A DNA stretch of 64,000 nucleotides from Blepharisma stoltei ATCC 30299 (lineage: Eukaryota > Protista > Ciliophora). Positions 1 to 64,000 of the stretch are shown here, one piece after another. The notes below the pieces were generated by a model. That model did not search any database. It had not been told where the DNA came from and saw only the letters and a list, made by a program, of their open reading frames with translations. The DNA is taken from assembly GCA_965603825.1 (NCBI GenBank), contig CBFDEM010000044.1, positions 620,001-684,000 on the forward strand, read 5' to 3'. Made by a program: the position numbers and the translations under genes. How positions within the stretch are numbered: the stretch's first letter is position 1; each line of letters opens with the position of its first letter.

Positions 1-1025
1 GACTCTCTGAATCTCTTATAAGCTTGATGGTTAGAGTATTTGAAGACAATTAGCCTTTTTTCAAGCTTTTTTTGCTCTTTTTTCTTCTGATCTGGGGGCA
101 GGTGATCGAAATCTTTAGGCTTGTTATAATTTACACAACCAAAATGAAACTCTACAAATTTATCCCATTGACTCATAAGCCAATTTGTCCAATTATAAAT
201 TGTGGCTGGGAAAATTTTCCAGTCAAGCCTGCTCAGAATAATTTTTTCCATCATCTTAATAGCAGGTAATGAATATCCATTATCAGCAGATTTAGCCCAC
301 TCAGAGATTTTGGGAGCATAAACTTCTTCAGTTTTGGCAGCAATATACATAGCAGCTAAGCCAATTAATTGGAATTCATCTTTTTTTATTCCTTTTTGGA
401 TAGATAAAAATCTATCTACATACGTAATCGACAGATGAAAAGTTTCACGTTTTAACGTAAATTCAGAGCTTACTTCCATCATTCAGTCGTATAGAATTGC
501 ACGCATAGTCGCCGTTATATTGTTAGCTTGAATTGACTGTAAAGCGAAAGGATTAGGCATATATTCATACTCTTTTTCAATCATAGACTTAATATAGTCT
601 TTATTTTCTGGTTTTCAATGGGAATGTGGAGCTTTTGAAATTTCTTCAATTCCTGATGTCTCAAATTCTGGCGGTGGAGCTTGAACACCATGAAATTCTT
701 GAATAAATGAATTAGACCCTTTAGGAGTTAAGATCTGCTCGTTATCAAAAATTATCTCGCCACTTGAGGTTGGCTTACAAGGATAAGAAATAATTTCTAA
801 AATTTCGTTGCATTCAAAGTCAATAGGAGAGCCACATTCGATTTCAAATTTTGTGGAAAAATTAACGCTTTTATGCCTTTCTCTTAAATGTCTTGATTTT
901 AAAGAGTTTTTTATGTTTTGCTGATAAGTGGAAACCACATTATTTTCCTTTGGAATTGAAATAGTTTCTAAAGTTGATTTTCTGGAATGGTTAGGTCTTT
1001 TACTTCTCGTTTGTATTTTTTGCAT
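1..1025 (-). CDS. Cyclin (A/E-like cyclin box), runs off the window start
   Basis: Track ORF 615..1025 continues through TGA at 617-615 and 485-483 to give MRAILYD[TGA=W]MMEVSSEFTLKRETFHLSITYVDRFL...FQLIGLAAMYIAAKTEEVYAP, the canonical cyclin box. Start codon uncertain. Confidence 0.9.
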
Positions 1026-1233
1026 TTCTATTTCAAATTTATGGCTTATTTTCTTTGCTTCAGCTTTAGGTGAGGTAATGTGCGAGTCCTGCGTATTATT
1101 TCCATAATTTAAATTATGAAATGATATGAAATTAACCTGAGTTTTTTATAGGGAAGTATTTAAATGGAATTTTATGAAATTGCTATCATATGCTTGCTAT
1201 AAAAAAATTTTAAAACATACTTAATTAATAATT

Positions 1234-4200
1234 TTATTTTTCTTCATGAAGTGGGTCGTAGTTTTTAGGTTCATTTTTAGCTTCAAGTTCTGTTGAAGCT
1301 ATATTTCTAATATCAGCCATTTCAATTTCAAGCTTACGTTGTGATCTTTTATATTTTTTGTAAAAAATAAATGCAGAAACAAAAGAAAATGTAAAAATAA
1401 TTATAACACCCCAAATCAAAACTTTCCCAATCCAGCTTTGTGTCCAAGCCGCTTCATGTGACACACTTATAGGATTATAAGCAATTGTATTCATAGATCA
1501 GTTATTATACCATTCGCTTGATTCTGAAGCAGGCAGTATGGCTAAAATATTAATAACGCCATTATAATCTTCTAAGTCAATCATATAATAAGTCTTTCCA
1601 TTTTCAGTGTTTCCTATATTTTCACCGTTATCATAGCGGCAAGGGTAGTAAGTTCCACAATATGTAGACTTTTCTTCATGATCATCAGGAGTAAAGAAAA
1701 TTTTATAGTAAATTTCATTGAGATTTTTTAATTTTTCACCATTTTCATACATAGGAGCTTCCCATGTTAAATTTAATTTATTGCCTATTTTGTGAGCTGA
1801 AATAATACCATCATTACCAGGAACTATATTGACTTCTTTTGGCTGGCCAGGTTTTCTTAATCTTGCATAAATTTGGTAGCTTGCTGCTTCTGTTGTAGTA
1901 GTGCTGTTTAGCTGAGATACAGTGATATAATATTTACCTATAGCGTTATTGATAATTCCAGTAATTTTTCCATCAGTTATTCTTGCTATTTCTATATCAG
2001 GCTCACTCTGGCTAAGTACTGTCCAATTAGATGAAATTTCAAGTTTAACTGAACCCTCACAAGGCTTTACAAAAATTTCAAGTTTTCCTTTAAGATTAAC
2101 AATAATTTCATACCTATGAGATTTGATGTCGTTCCAAAACGATCCTAAAACAGCATCTCCTTCCTTTAGTACTAAATATTCCATAGATGAAGAGCAAACT
2201 AGTTCAAATTCCCCTAGATCACTTGCAGATTTATTTTGATTCGAAATACCATAAACTGCTAAATTAACTTTTGCATTTAATAAATTTGGATAAAAATAAA
2301 AATCAAGAGAATTAGTCATCCAATAATAATTTGAAGAATCATAAGATTGATCATATTTTTTTTCTGATGGAAAATCAGAAGGGGAAGCATTGGAATTTCC
2401 TTCAATATAAGCATATACGGTTGGCTGAAAATCTGGAGTGTAGGATCTTAAATTACAGAGAACGGGTCTAGGAAGCCCACCAGTATCTCTATACGTGAAA
2501 TATAATTTATCTTGGGAATTATATTCAAGACTATATGTCTGAGGCCACCCGTCTATTAGATTAATATAGCTGTTTCTCATAGTCGCTATAATCGAATATG
2601 AAATGTCCTCTTCTCCATAAATAGCTATATAATACAACCCAATTTTCAAATTAGGGTCATTTTCTCTTATATGAATATGCTTTATTTGCGAATCTTCATT
2701 AGAAGTCCACAAGTAACTGTTTTTGTCTACATTTTCATCAGTATTTATATAAAGATTCCCTTTTCCACTAAATAAAGTAAAGGAAATATCAATATCAGCT
2801 TTACTGATCACTTGAAAATATAAGAACTGATATTCAAGCGAACTTATCCATGAATTAAATTGTACACCATTCTGGAGGAGAATTAATGACGAGGTTGTAG
2901 TGGCAATAATGCTATAGGAACAATTGGAATTATTTGATGCAACACTTATGACTAATGTGCAAAACTTACATAATCCAGGGTCATTTTCAGATATTTTTAT
3001 TGAGTATCTGTTATTACTTGATATGCTTGACCATACATAACTTGAACTTGAAGGGAGTTTACTATATAAACTATCATCTCTTGACTCAGGATTTACATAC
3101 AAAATTGGATTTCCTGTGGTAGGCGTTATTTGAATTGTTATATTATTTTTGGAAAAATTCTCGAAATAATAATAATTAGCACTATTTTGAAGTAAAAACC
3201 CATAATTTGGCTTCCCTTCAGCCAATCTTGTAACTCCATGAAAGTTGCTACTTGCTGTTAAGCTAAAAGAAGACAATGACAGCCCATAAACTCCGACAGT
3301 ATAATACCCTTTCATAGTCACATTTTTCTCTTTAAAATATTTATCGTCAGCTGAAATCACCACTGTGTCCCCTCCCCATCCGTTGGAATTTCATATTGAG
3401 TTTTCCAAGCTAGGCCTTTTTTCTTTCCCTTTATTAATATATAAATCCAGATCCTCATTGCTAAGATCAGTTAATGTAAAAATCAAATTTGCATCATCTT
3501 TATCACAATAATAAGAAAAATAAGCAAATTGATCACTATAAATGAAGCTATATTTTGGCTCACCTTCTAGAAGGGTGTAAATCAAATTTTGATTGGCTTC
3601 TATTGTATATTGGCAATATTCTAAATCGTAACACCGCACACCAATCAATGCTATACAATTTCCACTCGGACAATGTGAAGGTAATTGAGCTTCATTCATT
3701 CTGATCTCGTTGAGGAATGGAGTGCTGCTTCATGATGAATATTGATTAGGAAAAGATGGAAAAGTCATCCAGAATGAGACGTTAGATACAGCTAAAGTGT
3801 CGGCATCTGTTAAATTTATATTAAAAGAGATAGATCCTTTTGAGGACTGGGTGCTTATTAATAATGGCATTGACGTTGATAATGAATAATAGTAACAGCT
3901 GTATTTAAAACTATTCAAATAGCCAATTTCTGGAATATTTGATACCAGATATTTAGGCATATTCTGTTTTGAGCTAGCTCTGATTGTATAAGTGCTATCT
4001 AACGCTCCAGAAACTCCAATATAAATTAAGCAGACTGCGCTGGTTTCTCCACAAAGTCACTTTACATTATCATAATAAAAAGAAATTGCATCACTTCCAA
4101 AATACCTTGAAGCTTCTATAATATTTTCATGATTAGATTTTGCATAGATCATCAAATCTGGATCTCCAGTAAGTGCTGTGACCGAAATAGTGATTTCTGG

Positions 4201-6393
4201 GTGATCCTCATGAATTTGATACACATAAAAATTTTCTGCTTGCTGAGTCACTGCATCAGTAAAAGGTATGTCATCAGAAAGAATTATGCCATCATCTCCA
4301 AATGATACAACTATAGAATAATCCGAAGAATTATCATAGGAAAATTCGTCTCCACGTACGTATACACCATATGTAGTATCGCACTTATATAATATGTCTG
4401 ATGGAGAAATAGTTATGGTACTGAATGGTAAAGTTCCATTGTAATAGATTACACCATCTGGGGAAATAAGCGAGCCAAGGTTTATTTCTAATCTGGTTCC
4501 AACGTATATTGTAAATTTTCCTGTAATAGGTATTAAAGATATCTTAATGGCTTTTTTGTCGTCCTTTGGAAAGTGGACTGGGAAATAGTAAAGTCTGTAT
4601 CTGACATCGGTAGTGTTATAAAGGGTATCTCGTTGAGGATGGCCTGGGTACAGCAATATTTTTGTATTTTCATCAGGAGTGCTTTCTTTGGCTACAATAG
4701 AAAAAAATGAGGAAAGAGGGGAGTAAACTGAAATATGGTATTCCCCAACTAGTGAATCTTCTGTAAGCCCTTTCACATATTTTATTGATTCTATCATCGT
4801 TCCATAATTTCCTGAATATTTTTCATAATTGTTGATACTTGGCTTAGAAATTTTTGAGGAAAAAAGATTAGGGTCGCCTGTAATAGGGGTTAATATGAAC
4901 TCAACTTGTATAGTAGTCGCATTAAATACGCTATATTTGAAATATTTGTATTCATTTCCTAAGGTGCTCATAAATAATGGTCTCCCTTCTTGCAAAAACT
5001 GCTCTTTAGTGCTATCTAAGGTAGCTAAAATTGTATAGTCACTTTTTAAGCTCGAATTTCCTTTTACACCTATAATATATCTGCAAGGGTTATTTGCACT
5101 GCAAAATCCTGACTGGTGATTTATAAAAATATAATCATTCCCAATTTGATTTTTCGAGGAAAAAATTGATGGGCTATTTAGTTCTTCTTGAGAAAATTGG
5201 CAGAGTTTTATGCTCGAGGATAAGCATAATTTTGCATATAAGTCAGGGTTTCCAGATAATGCTGTAAGATAGATAGAAATATTATAGCTAAAATTAGAAA
5301 CCAAATCGATATGATGGAGCGAAATAGCGTCAGGATCAGCATAGCAAGTCATTGGAATTCCAGAAAACAGAGAAATCACGCTATCTTGATTAATTGAAGC
5401 TGCAATTCCATACGCAGAAGTAGAAATTCCATATATCCCAATATAGTAATACCCAACTGCTTTATTTATACTTTTTCTTTGCGAACCAGTAATTACCAAA
5501 CTATAATTCCCTGCCCCAGCAGAATAATAATCATAGTCTTTCTTGCTCGGAATCTGCCCAGCTTTTATATAAATTTCCGCTTCCCCTGAAAATTGAGTCA
5601 TCACAACAGAAAGATCCTCATTTTCATCGTCCACATAAATTGAATAATATTTAAAATCACTATGATTTACAATCCCATAACTGGTCGCTGATGCTTTTAA
5701 GCTGATAGTTTCCGTTTGGTTTAAATTTAAAATAATTGAGAACTGAGAATCTTCTAATGCAATTACTGCTGCTTTATAAAGAGTGCTTGGAGAAGGAGAG
5801 GGGTCAATAAAAGTTTCTCCAAAATATCATAATGCACTTGTGGGCAAATTATTACTTGTGGAAGGCTCTTGACCGTTTTTAGAAACGAAAAGTTTGATAT
5901 TTCCTGAGATAAGAGAGATTTCTATAGACAGTTGTGGAGGGATAGCAATCGGAGTTAAAAAGTTGTAAATTTGCTGTTTTCCTTTGGATAAAATCCCTGA
6001 TAAAGGGACTCCTGGAGTTAGCACAATTTCTGATACATGAGACACTGTAAGGGAATATCTGCAGTAAGTGAAGCATGAGGCTTTAATATAATAATCTGTG
6101 TTTTCTGATAGCTCAGATGAGGGGATTACAATAGAGCCAATACCCCAAGTTGCACTTTTCCAATCATAATCATCTAGATTTGGATGGTGGCCTTGAGATA
6201 CTAATAGACTTGGGCTACCTCAGTCAGAAAACGTTGTAAGGGTTAAGGCTAAATCAGTGTCGGCCACACCAGAAACGTGAAATTTGTAAATCTGAGTACC
6301 TCCTATAATTGAACTCTGACTACCATCAACAGTTTCTCCGTCCTGTATAAGTATTTGACCTTTTATAAGTGCTATTAAAAAGAAAAATATCAT
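1234..6393 (-). CDS. 1719-aa type I membrane/surface protein with tandem beta-sandwich repeats
   Basis: Six track ORFs (1234..1494 through 5827..6045) share one frame and are separated only by TGA. N-terminal signal peptide MIFFFLIALIKG; repeated G(D/N)P(D/N)L(Y/F) motifs; FN3-like LNLTWEAP..Y segment; single TM helix (VLIWGVIIIFTFSFVSAFIFY); short tail containing YDPL. Confidence 0.85.
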
Positions 6394-6722
6394 CTATAAA
6401 TGATAGGAAATGATAGAAATATCTGTTTGAATTATAGAATAATCAGTAAAGATGGAAAACCATAAAAAATCATTATTCTTCTTTAATATCAGCATTAGCT
6501 TCAATAAAGCTCTATTAATATTCTTTATTTTACGCTCGTCTAAAGAGGTATAATGAATATTTATTTAAGAGAATACTTGGCTTATACTAAGTCATGCATC
6601 TAGTCTATTCTTTTGAAGTATCTAATACGATTATTTTATTAATTGCCTTGCATTTTGTTTTTAATTTTTATATTAAATTTACATAACAAAATTTCATTTT
6701 TTTCATAATGTTTTAGCCTAAA

Positions 6723-7328
6723 TTATTGATATCTTGCAACTCCCGCTTTCTGTTCCTCATGCACTTGTTGTGCTGGCATGACTGGCTGAGTCAGTGGGAC
6801 TTCTCCAAGCTCTGCTTGCACTTGTATGCCATGCTCTGAAGCAATTTGGCTCAAAAATTCGTCTACTTGGCTTCTTGGAGCACTCGTTACAGTTGCTGTT
6901 TCTAATGACTGATTTATTGTTCCTGATACAACTTCAAAGTTCTCAAATACACTTTCAAACTGATTCATAGTCCTTGCAATGTGCTCTGGATTCATGGATT
7001 TTAAGACAGAATTCATTTGAGGAATGACATGGCCAAATTGCTTGGTCAATTCTTGGGTTCGGCTTGCGGAGCGGATACGTGATTGTACAGCATCTAATTT
7101 TGATGATAATCGCAAATAATTCAAACTCTCATTGTGGAATCTTATAGCGTTTTCCCCATATATCCTGGCATTGTCAATCATCCCTTTTTTAAGACTTGCT
7201 GCAGCTTTTTGCTTTTCTATGTTGCATTGCTGTTCACTTCTCTGTGATTCTTTGGCGAGCTGTTTTGATCCCATTCGGAAGTTGAAGATAGTATCTTCAA
7301 GAGTTTCTTTTGATCCTTTTCCTCCCAT
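6723..7328 (-). CDS. CHMP1: ESCRT-III subunit CHMP1/Did2/Vps46
   Basis: Snf7-family helix pattern with the CHMP1 signature NARIYGENAIR...YLRLSSKLDAVQSRI and VDEFLSQIASEHG. Confidence 0.88.
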   Translation of the reverse strand: MGGKGSKETLEDTIFNFRMGSKQLAKESQRSEQQCNIEKQKAAASLKKGMIDNARIYGENAIRFHNESLNYLRLSSKLDAVQSRIRSASRTQELTKQFGHVIPQMNSVLKSMNPEHIARTMNQFESVFENFEVVSGTINQSLETATVTSAPRSQVDEFLSQIASEHGIQVQAELGEVPLTQPVMPAQQVHEEQKAGVARYQ

Positions 7329-7725
7329 TTATACAACAGCTTTATTATCAGATCATTTTAATTAAAAGACTTGAAATTACATTATTTTTGTAGATTGAAA
7401 AGCTTTGATTAATTATTTATGAGTATTCTCTCGGGCTATTTAAAATAAAACGCATAACAATTATTGGTAAAAATATATAAATATGTGAATATAATAAATT
7501 ATGATATTTAAGCTGCATTAAAAGCAAATATATAAAGGTAAAAATCATTCAAAATTTTATGTTTAGGAATAAAAATTTTTCCTTTTTAAATTTTTTAATT
7601 TTGGTGTGATAAAATTTTCCCTGATAAATTGGCTCTCATGAATTCATCAATGTAAAGATATTGCGTGTTTTGATAAATAATTTAATTTTTCAATGTGAAC
7701 AGAACATATCTCGAGATAATTTTAC

Positions 7726-8190
7726 ATGCAACGCCATAATACCAATAAAATGGGAGCATTACAAGCAAAAGCGTATTGTAATGAAGCGCAAATCCAAATA
7801 AAAATCACAGGACCAGACACAGAAAATAAAGGCCCTCGAAGAATTTCTGACTTTTTTGAGGCCTTAAGCTTAGCACAAATTCCAAATGATATCATTAATG
7901 GTTGTCAATTCAATCATTTAAATGATGGTCTTTCTCTATGTAAAGAGCCAGATGAACTAATGAGTTCTCAAGACTCAAAAAGCAGCCGAAATAGCATGTC
8001 TCTTGAACACACACTAAAAGACTGTTTCGGCAATATGAATTGTATCACAGACTTATGTCCACGATTTTCTTATCAAATTGATAAATTTAGCAATAAATTT
8101 AATAACGGAGAAGGGAATTTTGTGGAAATTTTAGAAGCTGATTTTGAGGCATGTGAAGTCCCTGAAGAATGCAATGAAATGGAATTATAA
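7726..8190 (+). CDS. Hypothetical protein, 154 aa (alternative start at 7750, MGALQ)
   Basis: Open frame ending in TAA with coding-like composition between AT-rich spacers; no recognisable motif. Confidence 0.55.
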   Translation: MQRHNTNKMGALQAKAYCNEAQIQIKITGPDTENKGPRRISDFFEALSLAQIPNDIINGCQFNHLNDGLSLCKEPDELMSSQDSKSSRNSMSLEHTLKDCFGNMNCITDLCPRFSYQIDKFSNKFNNGEGNFVEILEADFEACEVPEECNEMEL

Positions 8191-8526
8191 ATTTGGGACT
8201 GAAGCAGTGTAATTTAAATTTAAAATTAAAATTTATAATGGAATTGAAAGGAATATGGAGAAAAGAATTGCTTGTAAACTGGATTTTATTTCCAATAATT
8301 TTAGGTAAATTAAAAATTGAATCATCTAGAAAAATTAAGTTGATATTAATACGCCAAAAATAACAAAAATAAAAATCATAAAGTTTATTTCATGATTTAT
8401 TTATATAAATTATAAATATTTTTCAAAATAAATGCAAATGATAGTAATTATGCAGCTTTTTTCTTATTTAAATGACACTATTAATCAAATCCCTGTATTT
8501 CCATATAAAAAGTTCCTAAAATTAAT

Positions 8527-10134
8527 ATGGATTCTTCAGAATCTCAAAGTGAATTCATAGCTCTGATAAATGATTTTACTCGTGGTACCATTCAAATTGG
8601 AGAGTTATATTCATACATGAGAGACAAAAGTATAAACCCTTCTCAGCATACAGGAAAAGATGGCTACACAGCACTTCATATATGTGCACTTAACAGCATG
8701 ACCTCATTAGTAAAATTTTTGATTCGATATGTCCATGAATTTTTCCCTGAACAATCAGATAATATAATAAAAACCTGAATAAACCAGCCTTCGACTGAAG
8801 GGTTCACATGTATCCAATTAGCAGCTTTTAGAGGAAACACGGTAAAGCTTATATAGAAATTAGTAAAATTCTTACTGAGGTTCGGTGCAAACACAAAAAC
8901 CCTCACAAGCCAAGGGATGAATGTTATGCATGTAGCAGCTCAAGGCGACCAAATGAATATGTTAGTACTATTTGGAAGCATGGGAATTAATTATAATTTG
9001 AGAGACAAAAAAGGATCGACCCCTTTGCATTTAGCAGCAAATCAAGGATGCGAAGTGGCTCTGTCAGTTTTATTGTCCTGAAGTGCTGAAGTAAATGTAG
9101 CTGATGATGAAGGACAAACTCCTCTTCATTTAGCAACTATATCTGGAAATGCGAGATGCGTTAGGAATTTACTATTAAAAGGTGCAAATCCAAATTTAAA
9201 GAATAAAAAGGGTCAAATACCTATAATGATTGCAAAAGAGCTTAATCATGGGACCATTATTTCTCTTTTAAAAGAGCCAGGGCTACTATCGATTTGTGGA
9301 ATAAGACCACCGCAAAGGCCAGTTAAATATAGAAGAGCCCTTTTATGAATATTTTTTGGACTTTTAGTGTTTGGAGCTGCTGGGAATATTGTATTTATTT
9401 GTAAAAGCAATTATTATATGGTGATTTCTGGGATGGAATTTATATTTCTGTTAATTATTTGAATTAAAAATCCTGGATACCTTAAAAACACTAAAGAAAA
9501 TTCCCTGCTAGCTTTATGCGAAGACTATGAAAATTACCAGATTTGTGTAGAGTGCGTAATTAAAAGGCCTCCAAGATCAAGACACTGTCTTAATTGTGGT
9601 GTTTGCGTAGAAAAATTTGATCACCATTGCCCTTGGATTAACAACTGCATTGGTGCTCGCAATCTTGGGCTTTTTTATTTATTTCTTGTCATGACTTTAA
9701 TTGTTCTCACTTCTAATGCAATTTTAGATATTTACTCTTTTCTTTCTTCAGATTATATATTTATTATAGAAACTCCATTACTTTTTCAACAAGTTGTATC
9801 AATAACTTTATTAGCAATTTCTAGTAGCTTTTTAATACCTGTTTTATTGCTATTTATAGTGCAAACGAGGAATTTCTGGACAAATACAACGACAAATGAG
9901 AGATATTCAAGATCTACAAGAATTGAGCTGACTTTAGACAGACAAGATTCAGATTCTATGGTAAATAGAAGCAGTGTCCTTACGAATTGGAAAGAAATGT
10001 GCTGCAATTCAGATCAAAAATTGTTGGCAGGGGTGGCTTATGAATTAAATGAGCCGATGGATAATGAAATTAGGTTTACATGGGTTGCCAAAGAGCATGA
10101 AAAAGCATTGAAAAAGCCTTTACTCGATAAATAA
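8527..10134 (+). CDS. Ankyrin-repeat DHHC palmitoyltransferase (Akr1/ZDHHC17-like), one 15-nt intron
   Basis: Ankyrin motifs [40 protein letters not shown]; cysteine-rich domain [38 protein letters not shown]; TM helices. Needs TGA=Trp and removal of 8842-8856. Confidence 0.93.
8842..8856 (+). other. 15-nt spliceosomal intron GTAAAGCTTATATAG
   Basis: Contains an in-frame TAG; removal restores the ankyrin repeat AAFRGNT|[11 protein letters not shown]. Confidence 0.88.
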
Positions 10135-10184
10135 TCCTATTAATATAATAATTAAAGTATTTTCTTATTTTATTTTTCCTTTAT

Positions 10185-11060
10185 CTATTCATCAATAGGA
10201 TAAATCCTTGTAACACCTCTTATCAAAACCCTACACACTGGACAATTAGCTAAGTTTATATTGCAGCCTGAACATAAGCACATATGTTTACATGGCTCAA
10301 TAATAGTGTCTCTATTGTTTTCAAAGCAAATTATGCACTTATACCTATCCGGAATTTCCCCGAATTTTTTATTATATCTTTTCCTTTTTCATTCTGTTCA
10401 TTTTTCTCTAGTAATCCTTCATGCATCGGATAACCACGCAGATCATAAAACTAGCGTCACCAAAGTAATAAACCTCAGCTTTTTAAGGATTCTTTTTAAT
10501 ATAATTCCCTTCGTATGTCCTATATAATCAGCAGTAATTATATTTTGGGAAGCTTTTCCTATAACTACAATCGCTGAGTCGCAAGCTATTACTTTTTCTG
10601 TTGTTGTTTTAAAATAATCTGAAGTAGACATTCAAGAGGTTAGAAGTGATAAAAAAGGCTCAGTTTTAGTATATATCGGATTTATATAAATTTTGGTATA
10701 TGACCCAGCCTTGACGTCAATTTGGGATTTTTTATCTAATAATGTAAACAAGCCTCCTGTTATTATAGATTTTTTTTTCAAGCCTTTTTCAACAATTCTT
10801 GAATAAACAATATCTCCATAGGTTTGATCGAATTTTGACTAATTTGAGATTACTTTAAAAGAATTTTTTTGCCTAACAATCCCTGATATACAGACAAGAT
10901 CATTTTTGGATTTTGATGAGCGCTTCTTGAAGTCTTCTATTGTGGTTTCTTTTAAATTAAGCAACTCACGATACTTTGAGAGCTTTACAGCAAATATTGA
11001 GGTAACTACTATAGTGGCAATTCCGGCGATAGCATAAAAAATTTTATCAGAAGTTCTCAT
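10185..11060 (-). CDS. Membrane RING E3 ligase, MUL1/SP1-like layout (TM-loop-TM-C3HC4 RING), one 15-nt intron
   Basis: N-terminal TM, second TM ([14 protein letters not shown]), C-terminal [25 protein letters not shown]...CPVCR, TAG stop at 10187-10185. Continuous with TGA=Trp and intron 10839-10853. Confidence 0.85.
10839..10853 (-). other. 15-nt spliceosomal intron GTAATCTCAAATTAG
   Basis: GT..AG, 15 nt, carries the in-frame TAG that ends track ORF 10839..11060; removal joins the TM part to the RING part. Confidence 0.85.
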
Positions 11061-11281
11061 TTAAGTAAAAGTTATTAATTTCATAAAATTTTTATTCTAT
11101 CATTTTAAAATAAAATTTGCAAAAATTCTAACTATTCTTTATATTTTTATAAAAGGTGCCATGCAAGGATTAAATACAAATTCTCCCCATTTTCTTTAAC
11201 AAATAGGCTGCATGCAAACTAAATGGCGGTTATCTTTTGAATTTATCAAAGGGTTTCAATAAATCAAGCTTTATTTTGCCT

Positions 11282-11453
11282 ACTTAATAGATTAATTACC
11301 ATAAATCTGTAAAAAAAAAATTATTTTTCTTAACACAGTTTTCATTATTTATTCTTCTTTGCTATTGACTTAATAGATTAATTACCATAAATCTGTAAAA
11401 AAAAAATTATTTTTCTTAACACAGTTTTCATTATTTATTCTTCTTTGCTATTG
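11282..11453. repeat. Perfect 86-bp tandem duplication (2 copies)
   Basis: ACTTAATAGATTAATTACC...TTCTTTGCTATTG at 11282-11367 and 11368-11453; covers the stop codon and 3' flank of the RING-H2 gene. Confidence 0.9.
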
Positions 11454-12240
11454 ATGACCCACATAATGGGCACGAATCTTTTTGAATCAGCCATCTATCA
11501 ATGCAGTCTTTATGAAAAGTATGTGATTCATAGCAAGGAAGTACCTTAATTACATCTCCTTCTTGAAACTCAAATGTGCATACTGAACAAACATCATTTT
11601 TATATTGATTTTTAAAATCATCGTTCATAGAAATTTCTTGTAAATTTTCAATATCTTCTATTTCAGCGCCATCCTGCAAGAAGTACAAAAACTCAGGAAA
11701 TCCTCTGATAACTGGCTCATTGTCATCAAATTTCAGAACAATGATTCCAATAATAAGCCTTATTATGAAAATCATCATAACTTTTACGCTCGTAGAATAA
11801 GGGTTTGCTAAGTTTTCGTCACATGTGTTTCCACTCACGATCCTTACTAATCCATATATTAGTAACAGATATGACGATATATTTAAAAGCTCAAAAGTTT
11901 TAAAAATCGAAGATCTGACTAGATTCATCAGCCTTTTTATTGTAAATCTTGTATCATCAACTTTGATGCGTGACGACAAATAGACCAGCTTTAATAAAAG
12001 CTTAACTTTTAGGGGGATGTCACAGAATTTCACCAGGGAAAACAAAACCAGCCAATAAGTTAAATATTTGTCACATAGAAAGCTATTTCCAAAATTGCTG
12101 TAAAGATATTTGAAAGATATAGTGGAAATACAGATACTTGTGATAAAGGAAATTGTAAATTGGTAGTAGAGATATTTTAAACCTTTGGAAGGGTTTAGAA
12201 ATTTCCAGTCAAGGGGGTGACTATTTGTTGTAGTCGGCAT
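11431..12240 (-). CDS. Multi-pass membrane RING-H2 E3 ubiquitin ligase
   Basis: About four hydrophobic helices, then CSVCTFEFQEGDVIKVLPCYESHTFHKDCIDRWLIQKDSCPLC. Confidence 0.88.
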   Translation of the reverse strand: MPTTTNSHPLDWKFLNPSKGLKYLYYQFTISFITSICISTISFKYLYSNFGNSFLCDKYLTYWLVLFSLVKFCDIPLKVKLLLKLVYLSSRIKVDDTRFTIKRLMNLVRSSIFKTFELLNISSYLLLIYGLVRIVSGNTCDENLANPYSTSVKVMMIFIIRLIIGIIVLKFDDNEPVIRGFPEFLYFLQDGAEIEDIENLQEISMNDDFKNQYKNDVCSVCTFEFQEGDVIKVLPCYESHTFHKDCIDRWLIQKDSCPLCGSSIAKKNK

Positions 12241-12519
12241 TATTGATAATTATTGTAAATGACGTTTAGAATTATAAAAAGAGAGTAATTGCAGGCTATT
12301 ATATCTAGCCTTATTTAATAGGTAAAATTTAAAGCAATTAACGTCTTTTTGGGAAAAATTATTCCTATTTAGCAATTTTCTATTTAGATGTCTAAAAGCA
12401 AGCTTATGGAGAATTTTAAGCTTAATTTTTATTGAAGCGGATTTATTATTTTAAAAATCTTGCTGCTGATTAATTTTTTTATCCTAAAGACAAATTAATT
12501 TTATTATATATTTTTGTAA

Positions 12520-13263
12520 ATGATGGATGACTCTCTAAAGTAATTTTCATCCAGTTATTTAGAAGAAGACTCAATAATCTGCATCAATTCTCCTACCCAG
12601 CGATCTTCAGACATAAAAGGCTCAATGGGACTGGACTTCAATAAAATCCAAAACGACAAAAACCCTCCTCAAATTTTTACTCAAAATCATTTTCATTCAT
12701 ATTCATGCTCTACCGTTATTCCTACAGAAACTCATTCGTCTCTAAAATTACCTATAAAGACTCAGCGGCAAGGCCAAGTTTTTGAGCGATTAGTCCAAGA
12801 TGTGAATGCCAGACATGAGTTAAAAGCAAAAATAGAAGAATCCAATAAAATTCTTGAAAACCAAAAAGTTTTGGAATTTAAGTCAAAAAAGCGAATTTCT
12901 TTAAAAGAAAAAGACGATCTTTATAACAGACTTGTGGAAGATGAAAACAGAAGAGAAAAAATTAAAAGAGAAATGCAAGCCATAGCAGAAGCTCAGGAAT
13001 TAGAAATTCTGAAGAAGAAAAAATTATTGACAAAAAAAGAAGTCAATGTTTTATTAGATAGGCTACATGGGTATCATGAAAAGAAAAAAGAATGATTAGA
13101 AGCTATTGAAAAAGAAAAAATTAAACTGGAGCAGCTAAAATTAAAAGAATTGGAGAGCTTTACTCCTAGAAAAACAAGGGACTCAGATTTGTTTCAAAGA
13201 TTAAGTATTCCAAAATCTCCAAGAAGTTTTTTAGAAAGTAAAGTTAGATGGTCACTTAAATAA
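12520..13263 (+). CDS. Coiled-coil hypothetical protein, one 15-nt intron
   Basis: ATG at 12520, intron 12540-12554, TGA at 13093-13095 read through to TAA at 13261-13263; VFERL/LYNRL/LLDRL/LFQRL repeats. Confidence 0.7.
12540..12554 (+). other. 15-nt spliceosomal intron GTAATTTTCATCCAG
   Basis: Removes an in-frame TAA and links ATG 12520 to track ORF 12625..13095 in frame. Confidence 0.72.
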
Positions 13264-13423
13264 AAACGTTTCAAAATGGCGTAATTAGTTTAATAATGAA
13301 TTGTTTTGAGCTAAATAATACTTCGTTTTCTTTTTATTATTAGCAGAATAATATTGTGAATTAAAGTCTATTTTATTGATATTTATGCATATTTTTAATT
13401 AAAATTTGTATAAGTTTATTTTA

Positions 13424-14134
13424 TTACTTAAAAATCCAAGGTAAGCTTTTGCCTTCCTTTACTCTGTGCTGATATTCTTGATATCTTTTCTTCAATATAT
13501 TATAAAACGTTGAAATCCAATAAAACGACAAAATTTCGAGCGAAAATGCTATAGCTCTCACGGGCCAAAAAACGCTCCAAGAAGTGACTACTTCATAAAT
13601 AATCACAGGTCCAATAATAAATCTCGCAAAAATAAACGTAAAAATATATGTCAGCTCTGCTAACAGATAAATTTTCGTGTCTCTTTGATTATTATACCTC
13701 AGGATTTCTTTAATCTGTAAAGATGGATTTGGTAAAACTCCAATAAAAGACCCATACAATATTTCCACAATTCCGTTGTTGCTTGAGAGCCCACAAATTG
13801 ATCCAATAATTACGAGTGAGTGGTGGATCACAATAAAATTGTCTGAGATCCCAAACTTTATTTTGCAAATTGTGTCGTAAATGTGGTATCCTAACATCCA
13901 CAAAATGATTTTGATTTGGAAATAAGTGTTGTCTGAACCTAGCTTGGCTTCATTGATTACTGTGATGGTAGTGAAAGTAAGGTAGAACACTCCATGTATA
14001 AAAGTGACGAGGCGGTTTCGGAAATCCCAAAGCTGTCTTGTAGGCAAATCAGCTTCTACAAGCTGTGAGAACAAGAAGAATAGGAAAGTCCAAAATGCGA
14101 TTGATATAAATAAAGTTGAAACGTAGTCTATCAT
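13424..14134 (-). CDS. TLC (TRAM/LAG1/CLN8) domain membrane protein, TMEM136/TLCD5-like
   Basis: NRLVTFIHG, GYHIYD, FIVIHH, NPSLQ and F.FAR motifs; about six TM helices. Confidence 0.85.
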   Translation of the reverse strand: MIDYVSTLFISIAFWTFLFFLFSQLVEADLPTRQLWDFRNRLVTFIHGVFYLTFTTITVINEAKLGSDNTYFQIKIILWMLGYHIYDTICKIKFGISDNFIVIHHSLVIIGSICGLSSNNGIVEILYGSFIGVLPNPSLQIKEILRYNNQRDTKIYLLAELTYIFTFIFARFIIGPVIIYEVVTSWSVFWPVRAIAFSLEILSFYWISTFYNILKKRYQEYQHRVKEGKSLPWIFK

Positions 14135-15773
14135 TTAATTTTTATATGATGAAATTTTTGTAACAGATAAATGGACTATTAAATTTGTAACCTACATGAT
14201 AAGATTACAAAATAAATGAGCTTTTGAGGTTGAGATATATAGAAACATTAGTTATTTATTGAAGAAAAATATTATTTAGACCGATTGAAATTCACATATA
14301 AGCCTTCAAAACGAGTATTTATATACTTAGATCAAAAATATTTAATAAGAGTTGATTTTCTAACATTTAGAGGAATAATTAAAATAGTCTATCATAATAT
14401 AACTCAGCTAGAATCAATGTCATTATTTCTTGTCTCTATTTTTGATAGTAACACATCATCTTAAAATTAAATAGTCATATAGAGTAAATTTATTAACAAT
14501 ATAAAAATTCTTCATAAAGTTATTTTTTCACAGAAATTTATTAAGATAAGAGCTTATCTTTAAGCAAAATCAGTTTATTTGAGTAGATTCTTCAAGTAGT
14601 TTGCATTTGGAACTAAATTAATAGAAAAATTCAGATTCATGAATGATAACTATTTGATTATTTTATTGCTAATAGTCTAGCATAATAAATATTTAAAATA
14701 ATTTAATTTATCTTTCATAATTGATTAGAAAAGCAGTATTCTTCAAAATACAACTGAAATTATAAAAACAAAATTTGACTGATTAAATTTGAAACCGACA
14801 TTTTGAAGAATTTTAAAATTCAAAATGATAAAAATATCAAGTTTTCTTGGACCAAAAGCTTATTTAAAGCATTTATAAACGCTAGAGTAGTTGTTGATAA
14901 CACATTTTCCAAATTAAGCCTATAGAATTTGAATTGACCTTTATGAGATTTTTCGGGATAATTATATAATAAAACTAAAATAAATTCAAATTAAATTTAA
15001 TTAAAACTTAATTTGTATTTATTTTCAATTTTAATTATTTGCTAAAATAAATTTTTTCTAAAGCACATTAGCACATTTGATGATGAGGCATGGAAATACA
15101 TTAAAGTCGGATATCTTTTAGCAGAAATTGCAGAAATCGATGACTTAACTATATGTGAAACCAGTTTAAACAAAGAATAGAATTAGAGATGACCTACTAA
15201 ATAATTTAAATAAAATTGAAAATTTAGGTTTAAATAGGGATGCTTAGTTATGACACTAAGATAAATTTATAGATTCAAGAAAATGGTTTTATTACAAAAA
15301 TTAAAATTTTATCTTTCTATAATTCACGTTTGGAATTACATTAATTGCGGTGCGAGCATAGTTTGCATATTTATAATTGCCGCTGGTTTTTCTCTTTGTC
15401 TGTACTTTTAGGAGTTTTTGATTGTGAAATTGGATATATTCAAAACTAAATAATATGCGTGCTTATAAATGAAAATACCAAAGCGATCTCTGAATGAATT
15501 TTAGTAACGATTTATATAATGAGCCACTATTTTTTGCCTTTTTACAAAGAATTTTTGCTAATTTTAACATTGAATTCTGGAAAATAAAACGAAAATAAAA
15601 AATCACTCGAGGATATTGAGCTAGCTGATTTTGATCCTTAAATAATAATTATAGATTTCAATTTTAATATTTTTTATTACTAAATTCTTTATATTTCTTA
15701 TTATTCCTTTTCAGGAATGAAATTACTTTATCAATTATTCCATTTTCTTGAACCTTTGATAATTATAATTATC

Positions 15774-17043
15774 ATGGAATGCTGAAAGCAGAGATGCCAA
15801 AATAAAGAAAAGTTTTTTGCAAATGTGAGAATCATATCAGCTACTCTTGCGTCACTCATATATATAAGCGTCTTCGAAATGAGTCTATTAGAAGGCATAA
15901 ACCTGAAACCTTAAAAGTAAAAGTAAATCAAAGAAATAAGGAAGCTTTAAGTGAAGAGTTACAAAAGCTATCAAAACATTGCTTGATGTAAAAGAAAACT
16001 TAAACAAAGACACATATATGAAAATGCAAGAATTAAAAATGCCACTTATTAAAGCTCTAGAAAATATAGAGAGAATAAATCAAGTGGATTTGATTAATAA
16101 GATTTACTCCATCAAAAAAATATCAAAAGTAAATCCATATCCGTTTGAAATGCTATTAAGCTTAGATCCAGAGAGTGCCCGAAAAAAGTTGAATGAGTTT
16201 TGGTGCAGTTTTAATTATTGGGATTTTGAATTTAACAAAAATGATAGAATCGATACTGTTGAAAACAATGAAATTGTATACTTCTTTAAATATTGTTTTA
16301 TTTTTATTAGTGAGACATATTTTTAGGGCTAATACAAAAACCTTGGTTAGAGTAAATTTGACTAATTTTTCAAATTCTGAGCAGGAGATGGAAATTCTTC
16401 AAAACAATGCTAGTCGTACTTATTGTATTTCAATGTGCCTTCATGATAAATCTATATTTTGCTATGGTAATTATCCTGCAACAGCATTTATATTAAACCC
16501 AGATAGCACTATTAAAAAGCTTTCAGATGGAGATCCCCCATCAAGCATGGGTGCTGTGTATCATGATGGCTTTATTTGCTTATTTGGAGGATGAACCGCT
16601 GCAGGCAATACAGCAGCAAAATATAAGCTATCAACTGATACGTGGCATAAAATTTGCTCTCTGAATGAAGCTCTGCGCAACGTTTCATGTATTGTAGGAA
16701 ATTATGGAATCGCATTTGTTGGCTATGAAAATAGCAAACTATATTTATATAATCATGCTCAAGATATTTATAATGAAATTTATCTCAACTTTGCAGCTAA
16801 AACTTTCAAAGTCTTGCTCCAAGCAGAAAATCGAGTATTTTTAATCGATTCCGCAAAAAATATATATAAAGTGAGCCAAATCAGCTAAGCAATTGGCAAA
16901 TTATAGTAGATTCGCAGATTAGCTATGGTTGCAGAGTAGCATATCAAGCTTACTTCAATCAAAGTTGCTATTTTACGGATAGGGAATGTAAAATATATAA
17001 ATTTGATATGATCAGATTAGATTTAGCAATGATTCAGGTATAA
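15774..17043 (+). pseudogene. Zn-module/coiled-coil/Kelch-like family 1, copy A (frameshifts, ~40-bp insertion)
   Basis: Starts ATGGAATGCTGAAAG and is colinear with intact copy 39661..40917; frameshift near 15810 and an insertion at ~16279-16318. Confidence 0.85.
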
Positions 17044-17769
17044 TGAATCAAAATTTGAATAATTTAATTTTGTTTTTAGCATCAAAATAAATAAGTTGTA
17101 ATATTAATTTGTTATACTTTCACAATTGAACAAATTGATTTTCAAGTAGACGATTATTTAGCATAAATTTTATATATCTATTAAATGACGATTGCGCTCA
17201 GCCCATTCTCTCATGTGACGGTTAGCTATGCATATCAGGGCAATATTTGAAGCCTGGAGTTAGACCAACATATGGTGCCACAAAGCGAGGGATTAAAGCA
17301 AAAATCCGTTTCTTTGTCCCTGATTCAATGTGTGATTACTCATGATTTATTTTTGCAAGCAGCACTCAAGCTAGCGGATGCCCGAATGGATCGAGTGAGC
17401 ACCTACTCATGCTGCTAAGGTGATCTACCCTTAATCGAGGAAGATATTGAGTGCTTTTTGGGTGACCTGGCAAAAGGGAAGGTTAAAGGGCTCAGAAAGG
17501 GAGTGATATTGACCATGGATGATGGGTAGAGAGATTAACTATTTGACCGAAGTGACCAAGTCAGATACGGTGGTACTCCTGCAAAGGTTCGACCAAGCAA
17601 GATAATACCAGTAATGGAAACCAAGGTTTAGCCTAGGTTTGGAGTTATCAAAGGTGGAAGTCACCCAATCCGATTGTACTCCAGGCTGTTTAGTCGGCAC
17701 AGGATCCCGTCTGTGTGAAATGGGGAGCTAAGCAAAATTTATTATTAATTTAAACCCTAAAATTAAATA

Positions 17770-17990
17770 TTTGTTATTATAAATCATTGTTAATCCTTTG
17801 CTTATAGTTCTCCTTTCAGCTCCTATATAGACAATCATTTTATCACCGCATCTCTGGTAATCGATATAACGAATTGTTTCTTTATCTATGGACTCTATTT
17901 ATTTGTCCCAATGCGTGGCAATTTTTACTGCGAGACGAATGTAAGACCTAAATTGTGGTTTGAAATCTCAGCAGTTGATATTATTTAGGC
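17770..17990 (+). pseudogene. TLC-gene 5' relic downstream of copy A
   Basis: Homologous to the N-terminus of the TLC pseudogene at 50553..51274 (RIVSFI.GL segment). Boundaries approximate. Confidence 0.6.
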
Positions 17991-18149
17991 TATGCTATAT
18001 AACCCAAAACCTCTTTTGGCTCGACTTCTCGATCTTCCAATAAAATAAGCGAGTAGGTTGAACCAACTTATGTTGGTCAAACAAATCGGCAAATAAATGA
18101 AGCCCAAATCGAGCAAGAAATAAATATGACTTGAATTAAAATAATCTTA

Positions 18150-18450
18150 AAATATTTTATTATACACCCAGAAATAAAAATATTTCTATTAAATTGCTCT
18201 ATTGCTACATAATCAACTTTTGATCGTTGAACTAATTTGATATTGCCTTTGTTTAAATAAACCTGCAAGATAGAGATAATGATAATAGGCATTTTCATTG
18301 AAATAAATGGCTGATGAACTATAGAAATGGTGCTTAAGCCGGCTATATCGATAGAGAAATCAAAAAAATCAAGGAATTTTATGGACTAAATCCAAATCTT
18401 CTGCAAGATATAAGTATTTGATAAAGATGTAATTAAATCTTGAAAAATTA
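18150..18450 (+). pseudogene. Decayed paralog fragment of the XPA-like domain of the F-box/Rab fusion family
   Basis: Broken NC.YC..., TCK and IKKIKEFYGLNPNLL match NCVYC, ICK and VKQIENRYEVDPNLL of 18810..20252. Boundaries approximate. Confidence 0.5.
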
Positions 18451-18809
18451 AAGAAAACGAAAAAATTTATTTGGGGTTAATTTCTTTTGAAGAAGTTACT
18501 TAGATAGTATGAGTGGATTATTCTAATTCAGTAAAGGCCATAGATTGTATAGCAAGCTTCATAAACACCTTATAAGAAAAATCTATAATTGCATTAAATA
18601 GGAAAATATGGTATAAACTTAACTTTAAATTAGGAAATTCTAACTGAAATGAAGCTAAAGAACTCCATTTTTTAATTGAAATTTAGTATTGCCTTTAATT
18701 ATAGATGATTGGCATGCAATTATAAAAATAAAATTTTTTAAAATGACACAAAACTCAAATAGGCTACATTCAATAATAATGATAATTACTGTATATAATT
18801 TATTTAAAA

Positions 18810-20252
18810 ATGAGAATCTCATTTTATTTAGAAGAAAGTCAATGCCAAAGAAACTGTAGCTGCTGTCCAAAGACTATAGAAAAAGGAGACTTAACAGTAA
18901 GAACTTGATATTATTTAAGATTTTATTTTTTTCACCTGAGCTGTTATACCCCAGGGCTCAAGCAGCCCATCTATAAAAAAGACTTACAAATTTGACTAGC
19001 AAACCCAGAAAAAGAAAAAATTTTCAATTTATGGCTTGAGAAATGAAATAAAAACTTTGCTCCAATAAATGAACTCGAAATTGATCTCCCAATGGCTTCT
19101 AAATTCACTTACTCGAAGCCTTCTACTTATAGAAGAGCATGATTAGAAACCTTTAAATTTCTAAACGCAAAAGAAATTGCTTTATCAATTTCTCACGTAA
19201 ATAAAGATTTTTACCTCATTTCATGTGACGAAGAATTATGATATTTTAATTCTATAAGAGATTATGGCAAAATAGAGCCTGATATAAGAAATTATAGAGA
19301 GCAATATATTTTATTTACTTTGAGAAACTGTGTGTATTGCCACAAAAATGCTGACGAGGATAATATTGTAGGAAATCTTTATAATAAGTCGATTTGTAAA
19401 GCTTGCAAAGGATTGAGACGGTTTGATAAAATGACTGTAAAGCAAATAGAAAATCGATATGAGGTTGATCCAAACCTTTTGGGTTTGAAATTTGATATGA
19501 GTGTAGAAGGCTGAAAAAGGACTTATAGATTTATGGCGATAGAAGCAATAAAGAAAAATAACGCAAGCTTTATAAAAGTCAATCCAACTGGGATCAATGT
19601 AGGTGAAGAAAATAATTTGGACTTGGTACTTCCAAAAACGCCTTTGAATAAAAGAATTATAAAAATAATCATAGTTGGTGACTCAACTGTCGGCAAAACT
19701 TCTCTCATGAATCAATATGTCATCAAAAGGTTTTCTGAGGTATACAGAGTTACTATTGGTGCTGACTACATGGCGAAAAATATCAATATAGATGGCAAAC
19801 TAATGACTCTTCAAATCTGAGATAAAGCAGGCTGAGAGTGCTATTTCAGCGAAGAAGCTGCGTTTTACAGTGAAGCTGACTGCTGTATATTGGTCTATGA
19901 CATAACATCATGTAAAAGCTTCGAGAATCTTAAATCATTAAAAGAAAAAATTTTGTCGCTCAGGAACGATAAAACTGATGTAAATTTTCCATTTATTGTA
20001 GTGGGAAATAAAGTTGACAGAGAAGATGAAAGAAAAATCTCAAGTGAAATTGCGAGGCAATGGTGCAGAGAAAACGGAAATATTCCGTTTTACGAGACCT
20101 CAGCTAAGGAGTATATCAATATTGATAACGCTTTTATGATGATTGCAAGAAATGTACTGATGCATGCTGAAATAAACACATCTGAGTGTGATTTTCCAAA
20201 TCCAGATGCTGAGAAAACCATAAAAAGGAGTCCATCATGCGTTGTTATCTAA
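18810..20252 (+). CDS. 480-aa fusion: PARP-type Zn finger + F-box + XPA-like Zn/helical domain + Rab7-like GTPase with CAAX
   Basis: Single frame from ATG 18810 to TAA 20252 with only TGA inside. CSCCPKTIEKGDL...FHLSC; WLETFKFLNAKEIALSISHVNKDFYLISCDEELW; CVYC-x18-CKAC...KMTVKQIENRY...LKF; GDSTVGKTSLMNQYV, TIGAD, QIWDKAGWE, ADCCILVYD, FPFIVVGNKVD, ETSAK; ends CVVI. Confidence 0.85.
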
Positions 20253-20941
20253 GTGCAAAAAATTATTATTGATAAGATTTTATATTAGTTGAAATTTTAA
20301 ATTATGAAAGCTGCACGAAAAACAAAGCTGGCTACCATTTATATCTTAAACTAGTGTCAACACTCATTGTATCAATTGCACAATTGCTTATTTCAATATT
20401 TTTGGGGCTTGGAGGCTTTCAAGTCAGGCTATTATTGGGAGAATAGGCAGTCCATCATAAATAGTTTAAGATTTTAAAAATTTTCTAATAATTCGGATAA
20501 ACCTCAAAATATTAATGCTAGGCTATTTTCTTCTGAACTTAAGCAATATATTATATGTGCCGCTGGTTTTCACTTCGTCCGTATTTTAGGAGTTTTTGCA
20601 TTTACTTCAATTATCAAGCCAAATTGGGCATATTCAAAACTAACTAATGTGCGCTTATAAATGAACATACCGAAGCGATCTATGAATGAAATTCAGTGGC
20701 TATCTCTATAAAGCGGCCACTATTTCTTGCCTTTTTAAAGGATTTTTGCTTATTTTAACTATGAATCCTGGAAAATAAACTAAAATAATAAACCAAGTAA
20801 AGATATTGAACTAGCTCTTAAATAATAATTATAGATTTAATATTTTATTTCGAAATTCTTATATATTTCTTATTCTTCCTTTTAAGAACGAAATGGCCTT
20901 ATCAGTTATTCCATTTTCTTGAATCTATAATAATAATAATC

Positions 20942-22636
20942 ATGGAATGCTGAATGCAAGGGTGTCGAAAAAAAGTTAAAGTTTTCTGCCAATGTGCGAA
21001 TCCTGTAGCCTACTCTTGCGCCGCTCATATATATGAGCATCTTCAAATTGCTTCGTTTTTAAAGCATGATCCTCAAACCTTAAAAATAAAAATAAATCCA
21101 AAAAACAAGGAAGATTTAATTGAAGAACTACAAAAGCTATCAGAAGAATTGCTTGATATAAAAGAAAACTTAATAAAAGAAACATATAAGAAAATACAAG
21201 AGTTAGAATTATCACTTATTGAGGCGCTAAAACGTATTAACAAGATAAGACTAAATCAAGGTGAATTAATTAGAAATATTGAGATGGTAAAAAAATTACC
21301 AAAAATAAATCAAAATCCGCTTGAAAATCTTTTAAGCTTAGATTCAGATAGTGCCCGAAAAAAGTTGAACGAGTTTGGATGCAGTTTTAATCGTTCAGAT
21401 TTTGAATTGAACAAAAAAGATAGAACCGATATTGTTGAAGACAATGAAATTGTGTATTTTAGGGCTAAATCAAAAAACTCAGTTAGAGCAATAATAAATA
21501 ATGCATCCCAGCCTCAAAAAGCTAATGAGACTCAGGGAAATATGCTAAGCCTAGATTCAATTGCAGCTGATCAATCTCACTGTTCTTTAACCATAGCCGA
21601 CCTCATAAAGCTTCAAAGTGTGCTTCGAGGATACTTTGATCGAAAAAAGACAAAAGAAGCTTGCACAAGTCTAAAAGCTGATCAAGTCGAAATAGAGCTA
21701 GGAAACCAAAAGGCAGCTTCCGAATCCCAACCTCCCTTCTTCAGAGGCTACATGCAAAATGATATGCAAGACATCCCTATAACAGGCACCGAAATCATCC
21801 TGATTCCTGATGGAAATGTCCCAGATTATTCCAATAATGAAACAAGAGCTGCCCAATCCAAGCTTGGGAACTTCAGCCCTCCTCCCCCTCCTAACGATCA
21901 GACTGTCAAAACAAAGCATGGGCCTGCTCAGATTGAAAATGGAGCAATTTATACAGGGGAATGGAATAATGATAAACAGAGACATGGCTATGGAGTCCAA
22001 GTGTGGCCTGACGGCTCGAAATATGAAGGGTACTGGATGTTTGACAAAGCAAATGGAAAAGGAAGACTCATACATGGAGATGGAGAAGTCTATGAAGGAG
22101 ACTGAAAAGATGACAAAGCCCATGGCTATGGAGTTTATATGCACACTGAAGGAGCTAAGTATCAAGGTAATTGACAAGATGATAAACAGCATGGAAAAGG
22201 AATAGAAACTTTTCCTGATGGAACTAGATATGAAGGAGATTATATCAATAGCAAAAAAGAGGGCCGAGGCATTTTCATTTCGGCCGATGGGAACACTTAT
22301 GATGGGGAGTTTCAAGATGATAAACCCCATGGAATCGGAAAATATACATGGAGCGACGGCAGAATCTATATAGGAGAGTGAAAGAACAACAAAATGGATG
22401 GCAAAGGGCTATTTAAATGGCCTGATGGGAGAAGCTACGAAGGTGAGTATGTTGAAGATAAGAAGCAAGGATATGGCACTTTTACTTGGCCAGACGGAAG
22501 GAAATACCAAGGATTTTGGTTTAATGGAAATCAGCATGGGAAAGGTGTTTTTTTCTTTGCACAAGGGAATAAAAGAGAAGGAGAGTGGAAAAATGGGATA
22601 AGAGTCAATTGGATTTTAGATGAAAATAATAATTAG
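20942..22636 (+). CDS. 564-aa chimera: family-1 Zn module + coiled coil fused to IQ motif + MORN repeats (copy B)
   Basis: Uninterrupted frame with TGA=Trp at MORN YxGxW positions (e.g. 22103). Family-1 sequence runs to 21488, then [16 protein letters not shown] (IQ) and about ten YEGxWxxxKxHGxG repeats; TAG stop. Confidence 0.87.
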
Positions 22637-22644
22637 CTTAACTT

Positions 22645-22888
22645 CAGATAGACATTCTTCAAAAAATGTGAGTCTTTCTGAAGCTATTTCTATGTGTCTT
22701 CTTCCTGATAAATCTATATTTTGCTATGACAATTATCACCATTTATATTACACTCAAATAACACTATTAAACATCTTTCAGATGGAAATCGGTCATCAAA
22801 TATGAGCGTTGTGCATCATGATGGCTTTATTTACTTATTTGGAGGATGAAATGCTAGAGGTAGTACATCAAATAAAGCAGCAAAATAT
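22645..22888 (+). pseudogene. Orphaned propeller remainder of family-1 copy B
   Basis: CAGATAGACATTCTTC...ISMCLLPDKSIFCY...HDGFIYLFGG resumes right after the MORN stop and is decayed. Confidence 0.8.
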
Positions 22889-23731
22889 GGAGACTTTGCA
22901 AAAATTTTATAATTTTTGTAAATATTTAAAATCTAAGGTAAACTTGCAGGTTTAAAGTATAAAAAGAATTAAGTAATCAATCAAACTAAAATACGTTAGA
23001 TTTGAGTTGGAGTATCAGGTTTAAAAATTTTAAAATGTTTATGAATTTTAATCATTTCTATAGATTAAGGAAAGGGAAGAAGCTAGAAAGATTAAAGAAA
23101 AAATAAAATATAATGAATTTTAATTAAAAAGGTCTCATACGATTCTTTAAGTTGCAATAAATGGCATTTCTGGTGATAAATTGAATAAACTAATTAGAGA
23201 TTACCTATTAAACGTCACATGATTTTAAATTTCCATATTAAAATTAAAAATTATAGACAATATAATGCTTTTTCTCTCTCGGAATATTAAAATAATGGGA
23301 GTTAATTATTCAATACCTTACCAATTTCGAGGAGCAAAGCAGTTATAAAAGTCCGTTTTTTAGAAAAAATAATCCCACTTCATTTGTATTATTAATTTTT
23401 AAAATATTAAGAAACTCTTGATGCTATTTATTTAATTGGCTGGTTTGTATCTCTTCATTCGTTATGATTTTATTTCTATTTCCAAGAAAAATTGTCTTTT
23501 AAATTTTCATTTATTAACTGTGATTTTTTCATTCATGGAAACAGAACTATCCATGAAAAATTTCTCCATTTCTTAACTCCCGTTGTCTACAGAAGCTAAA
23601 TTAGAGGATTAACCATGTTTTGTAATAATAAACTTTGCTTAGATTTTGACTTGAAAATTATATTAAAAATATTTCGTAATTTATTTATTTTCATGTTAAA
23701 AAGCAAATTAAATTATGGAAATTTTAATTTA

Positions 23732-24987
23732 TTATTTCTGAATCATCATTAATTCTAAACTCTTCATATCAAATTTATATATTCTACAATTATTGTCAAT
23801 AAAATAGCAACTTTGATTGAAATAAACTTGGTATGCTGCTCTGTGGTAAAAGCTAATCTGCGATGCTCCTATAATTTTCCAATTGCTTAGTTGATTTGGA
23901 TCGCTTTCATATATATTTTTTGAGGATTCGATTAAAAATACTTGATTTTCTGCCTGGAGCAAGACTTTATGAGTATCAACTGTAAAATTGTGATAAATTT
24001 CATTATAAATATCTTGCATATGATTGTATGAATATAATTTGCTACTTCGATAGCCAACAAATGCAATTCCATAATTTCCTTCAACGCATGAAACTAGACT
24101 AAGAATTTCCTTCTGAGGACAAATTTTATACCACTTATCAGTTGATAGCTCATATTTGCTGCTTCATTCCATGCATCACCTGAAGCATTTCATCCACCGA
24201 ATAAGTAAATAAAGCCATCATGATACACAGCACCCATACATGATGACGGATCTCCATCTGAAAGCTGTTTAATAGTGTTATCTGGGTGTAATATAAATGC
24301 TGTTGGAGATGCAGGATAATTACCATAGCAAAATATAGATTTATCAGGAAGAAGACACATAGAAATGCAATGAGGATAATTAACATTGTTTTGGAGAATG
24401 CCTATTTGCTGCTCAGACTTTGAAAAATTGGTCAAATTTACTCGAACTGAGTTTTTTGTGTTAGACCTAAAATATCAATTTCATAGTTTTCAACTGAATT
24501 GATTCTATTATTTCTTGTTGAATTCAAAATCGGAACGATTAAAACTGCACACAAACTCTTTCAATTTTTTTCGGGCACTATCTAGATCTAAGCTTAATAG
24601 TTCTTCAAATGGAGTTCGATTTATTTTTGGTATTTTTTTTATTGAGTCAATCTTTCTAATTAAATAAACCTGATTCAGTTTTATTTTATTGATATGTTTT
24701 AGCGCCTCAATAAGTGTTAATTCTAATTCTTGCAATTTCTTATATGTATCTTTGATTAAGTTTTCTTTTATATCATGCAATTCTTTTGAAAATTTAAGCA
24801 GTTCTTCAATTAGAGCTTCTTTATATTATTGATTTAGTTTTAATTCTAAGTATTCAAAGTTGTGCTGTTCGATAGAAGGTGATTGAACATGTTCAGACAT
24901 GTGGATTTTGCAAGAGTAGCAGGCAGGATTAACACATTTGCAGAAAGCTTTGACTTTATTTTTGCATCCTTGCTTTCAGCATTCCAT
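23732..24987 (-). pseudogene. Family 1 copy C (premature TAA, frameshift)
   Basis: Full-length homology; in-frame TAA near 24828 and at 24510-24508, plus a frameshift near 24475. Confidence 0.85.
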
Positions 24988-26549
24988 GATTAAGATAGAT
25001 TTATAAATGCATGAAAATGAAAAGATTAATAAGAAAAATTGTATTTTTAAACATTTGAATATAATTTATCTAAAAGAAAATTAAGCATCTATAAAATACT
25101 CAAGACTAAAACCGTTTTGGTTTTAAAATAGATAATAATTATATAAGCACCAAAAGCAGTTGCTCAATATCTACGCTGGTTTTTCATTTCTCTTGATATT
25201 CCTCAAATTTACAATAAAAGTGGTACCTATTATTTATATTAAAAATTGATATTAGTTTTGGCATAAACTCATGAAGAAAGAGAGCGACTGAAATACCTAG
25301 AACAATTATTTATGATTAAAACAGAGCTTAATAAAGCTGCACTTTAGTAGGCATGTTAATATAGCCATTTGTTTTGGCATATAAAGGGAAATTATTATTT
25401 GTAGGCTTATATTTGCTTCACACGTAGGAATATGTCTCGACGTGTGATTCCTCCCAAAATTATGCCATGCATAATATTATTTCTTTGTAGAAAAGATGGA
25501 TGAGTGGCTTAATTTTTAAACGAATGCTAGAATCTACAACTCAAAAAATAATGCTGATTTTGAATCCAATTGGAGTATTTTAATAGCAAAACCTCCAGAG
25601 TTTGGAGCAAATAGATTTTACTAATCTTTATAAAAACAAAGAATTTGAGTAAGGTATTCTACTCAACTTATGTAACTGGAAGAATGTCTAGAATAAGAAA
25701 TGCATGCGAATTTAAAGGAGGCATGAGAAGAAATTGTGGTATCAAATTTTTTATTGCATTTTTTGAAGCTTTAGAAGAGAGATAAAAAACTTTTTTAAAA
25801 GAATATTTGCACTCTAAAACAACACACTTTATAATTCAAATAATGCGGAAAATTAGTCAAATCTACACAGAGTTTTGCTTTGATCATTATCAAAGCTCTT
25901 GATTGGCAATAAATCTTTGATTTAATCACTATTGATGGCTGGGGGAGATTTATAATGAAGGCAATTTTAAAAATTAATGTAGGATGAAACTGATAAAAAC
26001 TTATTTGAATGTGCTTGTGGAAATTCAATAGTTATAAGACTCTTCTTGGTATCTCCTAAAAGATTGCCAATTGACCCCGTTATCACATCTAAAACAAGTA
26101 TCCTCGCCAAATCTTAAAAATAAATCACCATCTTTAACTTTTCATGAAATTTTCTTTAATTCATTGACTCAGGAAGTATGACTAAATTAGATTTCACAGT
26201 CTCAAGCTGCTCGGAATTACTATAAAGGCAGTTTCTATGCACTTTTATCGCATATTGACTTCCACAATTCGATTAGAACTTATTTTAATTGTAGGTGCCT
26301 TTTTTCATGTAGCAGAATCACTAATTCCATGAAGAAAACGCTTTGAGCAGAGCGAAGAAAATTAATCTCTTTAGGTAATCAAATTTGTCCCTTTAAGAAT
26401 TCTTCTACTTTTGAAGATTTTGGTTAATAAACAAATTCTAATATCCCTCAGAAATCGTTATCAGTCACATTCCAAATTTATCTAAAAGTAAATGACTAAA
26501 CCATCTTAAATCTCTATAGCAAAATTTACTAGAAAGAAGGTTTCACACT

Positions 26550-26920
26550 GGAACACTGCCTATAGGTAAAAAGTTTCATATATAATTTTAATTCCACGAT
26601 ATGCTCCTAAAACCCTAATTTATTCTCCAACAAAATTAAGACCATGATGAAGCATAATAAAGCTATCATAGATCCCAAACTTCCACATACACAATGCATC
26701 ATGAGAAATATCGCTTTACCGTGATTTCAAAGTAGTCATTTAGATCTTTCATTTTTGGCCAGTAGAAATTGCCATAGTTGAAACTAGGAAAAAGAGTTTG
26801 GATGAAGAATGCAATCGATTTAAGAAATCCTAAAGCTCTTGACAGATAATTACTGAAGATATATGAATCAAAACAATCGTAAATACAAAAGCTAAATTAG
26901 AGAGGATCAAACATTCTTTA
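26550..26920 (-). pseudogene. TLC-gene 5' relic downstream of copy D
   Basis: Matches the GGGATCTATGATAACTTTATTATGCTT and RIVSFIHG regions of 50553..51274. Boundaries approximate. Confidence 0.65.
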
Positions 26921-26989
26921 TAATAGTAAATATCAGGTTTAAATTAATAATAAACTTTGCTTAGATTTTTCATTAAAAAATATTACTTT

Positions 26990-27131
26990 ATGAAAATAAA
27001 TTTAGTTAATTGTGAAAATATAACAAATTAATTTTACAAATTATTTCTATTGATGCTAAAATGAAAATAAATTTAGTCAATTGCGAAAATATAACAAATT
27101 AATTTTACAAATTATTTCTATTGATGCTGAA
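26990..27131. repeat. Near-perfect 71-bp tandem duplication in the 3' flank of copy D
   Basis: ATGAAAATAAATTTAGT..TTGATGCT(A/G)AA at 26990-27060 and 27061-27131. Confidence 0.8.
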
Positions 27132-27160
27132 ATGCAAATAATTTTAAGGAAATTGATTTA

Positions 27161-28092
27161 TTATACCTTCTTCATCGTTAATTGTAAGCTTTTTATATCA
27201 AATTTATATATTTTACAATCCCTGTCCATGAAATAGCAACTTTGATTGCAATAAAATTGGTATGCTATTCTGCAATGGCAGCTAATCTGCGATACTCCTA
27301 TAGTTTTCCAATTGCTCAGTTGATACAGCTCACTTTCATATATATATTTTGAGGATTCAATTAAAAATACTCTATTTTCTGCCTGGAGCAAAACTTTTAG
27401 AGTATTAGCTGCAAAGTTGAGATGAATTTCATTATAAGTATCTTGCTTATGATAATATAAATATATTTTGCTACTTTGATACCCAACAAATGCAATTTCA
27501 TAATTTCCTGCAATACATGAAATCAAATACAGAGCTTCCTTCAGAGGACTGATTTTATACCACTTATCAGTTGATAACTCATATTTTGCTGCTTTATTCC
27601 ATGCTTGACCTGAAGCATCTAATCCTCCAAATAAATATATAAAGCCATCATGATACGCAGCACCCATATTTCCTGACGGATCTCCATCTGAAAGCTGCTT
27701 AATATTATTAGTTGGATACAATATAAATGCTGTTCCAGATGCAGGATCATTACCATAGCAAAATATAGATTTATCAGGAAGGAGACACATAGAAATGCAA
27801 TGAGGAAGACTAACATTGTTTTCAAGAATGTCTAACTGTTGCTCAGACTTTGAAAAATTGGCTAAATTTACTCTAACTAATTTTTTTGTGCCTCCCCTAA
27901 AAAATGCAATTTCATTATTTTCAACAGCATTGATTCTGTCATTTTTGTTCAATTCAAAATCCGAACGATTAAAAGTGCACCCAAACTCTTTCAACTTTTT
28001 TCGGGCACTATCTGGATCTGAACTTAATAGCTTTTCAAGTGGATTTTGATTTGCTTTTGGTAATCTTTTTATCGAGTAAATTTTTCTAATTA
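27161..28092 (-). pseudogene. Family 1 copy D, 5'-truncated (propeller frame intact)
   Basis: Homology begins abruptly at LIRKIYSIKRLPK (~28092); the Zn module and most of the coiled coil are replaced by the upstream region of the neighbouring F-box/Rab gene. Confidence 0.8.
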
Positions 28093-28131
28093 AGCATTTA
28101 TTGTAAATAATTATAAAATTATAATAATTTA

Positions 28132-29557
28132 ATGATAAAATCTTTATTTTACATAGAAGCCAACCAGAGCACGGGAGTTTGCAAGGAATGCTCAGGAGTA
28201 ATATTAGAAGATGCATTGATGATTAGAACTAGGAAATACAATAAATTTTATTATTTTCATTTGAACTGTTATACTCTTAAAGTCAAAAAATACATTAGTA
28301 AAGATGAAATAGAGATTTGGAATTTAGACTCAGAAAATGAAAGGATTCTCGATCTATGACTAGAGAAGTGAAATAAAGATTGAACTCCTGCAGACAGAAC
28401 TGATCATATAATTCATGAAAATAAGACTCATGACAATACAGCTCCTAATAATAGCACTCCAAAAGTCTACTCAGAGCTCCCTAAAAATAGAAGGGTATGA
28501 TTAGAAGTCTTAAAATTTCTATCTCCTGAAGAAATGATTAGATCCATTTCTCAAGTCAATAATTACTTTTATCTAATCTCAAACAATGAAGAGTTATGAA
28601 AATTTTATTATTTAAAAGATTTTGGGAATATAAATTCTAATGAAACCCATTATAAGAACCAATATATTGCTCTTGCTGCAAAATGCTGTTTTTGGCTCCA
28701 TAAAATCGCAGATGAAAATAATCATCTTCTATCAATTTGCCCAAGATGCGGAATTTCTGAAATTAATCCTCAAGCTTTGAAATTGAAATTTAATATTTGG
28801 GATCGTCTCTCAAAAAAGAAATATCAAAATAAGTTAAACCCGGCAATTGAAAAATTTAATATGAAGAAGAGAAATTTAATAAGAATGATTCAAAAAAAGT
28901 TTAAGGATTATAGTCTAGCTAATTTTGCTGGAAAAGGGAAGTGTGAAGAATTTATTGATCTAGATTCTGTATATTCTTTACTAGAAATCGAATCATCATT
29001 TAGTTTCAGAGAAATAGAAATAAGAATACTTATTATTGGAGACACTGGGCTGGAGATAATTCTATTTCAGTCAATATTCTGGTAAAACTTTTACTTCTAC
29101 TTCAGGATATAACTTGAATAGTTGAAAAAGGAAAGTTAAAATGGAAAATAAAGAGATAATTATTCGATTTATAGCAGTTGGGATCCGAAGCTTCATATGC
29201 ATGCCACCTTATTTCTTTCACAGCTCTGACTGTTATATACTAGTCTTTGACATAGCATCAAGAGAAAGCTTTGATCATCTTGAGGAAATAAAAAAAAGAC
29301 TTTTAGCTTACTTGAATATAGAGCCAAATGAAGATTTCCCATTTGTGGTAATAGGGAATAAGACTAATATGGTAAGAGAAGTGCCATATGAGATGGCAAA
29401 AGAATGATGCAGAAAAAGTGGAAATATTTCAGTATTTGAGAGTTCAGCAAATGATTATATCAATATTGCTACAGCATTTGAGATGGCAGCAAAGAAAGGA
29501 GAAGAATGGCACATAAAAAAGTGATTTGAGAATTGCATCAAAAAATCCAAAAATTAA
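28132..29557 (+). pseudogene. Second PARP-ZnF/F-box/Rab fusion paralog; frameshift at the P-loop, degenerate GTPase
   Basis: CKECSGVILEDAL...FHLNC; RRVWLEVLKFLSPEEMIRSISQVNNYFYLISNNEELW; ILIIGDTG, then a frame change at ~29050-29066; SDCYILVFD, FPFVVIGNK, ESSA; stop TAA 29555-29557; no CAAX. Confidence 0.78.
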
Positions 29558-31179
29558 AAAGTAGGTAATAATAAGCATTTGAAGTACATAAGTATTATGA
29601 TTAAGATAAACTTACGGGTTTTAAAGCCAGCATCTCTCATAAAAGCAATTTAGAAATTCAAGAAAACGAATTCATAATTAAGCTAAGTATTTCTACAATT
29701 AAAGAAAAAAAATTATTTTATTGGAATTCTATATTATATTGTATAAATTTCTTATCTCAGCTGAGTTTACATTAGAAATAAAGTGAATGAAGCTTATTTT
29801 TTACTTTGCAAAATCTAATTTGATCTTTGCATTATTTAATGTTCTATTTTGGATAATGATGGCTGCGGAATCTTACTTAAAGTGTTGCACTTAGTATTCT
29901 CAAGTATATCGAAAAATTGTGTAAAAAACAAATAAAGTGTGATGTGGAGATAATTTATTTCTCTAGTGTTATGATTATATGATGCAATACTATGGCAAGT
30001 GATTGTGATGCTCTATTGCTATTATAATAGCATGATGCTATACTTTGCAATTCTGCCGTTGGTTAATGAATCGTAAGTGCGTCTTGCAAGCGAGATGCAA
30101 TAATACATCATATCATCCTAATAAAAAAAGCAAAAGAATGCTTCAAGAGCATAATCAAAAGAATTAACGTCAAATGAGTAGATTTTATTCAAGAAAAAGC
30201 TAGCATAGGACAAAAGGTTGATTTATAAAGAAAATTAGTTTTCGCGCAAGTTTAACTTGAGAAATCAAATGTGCAAATGATGCAGAAAAAATAGAATTAG
30301 GAATCCTAATTATCATAACCAAATACTATTCTCACCATTATAATTTGTTACTTTTATTACTGCTCGTTGGCTTTAGAATTAATTTCGATAAATAATTATT
30401 TTCTAAATTAACGAATTTTTTGGACTAGATCTAATCATCATTAATGCCCTGCAATAATTGAGAGCAAGCTATACTTCTTTATAATCTAATATACTAAATC
30501 TATTTTCCTTTTGATGTTCAATGCTGTATTGCTTATTTCCAACTTCCACCAGTAGAGGATTCTGAGGAGCTTCAGATGGAATTGAAGTAACTCCTTAGCA
30601 TTGAGCCGGATTCTAAGGAGCTACTGGGATATTTCGGTTTAAAAGATCACTATCCCTTATCTGACTTGACCATTTTCTAGCTAAAGGTTTATCTTCCTCA
30701 GGGGATTAGGCAGAAATTACTCTTCCATTTCTCATAAACCTAGCGTCAGACTAATACGTAGGCAAGTATAATATTTAATTTTTTTTCTAATTGAGAAATT
30801 TATAACTTTTTATAATAAGCATTAGGATAGGATATGAAAATTGCCACGTTAAATCAAAGTTTATCACGCTATACTTAATGACTTTTAGAGTTTAATTAAG
30901 ATTGAAAATTTCAGGATTTGCTCGAATATAGACTTAGATCAATAGAATAATTTATTTGAAGTGCCAAAGCCTGAATAAATCATTGATAAAGCAATTTATT
31001 GATTGATTGATTGATTATTTATTCCATCAATCTACTAGGGAATGGGCTGTAACTTCCAATTTCACGCTGGACAGCAGCCCATAGGTGCTGATAAGATATT
31101 AATTTTCAAACTCAAGCTCTCCCTTAGAAGGAAATCAAAAATAAAAATTAATTTCTTTTATTTTTAATTCCCATAAAAA

Positions 31180-31520
31180 CTCCATACATAATTTCTATTC
31201 TACATTATATTTCTGAAACCCAGTTTATTCTCCAAAAATTTTAAGACCATGATGAAGTATAATAAAGTTATCATAGATCCATACTTCCACGCACGCATTA
31301 CATAATAAATAAAATAGCCTAAAGAAATCGCAATTACCATCATTTATGTCTTCCATTCGCCAGCAGAAATCGCTATAGTTGAAACAAGTAAAAAGAGTCC
31401 ATGGATTAAGAAAACAATTGATTTAGAAATCTGATCTTTTTTTGGTAAATATTGACTACCAGAGACGCATGGATAAAAATAATTACCTATACAGAAGTTA
31501 AATTAGAAGATCAACAATGC
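31180..31520 (-). pseudogene. TLC-gene 5' relic downstream of copy E
   Basis: Same relic sequence (AAAATAGCCTAAAGAAATCGC; reverse reads VIAISLGYF). Boundaries approximate. Confidence 0.65.
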
Positions 31521-31712
31521 TTTATAATAGTAAATATTTTATTTTTAGGAAATTAATAATCCGCTTTGCTTAGCTTTTTGACTTTAAAATTTGTATTAAA
31601 AATATTAAACTTTGAAAATCAATTTGATCAATCATGAAAATATAATAAATTAATATTACCAGTTATTTGTTCTGATGCTAAAACTAAATTAAATTATGGA
31701 AATTTTAATTAA

Positions 31713-32963
31713 TTATACCTGAGTCATCGTCAATTGTAAGCTGTTCATATCAAATTTATATACTTTACAATCTCTGTCCATGAAATAGCATCTTTGATTG
31801 AAATAAACTTGATATGCTGCTCTCCCATAGCTAATCCTCGATGTTCCTATATTTTTCCAATTGCTTAGTTGATTTGGCTCACTTTCATATATATTGTACG
31901 AGGATTCGATTAAAAATAATCGATTTTCTGCTTGCATCAAGACTTTGTTAATATTAACTGCAAAGTTGAGATAAATTTCACTATAAATATCTTGCTTGTG
32001 GTTATATAAATATAGTTTACTACTTTCATAGCTAATAAATGCGATTCCATAATTTCCTGCGATACATGAAATACGACTTAGATTTTGGTTCAGAGGGCAA
32101 ACTTTGTACCACCTATCAGTTGATAGCTCATATTTTGCTGCTTTATTCCATGCCTTACCTTTAGCTTTTCACCCTCCAAATAAGTAAATAAAGTCATCAT
32201 GATAAACAGCGCCCATACCTCTTGATGGATCTCCATCTGATAGCTGTTTAATCGTGTTATCTGGATACAATATAAATGCTGTTCCGGATGAAGGATAATT
32301 GCCATAGCAAAATATAGACTTATCAGGAAGAAGACACATAGAAATATTATTATGACTTGCATTGTTTTGAAAAATGTCTATCTGCTGCTCAGACTTTGAA
32401 AAATTAGTCAAATTTACTCTAACCGAGTTTTTTGTACCTCCCCTAAAAAATACAATTTCATTGTTTTCAACAGCATCAGTTCTGTCATTTTTGTTCACTT
32501 CAAAATCGGAACGATTAAAACTGCATCCAAACTCATTCAGCTTTTTTCGGGCACTTTCTGGATCTAAACTTAATAGCCTTTCAAGTGGATTTGGATTTAT
32601 TTTTGGTAATTTTTTTACCGAGTCAATCTTTCGAATTAAATCGGCTTGGTTTAGTCTTATTTGTTCAATGTTTTCTAGTGCTTTGATAAGTGAAAATTCT
32701 AATTCTTCTATTTTCTTATATGTATCTTTGATTAGGTCTTCTTTTATATCAAGCAATTCTTTTGATAATTTATGCAGTTCTTCAATTAGGGCTTCCTTAT
32801 ATTTTTGATTTGGTTTTAATTTTAAGGGTTCAAGCTTGTGCTCTTCAAAAGAAGCTGCTTGAACATGCTTAGAAATGTGGATTTTGCAAGAGTAGAGGAC
32901 AGGATCCACACATTTGCAGAGAACTTTGACTTTATTTTTGCATCCTTCCTTTCAGCATTCCAT
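31713..32963 (-). CDS. Family 1 copy E, intact 416 aa (Zn module-coiled coil-Kelch-like propeller)
   Basis: MECWKEGCKNKVKVLCKC...C..H...H through to TAA with only TGA inside; Kelch-like GFIYLFGG...AAKYEL..DRW and SIFCYG motifs. Confidence 0.85.
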
Positions 32964-33019
32964 TATTAAGCAAAGCTTATTATTAATTTAAACTTAGAAA
33001 TTAAATATTTGCTATTATA

Positions 33020-33620
33020 AATCATGGTTAATCCTTTGCGTATAGCTCTTCTTTTAGCTCCTGTATAGGCAATCGTGTTTATCGCCGCATCTCTGGTAAT
33101 CAATATAGCAAATTGTTTCCTTTATCTATGGGCTCTATTTACTTGCCCTACCACATGGCAATTTGACGGCACGACGAATGTAAAACCTAAATTACGGTTT
33201 GAAATTTTCGGCAATTGAGATTTATTTAGCGATTATATGTAAGAATGGATTAGAAACTTCAGCAAAAAAAGTTTTATATATAATTTCAATTGTACTGAAT
33301 ACCCGTTAATTCTCCAACAATTGTAAGACCATAATGAAGCATAATAAAGTTATAATAGATCCCAAATTTTCTCATATGCAATGCATCATAAATAAAATAG
33401 CCTAAATCGCTATTACCAAAATTTCAAAGTCGCCATTTAGGTCTCCTATTGGCTAGTAGTAATTTCCATTGCAATTAAAGCAAGTAAAATAGTCTATGGA
33501 TGAAAAAACAATAGATTTCAGAAATCCCAAAGCTCTTTGGTATGCAAATTTGTATTGACTACCAGAGATGCATGGATTAAAACAATTGTAAAAACAGTAG
33601 CTAGATTAGAGGATCAACCA
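33020..33620. pseudogene. Tail-to-tail pair of TLC relics (inversion junction near 33230)
   Basis: A plus-strand relic abuts a minus-strand relic; a near-identical block lies at ~58370-58960. Confidence 0.65.
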
Positions 33621-33789
33621 TTTTTTAGTAGTAAATATATATTTTCAGGTTTAAATTAATAATAAGCTTTGCTTACTCTTGAATTTTGAATTTTTATTAG
33701 ATTTTAAATTTTAAAAATAATAAACTAAATACAGTAAATTATTTGTCTTGATTCTAAAAAGCAAATTAAATTATGGAAATTTTGATTCA

Positions 33790-34903
33790 TTATACCTGAG
33801 TCATCGTTAATTGTAAGCTCTTCATATCAAATTTATATAGTTTATCATTAATGTCCATGAAATAGCAACTTTGATTGAAATAAACTTGATATGCTGCTCT
33901 ATAACTATAGCTAATCTGCGATCTTCCTATAGTTTTCCAATTTCTTAGTTGATTTGGTTTGCTTTCATATATGTTTCTTCCTGATTCGATTAAAAATACT
34001 CGATTTTCGGCCTGGAGCATGACTTTATCAGTATTTGCTGCAAAGTTGAGATAAATTTCATTATAAATATCTTGCTTATGATTATATAAATATAGTTTGC
34101 TACTTTTATACCCAACAAATGCGATTCCATAATTGCCTGCAATACATGAAACGCGGCTTAGATCTTCCTTCAGAGGGCAAATTTTATACCACTTATCAGT
34201 TGATAGCTCATATTTTGCTGCTTTATTCCATGTCTTACCTTTAGCATTAGATCCTCCAAATAAGTAAATAAAGCCATCATGATACACAGCACCCATGTTT
34301 GATGACGGATCTCCATCTGAAAGCAGTTTAATACTGCTATCTGGATACAATATAAATGCTGTCCCTTCTCCAGGATAATTGCCATAACAAAATATAGATT
34401 TATCAGGAAGAAGACACATAGAAATAGCAGCAGAATGACTAACATTGTTTTGAAGAATGCGTATCTGTTGCTCAGACTTTGAAAAATTTGCCAAATTAAT
34501 TCTAACTGAGTTTTTTGTACCTGCCCTAAAAAATACAATTTCATTGTTTTCAGAAACATCGGCTCTATCACTTTTATTCAATTCAAAATCTGAACGATTA
34601 AAACTGCAAAAAATTGACAAGCACAGATTTAATTTAAAAATTAAAACAGATGGTCAATAATGATTTACTAAAATACTGGGGCTATATATCAAGCAATTCT
34701 TTTGATAATTTATGCAGCTCTTCAATTAGGGCCTCTTTATATTCTTGATTTGGCTTTAATTCTAAGGGTTCAAGCTTGTGCTCTACAATAGAAGGAGCTT
34801 GAGCATGCTTAGAAGCATGGATTTTGCAAGAGTAGAGGGTAGGTTCCACACATTTGCAGAAAACTTTGACTTTATTTTTGCATCCTCGCTTTCAGCATTC
34901 CAT
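33790..34903 (-). pseudogene. Family 1 copy F; coiled coil deleted and replaced by ~75 bp of unrelated filler
   Basis: N-terminal frame ends LLDI-TAG at ~34684; filler 34610-34684; the propeller frame 33790..34608 is open. Confidence 0.82.
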
Positions 34904-35510
34904 GATTAAGATAAATTTACATATTCAACAAAATGTCTAATAAAAATCATTGTATTCTTAAACACTTCAATATAATTTGCTTAAAAGAAAATTGAGAATC
35001 TATAAAATATGCAAGAATTACTAAAATTGTTTTAGTTTTAAAATAGATAATAATCATTAATCATCAAAAGATTTTAATTCAATGTTTCTGCTTGATTTTT
35101 CATTTCTTTTGATATATCAAAATTCACAATAATAGATCCCGAACTTCCACACACAATGTATAATAAATAAAAGAATCTAAAGAAATTGCAATTACTGTAT
35201 TTTAAAGTCGTCATTTAGGTTTTTCCTTTCGCCAGTCAGTAGGATTTATCATAGTTGAAAAAAGGAAAAAGAGTCCATGGAGGAAGAAATTATCGTAGGC
35301 ATTTCACCAAGATGCACAGGATAAATGGTTGTCTACAGCTACTAAATTAAAGGATCAACCATGCTTTATAATAGTAAATATTTGCTTTTCAGGATTAAAT
35401 TAATTATAAACTTTCATTAGGTCTTTACTTTAAAATTTTTTATTGAAAATATTTTGCAAGCTATTTATGCTGATGCTGAAAAGAAATTAAATTATGGAAA
35501 TTTTAATTTA

Positions 35511-36764
35511 TTATAGCTGAGTCATCGTTAATTCTAAGCTCTTCATATCAAATTTATATATTCTGCAATCCCTGTCCATGAAATAGCAACTTTGATTAAA
35601 GTAAACTTGGCATGCTGCTCTCTCACTATACCTAATCTGCGATGCTCCTATAATTTCCCAATTTCATAGTTGAATTGGCTCACTTTCATATATATTTTTG
35701 GAGCTTTCAATTAAAAATACTCGATTTTCTGCCTGGAGCAAAACTTTGTAAGTAAAAGCTGTAAAGTTGAGAAAAATTTCATTATAAATATCTTGCTTAT
35801 GATTATATGAATATAGTTTGTTACTTTGATACCCAACAAATGCGATTCCATAATTGCCTGCAATACATGAAACTAGACTTAGATTTTGATTTAGAGGACA
35901 AATTTTATACTAGTTATCAGTTGATAGCTCATATTTTGTTGCTTGATTCCATGGATTACCATAAGCATTTCATCCTCCAAATAAATAAATAAAGCCATCA
36001 TGATACACAGTACCCATACCTCCTGACGGATTTCCATCTGAAAGCTGTTTAATAGTGCTATTTGGATACAATATAAATGCTGTTCCTTCTCCAGGATAAT
36101 TGCCATAGCAAAATATAGATTTATCAGGAAGAAGACACATAGAAATAACATCAGAAAGACTAGCATTGTTTTGAAGAATGCCTATCGTCTGCTCAGACTT
36201 TGAAAAATCGGGCAAGTTTACTCTAATTGAGTTTTTTGTATTAGCCCTAAAAAATACAATTTCATTATTTTCAACATCGATTCTATCGTTTTTGTTCAAT
36301 TCAAAATCCGAACGATTAAAATTGCACCCAAACTCATTCAATTTTTTTCGAGCACTGTCTGGATCTAAGGTTAATAGCTTTTCAAGTGGATTTTGATTTA
36401 TTTTTGGTAATTTTTTAATTGAATAAATCTTTCTAATTAGATCCACTTGATTTATTCTAATTTTTTCAATATTTTCTAGTGCTTTAGCAAGTGAAAGTCT
36501 TAATTCTTGTATTTTCTTATATGTGTCTTTGATTAAGTTTTATTTTATATCAAGCAATTCTTTTGATAATTTATGCAGCTCTTCAATTAGGGCTTCCTTA
36601 TATTTTTGATTTGGTTCCAAGTTTAATTGTTCAAACTCGTGTTTATTAATCGAAGCAGCTTTATGATGCTTGTACATGTGAATTTCACAAGAGCAAAGGG
36701 GAGGATCCACACATTTGCAGAAAACTTTAACTTTATTTTTGCATCCTTGCTTTCAGCATTCCAT
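35511..36764 (-). pseudogene. Family 1 copy G with a nonsense change
   Basis: Full length and in frame, but GAA>TAA at 36542-36540. Confidence 0.8.
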
Positions 36765-37559
36765 GATTATTAAGATAAATTTATAGATTCATAAAGATGA
36801 TTAATAAAAATTTTTAATCATTTGAATATAATTTACCTAAAAGAAAATTAGGAATCTATAAATATGAAAGATTTATTAAAATTGTTTATTTAAGCATCAA
36901 AAGCATTTCAATAATTCCACTTTATTTTTCATCTCCCTTAATCTCCCTATTCACAGTAAAAAGTAAGCAAAAATCCTCTATGTCTTTTATTCAGAATATC
37001 ACTTGATTTTGACAGAATGGTATAATACTCTTCCTGGTATACTCCTAAAAGCATGTTCCATATATTTTTGAAGCTCCAATTAATTCTCCAACAGCTTTAA
37101 GACCAGGAGGAAGAATAATAAGTTATCATAGATTCCAAACTTCCATATACATACCAAATAGCCTCAAGAAATAGCAATTACTGTAATTTCAAAGTCGTCA
37201 TTTAGGTCTTCAATTCGCCTGCCAATAGAAATTGCTATAGTTGAAAGAAGTAAAAAGAGCTCATGAATGAAGAAAGCAATATATATCAGAAATCACAAAG
37301 CTCTTTAGCAGGTAAATTACCAGAGATGCATGGATAAAAACGATGTCGATACAGAAGCTAAATAAGAGATCAACCATTTTTACAATAGTAATTATTTAAT
37401 TTTTAGGTTTATATGAATGGTAAACTTTGACTTGAAAATTTATATTAAAAATATTTTACTTTAAAATCAATTTCTAAATTGTGAAAATATAACAAATTAA
37501 TATTAGAAATTATTTATTTTAATGCTATAAAGTAATTAAATTATAGAAATTTTAATTTA

Positions 37560-38816
37560 TTATAACTGAGTCATCGTTAATTGCAAGCTCTTCATCTCAA
37601 ATTTATATATTCTGCAATCCTTGTCTATGAAATAGCAACTTTGATTGAAATAAACTTGGTATGCTGCTCTGCAACCATAGCTAATCTGCGATGCTTCTAT
37701 AATTTTCCAATTGCTTAGTTGATTTGGCTCACTTTCATATATATTTTTTGAGGATTCGATTAAAAATACTCGATTTTCAGCTTGGAGTAATACTTTATAA
37801 GTATTAGTTGCAAAGTTGAGATAAATTTCATTATAAATACCTTGCTTATGATTATACGAATATAGTTTGCTACTTTCATAGCCAACAAATGCGATTCCAT
37901 CATTGCCTGCAATACATAAAACGCGGCTTAGATTTTCTTTCAGAGGGCAAATTTTATACCACTTATCAGTTGATAATTCATATTTTGCTGCTTGATTCCA
38001 TGCTTTATCTGCAGCATTTCATCCTCCAAATAAGTAAATAAAGCCATCATGATACAGAGCACCCATACCATTTGATGGATCTCCATCTGAAAGCTGCTTA
38101 ATAGTGCTATTTTGATAAAATCTAAATGTTGTTCCTGATGCAGGATAATTACCATAGCAAAATATAGATTTATCTGGAAGAAGACACATAGAAATATTTT
38201 GGGGTTGACTAACATTATTTTGGAGACTGTCTATCTGTTTCTCAGACTTTGAATAATTGGTCAAATTTACTCTAACTGAGATTTTTGTATTAGTCCTAAA
38301 AAATACAATTTCATTGTTTTCAAAAATATCGATCCTGTCATCTTTGTTGAATTCAAAATCGGAACGATTAAAACTGCACCCAAACTCATCCAACATTTTT
38401 CGTGCACTATCTGGGTCTAAGCTTAATAGCTTTTCAAGCGGATTTTGACTTATTTTTGGTAACTTTTTTATTGAGCAAATCTTTCTAATTAAATCAGCTT
38501 GATTTATTCTTATTTTATCAATATTTTCTAGTGCTTTAATAAGTGACAATTTTAATTCTTGTATTTTCTTGTATGTTTCTTTTATTAAGTTTTCTTTTAT
38601 TTCAAGTAATTCTTTTGATAATTTATGCAACTCTTCAATTAGGGCTTCTTTATATTTTTGATTTAGTTTTAATTTTAATGGTTCCAGCTTGTGCTCTTCA
38701 ATAGAAGTAGTTTGAACATGTTTATAAATGTGGATTATGCAAGAGTAGAGGGCAGGATCCACACATTTACAGAGAACTTTGACTTTATTTTTGCAACCTT
38801 GCTTTCAGCATTCCAT
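37560..38816 (-). CDS. Family 1 copy H, intact 418 aa
   Basis: Continuous frame from ATG 38816 to TAA 37562-37560 with TGA=Trp. Confidence 0.85.
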
Positions 38817-39660
38817 GATTAAGATAAATTTATAGATTCATAAAAATGATTAATAAAAGACATTGTATTCTTAATCATTTGAATATAATTTACCTAAAAG
38901 AAAATTAAAAATCTATAAAACATGAAAGATTTATTAAAATTGTCTATTTAAGCATCAAAAGTAGTTCAATAATTCCACTAGATAAAAAGTAAGCCAAAGT
39001 CGTCTAACTCATGATACCGATTATTGTGCTGTATATTGATAATAATTATTCATTAGCTTTCAAGCCAAAATTTAACAATAAAATATATTTCAACATTAAA
39101 TTTATTTAATAGAGATTTCTTCAATTATTCATCATAATAATTATAAAATGGGAGGAATTATATAGAAAATTGGTAAATACTCGAGTAAATGCAAAAAATG
39201 AATATCATCAGGAGATTTAATCATTAAACTTTCTTGAAGTAATTTGATTTGAAGCTTCATTTGATGTGCTATACTTCTGAACTAAAGCAACATATTTATA
39301 ATTGTCGCTGGCTTTTCACTTTGTCTTATTTTTAGGAATTTTTGTAATTATTTTAATTGCCAAGTAAAATTGGCGTATTCAAAATTAACTAATGTGCTAT
39401 AAATGAAAATGCCAAAGCGAATTTTAGTGACAATTTCTATAACGCGGCCACTAATTTTTGCTGATTTTAACTGTAGTTCTGGAAAATAAAAAGAAAAAGG
39501 AAAAATCAAGTGAGGATTTGAGCTAGCTGTTTTTGATGTTTAAATAATAATTATCGATTTTCAATTTTTATTTCTTCTTTTATATTCATTTTGTCCCTTT
39601 TAAGGAATGAAATGACCTTATCAATTATTCCATTTTCTTGATTCTATAATAATAATGATC

Positions 39661-40917
39661 ATGGAATGCTGAATGCAGGGGTGCAAAAATAAAGTTAAAG
39701 TTTTCTGTAAATGTACGAATCCGGTCAGCTACTCTTGCGGCATTCATACATATAAGCATCTTCAAAATGAGCCTATTAGAAGTCATATACCTGAAACCTT
39801 AAACTTAAAAGTAAATCCAAGAAACAAGGAAGCCTTAATTGAAGAGCTTCAAAAGCTATCAAAAGAATTACTTGATATAAAAGTAAACTTAATGAAAGAC
39901 ACATATAAGAAAATGCAAGAATTAAAATTGTCACTTATCAAAAAACTTGAAAATATTGAAAAAATAAGAATAAATCAAGTTGATTTAGTTAAAAAGATTT
40001 ACTCAATAAAAAATCTACCAAAAATAAATCAAAATCCGCTTGAAAAGCTATTAAGCTTAGATCCAGATAGTGCACGTAAAAAGTTGGATGAGTTTGGGTG
40101 CAGATTTAATCGTTCAGATTGTAAATTGAACAAAAATGATAGAATCGATGATGCTGAAAACAATGAAATTGTATTTTTTAGAGGAGGTACAAAAAACTTA
40201 GTTAGAGTAAATTTGACCAATTATTCAAAGTCTGAGAAGCGGATAGACATTCTTTGTAGCGATGTCATTTCTCCTGATGTTATTTCTATGTGTCTTCTTC
40301 CTGATAAATCTATATTTTGCTATGGTAATCATCCTGCATCAGGAACAGCATTTATATTGTACCCAAATAACACTATTAAGCGACTTTCAGATGGAGATCC
40401 GTCAGTAGGTATGGGTGCTGTGTATCATGATGGCTTTATTTACTTATTTGGAGGATGGCATGTTAATGGTAAGCCATGGAATCAAGCAGCAAAATATGAA
40501 CTATCAACTGATAAGTGGTATAAAATTTGCCATCTGAAGCAAAATCTATGTCGGGTTTCATGTATTTCAGGCAATTATGGAATCGCATTTGTTGGATTTC
40601 AAAGTAGCAAACTATATTCATATAATCATAAGCAAGATGTTTATAATGAAATTTCTCACAACTTTGTAGATAATACTCATAAAATATTACTCCAGGCAGA
40701 AAATCGAGTATTTTTAATCGAATCCTCAAAAAATATATATGAATGTGAATCAAATCAACTAAGCAATTGGAAAAATATAGGAGTATCACAGATTAGTTAT
40801 AGTTTCAAAGCAGCATACAAAGTATATTTCAATCAAAGTTGCTATTTCATGGACAGTGATTATAAAATATATAAATTTGATATGAAGAGCTTACAATTAA
40901 CGATGACTCAGGCATAA
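39661..40917 (+). CDS. Family 1 copy I, intact 418 aa
   Basis: ATG GAA TGC TGA precedes track ORF 39673..40917; MECWMQGCKNKVKVFCKCTNPVSYSCGIHTYKH, heptad region, Kelch-like blades. Confidence 0.9.
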
Positions 40918-41049
40918 TAATAAATAAAAATTTCCATAGTTTAATTTGCTTTTTAGAATCAGAACAAATAACTGGTAATATTAATTTGTTATATTATCAA
41001 AAGTAAAACATTTTTAATATAAATTTTTATGAAGCTCGCACGCCTTAGT

Positions 41050-41282
41050 ACTCTAAAAGTATTACTCCAGGCAGAAAATAGAGTATTTTTAATAGAATCA
41101 GAAAAAAATATATGAAAGTCAACTAAGCAATTGGGAAATTATAGGATCAGCGCAGATTAGCTATGATTTCAGAGTAGCATACCAAGTTTGTTTCAATCAA
41201 AGTTGCTATTTCATGGACAGAGATTGCAAAATATATAAATTTGATATGGAGAACTTAGAATTAACGATGACTCAGGTATAAT
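41050..41282 (+). pseudogene. Family 1 3'-end fragment
   Basis: KVLLQAENRVFLIES...CYFMDRDCKIYKFDM...MTQV* with indels. Confidence 0.8.
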
Positions 41283-41345
41283 AAATAATAAATTTCCATA
41301 GTTTAATTTGATTTTAACATCAAAATCTCTATTTCTAAACTAATA

Positions 41346-42376
41346 AATGAGAATAAAAAAAGCGAGATAGACCTCGAAGACAGTAAGGAAGACTTTCATA
41401 ATTCTCAAAGAATTAAGATTACTCTAAAACTTACCAAAAATAATAAAGCAGAAAGAGAACAAATGATCCAAGAGCTAAGAGAGAAGAGAGCTGAAATTTT
41501 AAATAGGCCAAATGACCCAGAATTAGAGCGAGATTTTAGGATGACCTGCTCAAAGTACAGTAGCGATATCTATGCTGATTCCCAGTTCTTCAGCAAGCTT
41601 ATCAAGATTATATTAATCCTTATCGCCAAAAAACATCTCTTTATGCAATTATAGGAAAAGACAACAGAACTAATTTGATTATTTATGATACAGAAAATCA
41701 TAGAAAGGAAGTCAGGATAGTAGAGACTCCTGAACCATTGTATCCCCACACTTGTATTGCTCAGCTTCCTAACGGTAATTTATTTTGCTTTGGTAATTAT
41801 CCACATTCTGGAACTTCATTGATAATTGATGAGAATAATATTGTTCAAGAGCTGCCATCTGGAACTCCTTGCGCATACTCATCAGCTATCTATTTCAATA
41901 ATAGTGTTTATTGCTCTGGAGGATGAAATAATAACAGATCTTTAACTCTATCAGAGAGATTTGATTTAAATGAAAGCGGATGAACTGAATTAGAGCCACT
42001 GCCACAAGCTGATGACGCTTGCCATAGTGTAATATATTGTGATTTCTGGAAACAGAAATAAAAATCTTTTGAGGTATTCAATTGGTAGCAACACTTTCGC
42101 AACAATTCCTTATGATTTTAAAATTTATAATAGCAAGATTCTTATAAGTTCAGAGAGACTGTATTTAATTGAATGTGATTATACTGGATCAATCTATGAA
42201 AGTGAATTGTCAAGTGACATGCCTGGAGACGAATTGGAAACTCAATAATAAAGGATTATTTTCAAGTTTATTTGTCATATAATAAAGGAGGAATAAATAT
42301 ACACACTTCTGGGGTGGTGCTACTAGATACTTTAAGTTTAATTTAGAGGCGAAAAGATTAACTAAGCTTGATTAAA
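41346..42376 (+). pseudogene. Kelch-like family 2 copy with frameshifts
   Basis: ERDFR, IAQLPNGNLFCFGN, SSAIYFNNSVYCSGGW, RLYLIEC and YNKGGI match 55436..56485; frame changes near 41585, 42040 and 42220. Confidence 0.75.
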
Positions 42377-42772
42377 ATAATTTGATAATAAATAGGTCTC
42401 ATTTAATAATCTTTTGCTATTAACTCTTTCAATATCTTTTATCGATCAATCTGACTTATATAAGTAAAAAGAGTTCATTAGTAAAGAATGCAATCGTTTT
42501 CAGAAACTCTAATAATTTTTGGTAGATAATAGCCAAAGATGCATGGATACAAACAATTGTCAATACAAAAGCCACATTAGATAATCAATAAGTTTTATAA
42601 TAGTAAATATTTATTTTTCAGGTTTAAATTAATAATAAACTTGCTTAGATTTTGACTTAAAAATTACATTAAAAATATTTTACTTTATGACAATTACTTG
42701 ATCAATTGTAAAAATGCAACAAATTAATTTTTGTTATGCTAAAAGCGAATTAATTATAAAAATTTTGATTCA

Positions 42773-43128
42773 TTATACTTCAATCATCGTTAATTGTAAG
42801 CTCTTCATATCAAATTTATATATTTTAGATTCCCAGTCCACGAAATAGCAACTTTGATTGAAATAAACGTGGTATCCTGCTCTTCAAGCATAGCTAATCT
42901 GCGATGCTCCTATAATTTTCCAATTACTTAGTTGATTTGGCTCGCTTTCATATATAATTTTGAGGAATTGATTAAAAATACTCGATTTTCAGCCTGGAGC
43001 AAGACTTTATTAGTATTAGCTGCAGAGTTGAGGTAAATTTGATTATAAATATCTTGCTTATGATTATATAAATGTAGTTTCTACTTTGATACCCAACAAA
43101 TGCGACTCCATAGTTTCCTGCAATACAC
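42773..43128 (-). pseudogene. Family 1 3'-end fragment (copy J)
   Basis: CIAGNYGVAFVGYQ...QAENRVFLI...YKFDMKSLQLTM; the 5' part is absent. Confidence 0.8.
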
Positions 43129-43709
43129 ATTTCTTGTAAAGTAGCCTTGATTTTAAAATTTACTTTTTCTTAAAGATATCAATTTCATATTTATCATCTC
43201 TGTTATTTAACAATAAATAAAAGCCCTTATTTACCTGTAAAATTTTATGAAGTTAATAAAGTTATCATAGATCCCAAACTTTCACATACACAATGTATTA
43301 TACTTAAAATAGCTTCAAGAAATCGCAATTACTGTGATTTCAAAGTTGTTATTTAGGTCTTCCATTCATCGGCCAGTAGAAACTGCAATCGTAGTTGAAA
43401 AAGTAAAAAGAGTCCATGGATGAAGAAAACAGTCGATTTCAGAAATCCCAAAATCTCTTTTGCAGATAATTAGCAGGAATGCATGGAATAAAAATGACTA
43501 TTTACAGAAACTAAATGAGAAAATCAACCATGTTTTATAATAGTAAATATTTAATTTTCAGATTTAAATTAGCATTAAACTTTGCTTAGCTTTTGGCTTG
43601 AAACTTTATATTAAAAATATTTTACTTTGTGAAAATAAATTTGGTCAATTGTGAAAATATAACAAATTAATTTTACAAAGTATTATTTTGATGTTAAAAT
43701 CAAATTAAA

Positions 43710-44969
43710 TTATTGAAATTTTACCTCAGTCATCGTTAATTGTAAGCTCTTCATATCAAATTTATATATTTTATACTTATTGTCCATGAAATAGCAACTT
43801 TGATTGAAATAAACTTGGTATGCTGCTCTATTACTACAGAAAATCTGCGATTGTCCTATAGTTTTCCAATTGCTTAGTTTATTTGGCTCACTTTCATATA
43901 TATTTCTTGAGGATTCGATTAAAAACACTCTATTTTCTGCCTGAAGCAAGACTTTATAAGTATTAGCTTGGAAGTTGAGATAAATTTCATTATAAATATC
44001 TTGCTTATGATTATATGAATATAGTTTTTTATTTTGATACCCAACAAATGCGATTCCATAATTTCCTGCAATACATGAAACTCAGCTTAGATTTTCTTTC
44101 AGAGGGCAAATTTTATACCAATTATCAGTTGATAGCTCATATTTCGCTGCTTGATTCAATGGATCATTAATATAATAATCATCATCATTCACATTATAAG
44201 CATTATATCCTCCAAATAAGTAAATAAAGCCATCATGATACACAGCACCCATACTTCTTGACGGATCTCCATTTGAAAGTTGCTTAATAGTGTTATCTGG
44301 ATACAATCTAAATGCTATTCCAGATGAGCGACGATCGCCATAGCAAAATATCGATTTATCAGGAAGAAGACACATAGAAATATGTTGAGCAGAGCTAACC
44401 TCGGTTTGAAGAATGTCTATCTGCTGCTCAGACTTTGAAAAATTGGTCAAATTTACTCTAACTGAGTTTTTTGTTTTAGTCCTAAAAAATACAATTTCAT
44501 TGCTTTCAAAATCTGAACGATTAAATCTGCACCCAAGCTCATCCAACTTTTTTCGGGCACTATCTGGATCTAAGCTTAATAGCTTTTCAAGTGGATTTTG
44601 ATTTATTTTTGGTATTGTTTTTACCGAGTCAATCTTTCTAATTAAATCAAGTTGATTTATTCTTATTTTCTCAATATTTTCTAGCTCTTTAATAAGTGAT
44701 AATTTTAATTCCTGTATTTTCTTGTATGTTTCTTTTATTAAGTTTTCTTTTATATCAAGCAATTCTCTTGATAATCTATGCAGCTCTTCAATTAGGGCTT
44801 CCTTATATCCTTGATTTGGTTTTAATTGTAAGTGTTCAAAATCGTGTTTTTTAATAGAAGCAGCTTGAGAATGCTTATATCAGTGGGTTTTGCAAGAGTA
44901 GAGGGCAGGAACCACACACTTGCAGAGAACTTTGACTTTATTTTTGCATCCCAACTTTCAGCATTCCAT
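43710..44969 (-). CDS. Family 1 copy K, intact 419 aa with a shortened linker and extended loop
   Basis: Continuous frame with TGA=Trp; linker DFESNEIVFF; loop FGGYNAYNVNDDDYYINDPLNQ. Confidence 0.85.
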
Positions 44970-45687
44970 GATTAAGATAAATTTATAAATTCAACAAAAT
45001 GATTAATAAAAGCCATTGTATTCTTTATATAATTTATCTAAAAGAAATTTAAGAATCTGAAAGATTTATTAAAATCATTTATTTAAGCATCAAAACCAGT
45101 TCAATATTTCCACTTCATTTTTATCTCCCTTTGATCCTCCACAATTCACAGTAAAAGTAAGCAAAAATCCTCTAACTCATGATACTTATTACTGTGCAGT
45201 AGTGATATTAAGTTTCAATAATAATTATATTAGCTTTCGCATTAGCTCATAAAGACAACGATTATATATAATCAAAATTTTACTTTGTCTTTATTTTTAG
45301 AGTTTTTATAGTTATGCCAATTAAAATATTGTCGATTGAAATTGGGCATTGAAAATGATGAGCATCTGTAAATGGAATTTAGTGCCACTAAATATAATTT
45401 TATTCCCAATAAATGTGAAGCCAAAGGCAAAGGGCTTTTAAACACTTTTATAGTAGACAATCAAAAAGCTAATTTCTACTATGCTACCACTTATTTTTTG
45501 CCAAAAATTTTTAAGATTTTTGCTTACTTTGACTGTAAATTCTTAAGATTAAATAGAATATTGACTGAAGCTTTTGACGCTAAATAATAATTATTGATTT
45601 CAGTTAATTTTTATTTATTTCTAAATTCTTTTATATTTCTTATACTCTTCTTTTCAGGAATTCAATGGCCTTATATTTATCTTAATC

Positions 45688-46204
45688 ATGGAGTGCTGGA
45701 AGCAGGGATGCAAAAATGAAGTAAAAAGCTTTCTGCATATGTGTGAAGCCTGCAAGCTACTCTTGCAGCATTCATGTATATAAGCATCTTCAAAGCGCTT
45801 GTCTCGTAAAGCACCAACTTGAGACCTTAAAACTAAAAATAAATCCAAAAATCAAGGAAGCCTTAATAGATGAGCTACAAAAGCTGTCAAAAGAATTGCT
45901 TGAAATAAAAGAAAACTTAATCAAAGACACATATAAGAAAATACAAGAATTAAAATTACCTCTTATTAGAGCACTAGAAAATATTGAAAAAATAAGAGTA
46001 AACCAAGCTGATTTAATTAGAAAGATTTACTTAATTAAAAAAATACCAAAAATAAATCAAACTCCTTTCGAAAACCTATTAAGCTTAGAACCAGATAGTG
46101 CCCCAAAAAAATTGGATGAGTTTGGGTGCATTTTTAATCGTTCAGATTTTAAATTTAACCAAAAAGATAGAATCGATACTGGTGAAAACAATGAAATTGT
46201 ATAA
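45688..46204 (+). pseudogene. Family 1 copy L, 5' half only, early frameshift
   Basis: ATG GAG TGC TGG AAG (TGG where paralogs have TGA); extra A near 45725; truncated after NNEIV. Confidence 0.82.
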
Positions 46205-46207
46205 ATC

Positions 46208-46335
46208 TTTAAGCATTTAACGTAAATTATTATAAATTATAATATTTTAATGAAACCAGCCAGGATAAAACAGTTTGCAATGAATGCTCAGGAGCGTTAT
46301 TAAAAAAAGCTTTAATGATTAGGACTAGAAAAAAT
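46208..46335 (+). pseudogene. 5' fragment of the PARP-ZnF/F-box/Rab family
   Basis: TAAGCATTTA..ATAAATTATAAT..GTTTGCAATGAATGCTCAGGAG..TTAATGATTAGGACTAG matches 28090-28232. Confidence 0.7.
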
Positions 46336-46391
46336 GATTTATCTATTTATTTTTCTTAAAGAGCTTATGCTCTTAACAAGCTCTTAAGGGT

Positions 46392-46680
46392 TTTTTAGTA
46401 ATTGTTTTTCCAGATAAGATATTAAAAAAGATATGCATGCTTCCTCAAAGTTTGAGGATAAAGCGATTGATTGATTCCTTTTGAATGTTGTAGTCAGCAA
46501 AAGTTCTTTCATCTTCCAATTGTTTACTTCCGAAAATGAGTCTTTGCTAATTTTGAGGAATTCCTTCTTTGTCTTAATTTTGGCTTTGACGTTGCCAACG
46601 GTCTCTAAGGATTCAACACCAAGAGTAATCGTTCTTCTAGTCAGAGTCCTTACGAAGATCTGCGTACCCCTTTTGAGTTT
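46392..46680 (-). pseudogene. Decayed polyubiquitin fragment (end of one unit, one full unit, start of a third)
   Basis: KLKRG|TQIFVRTLTRRTITLGVESLETVGNVKAKI/(Q)[33 protein letters not shown]...LKLWGS|MHIFFNILSGKTIT; one frameshift and one TAG. Confidence 0.88.
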
Positions 46681-46689
46681 GAAGAAATC

Positions 46690-47460
46690 AAGTAGCGTTC
46701 CCTGCTTAGGTCCTCTCTGCCAGCCTCCTCCCTTTTCTCCTTTTCCTAAGTTCTTTTTTTTTTCTTTCTCCATCTCCATCTCCTTCATCGCCTGAACCTA
46801 CTTTAACAATATTTTATACCTTCCTCTCATTTGACCAAGTTTTCAAAATTTTGCTCGTAAAAAGCAACCTCAATCAGCCCTACCTCCCTCCAGTTGCAAT
46901 TGGCATCTTCCAGTAGTCTCTCAAGTCTCACCCTTTGGTTGCTGTATTTTTGGAATCTGCCATAAGTGCATTTTGTCTCCTCAATCCCGCAGTTCTTGCA
47001 CAATGGGCTGCTTGCTAGATGCCTTAAGTGAGCATTATGGTTGCAGAAAAAAGCCAGCCCTTAGTTGATGAATTGTACAGATTGCTACTTCTTGGTGAGG
47101 TTTGGACTTCAAGAAGGTAGGCAAATCTGTGTTTACCTTTCCCTCCATCAACTCCCTGGACATCCGGGTAGTTTTATCAGTCTCCTGCTCAAGCCTTCCA
47201 AGGCTCTCCTTTATATTGAGCACTCTTATCCTGTTGTCGAATTAGTCTCCCACTTCAACCTGCCTTACCTCCTCTTTGTCTCCAAACTCATTTAGGCAAG
47301 CTTCTCCATAATTTTCTTACACTTTCTCTCTCAAGAGAGGTTTAGTAAGCACTGATCTCTCTCATCTCCTTCGTAATCTGATTTCTTGACTCAAGGATTT
47401 TTTTGCGAAATGTGAGAGTCCTCTTCCATGATTGATTTTTAAGAGAGACTCAGCCTACGC
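46690..47460 (-). mobile_element. Relic of a non-LTR retrotransposon ORF2 C-terminal region (zinc-knuckle part)
   Basis: GC-richer than its flanks; broken frame reads TIHQLRAGF./HNAHLRHLASSPLCKNCGIEETK...KYSNQRVRLERLL, resembling the QLRTGH..L..HL.....P.C..CG.EET..H....C..Y...R..L tail of LINE ORF2. Confidence 0.6.
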
Positions 47461-47809
47461 CCTCATATTAATTAAAGTGGAATAAATAAAGAAGATATAA
47501 AAAATAATGGGATATATCCTAATATTTTATAGCTGGATTATACCTGTAAAACTCTACTTATCTTTCTTGCATTTCTAATAGAAATCCCATGAGTATTATC
47601 AGCCAAAAAATTCCATGATGCTAATACTACATAATTTATAGGTATCCAAGAATAAATCTCCTAATAAAGAATGCTACTATAAAGACCAATCTGGCAAGTA
47701 AATGAACTTTGTTTTCTTTGTTCGCCAATTTAAGTATTTCTTTTATATTCTTTAAATCTTTTATAGGAAGTCTAATTATCTTATATTAATAGATTGCTAG
47801 TTTAATAAA

Positions 47810-48365
47810 TCTTATGTAAGAATTGATTAGAGTAACTTCACAAAAAAAAGTTGGATAAGAGTATTCGTGCTTAATTAATTATGAAATTTTTCTTGGAAAT
47901 TAATTCGGGGCTAATTTGTTATTAATTATATCTAGAAATTTGTTAAAAATCATTTTTTAAAATTAATATTTTGTTTTATTTTTAATTTGTATAAAAGTTC
48001 ATACATAATTTCAATTGTGCCATATGTTCCTGAAACCCCAGTGAATTCTCCAACAACTTTAAGACCATGATAAAGCATAATAAAGTTATCATAGATCCCA
48101 ATTTTACATACACTTTGTAGCATAAATAAAATAGCCTAAAGAAATCGCTATTACCAAGATTTCAAAGTCGTCATTTAGGTCTCCCATTTGCCAAATGGTA
48201 GTAATTGCCATAGCGGTTAAAGCAAGTAAAAATAGTCCATTGGATAAAGTAAACAATAGATTTCAGAAATCCCAAAGCTATTTAATAGGCAAATTTTTAT
48301 TGACTACCAGAGATATGGATTAAAAAAATGTCAAAACAGAAGCTAAATTAAAGAATCGGCCATGC
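47810..48365 (-). pseudogene. TLC-gene 5' relic downstream of copy M
   Basis: Matches 50860-51260 (GTGCCATATGTTCCTGAAACCCCAG, AAAATAGCCTAAAGAAATCGC), with an AT-rich interruption. Boundaries approximate. Confidence 0.65.
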
Positions 48366-48543
48366 TTTATAATACTAAATATTAATTTCCAGGCTTAAAT
48401 TGATAATAAGTTTTGCTTGCTCTTGGATTTTAAAAATTTATATTAGGTTAAATTTTAAATTTCAAAAATATAATAATTAATATAGCAAATTATTTGTTTT
48501 GATGCTAAAAATAAATTAAATTTTTGGAAATTTTGATTTATTA

Positions 48544-49801
48544 TTATGCTTGATTCATCTTTAATTGTAAGCTCTTCATATCAAATTTATATATTTTACA
48601 ATCACAGTCCATGAAATAGCAACTTTGATTGAAATAAACTTGGTATACTGCTCTGGAACCATAGCTAATCTGCGATGCTCCTATAATTTTCCAATTGCTT
48701 AGTTGACTTGAATTACTTTCATATATATTTTTTGAGGATTCGATTAAAAATACTCGATTTTCGGCCTGGAGCAAGATTTTATGAGTATTAATTGCAAAGT
48801 TGAAATAAATTTCATTATAAATATCTTGCTTATGATTATATGAATATAGCTTGCCACTTTGAGCCCCAACAAATGCGATTCCGTAATTTCCTGGAATACA
48901 TGAAACGTAACTTAGATTTTCATTCAGAGGGCAAATTTTATACCACTTATCAGTTGATAGCTCATATTTTGCTGCTTGATTTCATGGACTACCTGAAGCA
49001 TTTCATCCTCCAAATAGGTAAATAAAGCCATCATGATACACAGCGCCCATATTTCCTGACGGATCTCCATCTGAAAGCTGTTTAACAGTGCTATCTGGAT
49101 ACAATATAAATGCTGTTCCTTCTCCAGGATGATTTCCATAGCAAAATATAGATTTATCAGGAAGAAGACACATAGAAATAGCTTGAAGATAACTAGCATT
49201 GCTTTGAAGAATGCGTATCTGTTACTCAGACTTTGAAAAATTAGTCAAACTAATTCTAACTGAGTTTTTTGTGTTAGTCCTAAAAAATACAATTTCATTG
49301 TTTTCAACATTATCGATTCTGTCATCTTTCTTTGAGTTCAAAATCTGAACGATTAAAACTGCACCCAAACTCACTCAACTTTTTTCTGGCACTATCTGGA
49401 TCTAAGCTTAATAGCTTTTCAAGTGGATTTTGATTCATTTTTGGTAATTTTTTTACCGAATAAATCTTTCTAATTAGATCCACTTGATTTAATCTTATTT
49501 TTTCAATATTTTTTAGCTGTTTAATAAGTGATAATTCTAATTCTTGTATTTTCTTATATGTGTCTTTGATTAAGTTTTCTTTTACTTCAAGCAATTGTTT
49601 TGATAATTTATGCAGCTCTTCAATTAGGGCTTCTTTATATTCTTGATTTGGTTTTAATTCTAAAGGTTCAAGCTTGTGCTCTACGATAGAAGGTGATTGA
49701 ATATGCTTTAGCATGTGGGGTTTGCAAGAGTATCAGGCAGGTTCCACACATCTGCAAAAAACTTTGAATTTATTTTTGCATCCTTCCTTTCAGCATTCCA
49801 T
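48544..49801 (-). pseudogene. Family 1 copy M with a single +1 frameshift (or an assembly indel)
   Basis: The N-terminal frame and the propeller frame are each open; one extra base near 49330. Confidence 0.75.
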
Positions 49802-50037
49802 CATTAACTAAGATAAATTTATAGATTCATGAACATGATTAATAAATCCATTGCATTCTTAATCATTTGAACATAATTTGCCTAAAGAAAATTAAGAATC
49901 TATAAAAAATGAAAGATTTATTAAAATTGTTTATTTAAGCACCAAAAGCAGTTCAATACCTTCACTTCATTTTTTATCTCCCTTTGATCCTCCATAATTC
50001 ACAGTAAAAAGAAAACAAAAATCCTCTAAACAGTTTT

Positions 50038-50096
50038 TGTAAATAATTATAAAATTATAATAATTTATGATAAAATCTTTATTTACATAGAAGCCA
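50038..50096 (+). pseudogene. Short 5' fragment of the PARP-ZnF/F-box/Rab family
   Basis: TGTAAATAATTATAAAATTATAATAATTTATGATAAAATCTTTATTTACATAGAAGCCA is nearly identical to 28102-28162. Confidence 0.7.
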
Positions 50097-50552
50097 GAAG
50101 TAATACATACTTACTCCAGAAAAATTTTTAGAAGTCGCTATTCAAAGTATTGGGTCATTTTATAATTGGACTGCAAAGCGAGTTTCCAATTATATTTTAT
50201 TCATCTAGTCACTAGGATCACACTTCTGGACGCGTTCTTCTGGTCATAAGGAGACCTATAAATGCATATAGAAGATGCAATAAAGGGATGCTGAAAATAG
50301 GATTAAATGGATTTTTAACTGTAACAATTGCATAATATCGAGTTAATCTATCTTTGAGCTTGTAAGAAATATTGAAATATAAACACTAGCAAGCATATAA
50401 TTATAAATAAACAAATTATTTTTGCGCATTTTTTGTAAAGTAGCCTTCATTTTAAAATTAACTTTTCCTTAAAGAGATTATTAAGCTTAATTTCATAATT
50501 ATCATCTCTACTATTTAACAATAAATAAAAGTCCTTATTTACTTTTAAAATT

Positions 50553-51274
50553 TTACTCAGCTTTCTTAATCTTCACAAATCAAGGCAAACTTTGTCCTGC
50601 TCGGCGCCTTATTTTGTATTTTCTATATCTTTTCTTTACAATAAAATACATGTCTAACAACCATTTTAATGAATCCATTTCTATATAAAATCCCACTATT
50701 CTTAGTAGCCAAAAAGCATTCCACGATGTTGCGATTCCATAAGTTATTGGTCAAAGAATAAGTCTCATAATTAAGAAGGCTACTATAAAGGCCAATTCAG
50801 CAAGTAAATAGGACTTTGCTTCCTTTTGTCCAGCATATTTTAGTATTTTTTTTATATGTAAGAATAGATTAGAAACCATAGCAAAAAAAGTTCCATAAAT
50901 AATTTTAACTGTGCCATATGTTCCTGAAACCCCAGTTAAATCTGCAGCAAATGTAAGACCATGATAAAGCATAATAAAGTTATCATAGATCCCAAATTTT
51001 CAAATACGCAATGTATCATAAATAAAATAGCCTAAAGAAATCGCAATACCGTAAGTTCAAAGTCGTCATTTATGTTTCCCATTCGCCGGCCGGTAGAAAT
51101 TGCCATTGTGATTGAAACAAGTAAAAAGAGTCCGTGGATGAAAGAAACAATGCGATTTCGAAAATTCGAAAGTTCTTTGGTAGGCAAATTTATATTGACT
51201 ACCAGAGATACAAGGATAAACACGATTGCCCATACAAGAACTGAAAAGAGAACTACAGGCAAATAATTAATCTT
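50553..51274 (-). pseudogene. Near-complete TLC-domain pseudogene (best-preserved relative of the dispersed relics)
   Basis: NFRNRIVSFIHG...GYFIYD...LLAELAFIVAFLIMR...KRY...GQSLPWF; start appears mutated to AAG; 1-nt deletion near 51047. Confidence 0.82.
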
Positions 51275-51440
51275 TTTTTATAATAGTAAATATGCAATTT
51301 CAGTTTAAATTAATAATAAACTTTGCTTGCTCTTGGATTTTTAAAATTTATATTAAGCTAAACTGTTAATTTTGAAAATATTAAAAATTTGGCAAATTAT
51401 TTATTTTAATACTAAAAGCAAATTATGAAATTTTTGATAT

Positions 51441-51735
51441 ATTAAACTTGGGTTATCGTGAATTGTAAGCAGCCGATGCCGCATATATATATTTTACATT
51501 CACCGTCCATGAATACAATTTTGATCAAAATAAGCTTGGTATGCTGCTCTGCCGCTATAATTAATATGCGATGTTCCTAGAATTTTTCGATTTCTTAGTT
51601 GACTTGGCTCACTTTCATATATATTTTTAGAGCTTTCAATTAAAAATACTCGGCTTTTTGTTAGGATCAAGATTTTGTAAGTATATGCTGCAAATTTAAG
51701 ATAAATTTCATTATTAATATCTTGATTATAATTAT
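51441..51735 (-). pseudogene. Family 1 decayed 3'-end fragment
   Basis: Homologous to the QDIYNEIYLNFAA..RVFLIESSKNIYESEP..AAYQAYF segment. Confidence 0.7.
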
Positions 51736-52314
51736 ACTTTTTTGGTGGGAGGTTATTTAAAGCACTTATAAGGGCTAGAGTTTATTTTGATAAGATATTT
51801 TCCAGTTTAAAACTATTAAATTTGAATAGACTTTCATGAGATTTTGATCTAATTATATAATAAAACTATAAATAAAATTTTTAAATTTAATTTGAATTTA
51901 TTTTCATTTTTTAATTATTTATTAAAATGAAGCTTTTCCAAAGTAAGAGATGGTATCACTACATAATTTAAATAAAATGGAAAATTTAGATTTAGATTTA
52001 AATAGAAATGTTTAGTTGCGATCCTACTTATTAAAATTTTTGAATTAATTAGGCAATCTCAAATCAATAGGCTTATCTATCATGTGAAATAGCTAGCTTA
52101 ATTATGGCTGTGCGCGATAGCAAGGCAATTTTTGTCCGTAATGAACTTTGAAACTATTTTAAAATACATAAGAATTATATAAAATTAGAAAAACAAGTAA
52201 CTGAGGCTATTTTCAAGTTTAAGATAATCTCAAAATTTTTGCCAAAAATCAAGCTTGATAGCCACTTAAGAGCTTTAGAACAGTTTAAACTTATTTTACT
52301 CTACTAATTTCTAT

Positions 52315-53015
52315 TTAATTAAAATCCAGGACAAGCTTTTTTCTTCCCTTACTCTGACTTGATGATCTCGATATCTTTTTTACAAAATATTAAATAAAGA
52401 TGTTACCTAATAAAGGAATAAAATTTTCAACAATAATCCTGTGGCTCTTTTCGGCCAAAGCACACACTCCAAGATGTCACTAGCAAGCAAATCATCACTG
52501 ACCTCATCACAAATCTTGCAAAAATAAACGTAAAAATATGTGCCAGCTCAGCACACAAGTACATTTTGTTTCTCTTTTTTATTGTATATCTAAATATTTC
52601 TTGCAGCGGTAAATTAGTAGAACTCCAAAATAGACCCATATATTATGTCCAAATCCCATTCCTGCAGAATAAGACACAAACTGCTCCTAAAATTATGAGT
52701 TAATGATGACACGATAAATGAATTTGTAAGTTGAAGCTTTATTTTGTAGATTGTATTGAATATATATTATCCTAACACACAAAAAATTGTGCTAACTTCA
52801 AAATTGCCATTGTCTAAGCCCAATGACTTTCCGCTTGCAAGTGTAATGGCAATGATTGTGAGGTAAAGCATGGCAAACACAAAAGTAGCCATGCGGCTTC
52901 TGATATCCCAAAGCTCTCTTCAGGTAAATCAATCTTTATGAGATGTAAGACCAAGCAGAAGAGAGAAGTCCAAAATATAACTGATGCTGATAAAGTCGAA
53001 TAAGTTGGCTATCAT
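52315..53015 (-). pseudogene. TLC-domain pseudogene closely related to 13424..14134
   Basis: LWDIRSRMATF, YLCAELAHIFTFIFARF, VTSWSV, EGKKLVLDF; multiple frameshifts and stops. Confidence 0.8.
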
Positions 53016-53461
53016 TTGATAATTTAAATAAATGATAAGGCTCCAAGAAAGAAATTATTTTGCGAGAATTTATTTTTTAAAGTTCGTAGTGATGATTTAT
53101 AAATTCTGAAAACGATGGGAGTGCTTAATTTTTAAATCAAACTAAAGTAAAATTCAAAAATTTTATAGTTCATTTCGAGGCATTCTAAGAGAAATGAGAA
53201 TTTTTAAATTAATTATATTAATTCGCTTTGTAAAGCATATTTTAGAAAGAAATATAAATATGCTATGAGCAGCATTTCTTTGAGCATAAAATGAGGGCAT
53301 AGCATCATAATTAAAATGGAAAGATAAATGAGGATTTTTATAGTTTAACTTATAAATTTCTATCCAAAAGAGCATGAAAACGTTGGCAATAACAAATTAA
53401 TTTTTCAAATTATTTATTTTGACTTTAAGAAGCAAATTGAATTATTGGAAATTTTGATTTA

Positions 53462-54718
53462 TTATATCTGAGTTATCGTTAATTGTAAGCTCTTCATATC
53501 AAATTTATATATTCTACAATCACTGTCCATGAAATAGCAACTTTGATTAAAATAAACTTGATATGCTGCTCTGGAACCATAGCTAATCTGCGATGCTCCT
53601 ATAATTTTCCAATTGCTTAGTTGACTTGAATTACTTTCATATATATTTTTTCCGGATTCGATCAAAAATACTCGATTTTCTGCCTGGAGCAAGACTTTCC
53701 TGGTATTAGCTGCAAAGTTGCAATAAATTTTATTATATATATCTTGCTTATGATTATATAAATATAGTTCGCTACTTTGAAACCCAACAAATGCGATTCC
53801 ATAATTGCCTGCAATACATGAAACGCGGCTTAGATTTTCTTTGAGAGGGCGAATTTCATACCACTTATCAGTTGATAACTCATATTTTGCTGCTTGATTC
53901 CATGCATTACCTTGAGCATTAAATCCTCCAAATAAGTAAATAAAGCCATCATAATACACAGCACCCATATTTCCTGAAGGATTTCCATCTGAAAGCTGTT
54001 TAATAATGCTATTTGGATACAATATAAATGCTGTTCCTTCTCCAGGATAATTGCCATAACAAAATATAGATTTATCAGGAATAAGACACATAGAAATAGC
54101 ATGAGGATGACTAACATTGTTTTGAAGAATATATATCTGCTTCTCAGACTTTGAATAATTGGTTAAATTTACTCTAACTGAGTTTTTTGTGTTATTTCTA
54201 AAAAATACAATTTCATTGTTTTCAATATCATCGGCTCTATCATTTTTGTTCAATTCAAAATCGGAATGATTAAACTTGCACCCGAACTCATCCAACTTTT
54301 TTTGGGCACTATCTGGATCTAAGCTTAATAGCTTTTCAAGTGGATTTTGATTTATTTTTGGTATTTTTTTTATCGAGCTAATGCTTCTAATTAAATCAAC
54401 TTGATTTATTCTTATTTTTTCAATATTTTCTAGCGCTTTAATAAGTGATAATTTTAACTCTTGTATTTTCTTATATGTGTCTTTTATTAAGTTTTCTTTT
54501 ATATCAAGCAATTCTTTTGATAATTTATGCAGCTCTTCAATTAGGTTTTCTTTATATTTTTGATTTACTTTTATTTCTAAGATTTCAAACTTGTGCTCTT
54601 CAATAGAAGTAGCTTGAGCATACTTATACATGTGGATTTTGCAAGAGTAGCTGGGAGAATCCATATATTTGAAGAGAACTTTGACTTTATTTTTGCATCC
54701 TTGCTTTCAGCATTCCAT
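53462..54718 (-). CDS. Family 1 copy N, intact 418 aa but with degenerate Zn ligands
   Basis: Open frame; N-terminus MECWKQGCKNKVKVLFKYMDSPSYSCKIHMYKY (CxC changed to FKY, H changed to Y). Confidence 0.85.
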
Positions 54719-54930
54719 GATTAAGATAAATTTATAGATTCATGAAAATGATTAATAAAAATTATTGCATTCTTAATCATTTGAATATAATGTACCTAAA
54801 GGAAATTAGGATCTATAAAAATACGAAAGATTTTTAAAAATCATTTATTTAATCACAAAAGGAAGTTCAATATCTCCACTTGATTTTTTGATTATGCATA
54901 ATTCACAGTAAAAAGTAAGCAAAAATCCTC

Positions 54931-55181
54931 TAAGTGCTTGATCAAAACGCGAACACGAGCTCTGGTTCTTGTAAAATAATTAAGCCATTCTAAAATCTCG
55001 CTCTATCGTTGAACTAATTGCTCTTTTCAAGAGAGCTGATACTTTATTTTCTAGTCTTTGGGGTTTAATGACTGCTCAATAAAGTGTTGATCGAACCTCC
55101 TGCTTGAGCTTGGTTAAGCTTGAATATGTAATCTTCAATAGATTAAATTTATTTAAGTAAGCTGGCCTGAATTTGATTCAT
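54931..55181 (-). pseudogene. 5' fragment of Kelch-like family 2
   Basis: SIEDYI.KL...LENK.SALLKRAI..TIERDFR duplicates 56240-56485 with stops. Confidence 0.75.
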
Positions 55182-55435
55182 ATTAAGTGTTGCTTATATG
55201 AGCTAGACCACTAAATTTAATTTATTAAAATATCGTTGCTATAAAATACTGACTACATTTTTGATAGAAAGAAGCCCTGCAGTGAGATTTATAGCAAAAG
55301 CAAAAAAAAATATCAGAATATATCTAATTTTCCAAAATTATCCCTAATTTTAATGAAATTATAGTTAAAAAGACTTACTAATAAACCCTCGAAAAAAAGT
55401 TTTAAATTGGAAAATATAAAAGACTAATAAATATT

Positions 55436-56485
55436 TTATAGTTTAGTCATCAGCTTTAACCCCAAAGAAAATCTGTAGTAGTGTGGCTCTTCATCATTTT
55501 GCAAAGTCCCAATATAGATGCCGCCTTTATTATATGAGCAATTCACATGAAAAGGATTATCACTAATTATATTTTCCTTAATTTTTTTTCAAGCATATTC
55601 GTTTCCAACATCGCTTTCATAAATAAATCCATTTCGACACTCAAACAAATACAGCCTTTCTTCTACATTTATCAAGATTTTTCTTTTGCATATTGAAAAT
55701 TCATAAGGGATTGTGGAATAAGAGTCAATATCGATTGAGTATAATAATAGATGCTTATTCTCTAATCCAGAAATCAAAATATCCCCCTTAAATATCACGC
55801 TATGGCTCATATAGTAAGCCTGTGGCATTGGAGCAATGTCAAATCAACAATTTCTATCAAAATCATATCTACGAGATCGAGCTAATTGACTATCATTTCA
55901 TTTTTCTCCGAAGCAGTAAACATTTCTATTTAAATAGATAGCTGATGAACCAAAATAATACGATTCATATTGCAATTTTCGAAATTCATAGTTTCTGTCA
56001 ATTATAAATGTACTTTCAGAAAACCCATTTTTACCTACAACAAATAATTCACCATTTGGAAGTTGAGTAATTGCTGCGTAAAAGCAATCTAAAGATTCAG
56101 AAATTTCTAAAATTTTATTTTCTTTTGTTTCACTTTCAGTGTTATAAACATATAAATGATTTTTACTATTTGCCTCTGAAATAAAATAAAGAGATGAGAA
56201 ATGATGATAAGTGGTAATATACTCATTATAAGCTTTGCTGAGCGCTTCGTCAAAACGTGAACTCTGATTCTTGTAAAATAAATAAGTCGTCCTGAAATCT
56301 CGCTCTATTGTAGGGCCAATTGCTCTTTTCAAGAGCACTGATCTCTTATTTTCTAGCTCTTTAGGGTTTAATAACTGATCAATCGAGTGCTGATCGAGTC
56401 CTCATCTTTGGGTGGGCTTAAGTTTGGATATGTAATCTTCAATAGATTTAGCACAGTTAAATAAGTTGGCCTTATTTTGATCCAT
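55436..56485 (-). CDS. Kelch-like family 2 protein, intact 349 aa
   Basis: Track ORFs 55898..56338 and 55589..55828 join through TGA; helical N-terminus, then ITQLPNGELFVVG, SSAIYLNRNVYCFG, YDFDRNCWFDIAPMP, RLYLFEC; TAA at 55438-55436. Confidence 0.82.
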
Positions 56486-56961
56486 TTAGGGTAATTATAT
56501 GAGTTAGATTTAAATTTGAATTATTAAAATTATTAATTACTTAAATGGTACAGGTTATATACCTTAGCACCTCAAAATATATCCGGCCTACTCTATAGGT
56601 GCGCCAGGAGTTGCTGGATTTATTTCGATTATCAAGTGAAATTGGTATATTCAAAACTAACTAATGTGCATGCTTATAAATGAAAATACCGAAGCGATCT
56701 ATGAATGAAATTTAGTGCTATTTCTATAATGCGGCCACTATTTCTTGCCCTTTTAAAGGATTTTTGCTTACTTTAAATATGAATTCTGGAAAATAAAACG
56801 AAAATGAAAAATCAAGTAAGGATTTGAGCTAGGCTCTTCTGATGCTTAAATAATAATTATCGATTTCATTTTTGTTTCTAAATTCTTATATATTTCGTAT
56901 TCTTTCTTTCAGAATGAAATGGCCTTATCAATTATTCCATTTTCTTGAATCAATAATAATC

Positions 56962-58216
56962 ATGGAATGCTGAATGCCGGGATGTCGAAATAAAGTTAAA
57001 GTTTTCTGCTAATGTGTGGATCCTGCCAGCTACTCTTGCACACTCATATATATGAGCATCTTCAAATTACTTCTTTTTTAAAGCATAACCCTCAAACCTT
57101 AAAAATAAAAATAAATCCAAAAAACAAGGAAGCTTTAATTGAAGAGCTGCAAAAGCTATCAGAAGAATTACTTGATATAAAAGAAAACTTAATCAGAGAT
57201 ACATATAAGAAAATACAAGAATTAGAATTATCACTTATTGAGGCGCTTAAACGTTTGATAAAATAAGACTAAATCAAGATGAATTAATTAGAAAGATTGA
57301 CTCCATAACAAAATTACCAAAAATAAATCAAAATCCAGTTGAAAAACTATTAAGTCTAGATCCAGATATTGCCCCAAAAAAGTTGAACGAGTTTGGGTGC
57401 AATTTTGATCGTTCCGATTTTGAATTAAACAAAAATGACAGAACCGATGCTATTGAAAACAATGAATTTGTATTTTTTAGGGGAGGCACAAAAAACTATG
57501 TTAGAGTAAATTCGACTAATTCTTCAAAGTTTGAGCAGCAGATAGACGTTCTTCAAGATAATGTTATTTATCCTGATGCTATTTCTATGTGTCTTCTTCC
57601 TGATAAATCTATATTTTGTTATGGCAATTATCCTGGAGAAGGAACAGCATTTATATTGTATCCAAATAGCACTGTTAAACAGCTTTCAGATGGAGATCCG
57701 TCAGGAGGTATGGATGCTGTGCATCATGATGGCTTTATTTACTTATTTGGAGGATGAAATGCTGCAGGTAATTTATCGAATCAAGCAGCAAAATATGAAT
57801 TATCAGCTGATAAGTGGTATAAAATTCGCCCTCTGAAGGAAAATCTAAGTCCCGTTTCATGTATTGCAGGCAATTATGGAATCGCATTTGTTGGGTATCA
57901 AAGTAGCGAACTATATTCATATAATCATAAACAAGATATTTATAATGAAATCTATCGCAACTTTGCAGCTAATACTTATAAACTTTTGCTTCAGGCAGAA
58001 AATCGAATATTTTTAATCGAGTCCGAAAAAAATATATATGAAAGTGAGCCAAATCAACTAAGCAATTGGAAAACTATAGGATCATCGAAGATTAGTTATG
58101 GTTACAGAGTAGCATACCAAGTTTATTTCAATCAAAGTTGCTATTTCATGGACTGGGAATATAAAATATATAAATTTAATATGAAGAGCTTACAATTAAT
58201 GATGACTCAGGTATAG
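56962..58216 (+). pseudogene. Family 1 copy O (premature TAA, frameshifts); N-terminus closest to chimeric copy B
   Basis: TGC TAA at ~57010 and indels near 57040 and 57255; propeller frame open to TAG 58216. Confidence 0.85.
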
Positions 58217-58369
58217 TGAATCAAAATTCAATAATTTAATTATTTTTTAGCATCAAAACAAAAATTTGTAATATAAATTTCGCAATCGACAAAATTTAAT
58301 ATAAATCCTCAAATTCAAAGAGCTAGGCATAGTTTATTATTTATATAAGCTTGGAAATTAAATATTTCA

Positions 58370-58960
58370 TGGTCAATCCTTTGCTCATAGCTCTCCTTTT
58401 GGCTCCTGTATAGGCAATCGTGTTTATCACCGCATCTCTAGTAATCAATATAGCGAATTGTTTCCTTTATCGATGGACTCTATTTATTTGCCCCACCACA
58501 TGGCAATTTGACGAAACGACGAATGTAAGACCTAAATAGCGGTTTAAAATTTCGGCAATTGAGTTATTTAAGCTTTTTTATGTAAGAATGGATTAGAAAC
58601 TTCAGCAAAAAAGTTTCATATATAATTTCAATTGTACTGAACACCCAGTTAATTATCCAACAATTGTAAGGCCATGATGAAGCATAATAAAGTTATAATA
58701 GATCCCTAATTTTCACATATGCAATGTATCGTAAATAAAATAGCCTAAGTCGCTATTACCAAGATTTCAAAGTCGCCATTTAGGTCTCCTATTGGCTAGT
58801 AGTAATTGCGATTGCAATTAAAGCAAGAAAAATAGTCCATGGATGAAAAAACAATAGATTTCAGAAATCCAAAGCTCTTTGGTATGCAAATTTGTATTGA
58901 CTACCAGAGATGCATGGATTAAAACGATGGCAAAAACAGTAGCTAGATTAGAGGATCACC
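58370..58960. pseudogene. Tail-to-tail pair of TLC relics, duplicate of 33020..33620
   Basis: Near-identical sequence including the inversion junction. Confidence 0.65.
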
Positions 58961-59131
58961 CATTTTTTTAGTAGTAAATATATATTTTCAGGTTTAAATT
59001 AATAATAAGCTTTGCTTACTCTTGAATTTTGAATATTTATTAGTTAAATTTTAAAAATAATAAACTAAATATAGCAAATTATTTGTCTTGATTCTAAAAA
59101 AGCAAATTAAATTATTGGAAATTTTTATTAA

Positions 59132-60508
59132 TTATAGCTGATTCATCGTTAATTGTAAGCTCTTCATATCAAATTTATATAGTTTATCATTATTGTCCAT
59201 GAAATAGCAACTTTGATTGAAATAAACTTTATATGCTACTCCGCGACCAAAGCTAATCTGCGCTGCTCCTATAATTTTCCAATTCGTTAGTTGATTTGAT
59301 TCACTTTCATATATGTTTTTTCCTGATTCGATTAAAAGCACTCGATTTTCTGCCTGGAGCAAGACTTTGTTAGTATTTGCTGCAAATTTGAGATAAATTT
59401 CATTATAAATATCTTGCTTATGATGATATAAATATAGTTTGCTACTTTCATACCCAACAAATGCGATTCCATAATTGCCTGCAATACATGAAACGCGGCT
59501 TAGAACTTCATTCAGAGGACAAATTTTATATCACTTATCAGTTGATAGCTCATATTTTGCTGCTTTATTCAATTCATTACCATAAGCATCTCATCCTCCA
59601 AATAAGTAAAATAAAGCCATCATGATGCACAGAACCCATACCTGCTGACGGATCTCCATCTGAAAGTTGTTTAATAGTGCTATTTGGATACAATATAAAT
59701 GCTGCTCCAGATACAGGATAATTGCCATAACAAAATATAGATTTATCAGGAAGAAGACACATAGAAATATTAGAAGAATATTTAACATTGTTTTGAAGAA
59801 GTCTATCTGCTGCTCAGACTTTGAAAAATCGGTCAAATTTACTCTAACTGAGTTTTTTTGTGCCTTGCCTAAAAAATACAATTTCATTGTTTTCAACAGC
59901 ATTGTTTTCAACAGCATTGTTTTCAGCAGCACTGCTTTCAACAGCATTGTTTTCAACAGCATTGCTTTTAACAGCATTGCTTTCAACAGCATTGCTTTCA
60001 ACAGCATTGCTTTCAACAGCATTGATTCTGTAATTTTTGTTCAATTCAAAATCGGAACAATTAAAACTGCACCCAAACTCATTCAATTTTTTCTGGCAAT
60101 ATCTGGATCTAAACTTAATAGCTCTTCAAATGGATTTTGATTTATATTTCGTATTTTTTTTTACCGAGTCAAATCTTTTTAATTAAATCAACTTGATTCA
60201 ATCTTATTTTATCAATACGTTTTAGTGACTCAATGAGTGATAATTCTAACTCTTGTATTTTCTTATATGTTTCTTTTATTAGATTTTCTTTTATATCAAG
60301 CATTTCTTTTGATAATTTACACAGCTCTTCAATTAGGGCTTCCTTATGCTTTTGATTGGTTTTAATTTAAAGTGTTCAAACTTGTGTTCTTTAATAGAAG
60401 CAACTTTAAAATGCTTATAGATATGGATTTCGCAAGAGAAGCTGGGAGGTTCCACACATCTGCAGAAAACTTTGACTTTATTTTTGCATCTTGCTTTCAG
60501 CATTCCAT
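59132..60508 (-). pseudogene. Family 1 copy P with several 1-nt indels and a linker minisatellite
   Basis: Full-length homology; indels near 60490, 60360, 60170, 60090, 59855, 59790 and 59610. Confidence 0.8.
59885..60024. repeat. 15-bp coding minisatellite, about 9 units (NAVES/NAVEN)
   Basis: CATTG(T/C)TTTCAACAG repeated about 9 times; paralogs have one unit. Confidence 0.92.
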
Positions 60509-61114
60509 GATTAAGATATTTATAGATTCAACAAAATGACTAATAAAAATCATTGTATTCTTATACATTTCCATATAATTTATCTAAAGAGAATTTAGCA
60601 TCTATAATATTCAAGAATTACTATAATTTATTGCATAAATTGCTTAGTCATTAAACCTTCTTGAACTAATATGCTTTAAAGCTTGATTTGGTGTAATATA
60701 CTTCTGAACTTAAACAACATATTTATAATTGCCGCTGGTTTTTCACTTTGTCTGCAATTTTTGGAGCTTTTGTATTTATTTCGATTATCAAGTGAAATTG
60801 GACATATTCAAAATTAACTTATGTAAGTGCTTATAAATGAAAATACCGAAGCGATCTGCTAAGAAATTTTAGTGACGATTTCTATTTTTTGCCTTTGTTT
60901 AAGGACTTTTGCTTACTTTAACTGTGAATTCTGGAAATCAAAATGAAAAATCAAGTAAAGATTTTAGCTAGCTGCTTCTGATGCTTAAATAATAATTATA
61001 GATTTAATTTTAATATTTTTTATTCTAAATTCTTTTATATTTCATATTCTTCCTTTTCAGGATAAATCGCTTTATCAATTATTCCATTTTCTTGAATCTA
61101 TAATAATGCTAATC

Positions 61115-61205
61115 ATGGAATGCTGAATGCAGGGGTGTCAAATAAAGTTAAAGTTTTCTGAAAATGTGTGAATCCTGTCAGCTACTCTTGCAGAATTTAT
61201 ATATA
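61115..61205 (+). pseudogene. Family 1 copy Q, 5' stub with plus-type upstream region
   Basis: ATGGAATGCTGAATGCAGGGGTG...CTACTCTTGC, then homology is lost. Confidence 0.75.
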
Positions 61206-61693
61206 TTAGTGGCTATATGCTTTTCATCAGAAGCATTTCCTCTTGCAGGCTTTTCGAACTCTATTATCCAAACTTTTTTCTCTTCAGATATTTGGTCAAA
61301 AATACCAGTCTTTGTAAGCAAATATCTGATGAAAAAAAACTTCAATCAAATGACTAAAGAAATCACAATTAGCGTTCCATTTGCTGGCTAATAGAAATTG
61401 CCAAAGCTAAAACAAGTAAAAAGAGTCCATATATGAAGAAAGCAATAGATTTCATAAATATAAATCTTTAGTAGGGATATTTGTATACTACATAGGATAC
61501 AAGGATAAGCACAATTGTTGATACAGAAGCAACTTTAGACAATTAATTAGTTTTATAATAGTAAATATTTAATTTTCAGGTTTAAATTAATAACAAACTT
61601 AGCTTGCTCTTGGATTTTGAAAATCGCAAATTAATTTTACAAATTATTTGTTTTGATGCTAAAAGCTAATTAAATTATTTAAATTTTGAATGA

Positions 61694-62951
61694 TTATATC
61701 TGAGTCATCGTTAATTGTAAGCTCTTCATATCAAATTTATGTATTTTACCAGTATAGTCCATGAAATAGCAACTTTGATTGAAATAAACTTGGTATGCTG
61801 CTCTGGAACGATAGCTAATCTGAGATGTTCCTATAATTTTCCAATTGCTTAGTTGATTTGGCTCACTTTCATATATATTTTTTTCGGATTCGATTAAAAA
61901 TACTCGATTTTCTGCCTGGAGCAAAACTTTGTTAGTATTTGCTGCAAAGTTGTGATAGATTTCATTATAAATGTCTTGTTTATGATTATATGAATATAGT
62001 TTGCTACTTTGATTACCAACAAATGCGATTCCATAATTGCCTGCAATACATGAAACTAGACTTAGAACTTCATTCAGAGGACAAATTTTATATCATTTAT
62101 CAGTTGATAATTCATATTTGCTGCTTTATTCAATGCATTACCATAAGCATTAACATCCTCCAAATAAGTAAATAAAGCCATCATGATACACACCACCCAT
62201 ATTTCTTGACGGATCTCCATCTGAAAGCTGTTTAATAGTGCTATCTGGGTACAATATAATGCTGTTCCAGATGGAGGCCGATTGCCATAGCAAAATATAG
62301 ATTTATCAGGAAGAAGACACATAGAAATAGCATTAGGATGGCTAGCATTGTTTTGAAGAATGTCTATCGTCTGCTCAGACTTTGAATAATTGGTCAAATT
62401 AACTCTAACTGAGTTTTTTGTGTCTTTCCTGAAAAATATGTACAATTTCATTGTTTTCAGCATCATCGATTCAATCTTTTTTGTTCAATTCAAAATCGGA
62501 ACTATTAAAACTGCACCCAAACTCATTCAACTTTTTTCGGGCACTGTCTGGATCGAAGGTTAATAGCTTTTCAAGTGGATTTCGATTTATTTTGGTAATT
62601 TTTTACCGAATTAATTTTTCTAATTAAATCAGCTTGATTTATTCTTATTTTCTCAATATTTTCTAGCGCTTTAATAAGTAACAATTTTAATTCTTGTATT
62701 TTCATATGTGTTTCTTTTATTAAGTTTTCTTTTATATCAAGCAATTCTTTTGATAATTTATTCAGCTCTTCAATTAGGGCTTCTTTATATATTTGATTTG
62801 GTTTTAATTCTAAGTATTCAAAGTTGTGCCCTCCAATAGAATCAGCTTCACCATGCTTGTACATGTGGACTTTGCAAGAGTAGCAGGCAGGCTCCACACA
62901 TTTGCAAAGAACTTTAACTTTATTTATGCATCCTTCCTTTCAGCATTCCAT
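61694..62951 (-). pseudogene. Family 1 copy R with several 1-nt indels
   Basis: Full-length homology split over track ORFs 62571..62897, 62074..62466 and 61694..61924. Confidence 0.8.
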
Positions 62952-62954
62952 GAT

Positions 62955-63925
62955 TAAGATAAATTTATAGATTCATAAAAATGAAATTATTAAATAAAGG
63001 CCATTTTTTTCTTAAACATTTCATTTTAATTTATCTAAAAGAAAATTATGCATTTATAAAATATGCAAGAATTACTAAAATCGTTTTGGTTTTAAAATAG
63101 ATAATAATCGGTTAAGCACCAAAAGCATTTGTTCAATGTCTCTAATGATCTTTTATTTCTGTTTGATATTCCAAAATTCTCAATAAAAGTGGTGCATATT
63201 ATTAAGCAGAGTGATATTTAATATATATATTAATTTTGGCATAAACCCACAAAGAAAGAGAAGGATTGAAATGCCTAGAACACTTATTTATGATCAAAGC
63301 AGAGCTTAATAAAGCTGCTCTTTGGTAGGCATATTAGTATAGTATTTTGTTTTGGCATATAATGGGAAATATTATTATGCGTTGGCTTAATTTTACTTAA
63401 TTTTTAAGCTGAATATTAAGAATCTACAACTCAAAAAATGATGCCAATTTTGAATCCAATTGGAGTATTTTAATAGAAAATCCTCCAGAATTTGAAGCAA
63501 ATAAAGTAAAGAATGTGAGCAAGATATTCTACTCAACTTGTGGTAGCGTGAGGAATATCTAAAGCAAGCAGAGTTTATTATATGAATGTAAATTTAAAAG
63601 GGGTCGTGAAGAGCATTAGAAGAAATTGTGATATCACAATTTTATTGCATTTTTTGAAGTTTTAGAAGAGAAGATGAAAATCGTTTTCAAAGAATGTTTC
63701 CACTCAAAAATAACGCATTTTATAACTCAAATAATGCGGAAAATTAGTCAAATCTATACAGAGTTTGCCTTGGACATTATCAAAGCTCTTGATTAGCAAT
63801 AAATCGTTAATTTTAGTCAGTATTGATGATAGGGAAGATTTATAATAAAGATCATTGAAAAAAATTAATGTAGCATAAAACTAATAAAGACTTATTTAAA
63901 TGTACTTGCCGAAAATTCAAGATAA
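62955..63925. repeat. ~1-kb upstream block duplicated at ~24990-26030
   Basis: Shared strings such as AGAGCTTAATAAAGCTGC, TTTTGAATCCAATTGGAGTATTTTAATAG and AAATAATGCGGAAAATTAGTCAAATCTA. Confidence 0.8.
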
Positions 63926-64000
63926 ATAGGATTTTTTATATTAAAAATTACAGGTGAGCTTTATGTTGAAAATGTTTCAAGATAGTGGCTACTTTCAAAT

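Follow-up and report, generated by a model that had tools for sequence, protein, structure and literature searches.

What is a dense array of related, mostly broken genes in the ciliate Blepharisma stoltei, and what might its proteins do? An earlier note on the locus, contained in a window of 64,000 nucleotides (the whole stretch of DNA analyzed here), had described a ~47-kb cluster of "RING-less TRIM-like" genes in rapid birth-and-death turnover. Searching with one array copy by tblastn under both the standard code and code 4, we found that the region 15774-62951 holds, on both strands, 21 copies or pieces of a gene of ~418 codons without introns, in agreement with the ~20 counted previously. 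Two further copies lie past the window end, at window-equivalent 64803-68856, so that the length given earlier holds within the window but the full array spans ~53 kb and comprises ~23 copies or pieces of a gene for a zinc (Zn) module, a putatively dimerizing helix and a Kelch propeller. The source is macronuclear DNA in which UGA is read as Trp, since TGA codons align with Trp in the paralogs, as is also stated for this species (PMC9942806). The standard code was rejected because it breaks array copies at these codons, while code 4 fits; code 6 (TAA/TAG = Gln) was rejected for producing spurious long open reading frames (ORFs) in all frames and overrunning the conserved C-terminus. The array features, and the genes interleaved with them, are as follows.

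15774..17043 (+): c01, full-span pseudogene with 4 frameshifts including a 40-nt insertion; Zn ligand H33 is Arg
18810..20252 (+): interleaved non-family gene with an N-terminal Zn region, an F-box-like region and a Rab-type GTPase
20942..22636 (+): c02, chimera, Zn module and coiled coil (aa 1-203) in-frame with an IQ/MORN segment; 564-aa ORF under code 4
22665..22888 (+): what is left of the propeller (aa 201-279) in the gene that the IQ/MORN segment interrupted
23741..24987 (-): c03, full-span pseudogene (3 single-base frameshifts)
27161..28093 (-): c04, 5'-truncated (aa 109-418), frame open across the propeller
28132..29557 (+): broken second F-box-like/Rab paralog, in two ORFs
31713..32963 (-): c05 (P0003), intact, 416 aa
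33790..34903 (-): c06, aa 74-146 deleted internally, in pieces 33790-34608 (aa 147-418, open) and 34685-34903 (aa 1-73)
35511..36764 (-): c07, full-span pseudogene with a premature TAA (codon 71) and a TAG (at a Trp codon)
37560..38816 (-): c08 (P0001), intact, 418 aa, reference for structure and numbering
39661..40917 (+): c09, intact, 418 aa; an in-frame ATG lies upstream at 39607, but homology starts from 39661
41023..41278 (+): C-terminal fragment (aa ~331-418)
41666..42007 (+): divergent propeller fragment, 28% identical to array copies and probably of another subfamily
42776..43130 (-): C-terminal fragment (aa 300-418), frameshifted
43710..44969 (-): c13 (P0004), intact, 419 aa, with an in-frame insertion in the blade 3 B-C loop
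45689..46246 (+): c14, N-terminal fragment (aa 4-185) with stops
48544..49804 (-): c15, full-span pseudogene (1 frameshift, 1 premature stop)
51445..51736 (-): C-terminal fragment (aa 321-418)
53462..54718 (-): c17 (P0002), open, 418 aa; C16F, C18Y and H33Y remove three ligands of predicted Zn site 2
55436..56485 (-): Kelch gene without a head, 349 aa, assigned by eye from its translation to a related "long" subfamily, whose members in other parts of the genome bear a U-box, a kinase or TPR repeats
56962..58216 (+): c18, full-span pseudogene, sister to chimera c02, with 2 frameshifts and 1 stop
59132..60497 (-): c19, full-span pseudogene with 7 frameshifts; its residual ORF is P0008
61115..61206 (+): N-terminal fragment
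61694..62951 (-): c21, full-span pseudogene with 5 frameshifts

All five copies previously called intact are open once UGA is read as Trp, but the one at 53462 lacks three Zn ligands. The chimera was confirmed as a join to IQ and MORN, seven copies span the full length with frameshifts or stops, and the remainder are truncations. With 16 of the 21 window pieces broken, the description of a tandem array whose majority is dead was borne out. Lesions in the non-open copies comprise 1-7 frameshifts, 0-2 premature TAA/TAG stops, or truncations; sequencing error was rejected as the source of the frameshifts, as many indels lie outside homopolymers and stops and large deletions or insertions occur alongside, and introns were rejected because open copies are intronless and the frameshifts measure 1-2 nt against 15-16 nt for introns.

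In the numbering of P0001, the Zn module occupies residues 1-45, the helix 53-114, a linker 115-168 and the Kelch propeller 169-418. The N-terminal module holds eight ligands, C-x4-C-x7-C-x-C-x7-C-x2-H-x3-H-x6-8-H, which show little or no variation across 46 distant family members; the Cys/His spacing given earlier was exact but missed the eighth conserved ligand, His42. Under a cross-brace scheme, the losses of C16, C18 and H33 in c17 leave one site with a single one of its four ligands. By sequence, none of the 46 members matched the B-box profile PF00643 at E up to 10, no Pfam model matched the module in single N-termini or in all 46, a profile search against PDB sequences returned only a 17-residue chance alignment, and hhalign against 11 B-boxes of the same genome gave a probability of 1.2%. 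By structure, the AF2 model of the module (pLDDT 79) had as its nearest folds in VIA the COL2 B-box (Z 5.5) and TRIM28 B-box1 (Z 5.2, rmsd 1.7 Å over 42 residues), in a Z range that the tool calls common, while Foldseek returned E values above 2, weak for a 45-residue domain, and an ANCHR-like B-box (Atlas) aligned at TM 0.68. Other structural neighbors were the CYLD B-box and ZZ, U-box and RING domains. Taken together, these matches weakly suggest a statistically weak, fold-level likeness to B-box1, i.e., the B-box proposed earlier may survive as a type-1 B-box-like fold but not in sequence profiles.

The heptad region, put at ~90 aa in the earlier note, is helical and was modeled as a single helix of ~60 residues (53-114; AF2 model of P0001, pLDDT 80). 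Its homodimer prediction scored 0.49 versus 0.02 for the best control; the mark for this score is reached by 21 of 30 proteins whose solved structure pairs two copies of one chain and by 0 of 23 whose structure is a single chain (17 of 29 versus 0 of 30 for eukaryotes). Dimer runs shared at least 37% of contacts with a partner pLDDT of at least 56, and because these contacts (85-85, 78-92, 70-102 and 63-106) obey i+j of about 170, the pairing is predicted to be antiparallel. An antiparallel homodimer of the TRIM kind, as claimed before, is thus supported as a prediction, with model memory of solved TRIM coiled coils being a possible source; the TRIM_CC profile (PF25600) gave no match.

The Kelch-like blades were upheld as a six-bladed Kelch propeller, both by Foldseek (KEAP1/KLHL Kelch domains at E about 1e-12, with KLHL12, KLHL17 and KLHL20 among the neighbors, all at TM about 0.7) and by Kelch HMMs (Kelch_1 down to 5e-12 in distant paralogs, with array copies near the cut-off, e.g., Kelch_4 at 25.4 bits versus 21.6). 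An NHL propeller was rejected, as the listed Foldseek matches are all Kelch domains, natural or designed, and the Pfam repeat families all Kelch or Kelch-type. The TRIM-NHL layout noted previously therefore stands for the order of Zn module, coiled coil and propeller but not for the propeller itself.

Beyond the window, at least 150 such Zn modules were found in the B. stoltei genome, from 351 first-look candidates, far outnumbering the canonical B-boxes (71 PF00643 matches with E of 0.01 or lower, of which at least 68 exceed the cut-off), and 324 cluster representatives fall below E 1e-30 with the family profile. The family is also present in Stentor coeruleus, and in B. stoltei some paralogs bear a U-box, a kinase or TPR repeats, the U-box or kinase replacing the Zn module. 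Database names for its members are "hypothetical" or "Kelch motif family protein", and no description of a Zn module/coiled-coil/Kelch family was found in the literature searched. As far as can be judged from sequence, the array is one cluster of an undescribed, very large family with a putative Zn-binding domain outside Pfam, and this family may be specific to heterotrich ciliates.

How do these proteins relate to known systems? The metazoan TRIM/RBCC proteins, including RING-less TRIMs and TRIM-NHL, show the same order of a cross-brace Zn module, a coiled coil (here predicted to be an antiparallel dimer) and a C-terminal propeller. However, the array proteins have no RING, B-box HMM or TRIM_CC match, end in Kelch rather than NHL or SPRY, and have knuckles of C-x4-C and C-x-C instead of the C-x2-C or C-x2-H of TRIM B-boxes, so that "RING-less TRIM-like" describes their architecture by analogy and does not make them members of the family. 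B. stoltei also encodes canonical RING/B-box/coiled-coil/Kelch proteins (e.g., L045, C1:429.7-431.5 kb), which share the order of parts and the Kelch end and whose blades are matched by the array-family profile, but which carry the RING (1e-9) and PF00643 B-box (4e-9) that the array family lacks. With BTB-BACK-Kelch (KLHL/KEAP1) and F-box-Kelch adaptors the array proteins have in common the six-bladed Kelch (TM about 0.7); they differ in that Pfam detected no BTB, BACK or F-box in the polypeptide of any scanned family member, and their dimer is predicted to form via the coiled coil rather than via BTB.

Next, we considered how the array has evolved. The copies form a star-like tree at 80-89% nucleotide identity, with no pair above ~91%, from which we infer one old burst followed by decay, not the rapid birth-and-death turnover proposed earlier, with no ongoing turnover visible. 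Omega ranged from 0.27 to 0.34 across the strands, the coiled coil, the linker and the A-B/C-D loops, i.e., the framework is under the purifying selection that the earlier reading called for. D-A/B-C loops (0.84) and the Zn-module surface (1.17 at 33 non-ligand codons) evolve near-neutrally; class-level omega did not exceed 1 in these loops, and did so only nominally in the 33 Zn-module codons, and positive selection is not claimed. Amino acid diversity reached 0.39 in D-A/B-C loops, compared to 0.13 in strands (p = 5e-10) and 0.155 in other loops (p = 3e-5), while the loops of the opposite propeller face are conserved (0.07-0.24). Array copies thus vary mainly on the D-A/B-C face, which in KEAP1 and KLHL proteins is the ligand-binding face and probably is here as well.

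With moderate confidence, we read the array as a heterotrich repertoire of two-fold Kelch scaffolds or receptors. The helices would pair antiparallel, placing a two-zinc cross-brace module at each end and bringing two Kelch propellers to the dimer, and since copies differ mainly on the putative binding face, they may form a diversified set of protein-binding receptors. The cluster was born from a single burst in which genes were locally duplicated and inverted; its copies then diverged for long under purifying selection on the framework, and over half of them were recently killed by frameshift, stop or truncation.

A rather unlikely alternative is that a single amplification of an ordinary Kelch scaffold gene left redundant copies that are drifting to death, with loop variability reflecting weak constraint on surface loops. 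The star-like tree without young duplicates and the large share of broken pieces fit this account, as does an open copy already missing a Zn site. Loop omega is about 1 and not above, so relaxed constraint alone could yield the loop pattern; and because pseudogenes show the same omega profile as open copies, openness is the sole sign of present selection on the five. Against simple decay, framework omega of ~0.3 holds over roughly 0.28 synonymous substitutions per site, and pseudogenes contain 0-2 premature stops where 4-9 are expected under neutrality, so that copies were retained for most of their history. The conserved opposite-face loops argue in the same direction, as does an architecture maintained across 150 or more genes and also in Stentor.

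For the repertoire reading, the most likely job would be passing bound targets to ubiquitin-type or assembly machinery, as suggested by the analogy to RING-less TRIM and Kelch adaptors and by the U-box in the Zn-module slot of paralogs. Two such U-box/coiled-coil/Kelch paralogs, P0063 and P0149, have a homologous body (profile E about 1e-53 to 1e-40) and a head in the same position, but this head is a U-box (4e-19) instead of the eight-ligand module, and their coiled coil is longer. The U-box is a known E2-binding fold, and its presence there would make a better ubiquitin link than any neighboring gene; a ubiquitin role of the array proteins themselves would follow by analogy from these domain-swap paralogs, not from the array genes.

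One could go further and take the Zn module as a divergent RING/U-box-type E2-binding domain, making the array proteins self-contained E3 ligases and not "RING-less" at all. Such a domain would account for the U-box and RING folds among the structural neighbors (Z 3-4.4) and for the true U-box immediately before the coiled coil in paralogs. We nevertheless consider it improbable: the 46 members lack a RING or U-box HMM match, as do P0001-P0004 for RING, the protein beginning directly at the Zn module (M-E-C-W...); the top fold matches are B-boxes; and the second-half spacing C-x2-[HC]-x3-H-x6-8-H agrees with the B-box1 consensus, not with C3HC4 or RING-H2.

Could the repertoire serve immunity? 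TRIM5 and finTRIM genes are clustered, multi-copy and variable at their binding surfaces, and the array genes are likewise clustered, multi-copy and variable on the propeller face, so that a defense role might be proposed by analogy. It is a long shot, about as improbable as the E3 reading, that heterotrichs hold hundreds of genes for intracellular recognition, in which a previously unmodeled two-zinc domain is combined with an antiparallel coiled coil and a hypervariable Kelch face, as a protist counterpart of TRIM5/finTRIM innate immunity against viruses, endosymbionts or prey. Slightly less probable still is a dedicated anti-pathogen locus, the defense side of the earlier reading, whose propellers would recognize viral, bacterial or symbiont proteins in the manner of TRIM5 and finTRIM. 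The size and clustering of the family and its variable binding face would suit such a locus, and about 9% of the Zn-module sites listed fall no more than 20 kb from a contig start, versus about 3% expected; yet omega is not above 1 in the array, its tree contains no recent births, and some environmental family members are single genes amid housekeeping genes. The tripartite logic of cross-brace head, antiparallel coiled coil and variable propeller would have been assembled and expanded outside animals, and a genome with alternative heads (Zn module, RING plus B-box, U-box or kinase) makes B. stoltei a tractable organism for asking what the head contributes and whether single-celled predators maintain diversified intracellular receptor repertoires.

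That the array is one gene stacked by mis-assembly is extremely improbable, given copies 11-24% apart, each with its own lesions and flanks, and the HiFi coverage shown for the published assembly (PMC9942806).

Finally, the earlier note had tied the array to ubiquitination through interleaved F-box fusions. This tie is weaker than proposed: F-box-like and zf-PARP matches are sub-threshold and confined to a paralog of the Rab gene on L051, with the F-box at 23.0 bits versus a cut-off of 24.3. The F-box/Rab neighbors were also rejected as partners, as about 4 of 13 genomic matches of their family sit no farther than 10 kb from a Zn/Kelch gene, too few against the dense background. The C-terminal piece of the interleaved gene at 18810..20252 matches the Ras family at 1e-24 (Pfam).

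Overall, a tblastn search with one copy as query recovered 21 copies or pieces on both strands within 15774-62951, amounting to ~21 kb of the 47 kb marked in an earlier note. The array is real and had been accurately described there: the five copies that the note called intact are exactly the five that are open under code 4. Two additional full-span copies lie past the window end (window-equivalent 64803-66067 and 67476-68856, on stretch L037), so that the array spans ~53 kb. The open copies, the chimera and two interleaved genes are as follows.

Open copies, chimera and interleaved genes of the array
31713-32963, open copy (code 4)
37560-38816, open copy (code 4), the reference P0001
39661-40917, open copy (code 4)
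43710-44969, open copy (code 4)
53462-54718, minus strand, open copy (code 4)
20942-22636, chimera, residues 1-203 joined to an IQ/MORN segment
18810-20252, interleaved gene: N-terminal Zn region, F-box-like stretch and Rab-type GTPase
28132-29557, interleaved gene, broken: N-terminal Zn region, F-box-like stretch and Rab-type GTPase

A propeller remnant follows the chimera, seven full-span copies are broken (each with 1-7 indels that shift the frame and with 0-2 premature stops), and the remaining pieces are truncations or fragments. Nucleotide identity among copies is 74-89% across the coding region, the closest pair being 91% identical, and flank homology reaches 100-700 bp. Individual lesions include two insertions, one of 40 nt at reference nt 514 in copy 15774-17043 (plus strand) and one of 127 nt at nt 859 in copy 67476-68856 (minus strand, window-equivalent, L037); each could stem from a mobile element, retained eliminated DNA or a duplication. 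In the broken copy 59132-60497 (minus strand), the residual ORF P0008 opens with about ten near-identical 5-residue units (MLLKA/MLLKT), an out-of-frame reading of a short tandem DNA repeat expanded within the dead gene. Mis-assembly of the array is not a serious option, because the copies are too divergent and each carries private lesions.

The reading frames depend on the genetic code. Within the window (C44:620001-684000 of the B. stoltei macronuclear assembly; G+C ~30%), TGA in three array copies aligns exactly with the Trp of another copy (FGG-TGA vs FGGW) and a shared TAA terminates all copies, hence TGA is read as Trp, with TAA and TAG as stops; code 4 fits better than either code 6 or the standard code. 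The B. stoltei genome paper reports the same code, along with introns of 15-16 nt, and presents HiFi (DNA) coverage for the assembly (PMC9942806).

Next, we evaluated the history of the array and the selection acting on it. In a maximum-likelihood analysis, 18 copies form a nearly star-shaped tree, with terminal branches of 0.05-0.17 and only one strongly supported fork, which joins the chimera (20942) and copy 56962. Rather than the rapid birth-and-death turnover proposed earlier, i.e., continuing births, the shape of this sequence tree points to a single duplication burst with inversions. Pairwise dN/dS is ~0.5 in all classes (0.48 for open copies, 0.51 for broken copies, 0.50 for open vs broken), and broken copies carry 0-2 stops on their terminal branch vs 4-9 expected per copy under neutrality. 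Since stops are too few and dN/dS is equal across classes, each copy was maintained by selection through most of its past, and those that died did so recently. The array represents a local expansion of its family that is old and has for the most part decayed.

Omega by structural class (open copies only)
Coiled coil: 0.27
Strands: 0.29
A-B/C-D loops: 0.33
Linker: 0.34
D-A/B-C loops: 0.84
Non-ligand Zn-module positions: 1.17

The earlier note had made its reading depend on purifying selection at framework residues, and such selection is evident in the strands, coiled coil, linker and A-B/C-D loops (omega 0.27-0.34). With an amino-acid diversity of 0.39, the D-A/B-C loops exceed both the strands (0.13, p = 5e-10) and the opposite-face loops (0.155, p = 3e-5). 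This D-A/B-C face is where KEAP1 and KLHL proteins bind their ligands. Class-level omega in open copies does not demonstrate positive selection.

The AF2 model of P0001 (mean pLDDT 80) has four parts, i.e., a small strand-strand-helix module (residues 1-45), a single long helix (53-114), a linker that is partly helical and modelled with low confidence (115-168) and a six-bladed Kelch propeller (169-418), whose blade register was set from the Kelch GG, Tyr and Trp landmarks. Foldseek matched the propeller to KEAP1, KLHL12, KLHL17 and KLHL20 (E ~1e-12, TM ~0.7), and Kelch HMMs were near cut-off in array copies and clearly significant in distant paralogs (5e-12). On these matches, the propeller is of the Kelch rather than the NHL kind. 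A homodimer was predicted for residues 1-165, with a score of 0.49 vs 0.02 for the best control, at least 37% contact agreement between runs and a partner pLDDT of at least 56. Among proteins solved as same-chain pairs, 21 of 30 attained the pairing mark; among those solved as single chains, 0 of 23 did (eukaryotes: 17 of 29 and 0 of 30). Confident contacts (85-85, 78-92, 74-99, 70-102 and 63-106) have sums of ~170, the pattern of an antiparallel coiled coil with residue 85 at its centre, which would give the geometry seen in TRIM dimers; the prediction may partly reflect the model's memory of solved TRIM coiled coils.

The N-terminal module has the signature C-x4-C-x7-C-x-C-x7-C-x2-H-x3-H-x6-8-H. 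Across 46 family members (18-33% identity), six positions never vary (C3, C8, C16, C26, H33 and H42) and two more, C18 and H29, hardly do, giving eight putative ligands, a number sufficient for two zinc ions; the spacing described earlier was correct, with the last His omitted. None of the 46 members has a Pfam match to this module, no PDB sequence matched its profile, and hhalign against eleven canonical B-boxes of the same genome gave 1.2% probability. Modelled alone (pLDDT 79), the module is nearest in fold to the COL2 tandem B-box (Z 5.5) and TRIM28 B-box1 (Z 5.2, rmsd 1.7 A, 42/43 residues), with the CYLD B-box insert, CPEB1 ZZ domain, ZFYVE19 B-box and PML B-box1 as further neighbours and U-box and RING domains next. 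Foldseek returned the same domain kinds at E above 2, and an Atlas search an ANCHR-like B-box cluster (TM 0.68); for a domain of this size, all of these scores are weak. From these models we conclude that the module probably adopts a B-box1-like or RING-like cross-brace fold, which does not make it a B-box. Two small points agree with a cross-brace. The later part of the spacing, C-x2-[HC]-x3-H-x6-8-H, fits the B-box1 consensus. In addition, under a cross-brace scheme C16, C18, H33 and H42 would form one site and C3, C8, C26 and H29 the other, and open copy 53462-54718 (minus strand) lacks C16, C18 and H33 but keeps every ligand of the second site; this copy has either begun to decay or is a variant with one zinc.

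Taken together, the family is best read as a diversified set of dimeric binding proteins. It resembles TRIM proteins in architecture, and to that extent the label "RING-less TRIM-like" holds, but none of the sequence criteria places it among the TRIMs, and it carries a Kelch-type propeller.

P0001 has at least 104 genomic places (100 scored of 673 first-look candidates), with more than 60 full-length matches at 25-39% identity among those scored and many in tandem groups on contigs C46, C13, C3, C35, C36, C37 and C54. The Zn module occurs at 150 sites or more (150/150 scored sites match the profile, from 351 candidates), and the canonical B-box has 71 matches in the same genome. Approximately 14 of the 150 listed sites lie ≤20 kb from a contig start (e.g., C36:4516, C40:1352, C22:1951 and C24:4099), about three times the expected share when contig starts only are counted, so members of the Zn-module family may concentrate towards chromosome ends. 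When 1.8 billion cluster representatives were searched with a profile, 324 scored below 1e-30. Of 30 hits examined, B. stoltei accounts for 17 and Stentor coeruleus for three, each titled "hypothetical protein" (OMJ66303, OMJ78079 and OMJ83907); the others belong to assemblies that are environmental or carry no label, and their gene order is compact and eukaryotic. Members in both genera indicate that the family predates the Blepharisma/Stentor split; the searchable literature holds no mention of it.

In B. stoltei paralogs, the same coiled-coil/Kelch body is joined to a U-box (P0063 and P0149, 4e-19) or a protein kinase (P0093), or carries C-terminal TPR repeats (P0035). A true RING/B-box/coiled-coil/Kelch protein is encoded in L045 (RING 1e-9, PF00643 4e-9, Kelch_1 2e-36); this locus (C1:429.7-431.5 kb) and L044 (C53:690.3-692.1 kb) each hold a complete protein of ~595 aa, a ciliate case of tripartite-motif architecture ending in a Kelch propeller. 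Further B. stoltei RING and B-box genes have different C-terminal ends, one with an LRR_6 match. As a lead only, a language-model search placed the family beside metagenomic clusters combining Kelch_1 with zf-B_box or RING.

By analogy and given the domain swaps in paralogs, a ubiquitin-type targeting role is plausible; a defence role, also raised earlier, is speculation. The earlier link to ubiquitin through interleaved F-box fusions had weak grounds: an F-box-like stretch is present but subthreshold (23.0 bits vs a cut-off of 24.3), as is zf-PARP, both measured on a TGA-free paralog, and the GTPase part is clear (Ras family, 1e-24). The U-box paralogs offer better grounds than these F-box-like/Rab genes.

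The array also contains a head-less Kelch gene (55436-56485), whose translation fits the "long" subfamily by eye, and a 134-aa ORF (46387-46788, minus strand) that looks like a decayed ubiquitin gene fragment, with a central part resembling the N-terminal half of ubiquitin (PF00240, E 9.6e-5, 22.5 bits, below cut-off). The flanking genes are ordinary: a 1719-aa repetitive protein with an apparent signal peptide and C-terminal membrane anchor (1234-6393, minus strand), a gene with ankyrin-like repeats and a DHHC (palmitoyltransferase-type) motif, by eye (8917-10134, plus strand), and a RING-H2 protein (11431-12240, minus strand; zf-RING_2, 1e-11).

Follow-up and report, generated by a model that had tools for sequence, protein, structure and literature searches.

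How a Rab7-like GTPase came to stand behind a PARP-type zinc finger, an F-box, and an XPA-like zinc domain in a single protein, and what such a protein might do, is the question raised by one gene of the ciliate Blepharisma stoltei ATCC 30299. The gene lies in a 64,000-nucleotide stretch of contig CBFDEM010000044.1 (assembly GCA_965603825.1), referred to here as the window, and window coordinates are used unless another contig is named. The genome analysed comprises 41.46 Mb in 64 contigs (G000 in the locus designations below). The MAC genome of B. stoltei has been described as 64 contigs obtained with HiFi reads from a nearly homozygous strain, with UGA translated as tryptophan and introns of 15–16 nt (PMC9942806).

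One Reading Frame with Four Modules

When TGA is read as tryptophan, nucleotides 18810–20252 of the forward strand form a single open frame of 480 codons that runs to a TAA, with a further in-frame TAA nine codons 5′ of the ATG (Table 1). At the local base composition, a frame of this length is expected by chance with p ~1e-14. Eight TGA codons lie within the frame, at residues 33, 62, 79, 111, 144, 235, 337, and 342, and in alignments those at 79, 111, 144, and 337 stand opposite conserved tryptophans of paralogs or of Rab7. Three GT–AG 15/16-mers occur inside the gene, none of which is needed for the open frame. For the B. stoltei MAC+IES assembly, GCA_914767885.1, NCBI predicts an identical 480-residue product, a gene prediction rather than transcript evidence, with Pfam matches to the GTPase (Ras superfamily) only. 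The open frame, the tryptophan-aligned TGA codons, and the matching prediction bear out the initial annotation, which had read the locus as one intact gene.

From the N to the C terminus, the protein presents the motif C16–C19–H42–C45, an F-box-like motif at residues ~104–150, the site C174–C177-x18-C196–C199 followed by KMTVKQ..Y..LKF, a Rab7 G domain from residue 282, and a terminal CVVI. All eight zinc ligands and the G1, G4, and G5 motifs are kept.

Table 1. Positions of the fusion gene, its modules, and its sister copy in the window
Feature	Position	Strand	Basis or remark
Fusion gene, 480 aa, UGA=Trp, intron not required	18810..20252	+	open frame; NCBI annotation, MAC+IES assembly
PARP-type zinc finger fold, aa ~2–82, ligands C16, C19, H42, C45	18813..19055	+	family profile, paralog model
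F-box-like motif, aa ~104–150	19119..19259	+	family Pfam matches, Z 8.3 to FBXO31, own segment score
XPA/Rad14-like domain, C4 zinc site C174, C177, C196, C199 and helical subdomain, aa ~172–250	19323..19559	+	paralog model
Linker and fusion junction, aa 251–281; C-terminal helical tail of the family missing onward	19560..19652	+	alignment; family match ends at aa ~250–255
TA left by excised 438-bp germline-limited IES, codon 273/274	19627..19628	.	comparison with MAC+IES assembly
Rab7-derived G domain, aa 282 to ~455	19653..20174	+	Pfam Ras 51 + 87 bits; Rab7 top PDB match
Empty intron site in P-loop codon	19687..19688	+	15–16-nt intron there in 6/6 canonical Rab7 genes
CaaX motif CVVI; parent Rab7 ends CC	20238..20249	+	sequence, alignment
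Sister fusion copy	28132..29557	+	P-loop frameshift, zinc Cys lost, XPA-like part partly deleted, no CaaX

Two units might instead share the frame by chance, an upstream F-box gene and a Rab7-like GTPase started internally at Met242. An in-frame ATG 40 codons before the G domain and the IES that separates the two halves in the germline are in keeping with such an arrangement, but no stop closes the upstream part, the linker resembles coding sequence in composition (34% GC versus 21–26% in the flanks), Met242 lies inside a conserved helix of the family to which the N-terminal half belongs, and a sister copy of the gene has the same join without any IES. Two separate units are thus a most improbable reading.

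An Older Family Supplies the N-Terminal Modules

Residues 1–250 of the fusion protein are those of a member of a larger protein family, the profile of which gives 24 matches at ~21 loci in the B. stoltei genome. Most of these members are 320–350 residues long and end in a helical tail. A search with the family profile among 1.84 billion representative sequences returned 253 proteins at E ≤ 0.001; the relatives fetched come mostly from environmental contigs, many of them ciliate-like, and one relative reads through TAA/TAG, which extends the family to ciliates that use a different code. The N-terminal trio of modules is an older, widespread family, and the Rab domain alone is new. A literature search found no paper describing a family of PARP-finger/F-box/XPA-like proteins.

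Support for the individual N-terminal domains comes mostly from the family and from the AlphaFold model of the closest paralog, which is 43% identical over the region (pLDDT 95) and was used for the fold search; the fusion protein itself entered these searches as TGA-bounded pieces. Its N-terminal pieces gave no Pfam match, and the locus is absent from the genome-wide scan listings for zf-PARP, F-box-like, and XPA_C. In a 103-row alignment of the family, Pfam matches were obtained for F-box-like in 96 rows, zf-PARP in 41, and XPA_C in 2. Compared with solved structures, the family profile matches PARP1 fingers at E 6e-12 and F-boxes at E 5e-7.

The zinc finger, named from its CxxC..HxxC ligands in the initial annotation, is backed by the fold as well: residues 2–80 of the paralog model match PARP1 fingers at Z 9.0, the corresponding segment of the fusion protein scores 62.6 bits on the family zinc-finger profile, and a paralog lies above the zf-PARP Pfam cutoff. 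In the family profile alignment, the six residues of PARP1 segment 40–45 are missing from the whole family, and the equivalent of PARP1 Arg34 is missing in both fusion copies, with a Thr in the fusion protein. In PARP1, segment 40–45 (the base-stacking loop) and Arg34 are DNA-contact elements.

For the F-box, residues 103–175 of the paralog model match FBXO31 at Z 8.3, several paralogs exceed the F-box-like Pfam cutoff, and the segment in the fusion protein belongs to the family, with 65.9 bits on its profile. The motif is weaker in the fusion protein than in the paralogs; it is cut into pieces by TGA codons in the Pfam scan of pieces, and the locus is unlisted at E ≤ 1 in a read-through scan of the genome. 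In 88 of the 103 family members an Arg occupies the position at which canonical F-boxes carry a Glu, and the conserved Pro is absent; KDM2A, a Skp1 binder, likewise has no Pro there in the aligned chain. This Pro and Glu of F-box helix 1 presumably form the Cul1 contact. Assembly of a full SCF complex is uncertain because of these two differences, and the Arg may signify Skp1 binding without Cul1.

The XPA-like module is the weakest of the domain calls. Residues 174–252 of the paralog model match XPA and Rad14 at Z 6.4 and 6.3 (rmsd 3.1 and 2.4 over ~75 residues), values below 8 being modest, and the truncated piece of the fusion protein itself has XPA as its top structural match, but weakly, at Z 3.8. 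A sequence profile search against the PDB gave no match to XPA, and Pfam XPA_C was matched neither by the fusion piece nor, with the two exceptions above, by the family. A sequence link to XPA is provided by a gene on another contig (L052/L090, G000:C6:195890-196735, minus strand), the sole XPA_C match over the cutoff in the genome. There, XPA_C is preceded by an F-box-like motif and a C4 zinc site, and this F-box protein is matched by the family profile at E 2e-7. Judged by its sequence, it may be B. stoltei's nearest thing to XPA. The XPA-like hairpin of the fusion protein is shorter than that of the C6 protein. With the family profile, the paralog model, the protein's own pieces, and the C6 gene considered together, the earlier domain calls hold, and each of the four modules has profile or fold support.

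The PARP1 and DNA ligase III fingers and the XPA/Rad14 domain thus share folds and zinc ligand patterns with the modules of the fusion protein, whereas sequence identity is 12–26%, the PARP1 DNA-contact segment is missing, and regions for catalysis or for contact with NER partners are absent.

A tandem cluster at G000:C46:659600-665700 (L029–L031, L035, L039) holds five or more PARP-finger/F-box/XPA-like genes that are not fused, one of them split by a frameshift, and several genes of this cluster contain IESs in the germline assembly. Further family fragments near 39190–39300 of the window reach E 0.1 only and were not confirmed. A distant family member from a Logan contig, P0143, continues for ~800 further residues, repeat-like by eye, which suggests that the family module also joins other C-terminal partners. 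The broader lead offered by the locus is this unfused parent family, in which an F-box is joined to two DNA-damage-sensor folds in ~21 copies in the present genome.

The Rab7-Derived Domain and C Terminus

The G domain is 61–62% identical to the two closest B. stoltei Rab7 proteins. In agreement with the Rab7 type assigned earlier, it nests with the Rab7 genes L054 and L055 (support 95/96) and has Rab7 as its top match in the PDB. The nucleotide-binding motifs G1 (GDSTVGKTS), G2 (TIGAD), G4 (NKVD), and G5 (ETSAK) are intact. In G3, WDTAGQE is changed to WDKAGWE, such that the catalytic switch-II Gln is replaced by Trp and the Thr by Lys. Switch II is heavily changed as a whole, and the RFQSLG and YRG stretches of the parent (RabF4/F5) are replaced. 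Compared with Rab7/Ypt7, which is a small single-domain protein, the fusion protein has 480 residues with a 281-residue N-terminal extension, the Q-to-W and T-to-K changes in G3, rewired RabF4/F5, a CaaX motif in place of CC, and no P-loop intron in its gene.

A CaaX motif with Ile as X predicts geranylgeranylation, and Rabs of the CC type depend on REP (PMC9141697). The loss of the RabF residues would be in keeping with a move away from REP dependence and towards prenylation of a CaaX motif. The initial annotation had placed the GTPase on late endosomes. Because the switch-II Gln and RabF4/F5 are lost and constraint on the domain is relaxed (see below), late-endosomal targeting is not to be assumed.

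The canonical B. stoltei Rab7 proteins (L054–L059) read GDSAVGKT, in which Ala takes the place of the Gly of human Rab7, and their genes have one common P-loop intron.

Origin of the Fusion

A Rab domain follows the family module at just 2 of the ~21 loci, the fusion gene and the copy at 28132–29557. No Rab fusion was found among the 156 relatives fetched (best 150 matches), in a database whose gene calls follow the standard code and cut other Blepharisma genes at TGA. The fusion was found at two loci, both in the same genome and one of them no longer intact; the N-terminal trio is widespread.

The donor lineage can be read from the Rab part. Compared with L055 (G000:C5), the fused Rab has dS 0.67, and compared with other Rab7 genes, at least 1.3; a codon model favours its pairing with L055 by 7 log units, and in the DNA tree a placement just outside L054 + L055 is still allowed (AU p 0.16). 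A clade of intron-bearing Rab7 genes that leaves the fused Rab out is rejected (AU p 0.02), with p 0.055 when the long sister copy is included. At the intron, the alignment of the fused Rab with L055 has a gap of exactly 15 nt. Because the intron is lost exactly and the domain nests among intron-bearing genes, retroposition is the simplest reading, and the fused Rab7 would most likely be derived from mRNA.

Duplication of a Rab7 gene at the DNA level, followed by intron loss, is a possible alternative: a single intron was available to score, other Rab7-like genes of B. stoltei also have no P-loop intron, and homology of the flanks to the donor is not significant. An apparent match by eye to donor UTRs around the fused Rab was no better than shuffles, the sequences being too diverged. 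Neither a poly(A) remnant nor a target-site duplication was identified at the fused Rab. Non-LTR retrotransposons are present in the B. stoltei genome (PMC9942806, PMC9942856).

The two fusion copies are sisters both in the N-terminal tree (98/94) and in the Rab trees (80/81, 81/90), and one fusion followed by duplication therefore explains them. In its Rab P-loop (~29050–29070), the sister copy is missing a net 2 nt, and the Cys that it has lost is one of the second zinc site. The same frameshift is present in a second assembly, in which the annotation is split. A hidden intron that would mend the frame was rejected: the sole frame-restoring 16-nt candidate starts with GA, and RNA-guided annotation keeps the gene split.

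With retroposition as the preferred reading, a processed copy of a Rab7 gene of the L055 lineage would have joined the 3′ part of a family member in frame, replacing its helical tail in a single event, and a local duplication would then have yielded the sister copy, which is now decaying. We consider this origin highly probable. As an example of how a new gene arises in a ciliate, the locus is well resolved, in that the donor, the lost intron, the one fusion event, the duplication, and the unequal fates of the copies are readable from the genome. Chimeric retrogenes of the jingwei type consist of an intronless copy fused behind part of another gene and evolve fast thereafter. The present fusion is like them in these respects, whereas it occurs in a ciliate with 15-nt introns, has an IES at its junction, and owes the evidence for its RNA origin to one intron.

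Both fusion genes lie inside an array, at 15366–63016 of the window, of ~418-residue genes starting with MECW and many partial copies at 72–86% DNA identity. By eye, the array genes encode a Cys/His N terminus, a coiled coil, and a kelch-like C terminus. Directly 3′ of the fusion gene, at 20942–22636, an array member has its C-terminal part replaced by MORN repeats, which adds another domain swap to the locus.

An IES at the Junction

The germline form of the linker is interrupted ~25 nt before the Rab domain by a TA-bounded 438-bp IES (Table 1), and the fusion frame therefore exists only after somatic excision; were the IES retained, the protein would end before the Rab. Because the sister copy has none at the same join, the IES is unlikely to have caused the fusion. 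IESs occur locally at a density of one per 1.2 kb, which gives an ~8% chance of an insertion in the linker, and ~70% of B. stoltei IESs are intragenic (PMC9942856). The 438-bp IES shares 125 nt at 75% identity with another IES and has no homology to the family or to Rab7 flanks. Its derivation from the lost gene tail or from a Rab7 promoter was rejected, since every frame contains stops, nothing in it matches the family, and it resembles another IES. The IES entered the linker of the window copy probably after the fusion; we regard it as a later, ordinary insertion, the position of which is suggestive at most.

Selection and Possible Function

The N-terminal part is under purifying selection, with omega 0.21 on its terminal branch (below 1 at p 0.006), and the Rab part is relaxed. 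On the fused Rab branch, omega is 0.52 (p 0.07 versus 1) or 0.40 (p 0.19), values for which neutrality of the Rab alone is not rejected, compared with 0.02 for the ordinary Rab7 background. Neutral drift over dS 0.25–0.48 is expected to leave 13–19 stops in 480 codons, and none of 300 simulations stayed open; the frame has therefore been kept open, although its Rab part is far less constrained than the parent. The fusion is probably a functional chimera maintained by selection.

A different reading of the same values is that constraint on the chimeric gene is weak and fading, the F-box part being selected and the Rab a tolerated passenger that drifts like the sister copy. The Rab omega of 0.4–0.5, which is not distinguishable from 1, is in line with this, as are the erosion of family motifs (SWDEELW at its W, and the CPL motif), the broken sister copy, and the location within a gene array that evolves by birth and death and is crowded with partial copies. 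A passenger, however, should have accumulated 5–8 stops in the Rab part under neutrality (P(none) ≤ 0.02), whereas that part has also kept G1, G2, G4, and G5 intact despite the heavy change in switch II and has kept a prenylation motif in a new form. Fading constraint is accordingly rather unlikely.

If expressed as predicted, the selected chimera would be an F-box protein that binds Skp1 and keeps both zinc modules as folded domains. A single geranylgeranylation at CVVI would anchor it to endomembranes, and the Rab7-derived domain would bind guanine nucleotide, hydrolyse GTP poorly, and present a new switch II, serving targeting or partner binding rather than acting as a cycling Rab. The protein may in this way couple a ubiquitin-ligase adaptor to membrane traffic, as do RhoBTB, Rab40, the ARF–F-box fusions, and yeast Rcy1. 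A prenylated F-box adaptor with a GTP-binding, poorly hydrolysing Rab module is a tentative functional proposal, drawn by analogy; to the explanation as a whole, origin and function together, we incline with some reserve.

A different role had been suggested in the initial annotation, that of an SCF adaptor that senses nucleic acids at phagosomes, lysosomes, or degrading nuclei, with zinc modules that bind damaged or structured DNA and a Rab7 part that places them on the membrane. Ciliates break down nuclei through routes akin to autophagy and also digest the DNA of their prey, both zinc modules have DNA-damage-sensor folds with intact ligands, and the GTPase part is of Rab7 ancestry. Residue-level support is lacking, however, as neither PARP1 segment 40–45, absent family-wide, nor an equivalent of Arg34, here a Thr, is present; in addition, the XPA-like hairpin is short relative to that of the C6 protein, a prenylated protein would face the cytosol and not a DNA-holding lumen, and switch II is no longer Rab7-like. 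DNA sensing appears doubtful from these residues, the weakest step of the earlier proposal, and we consider such a role improbable.

In a wider and decidedly improbable form of this idea, PARP-finger/F-box/XPA-like proteins would be undescribed DNA-structure-sensing ubiquitin-ligase adaptors of ciliates, acting perhaps at genome-editing breaks, one member of which was retargeted to membranes through a GTP-locked Rab7, with IES excision as a possible developmental switch. If true, the capture of Rab7 could serve to tag nuclei or prey DNA that are to be degraded, and excision at the junction could switch between soluble and membrane-bound forms during development.

Comparison with Other GTPase–Adaptor Proteins

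RhoBTB and Rab40 combine an atypical small GTPase, with altered G3 or switch residues, with a cullin adaptor (BTB and SOCS box, respectively). Similar to these proteins, the fusion joins an atypical small GTPase with altered G3 and switch residues to such an adaptor; the adaptor and the cullin differ, and RhoBTB and Rab40 are conserved families, whereas the fusion is a two-copy novelty of one genome. Lineage-specific, recurrent fusions of F-box or BTB motifs with ARF-family GTPases have been reported (Vargova et al., 10.1101/2020.10.31.363457). They too are lineage-specific and couple a small GTPase to an adaptor motif of ubiquitin ligases, while the GTPase of the fusion protein is Rab7-derived and its F-box is flanked by PARP1- and XPA-fold zinc modules. 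The initial annotation had called the architecture undescribed. A literature search found no paper describing the four-module fusion; F-box/small-GTPase fusions as such have been described, for the ARF family.

An F-box together with a C-terminal CaaX motif, as in the fusion protein, is found in yeast Rcy1, a Skp1-binding protein and effector of the Ypt31/32 Rabs (PMC2241642), and in human FBXL2, which ends in CVIL and is geranylgeranylated (PMC9141697). Unlike the fusion protein, in which a Rab is built in, both are without a GTPase domain. The fusion is a lineage-limited variant of F-box/small-GTPase coupling and adds a Rab case to the recurrent association of small GTPases with ubiquitin-ligase adaptors, its importance being limited by its narrow distribution and relaxed Rab.

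A frame of at least 620 residues elsewhere in the genome (L060, G000:C57, ~669700–670030, minus strand) runs in frame into an intronless Rab7-like domain. Its N-terminal part resembles, by eye, a multi-pass acyltransferase-like membrane protein, and the Rab7-like part is without a prenylation motif. From its sequence, L060 appears to be a second, independent Rab7-like fusion.
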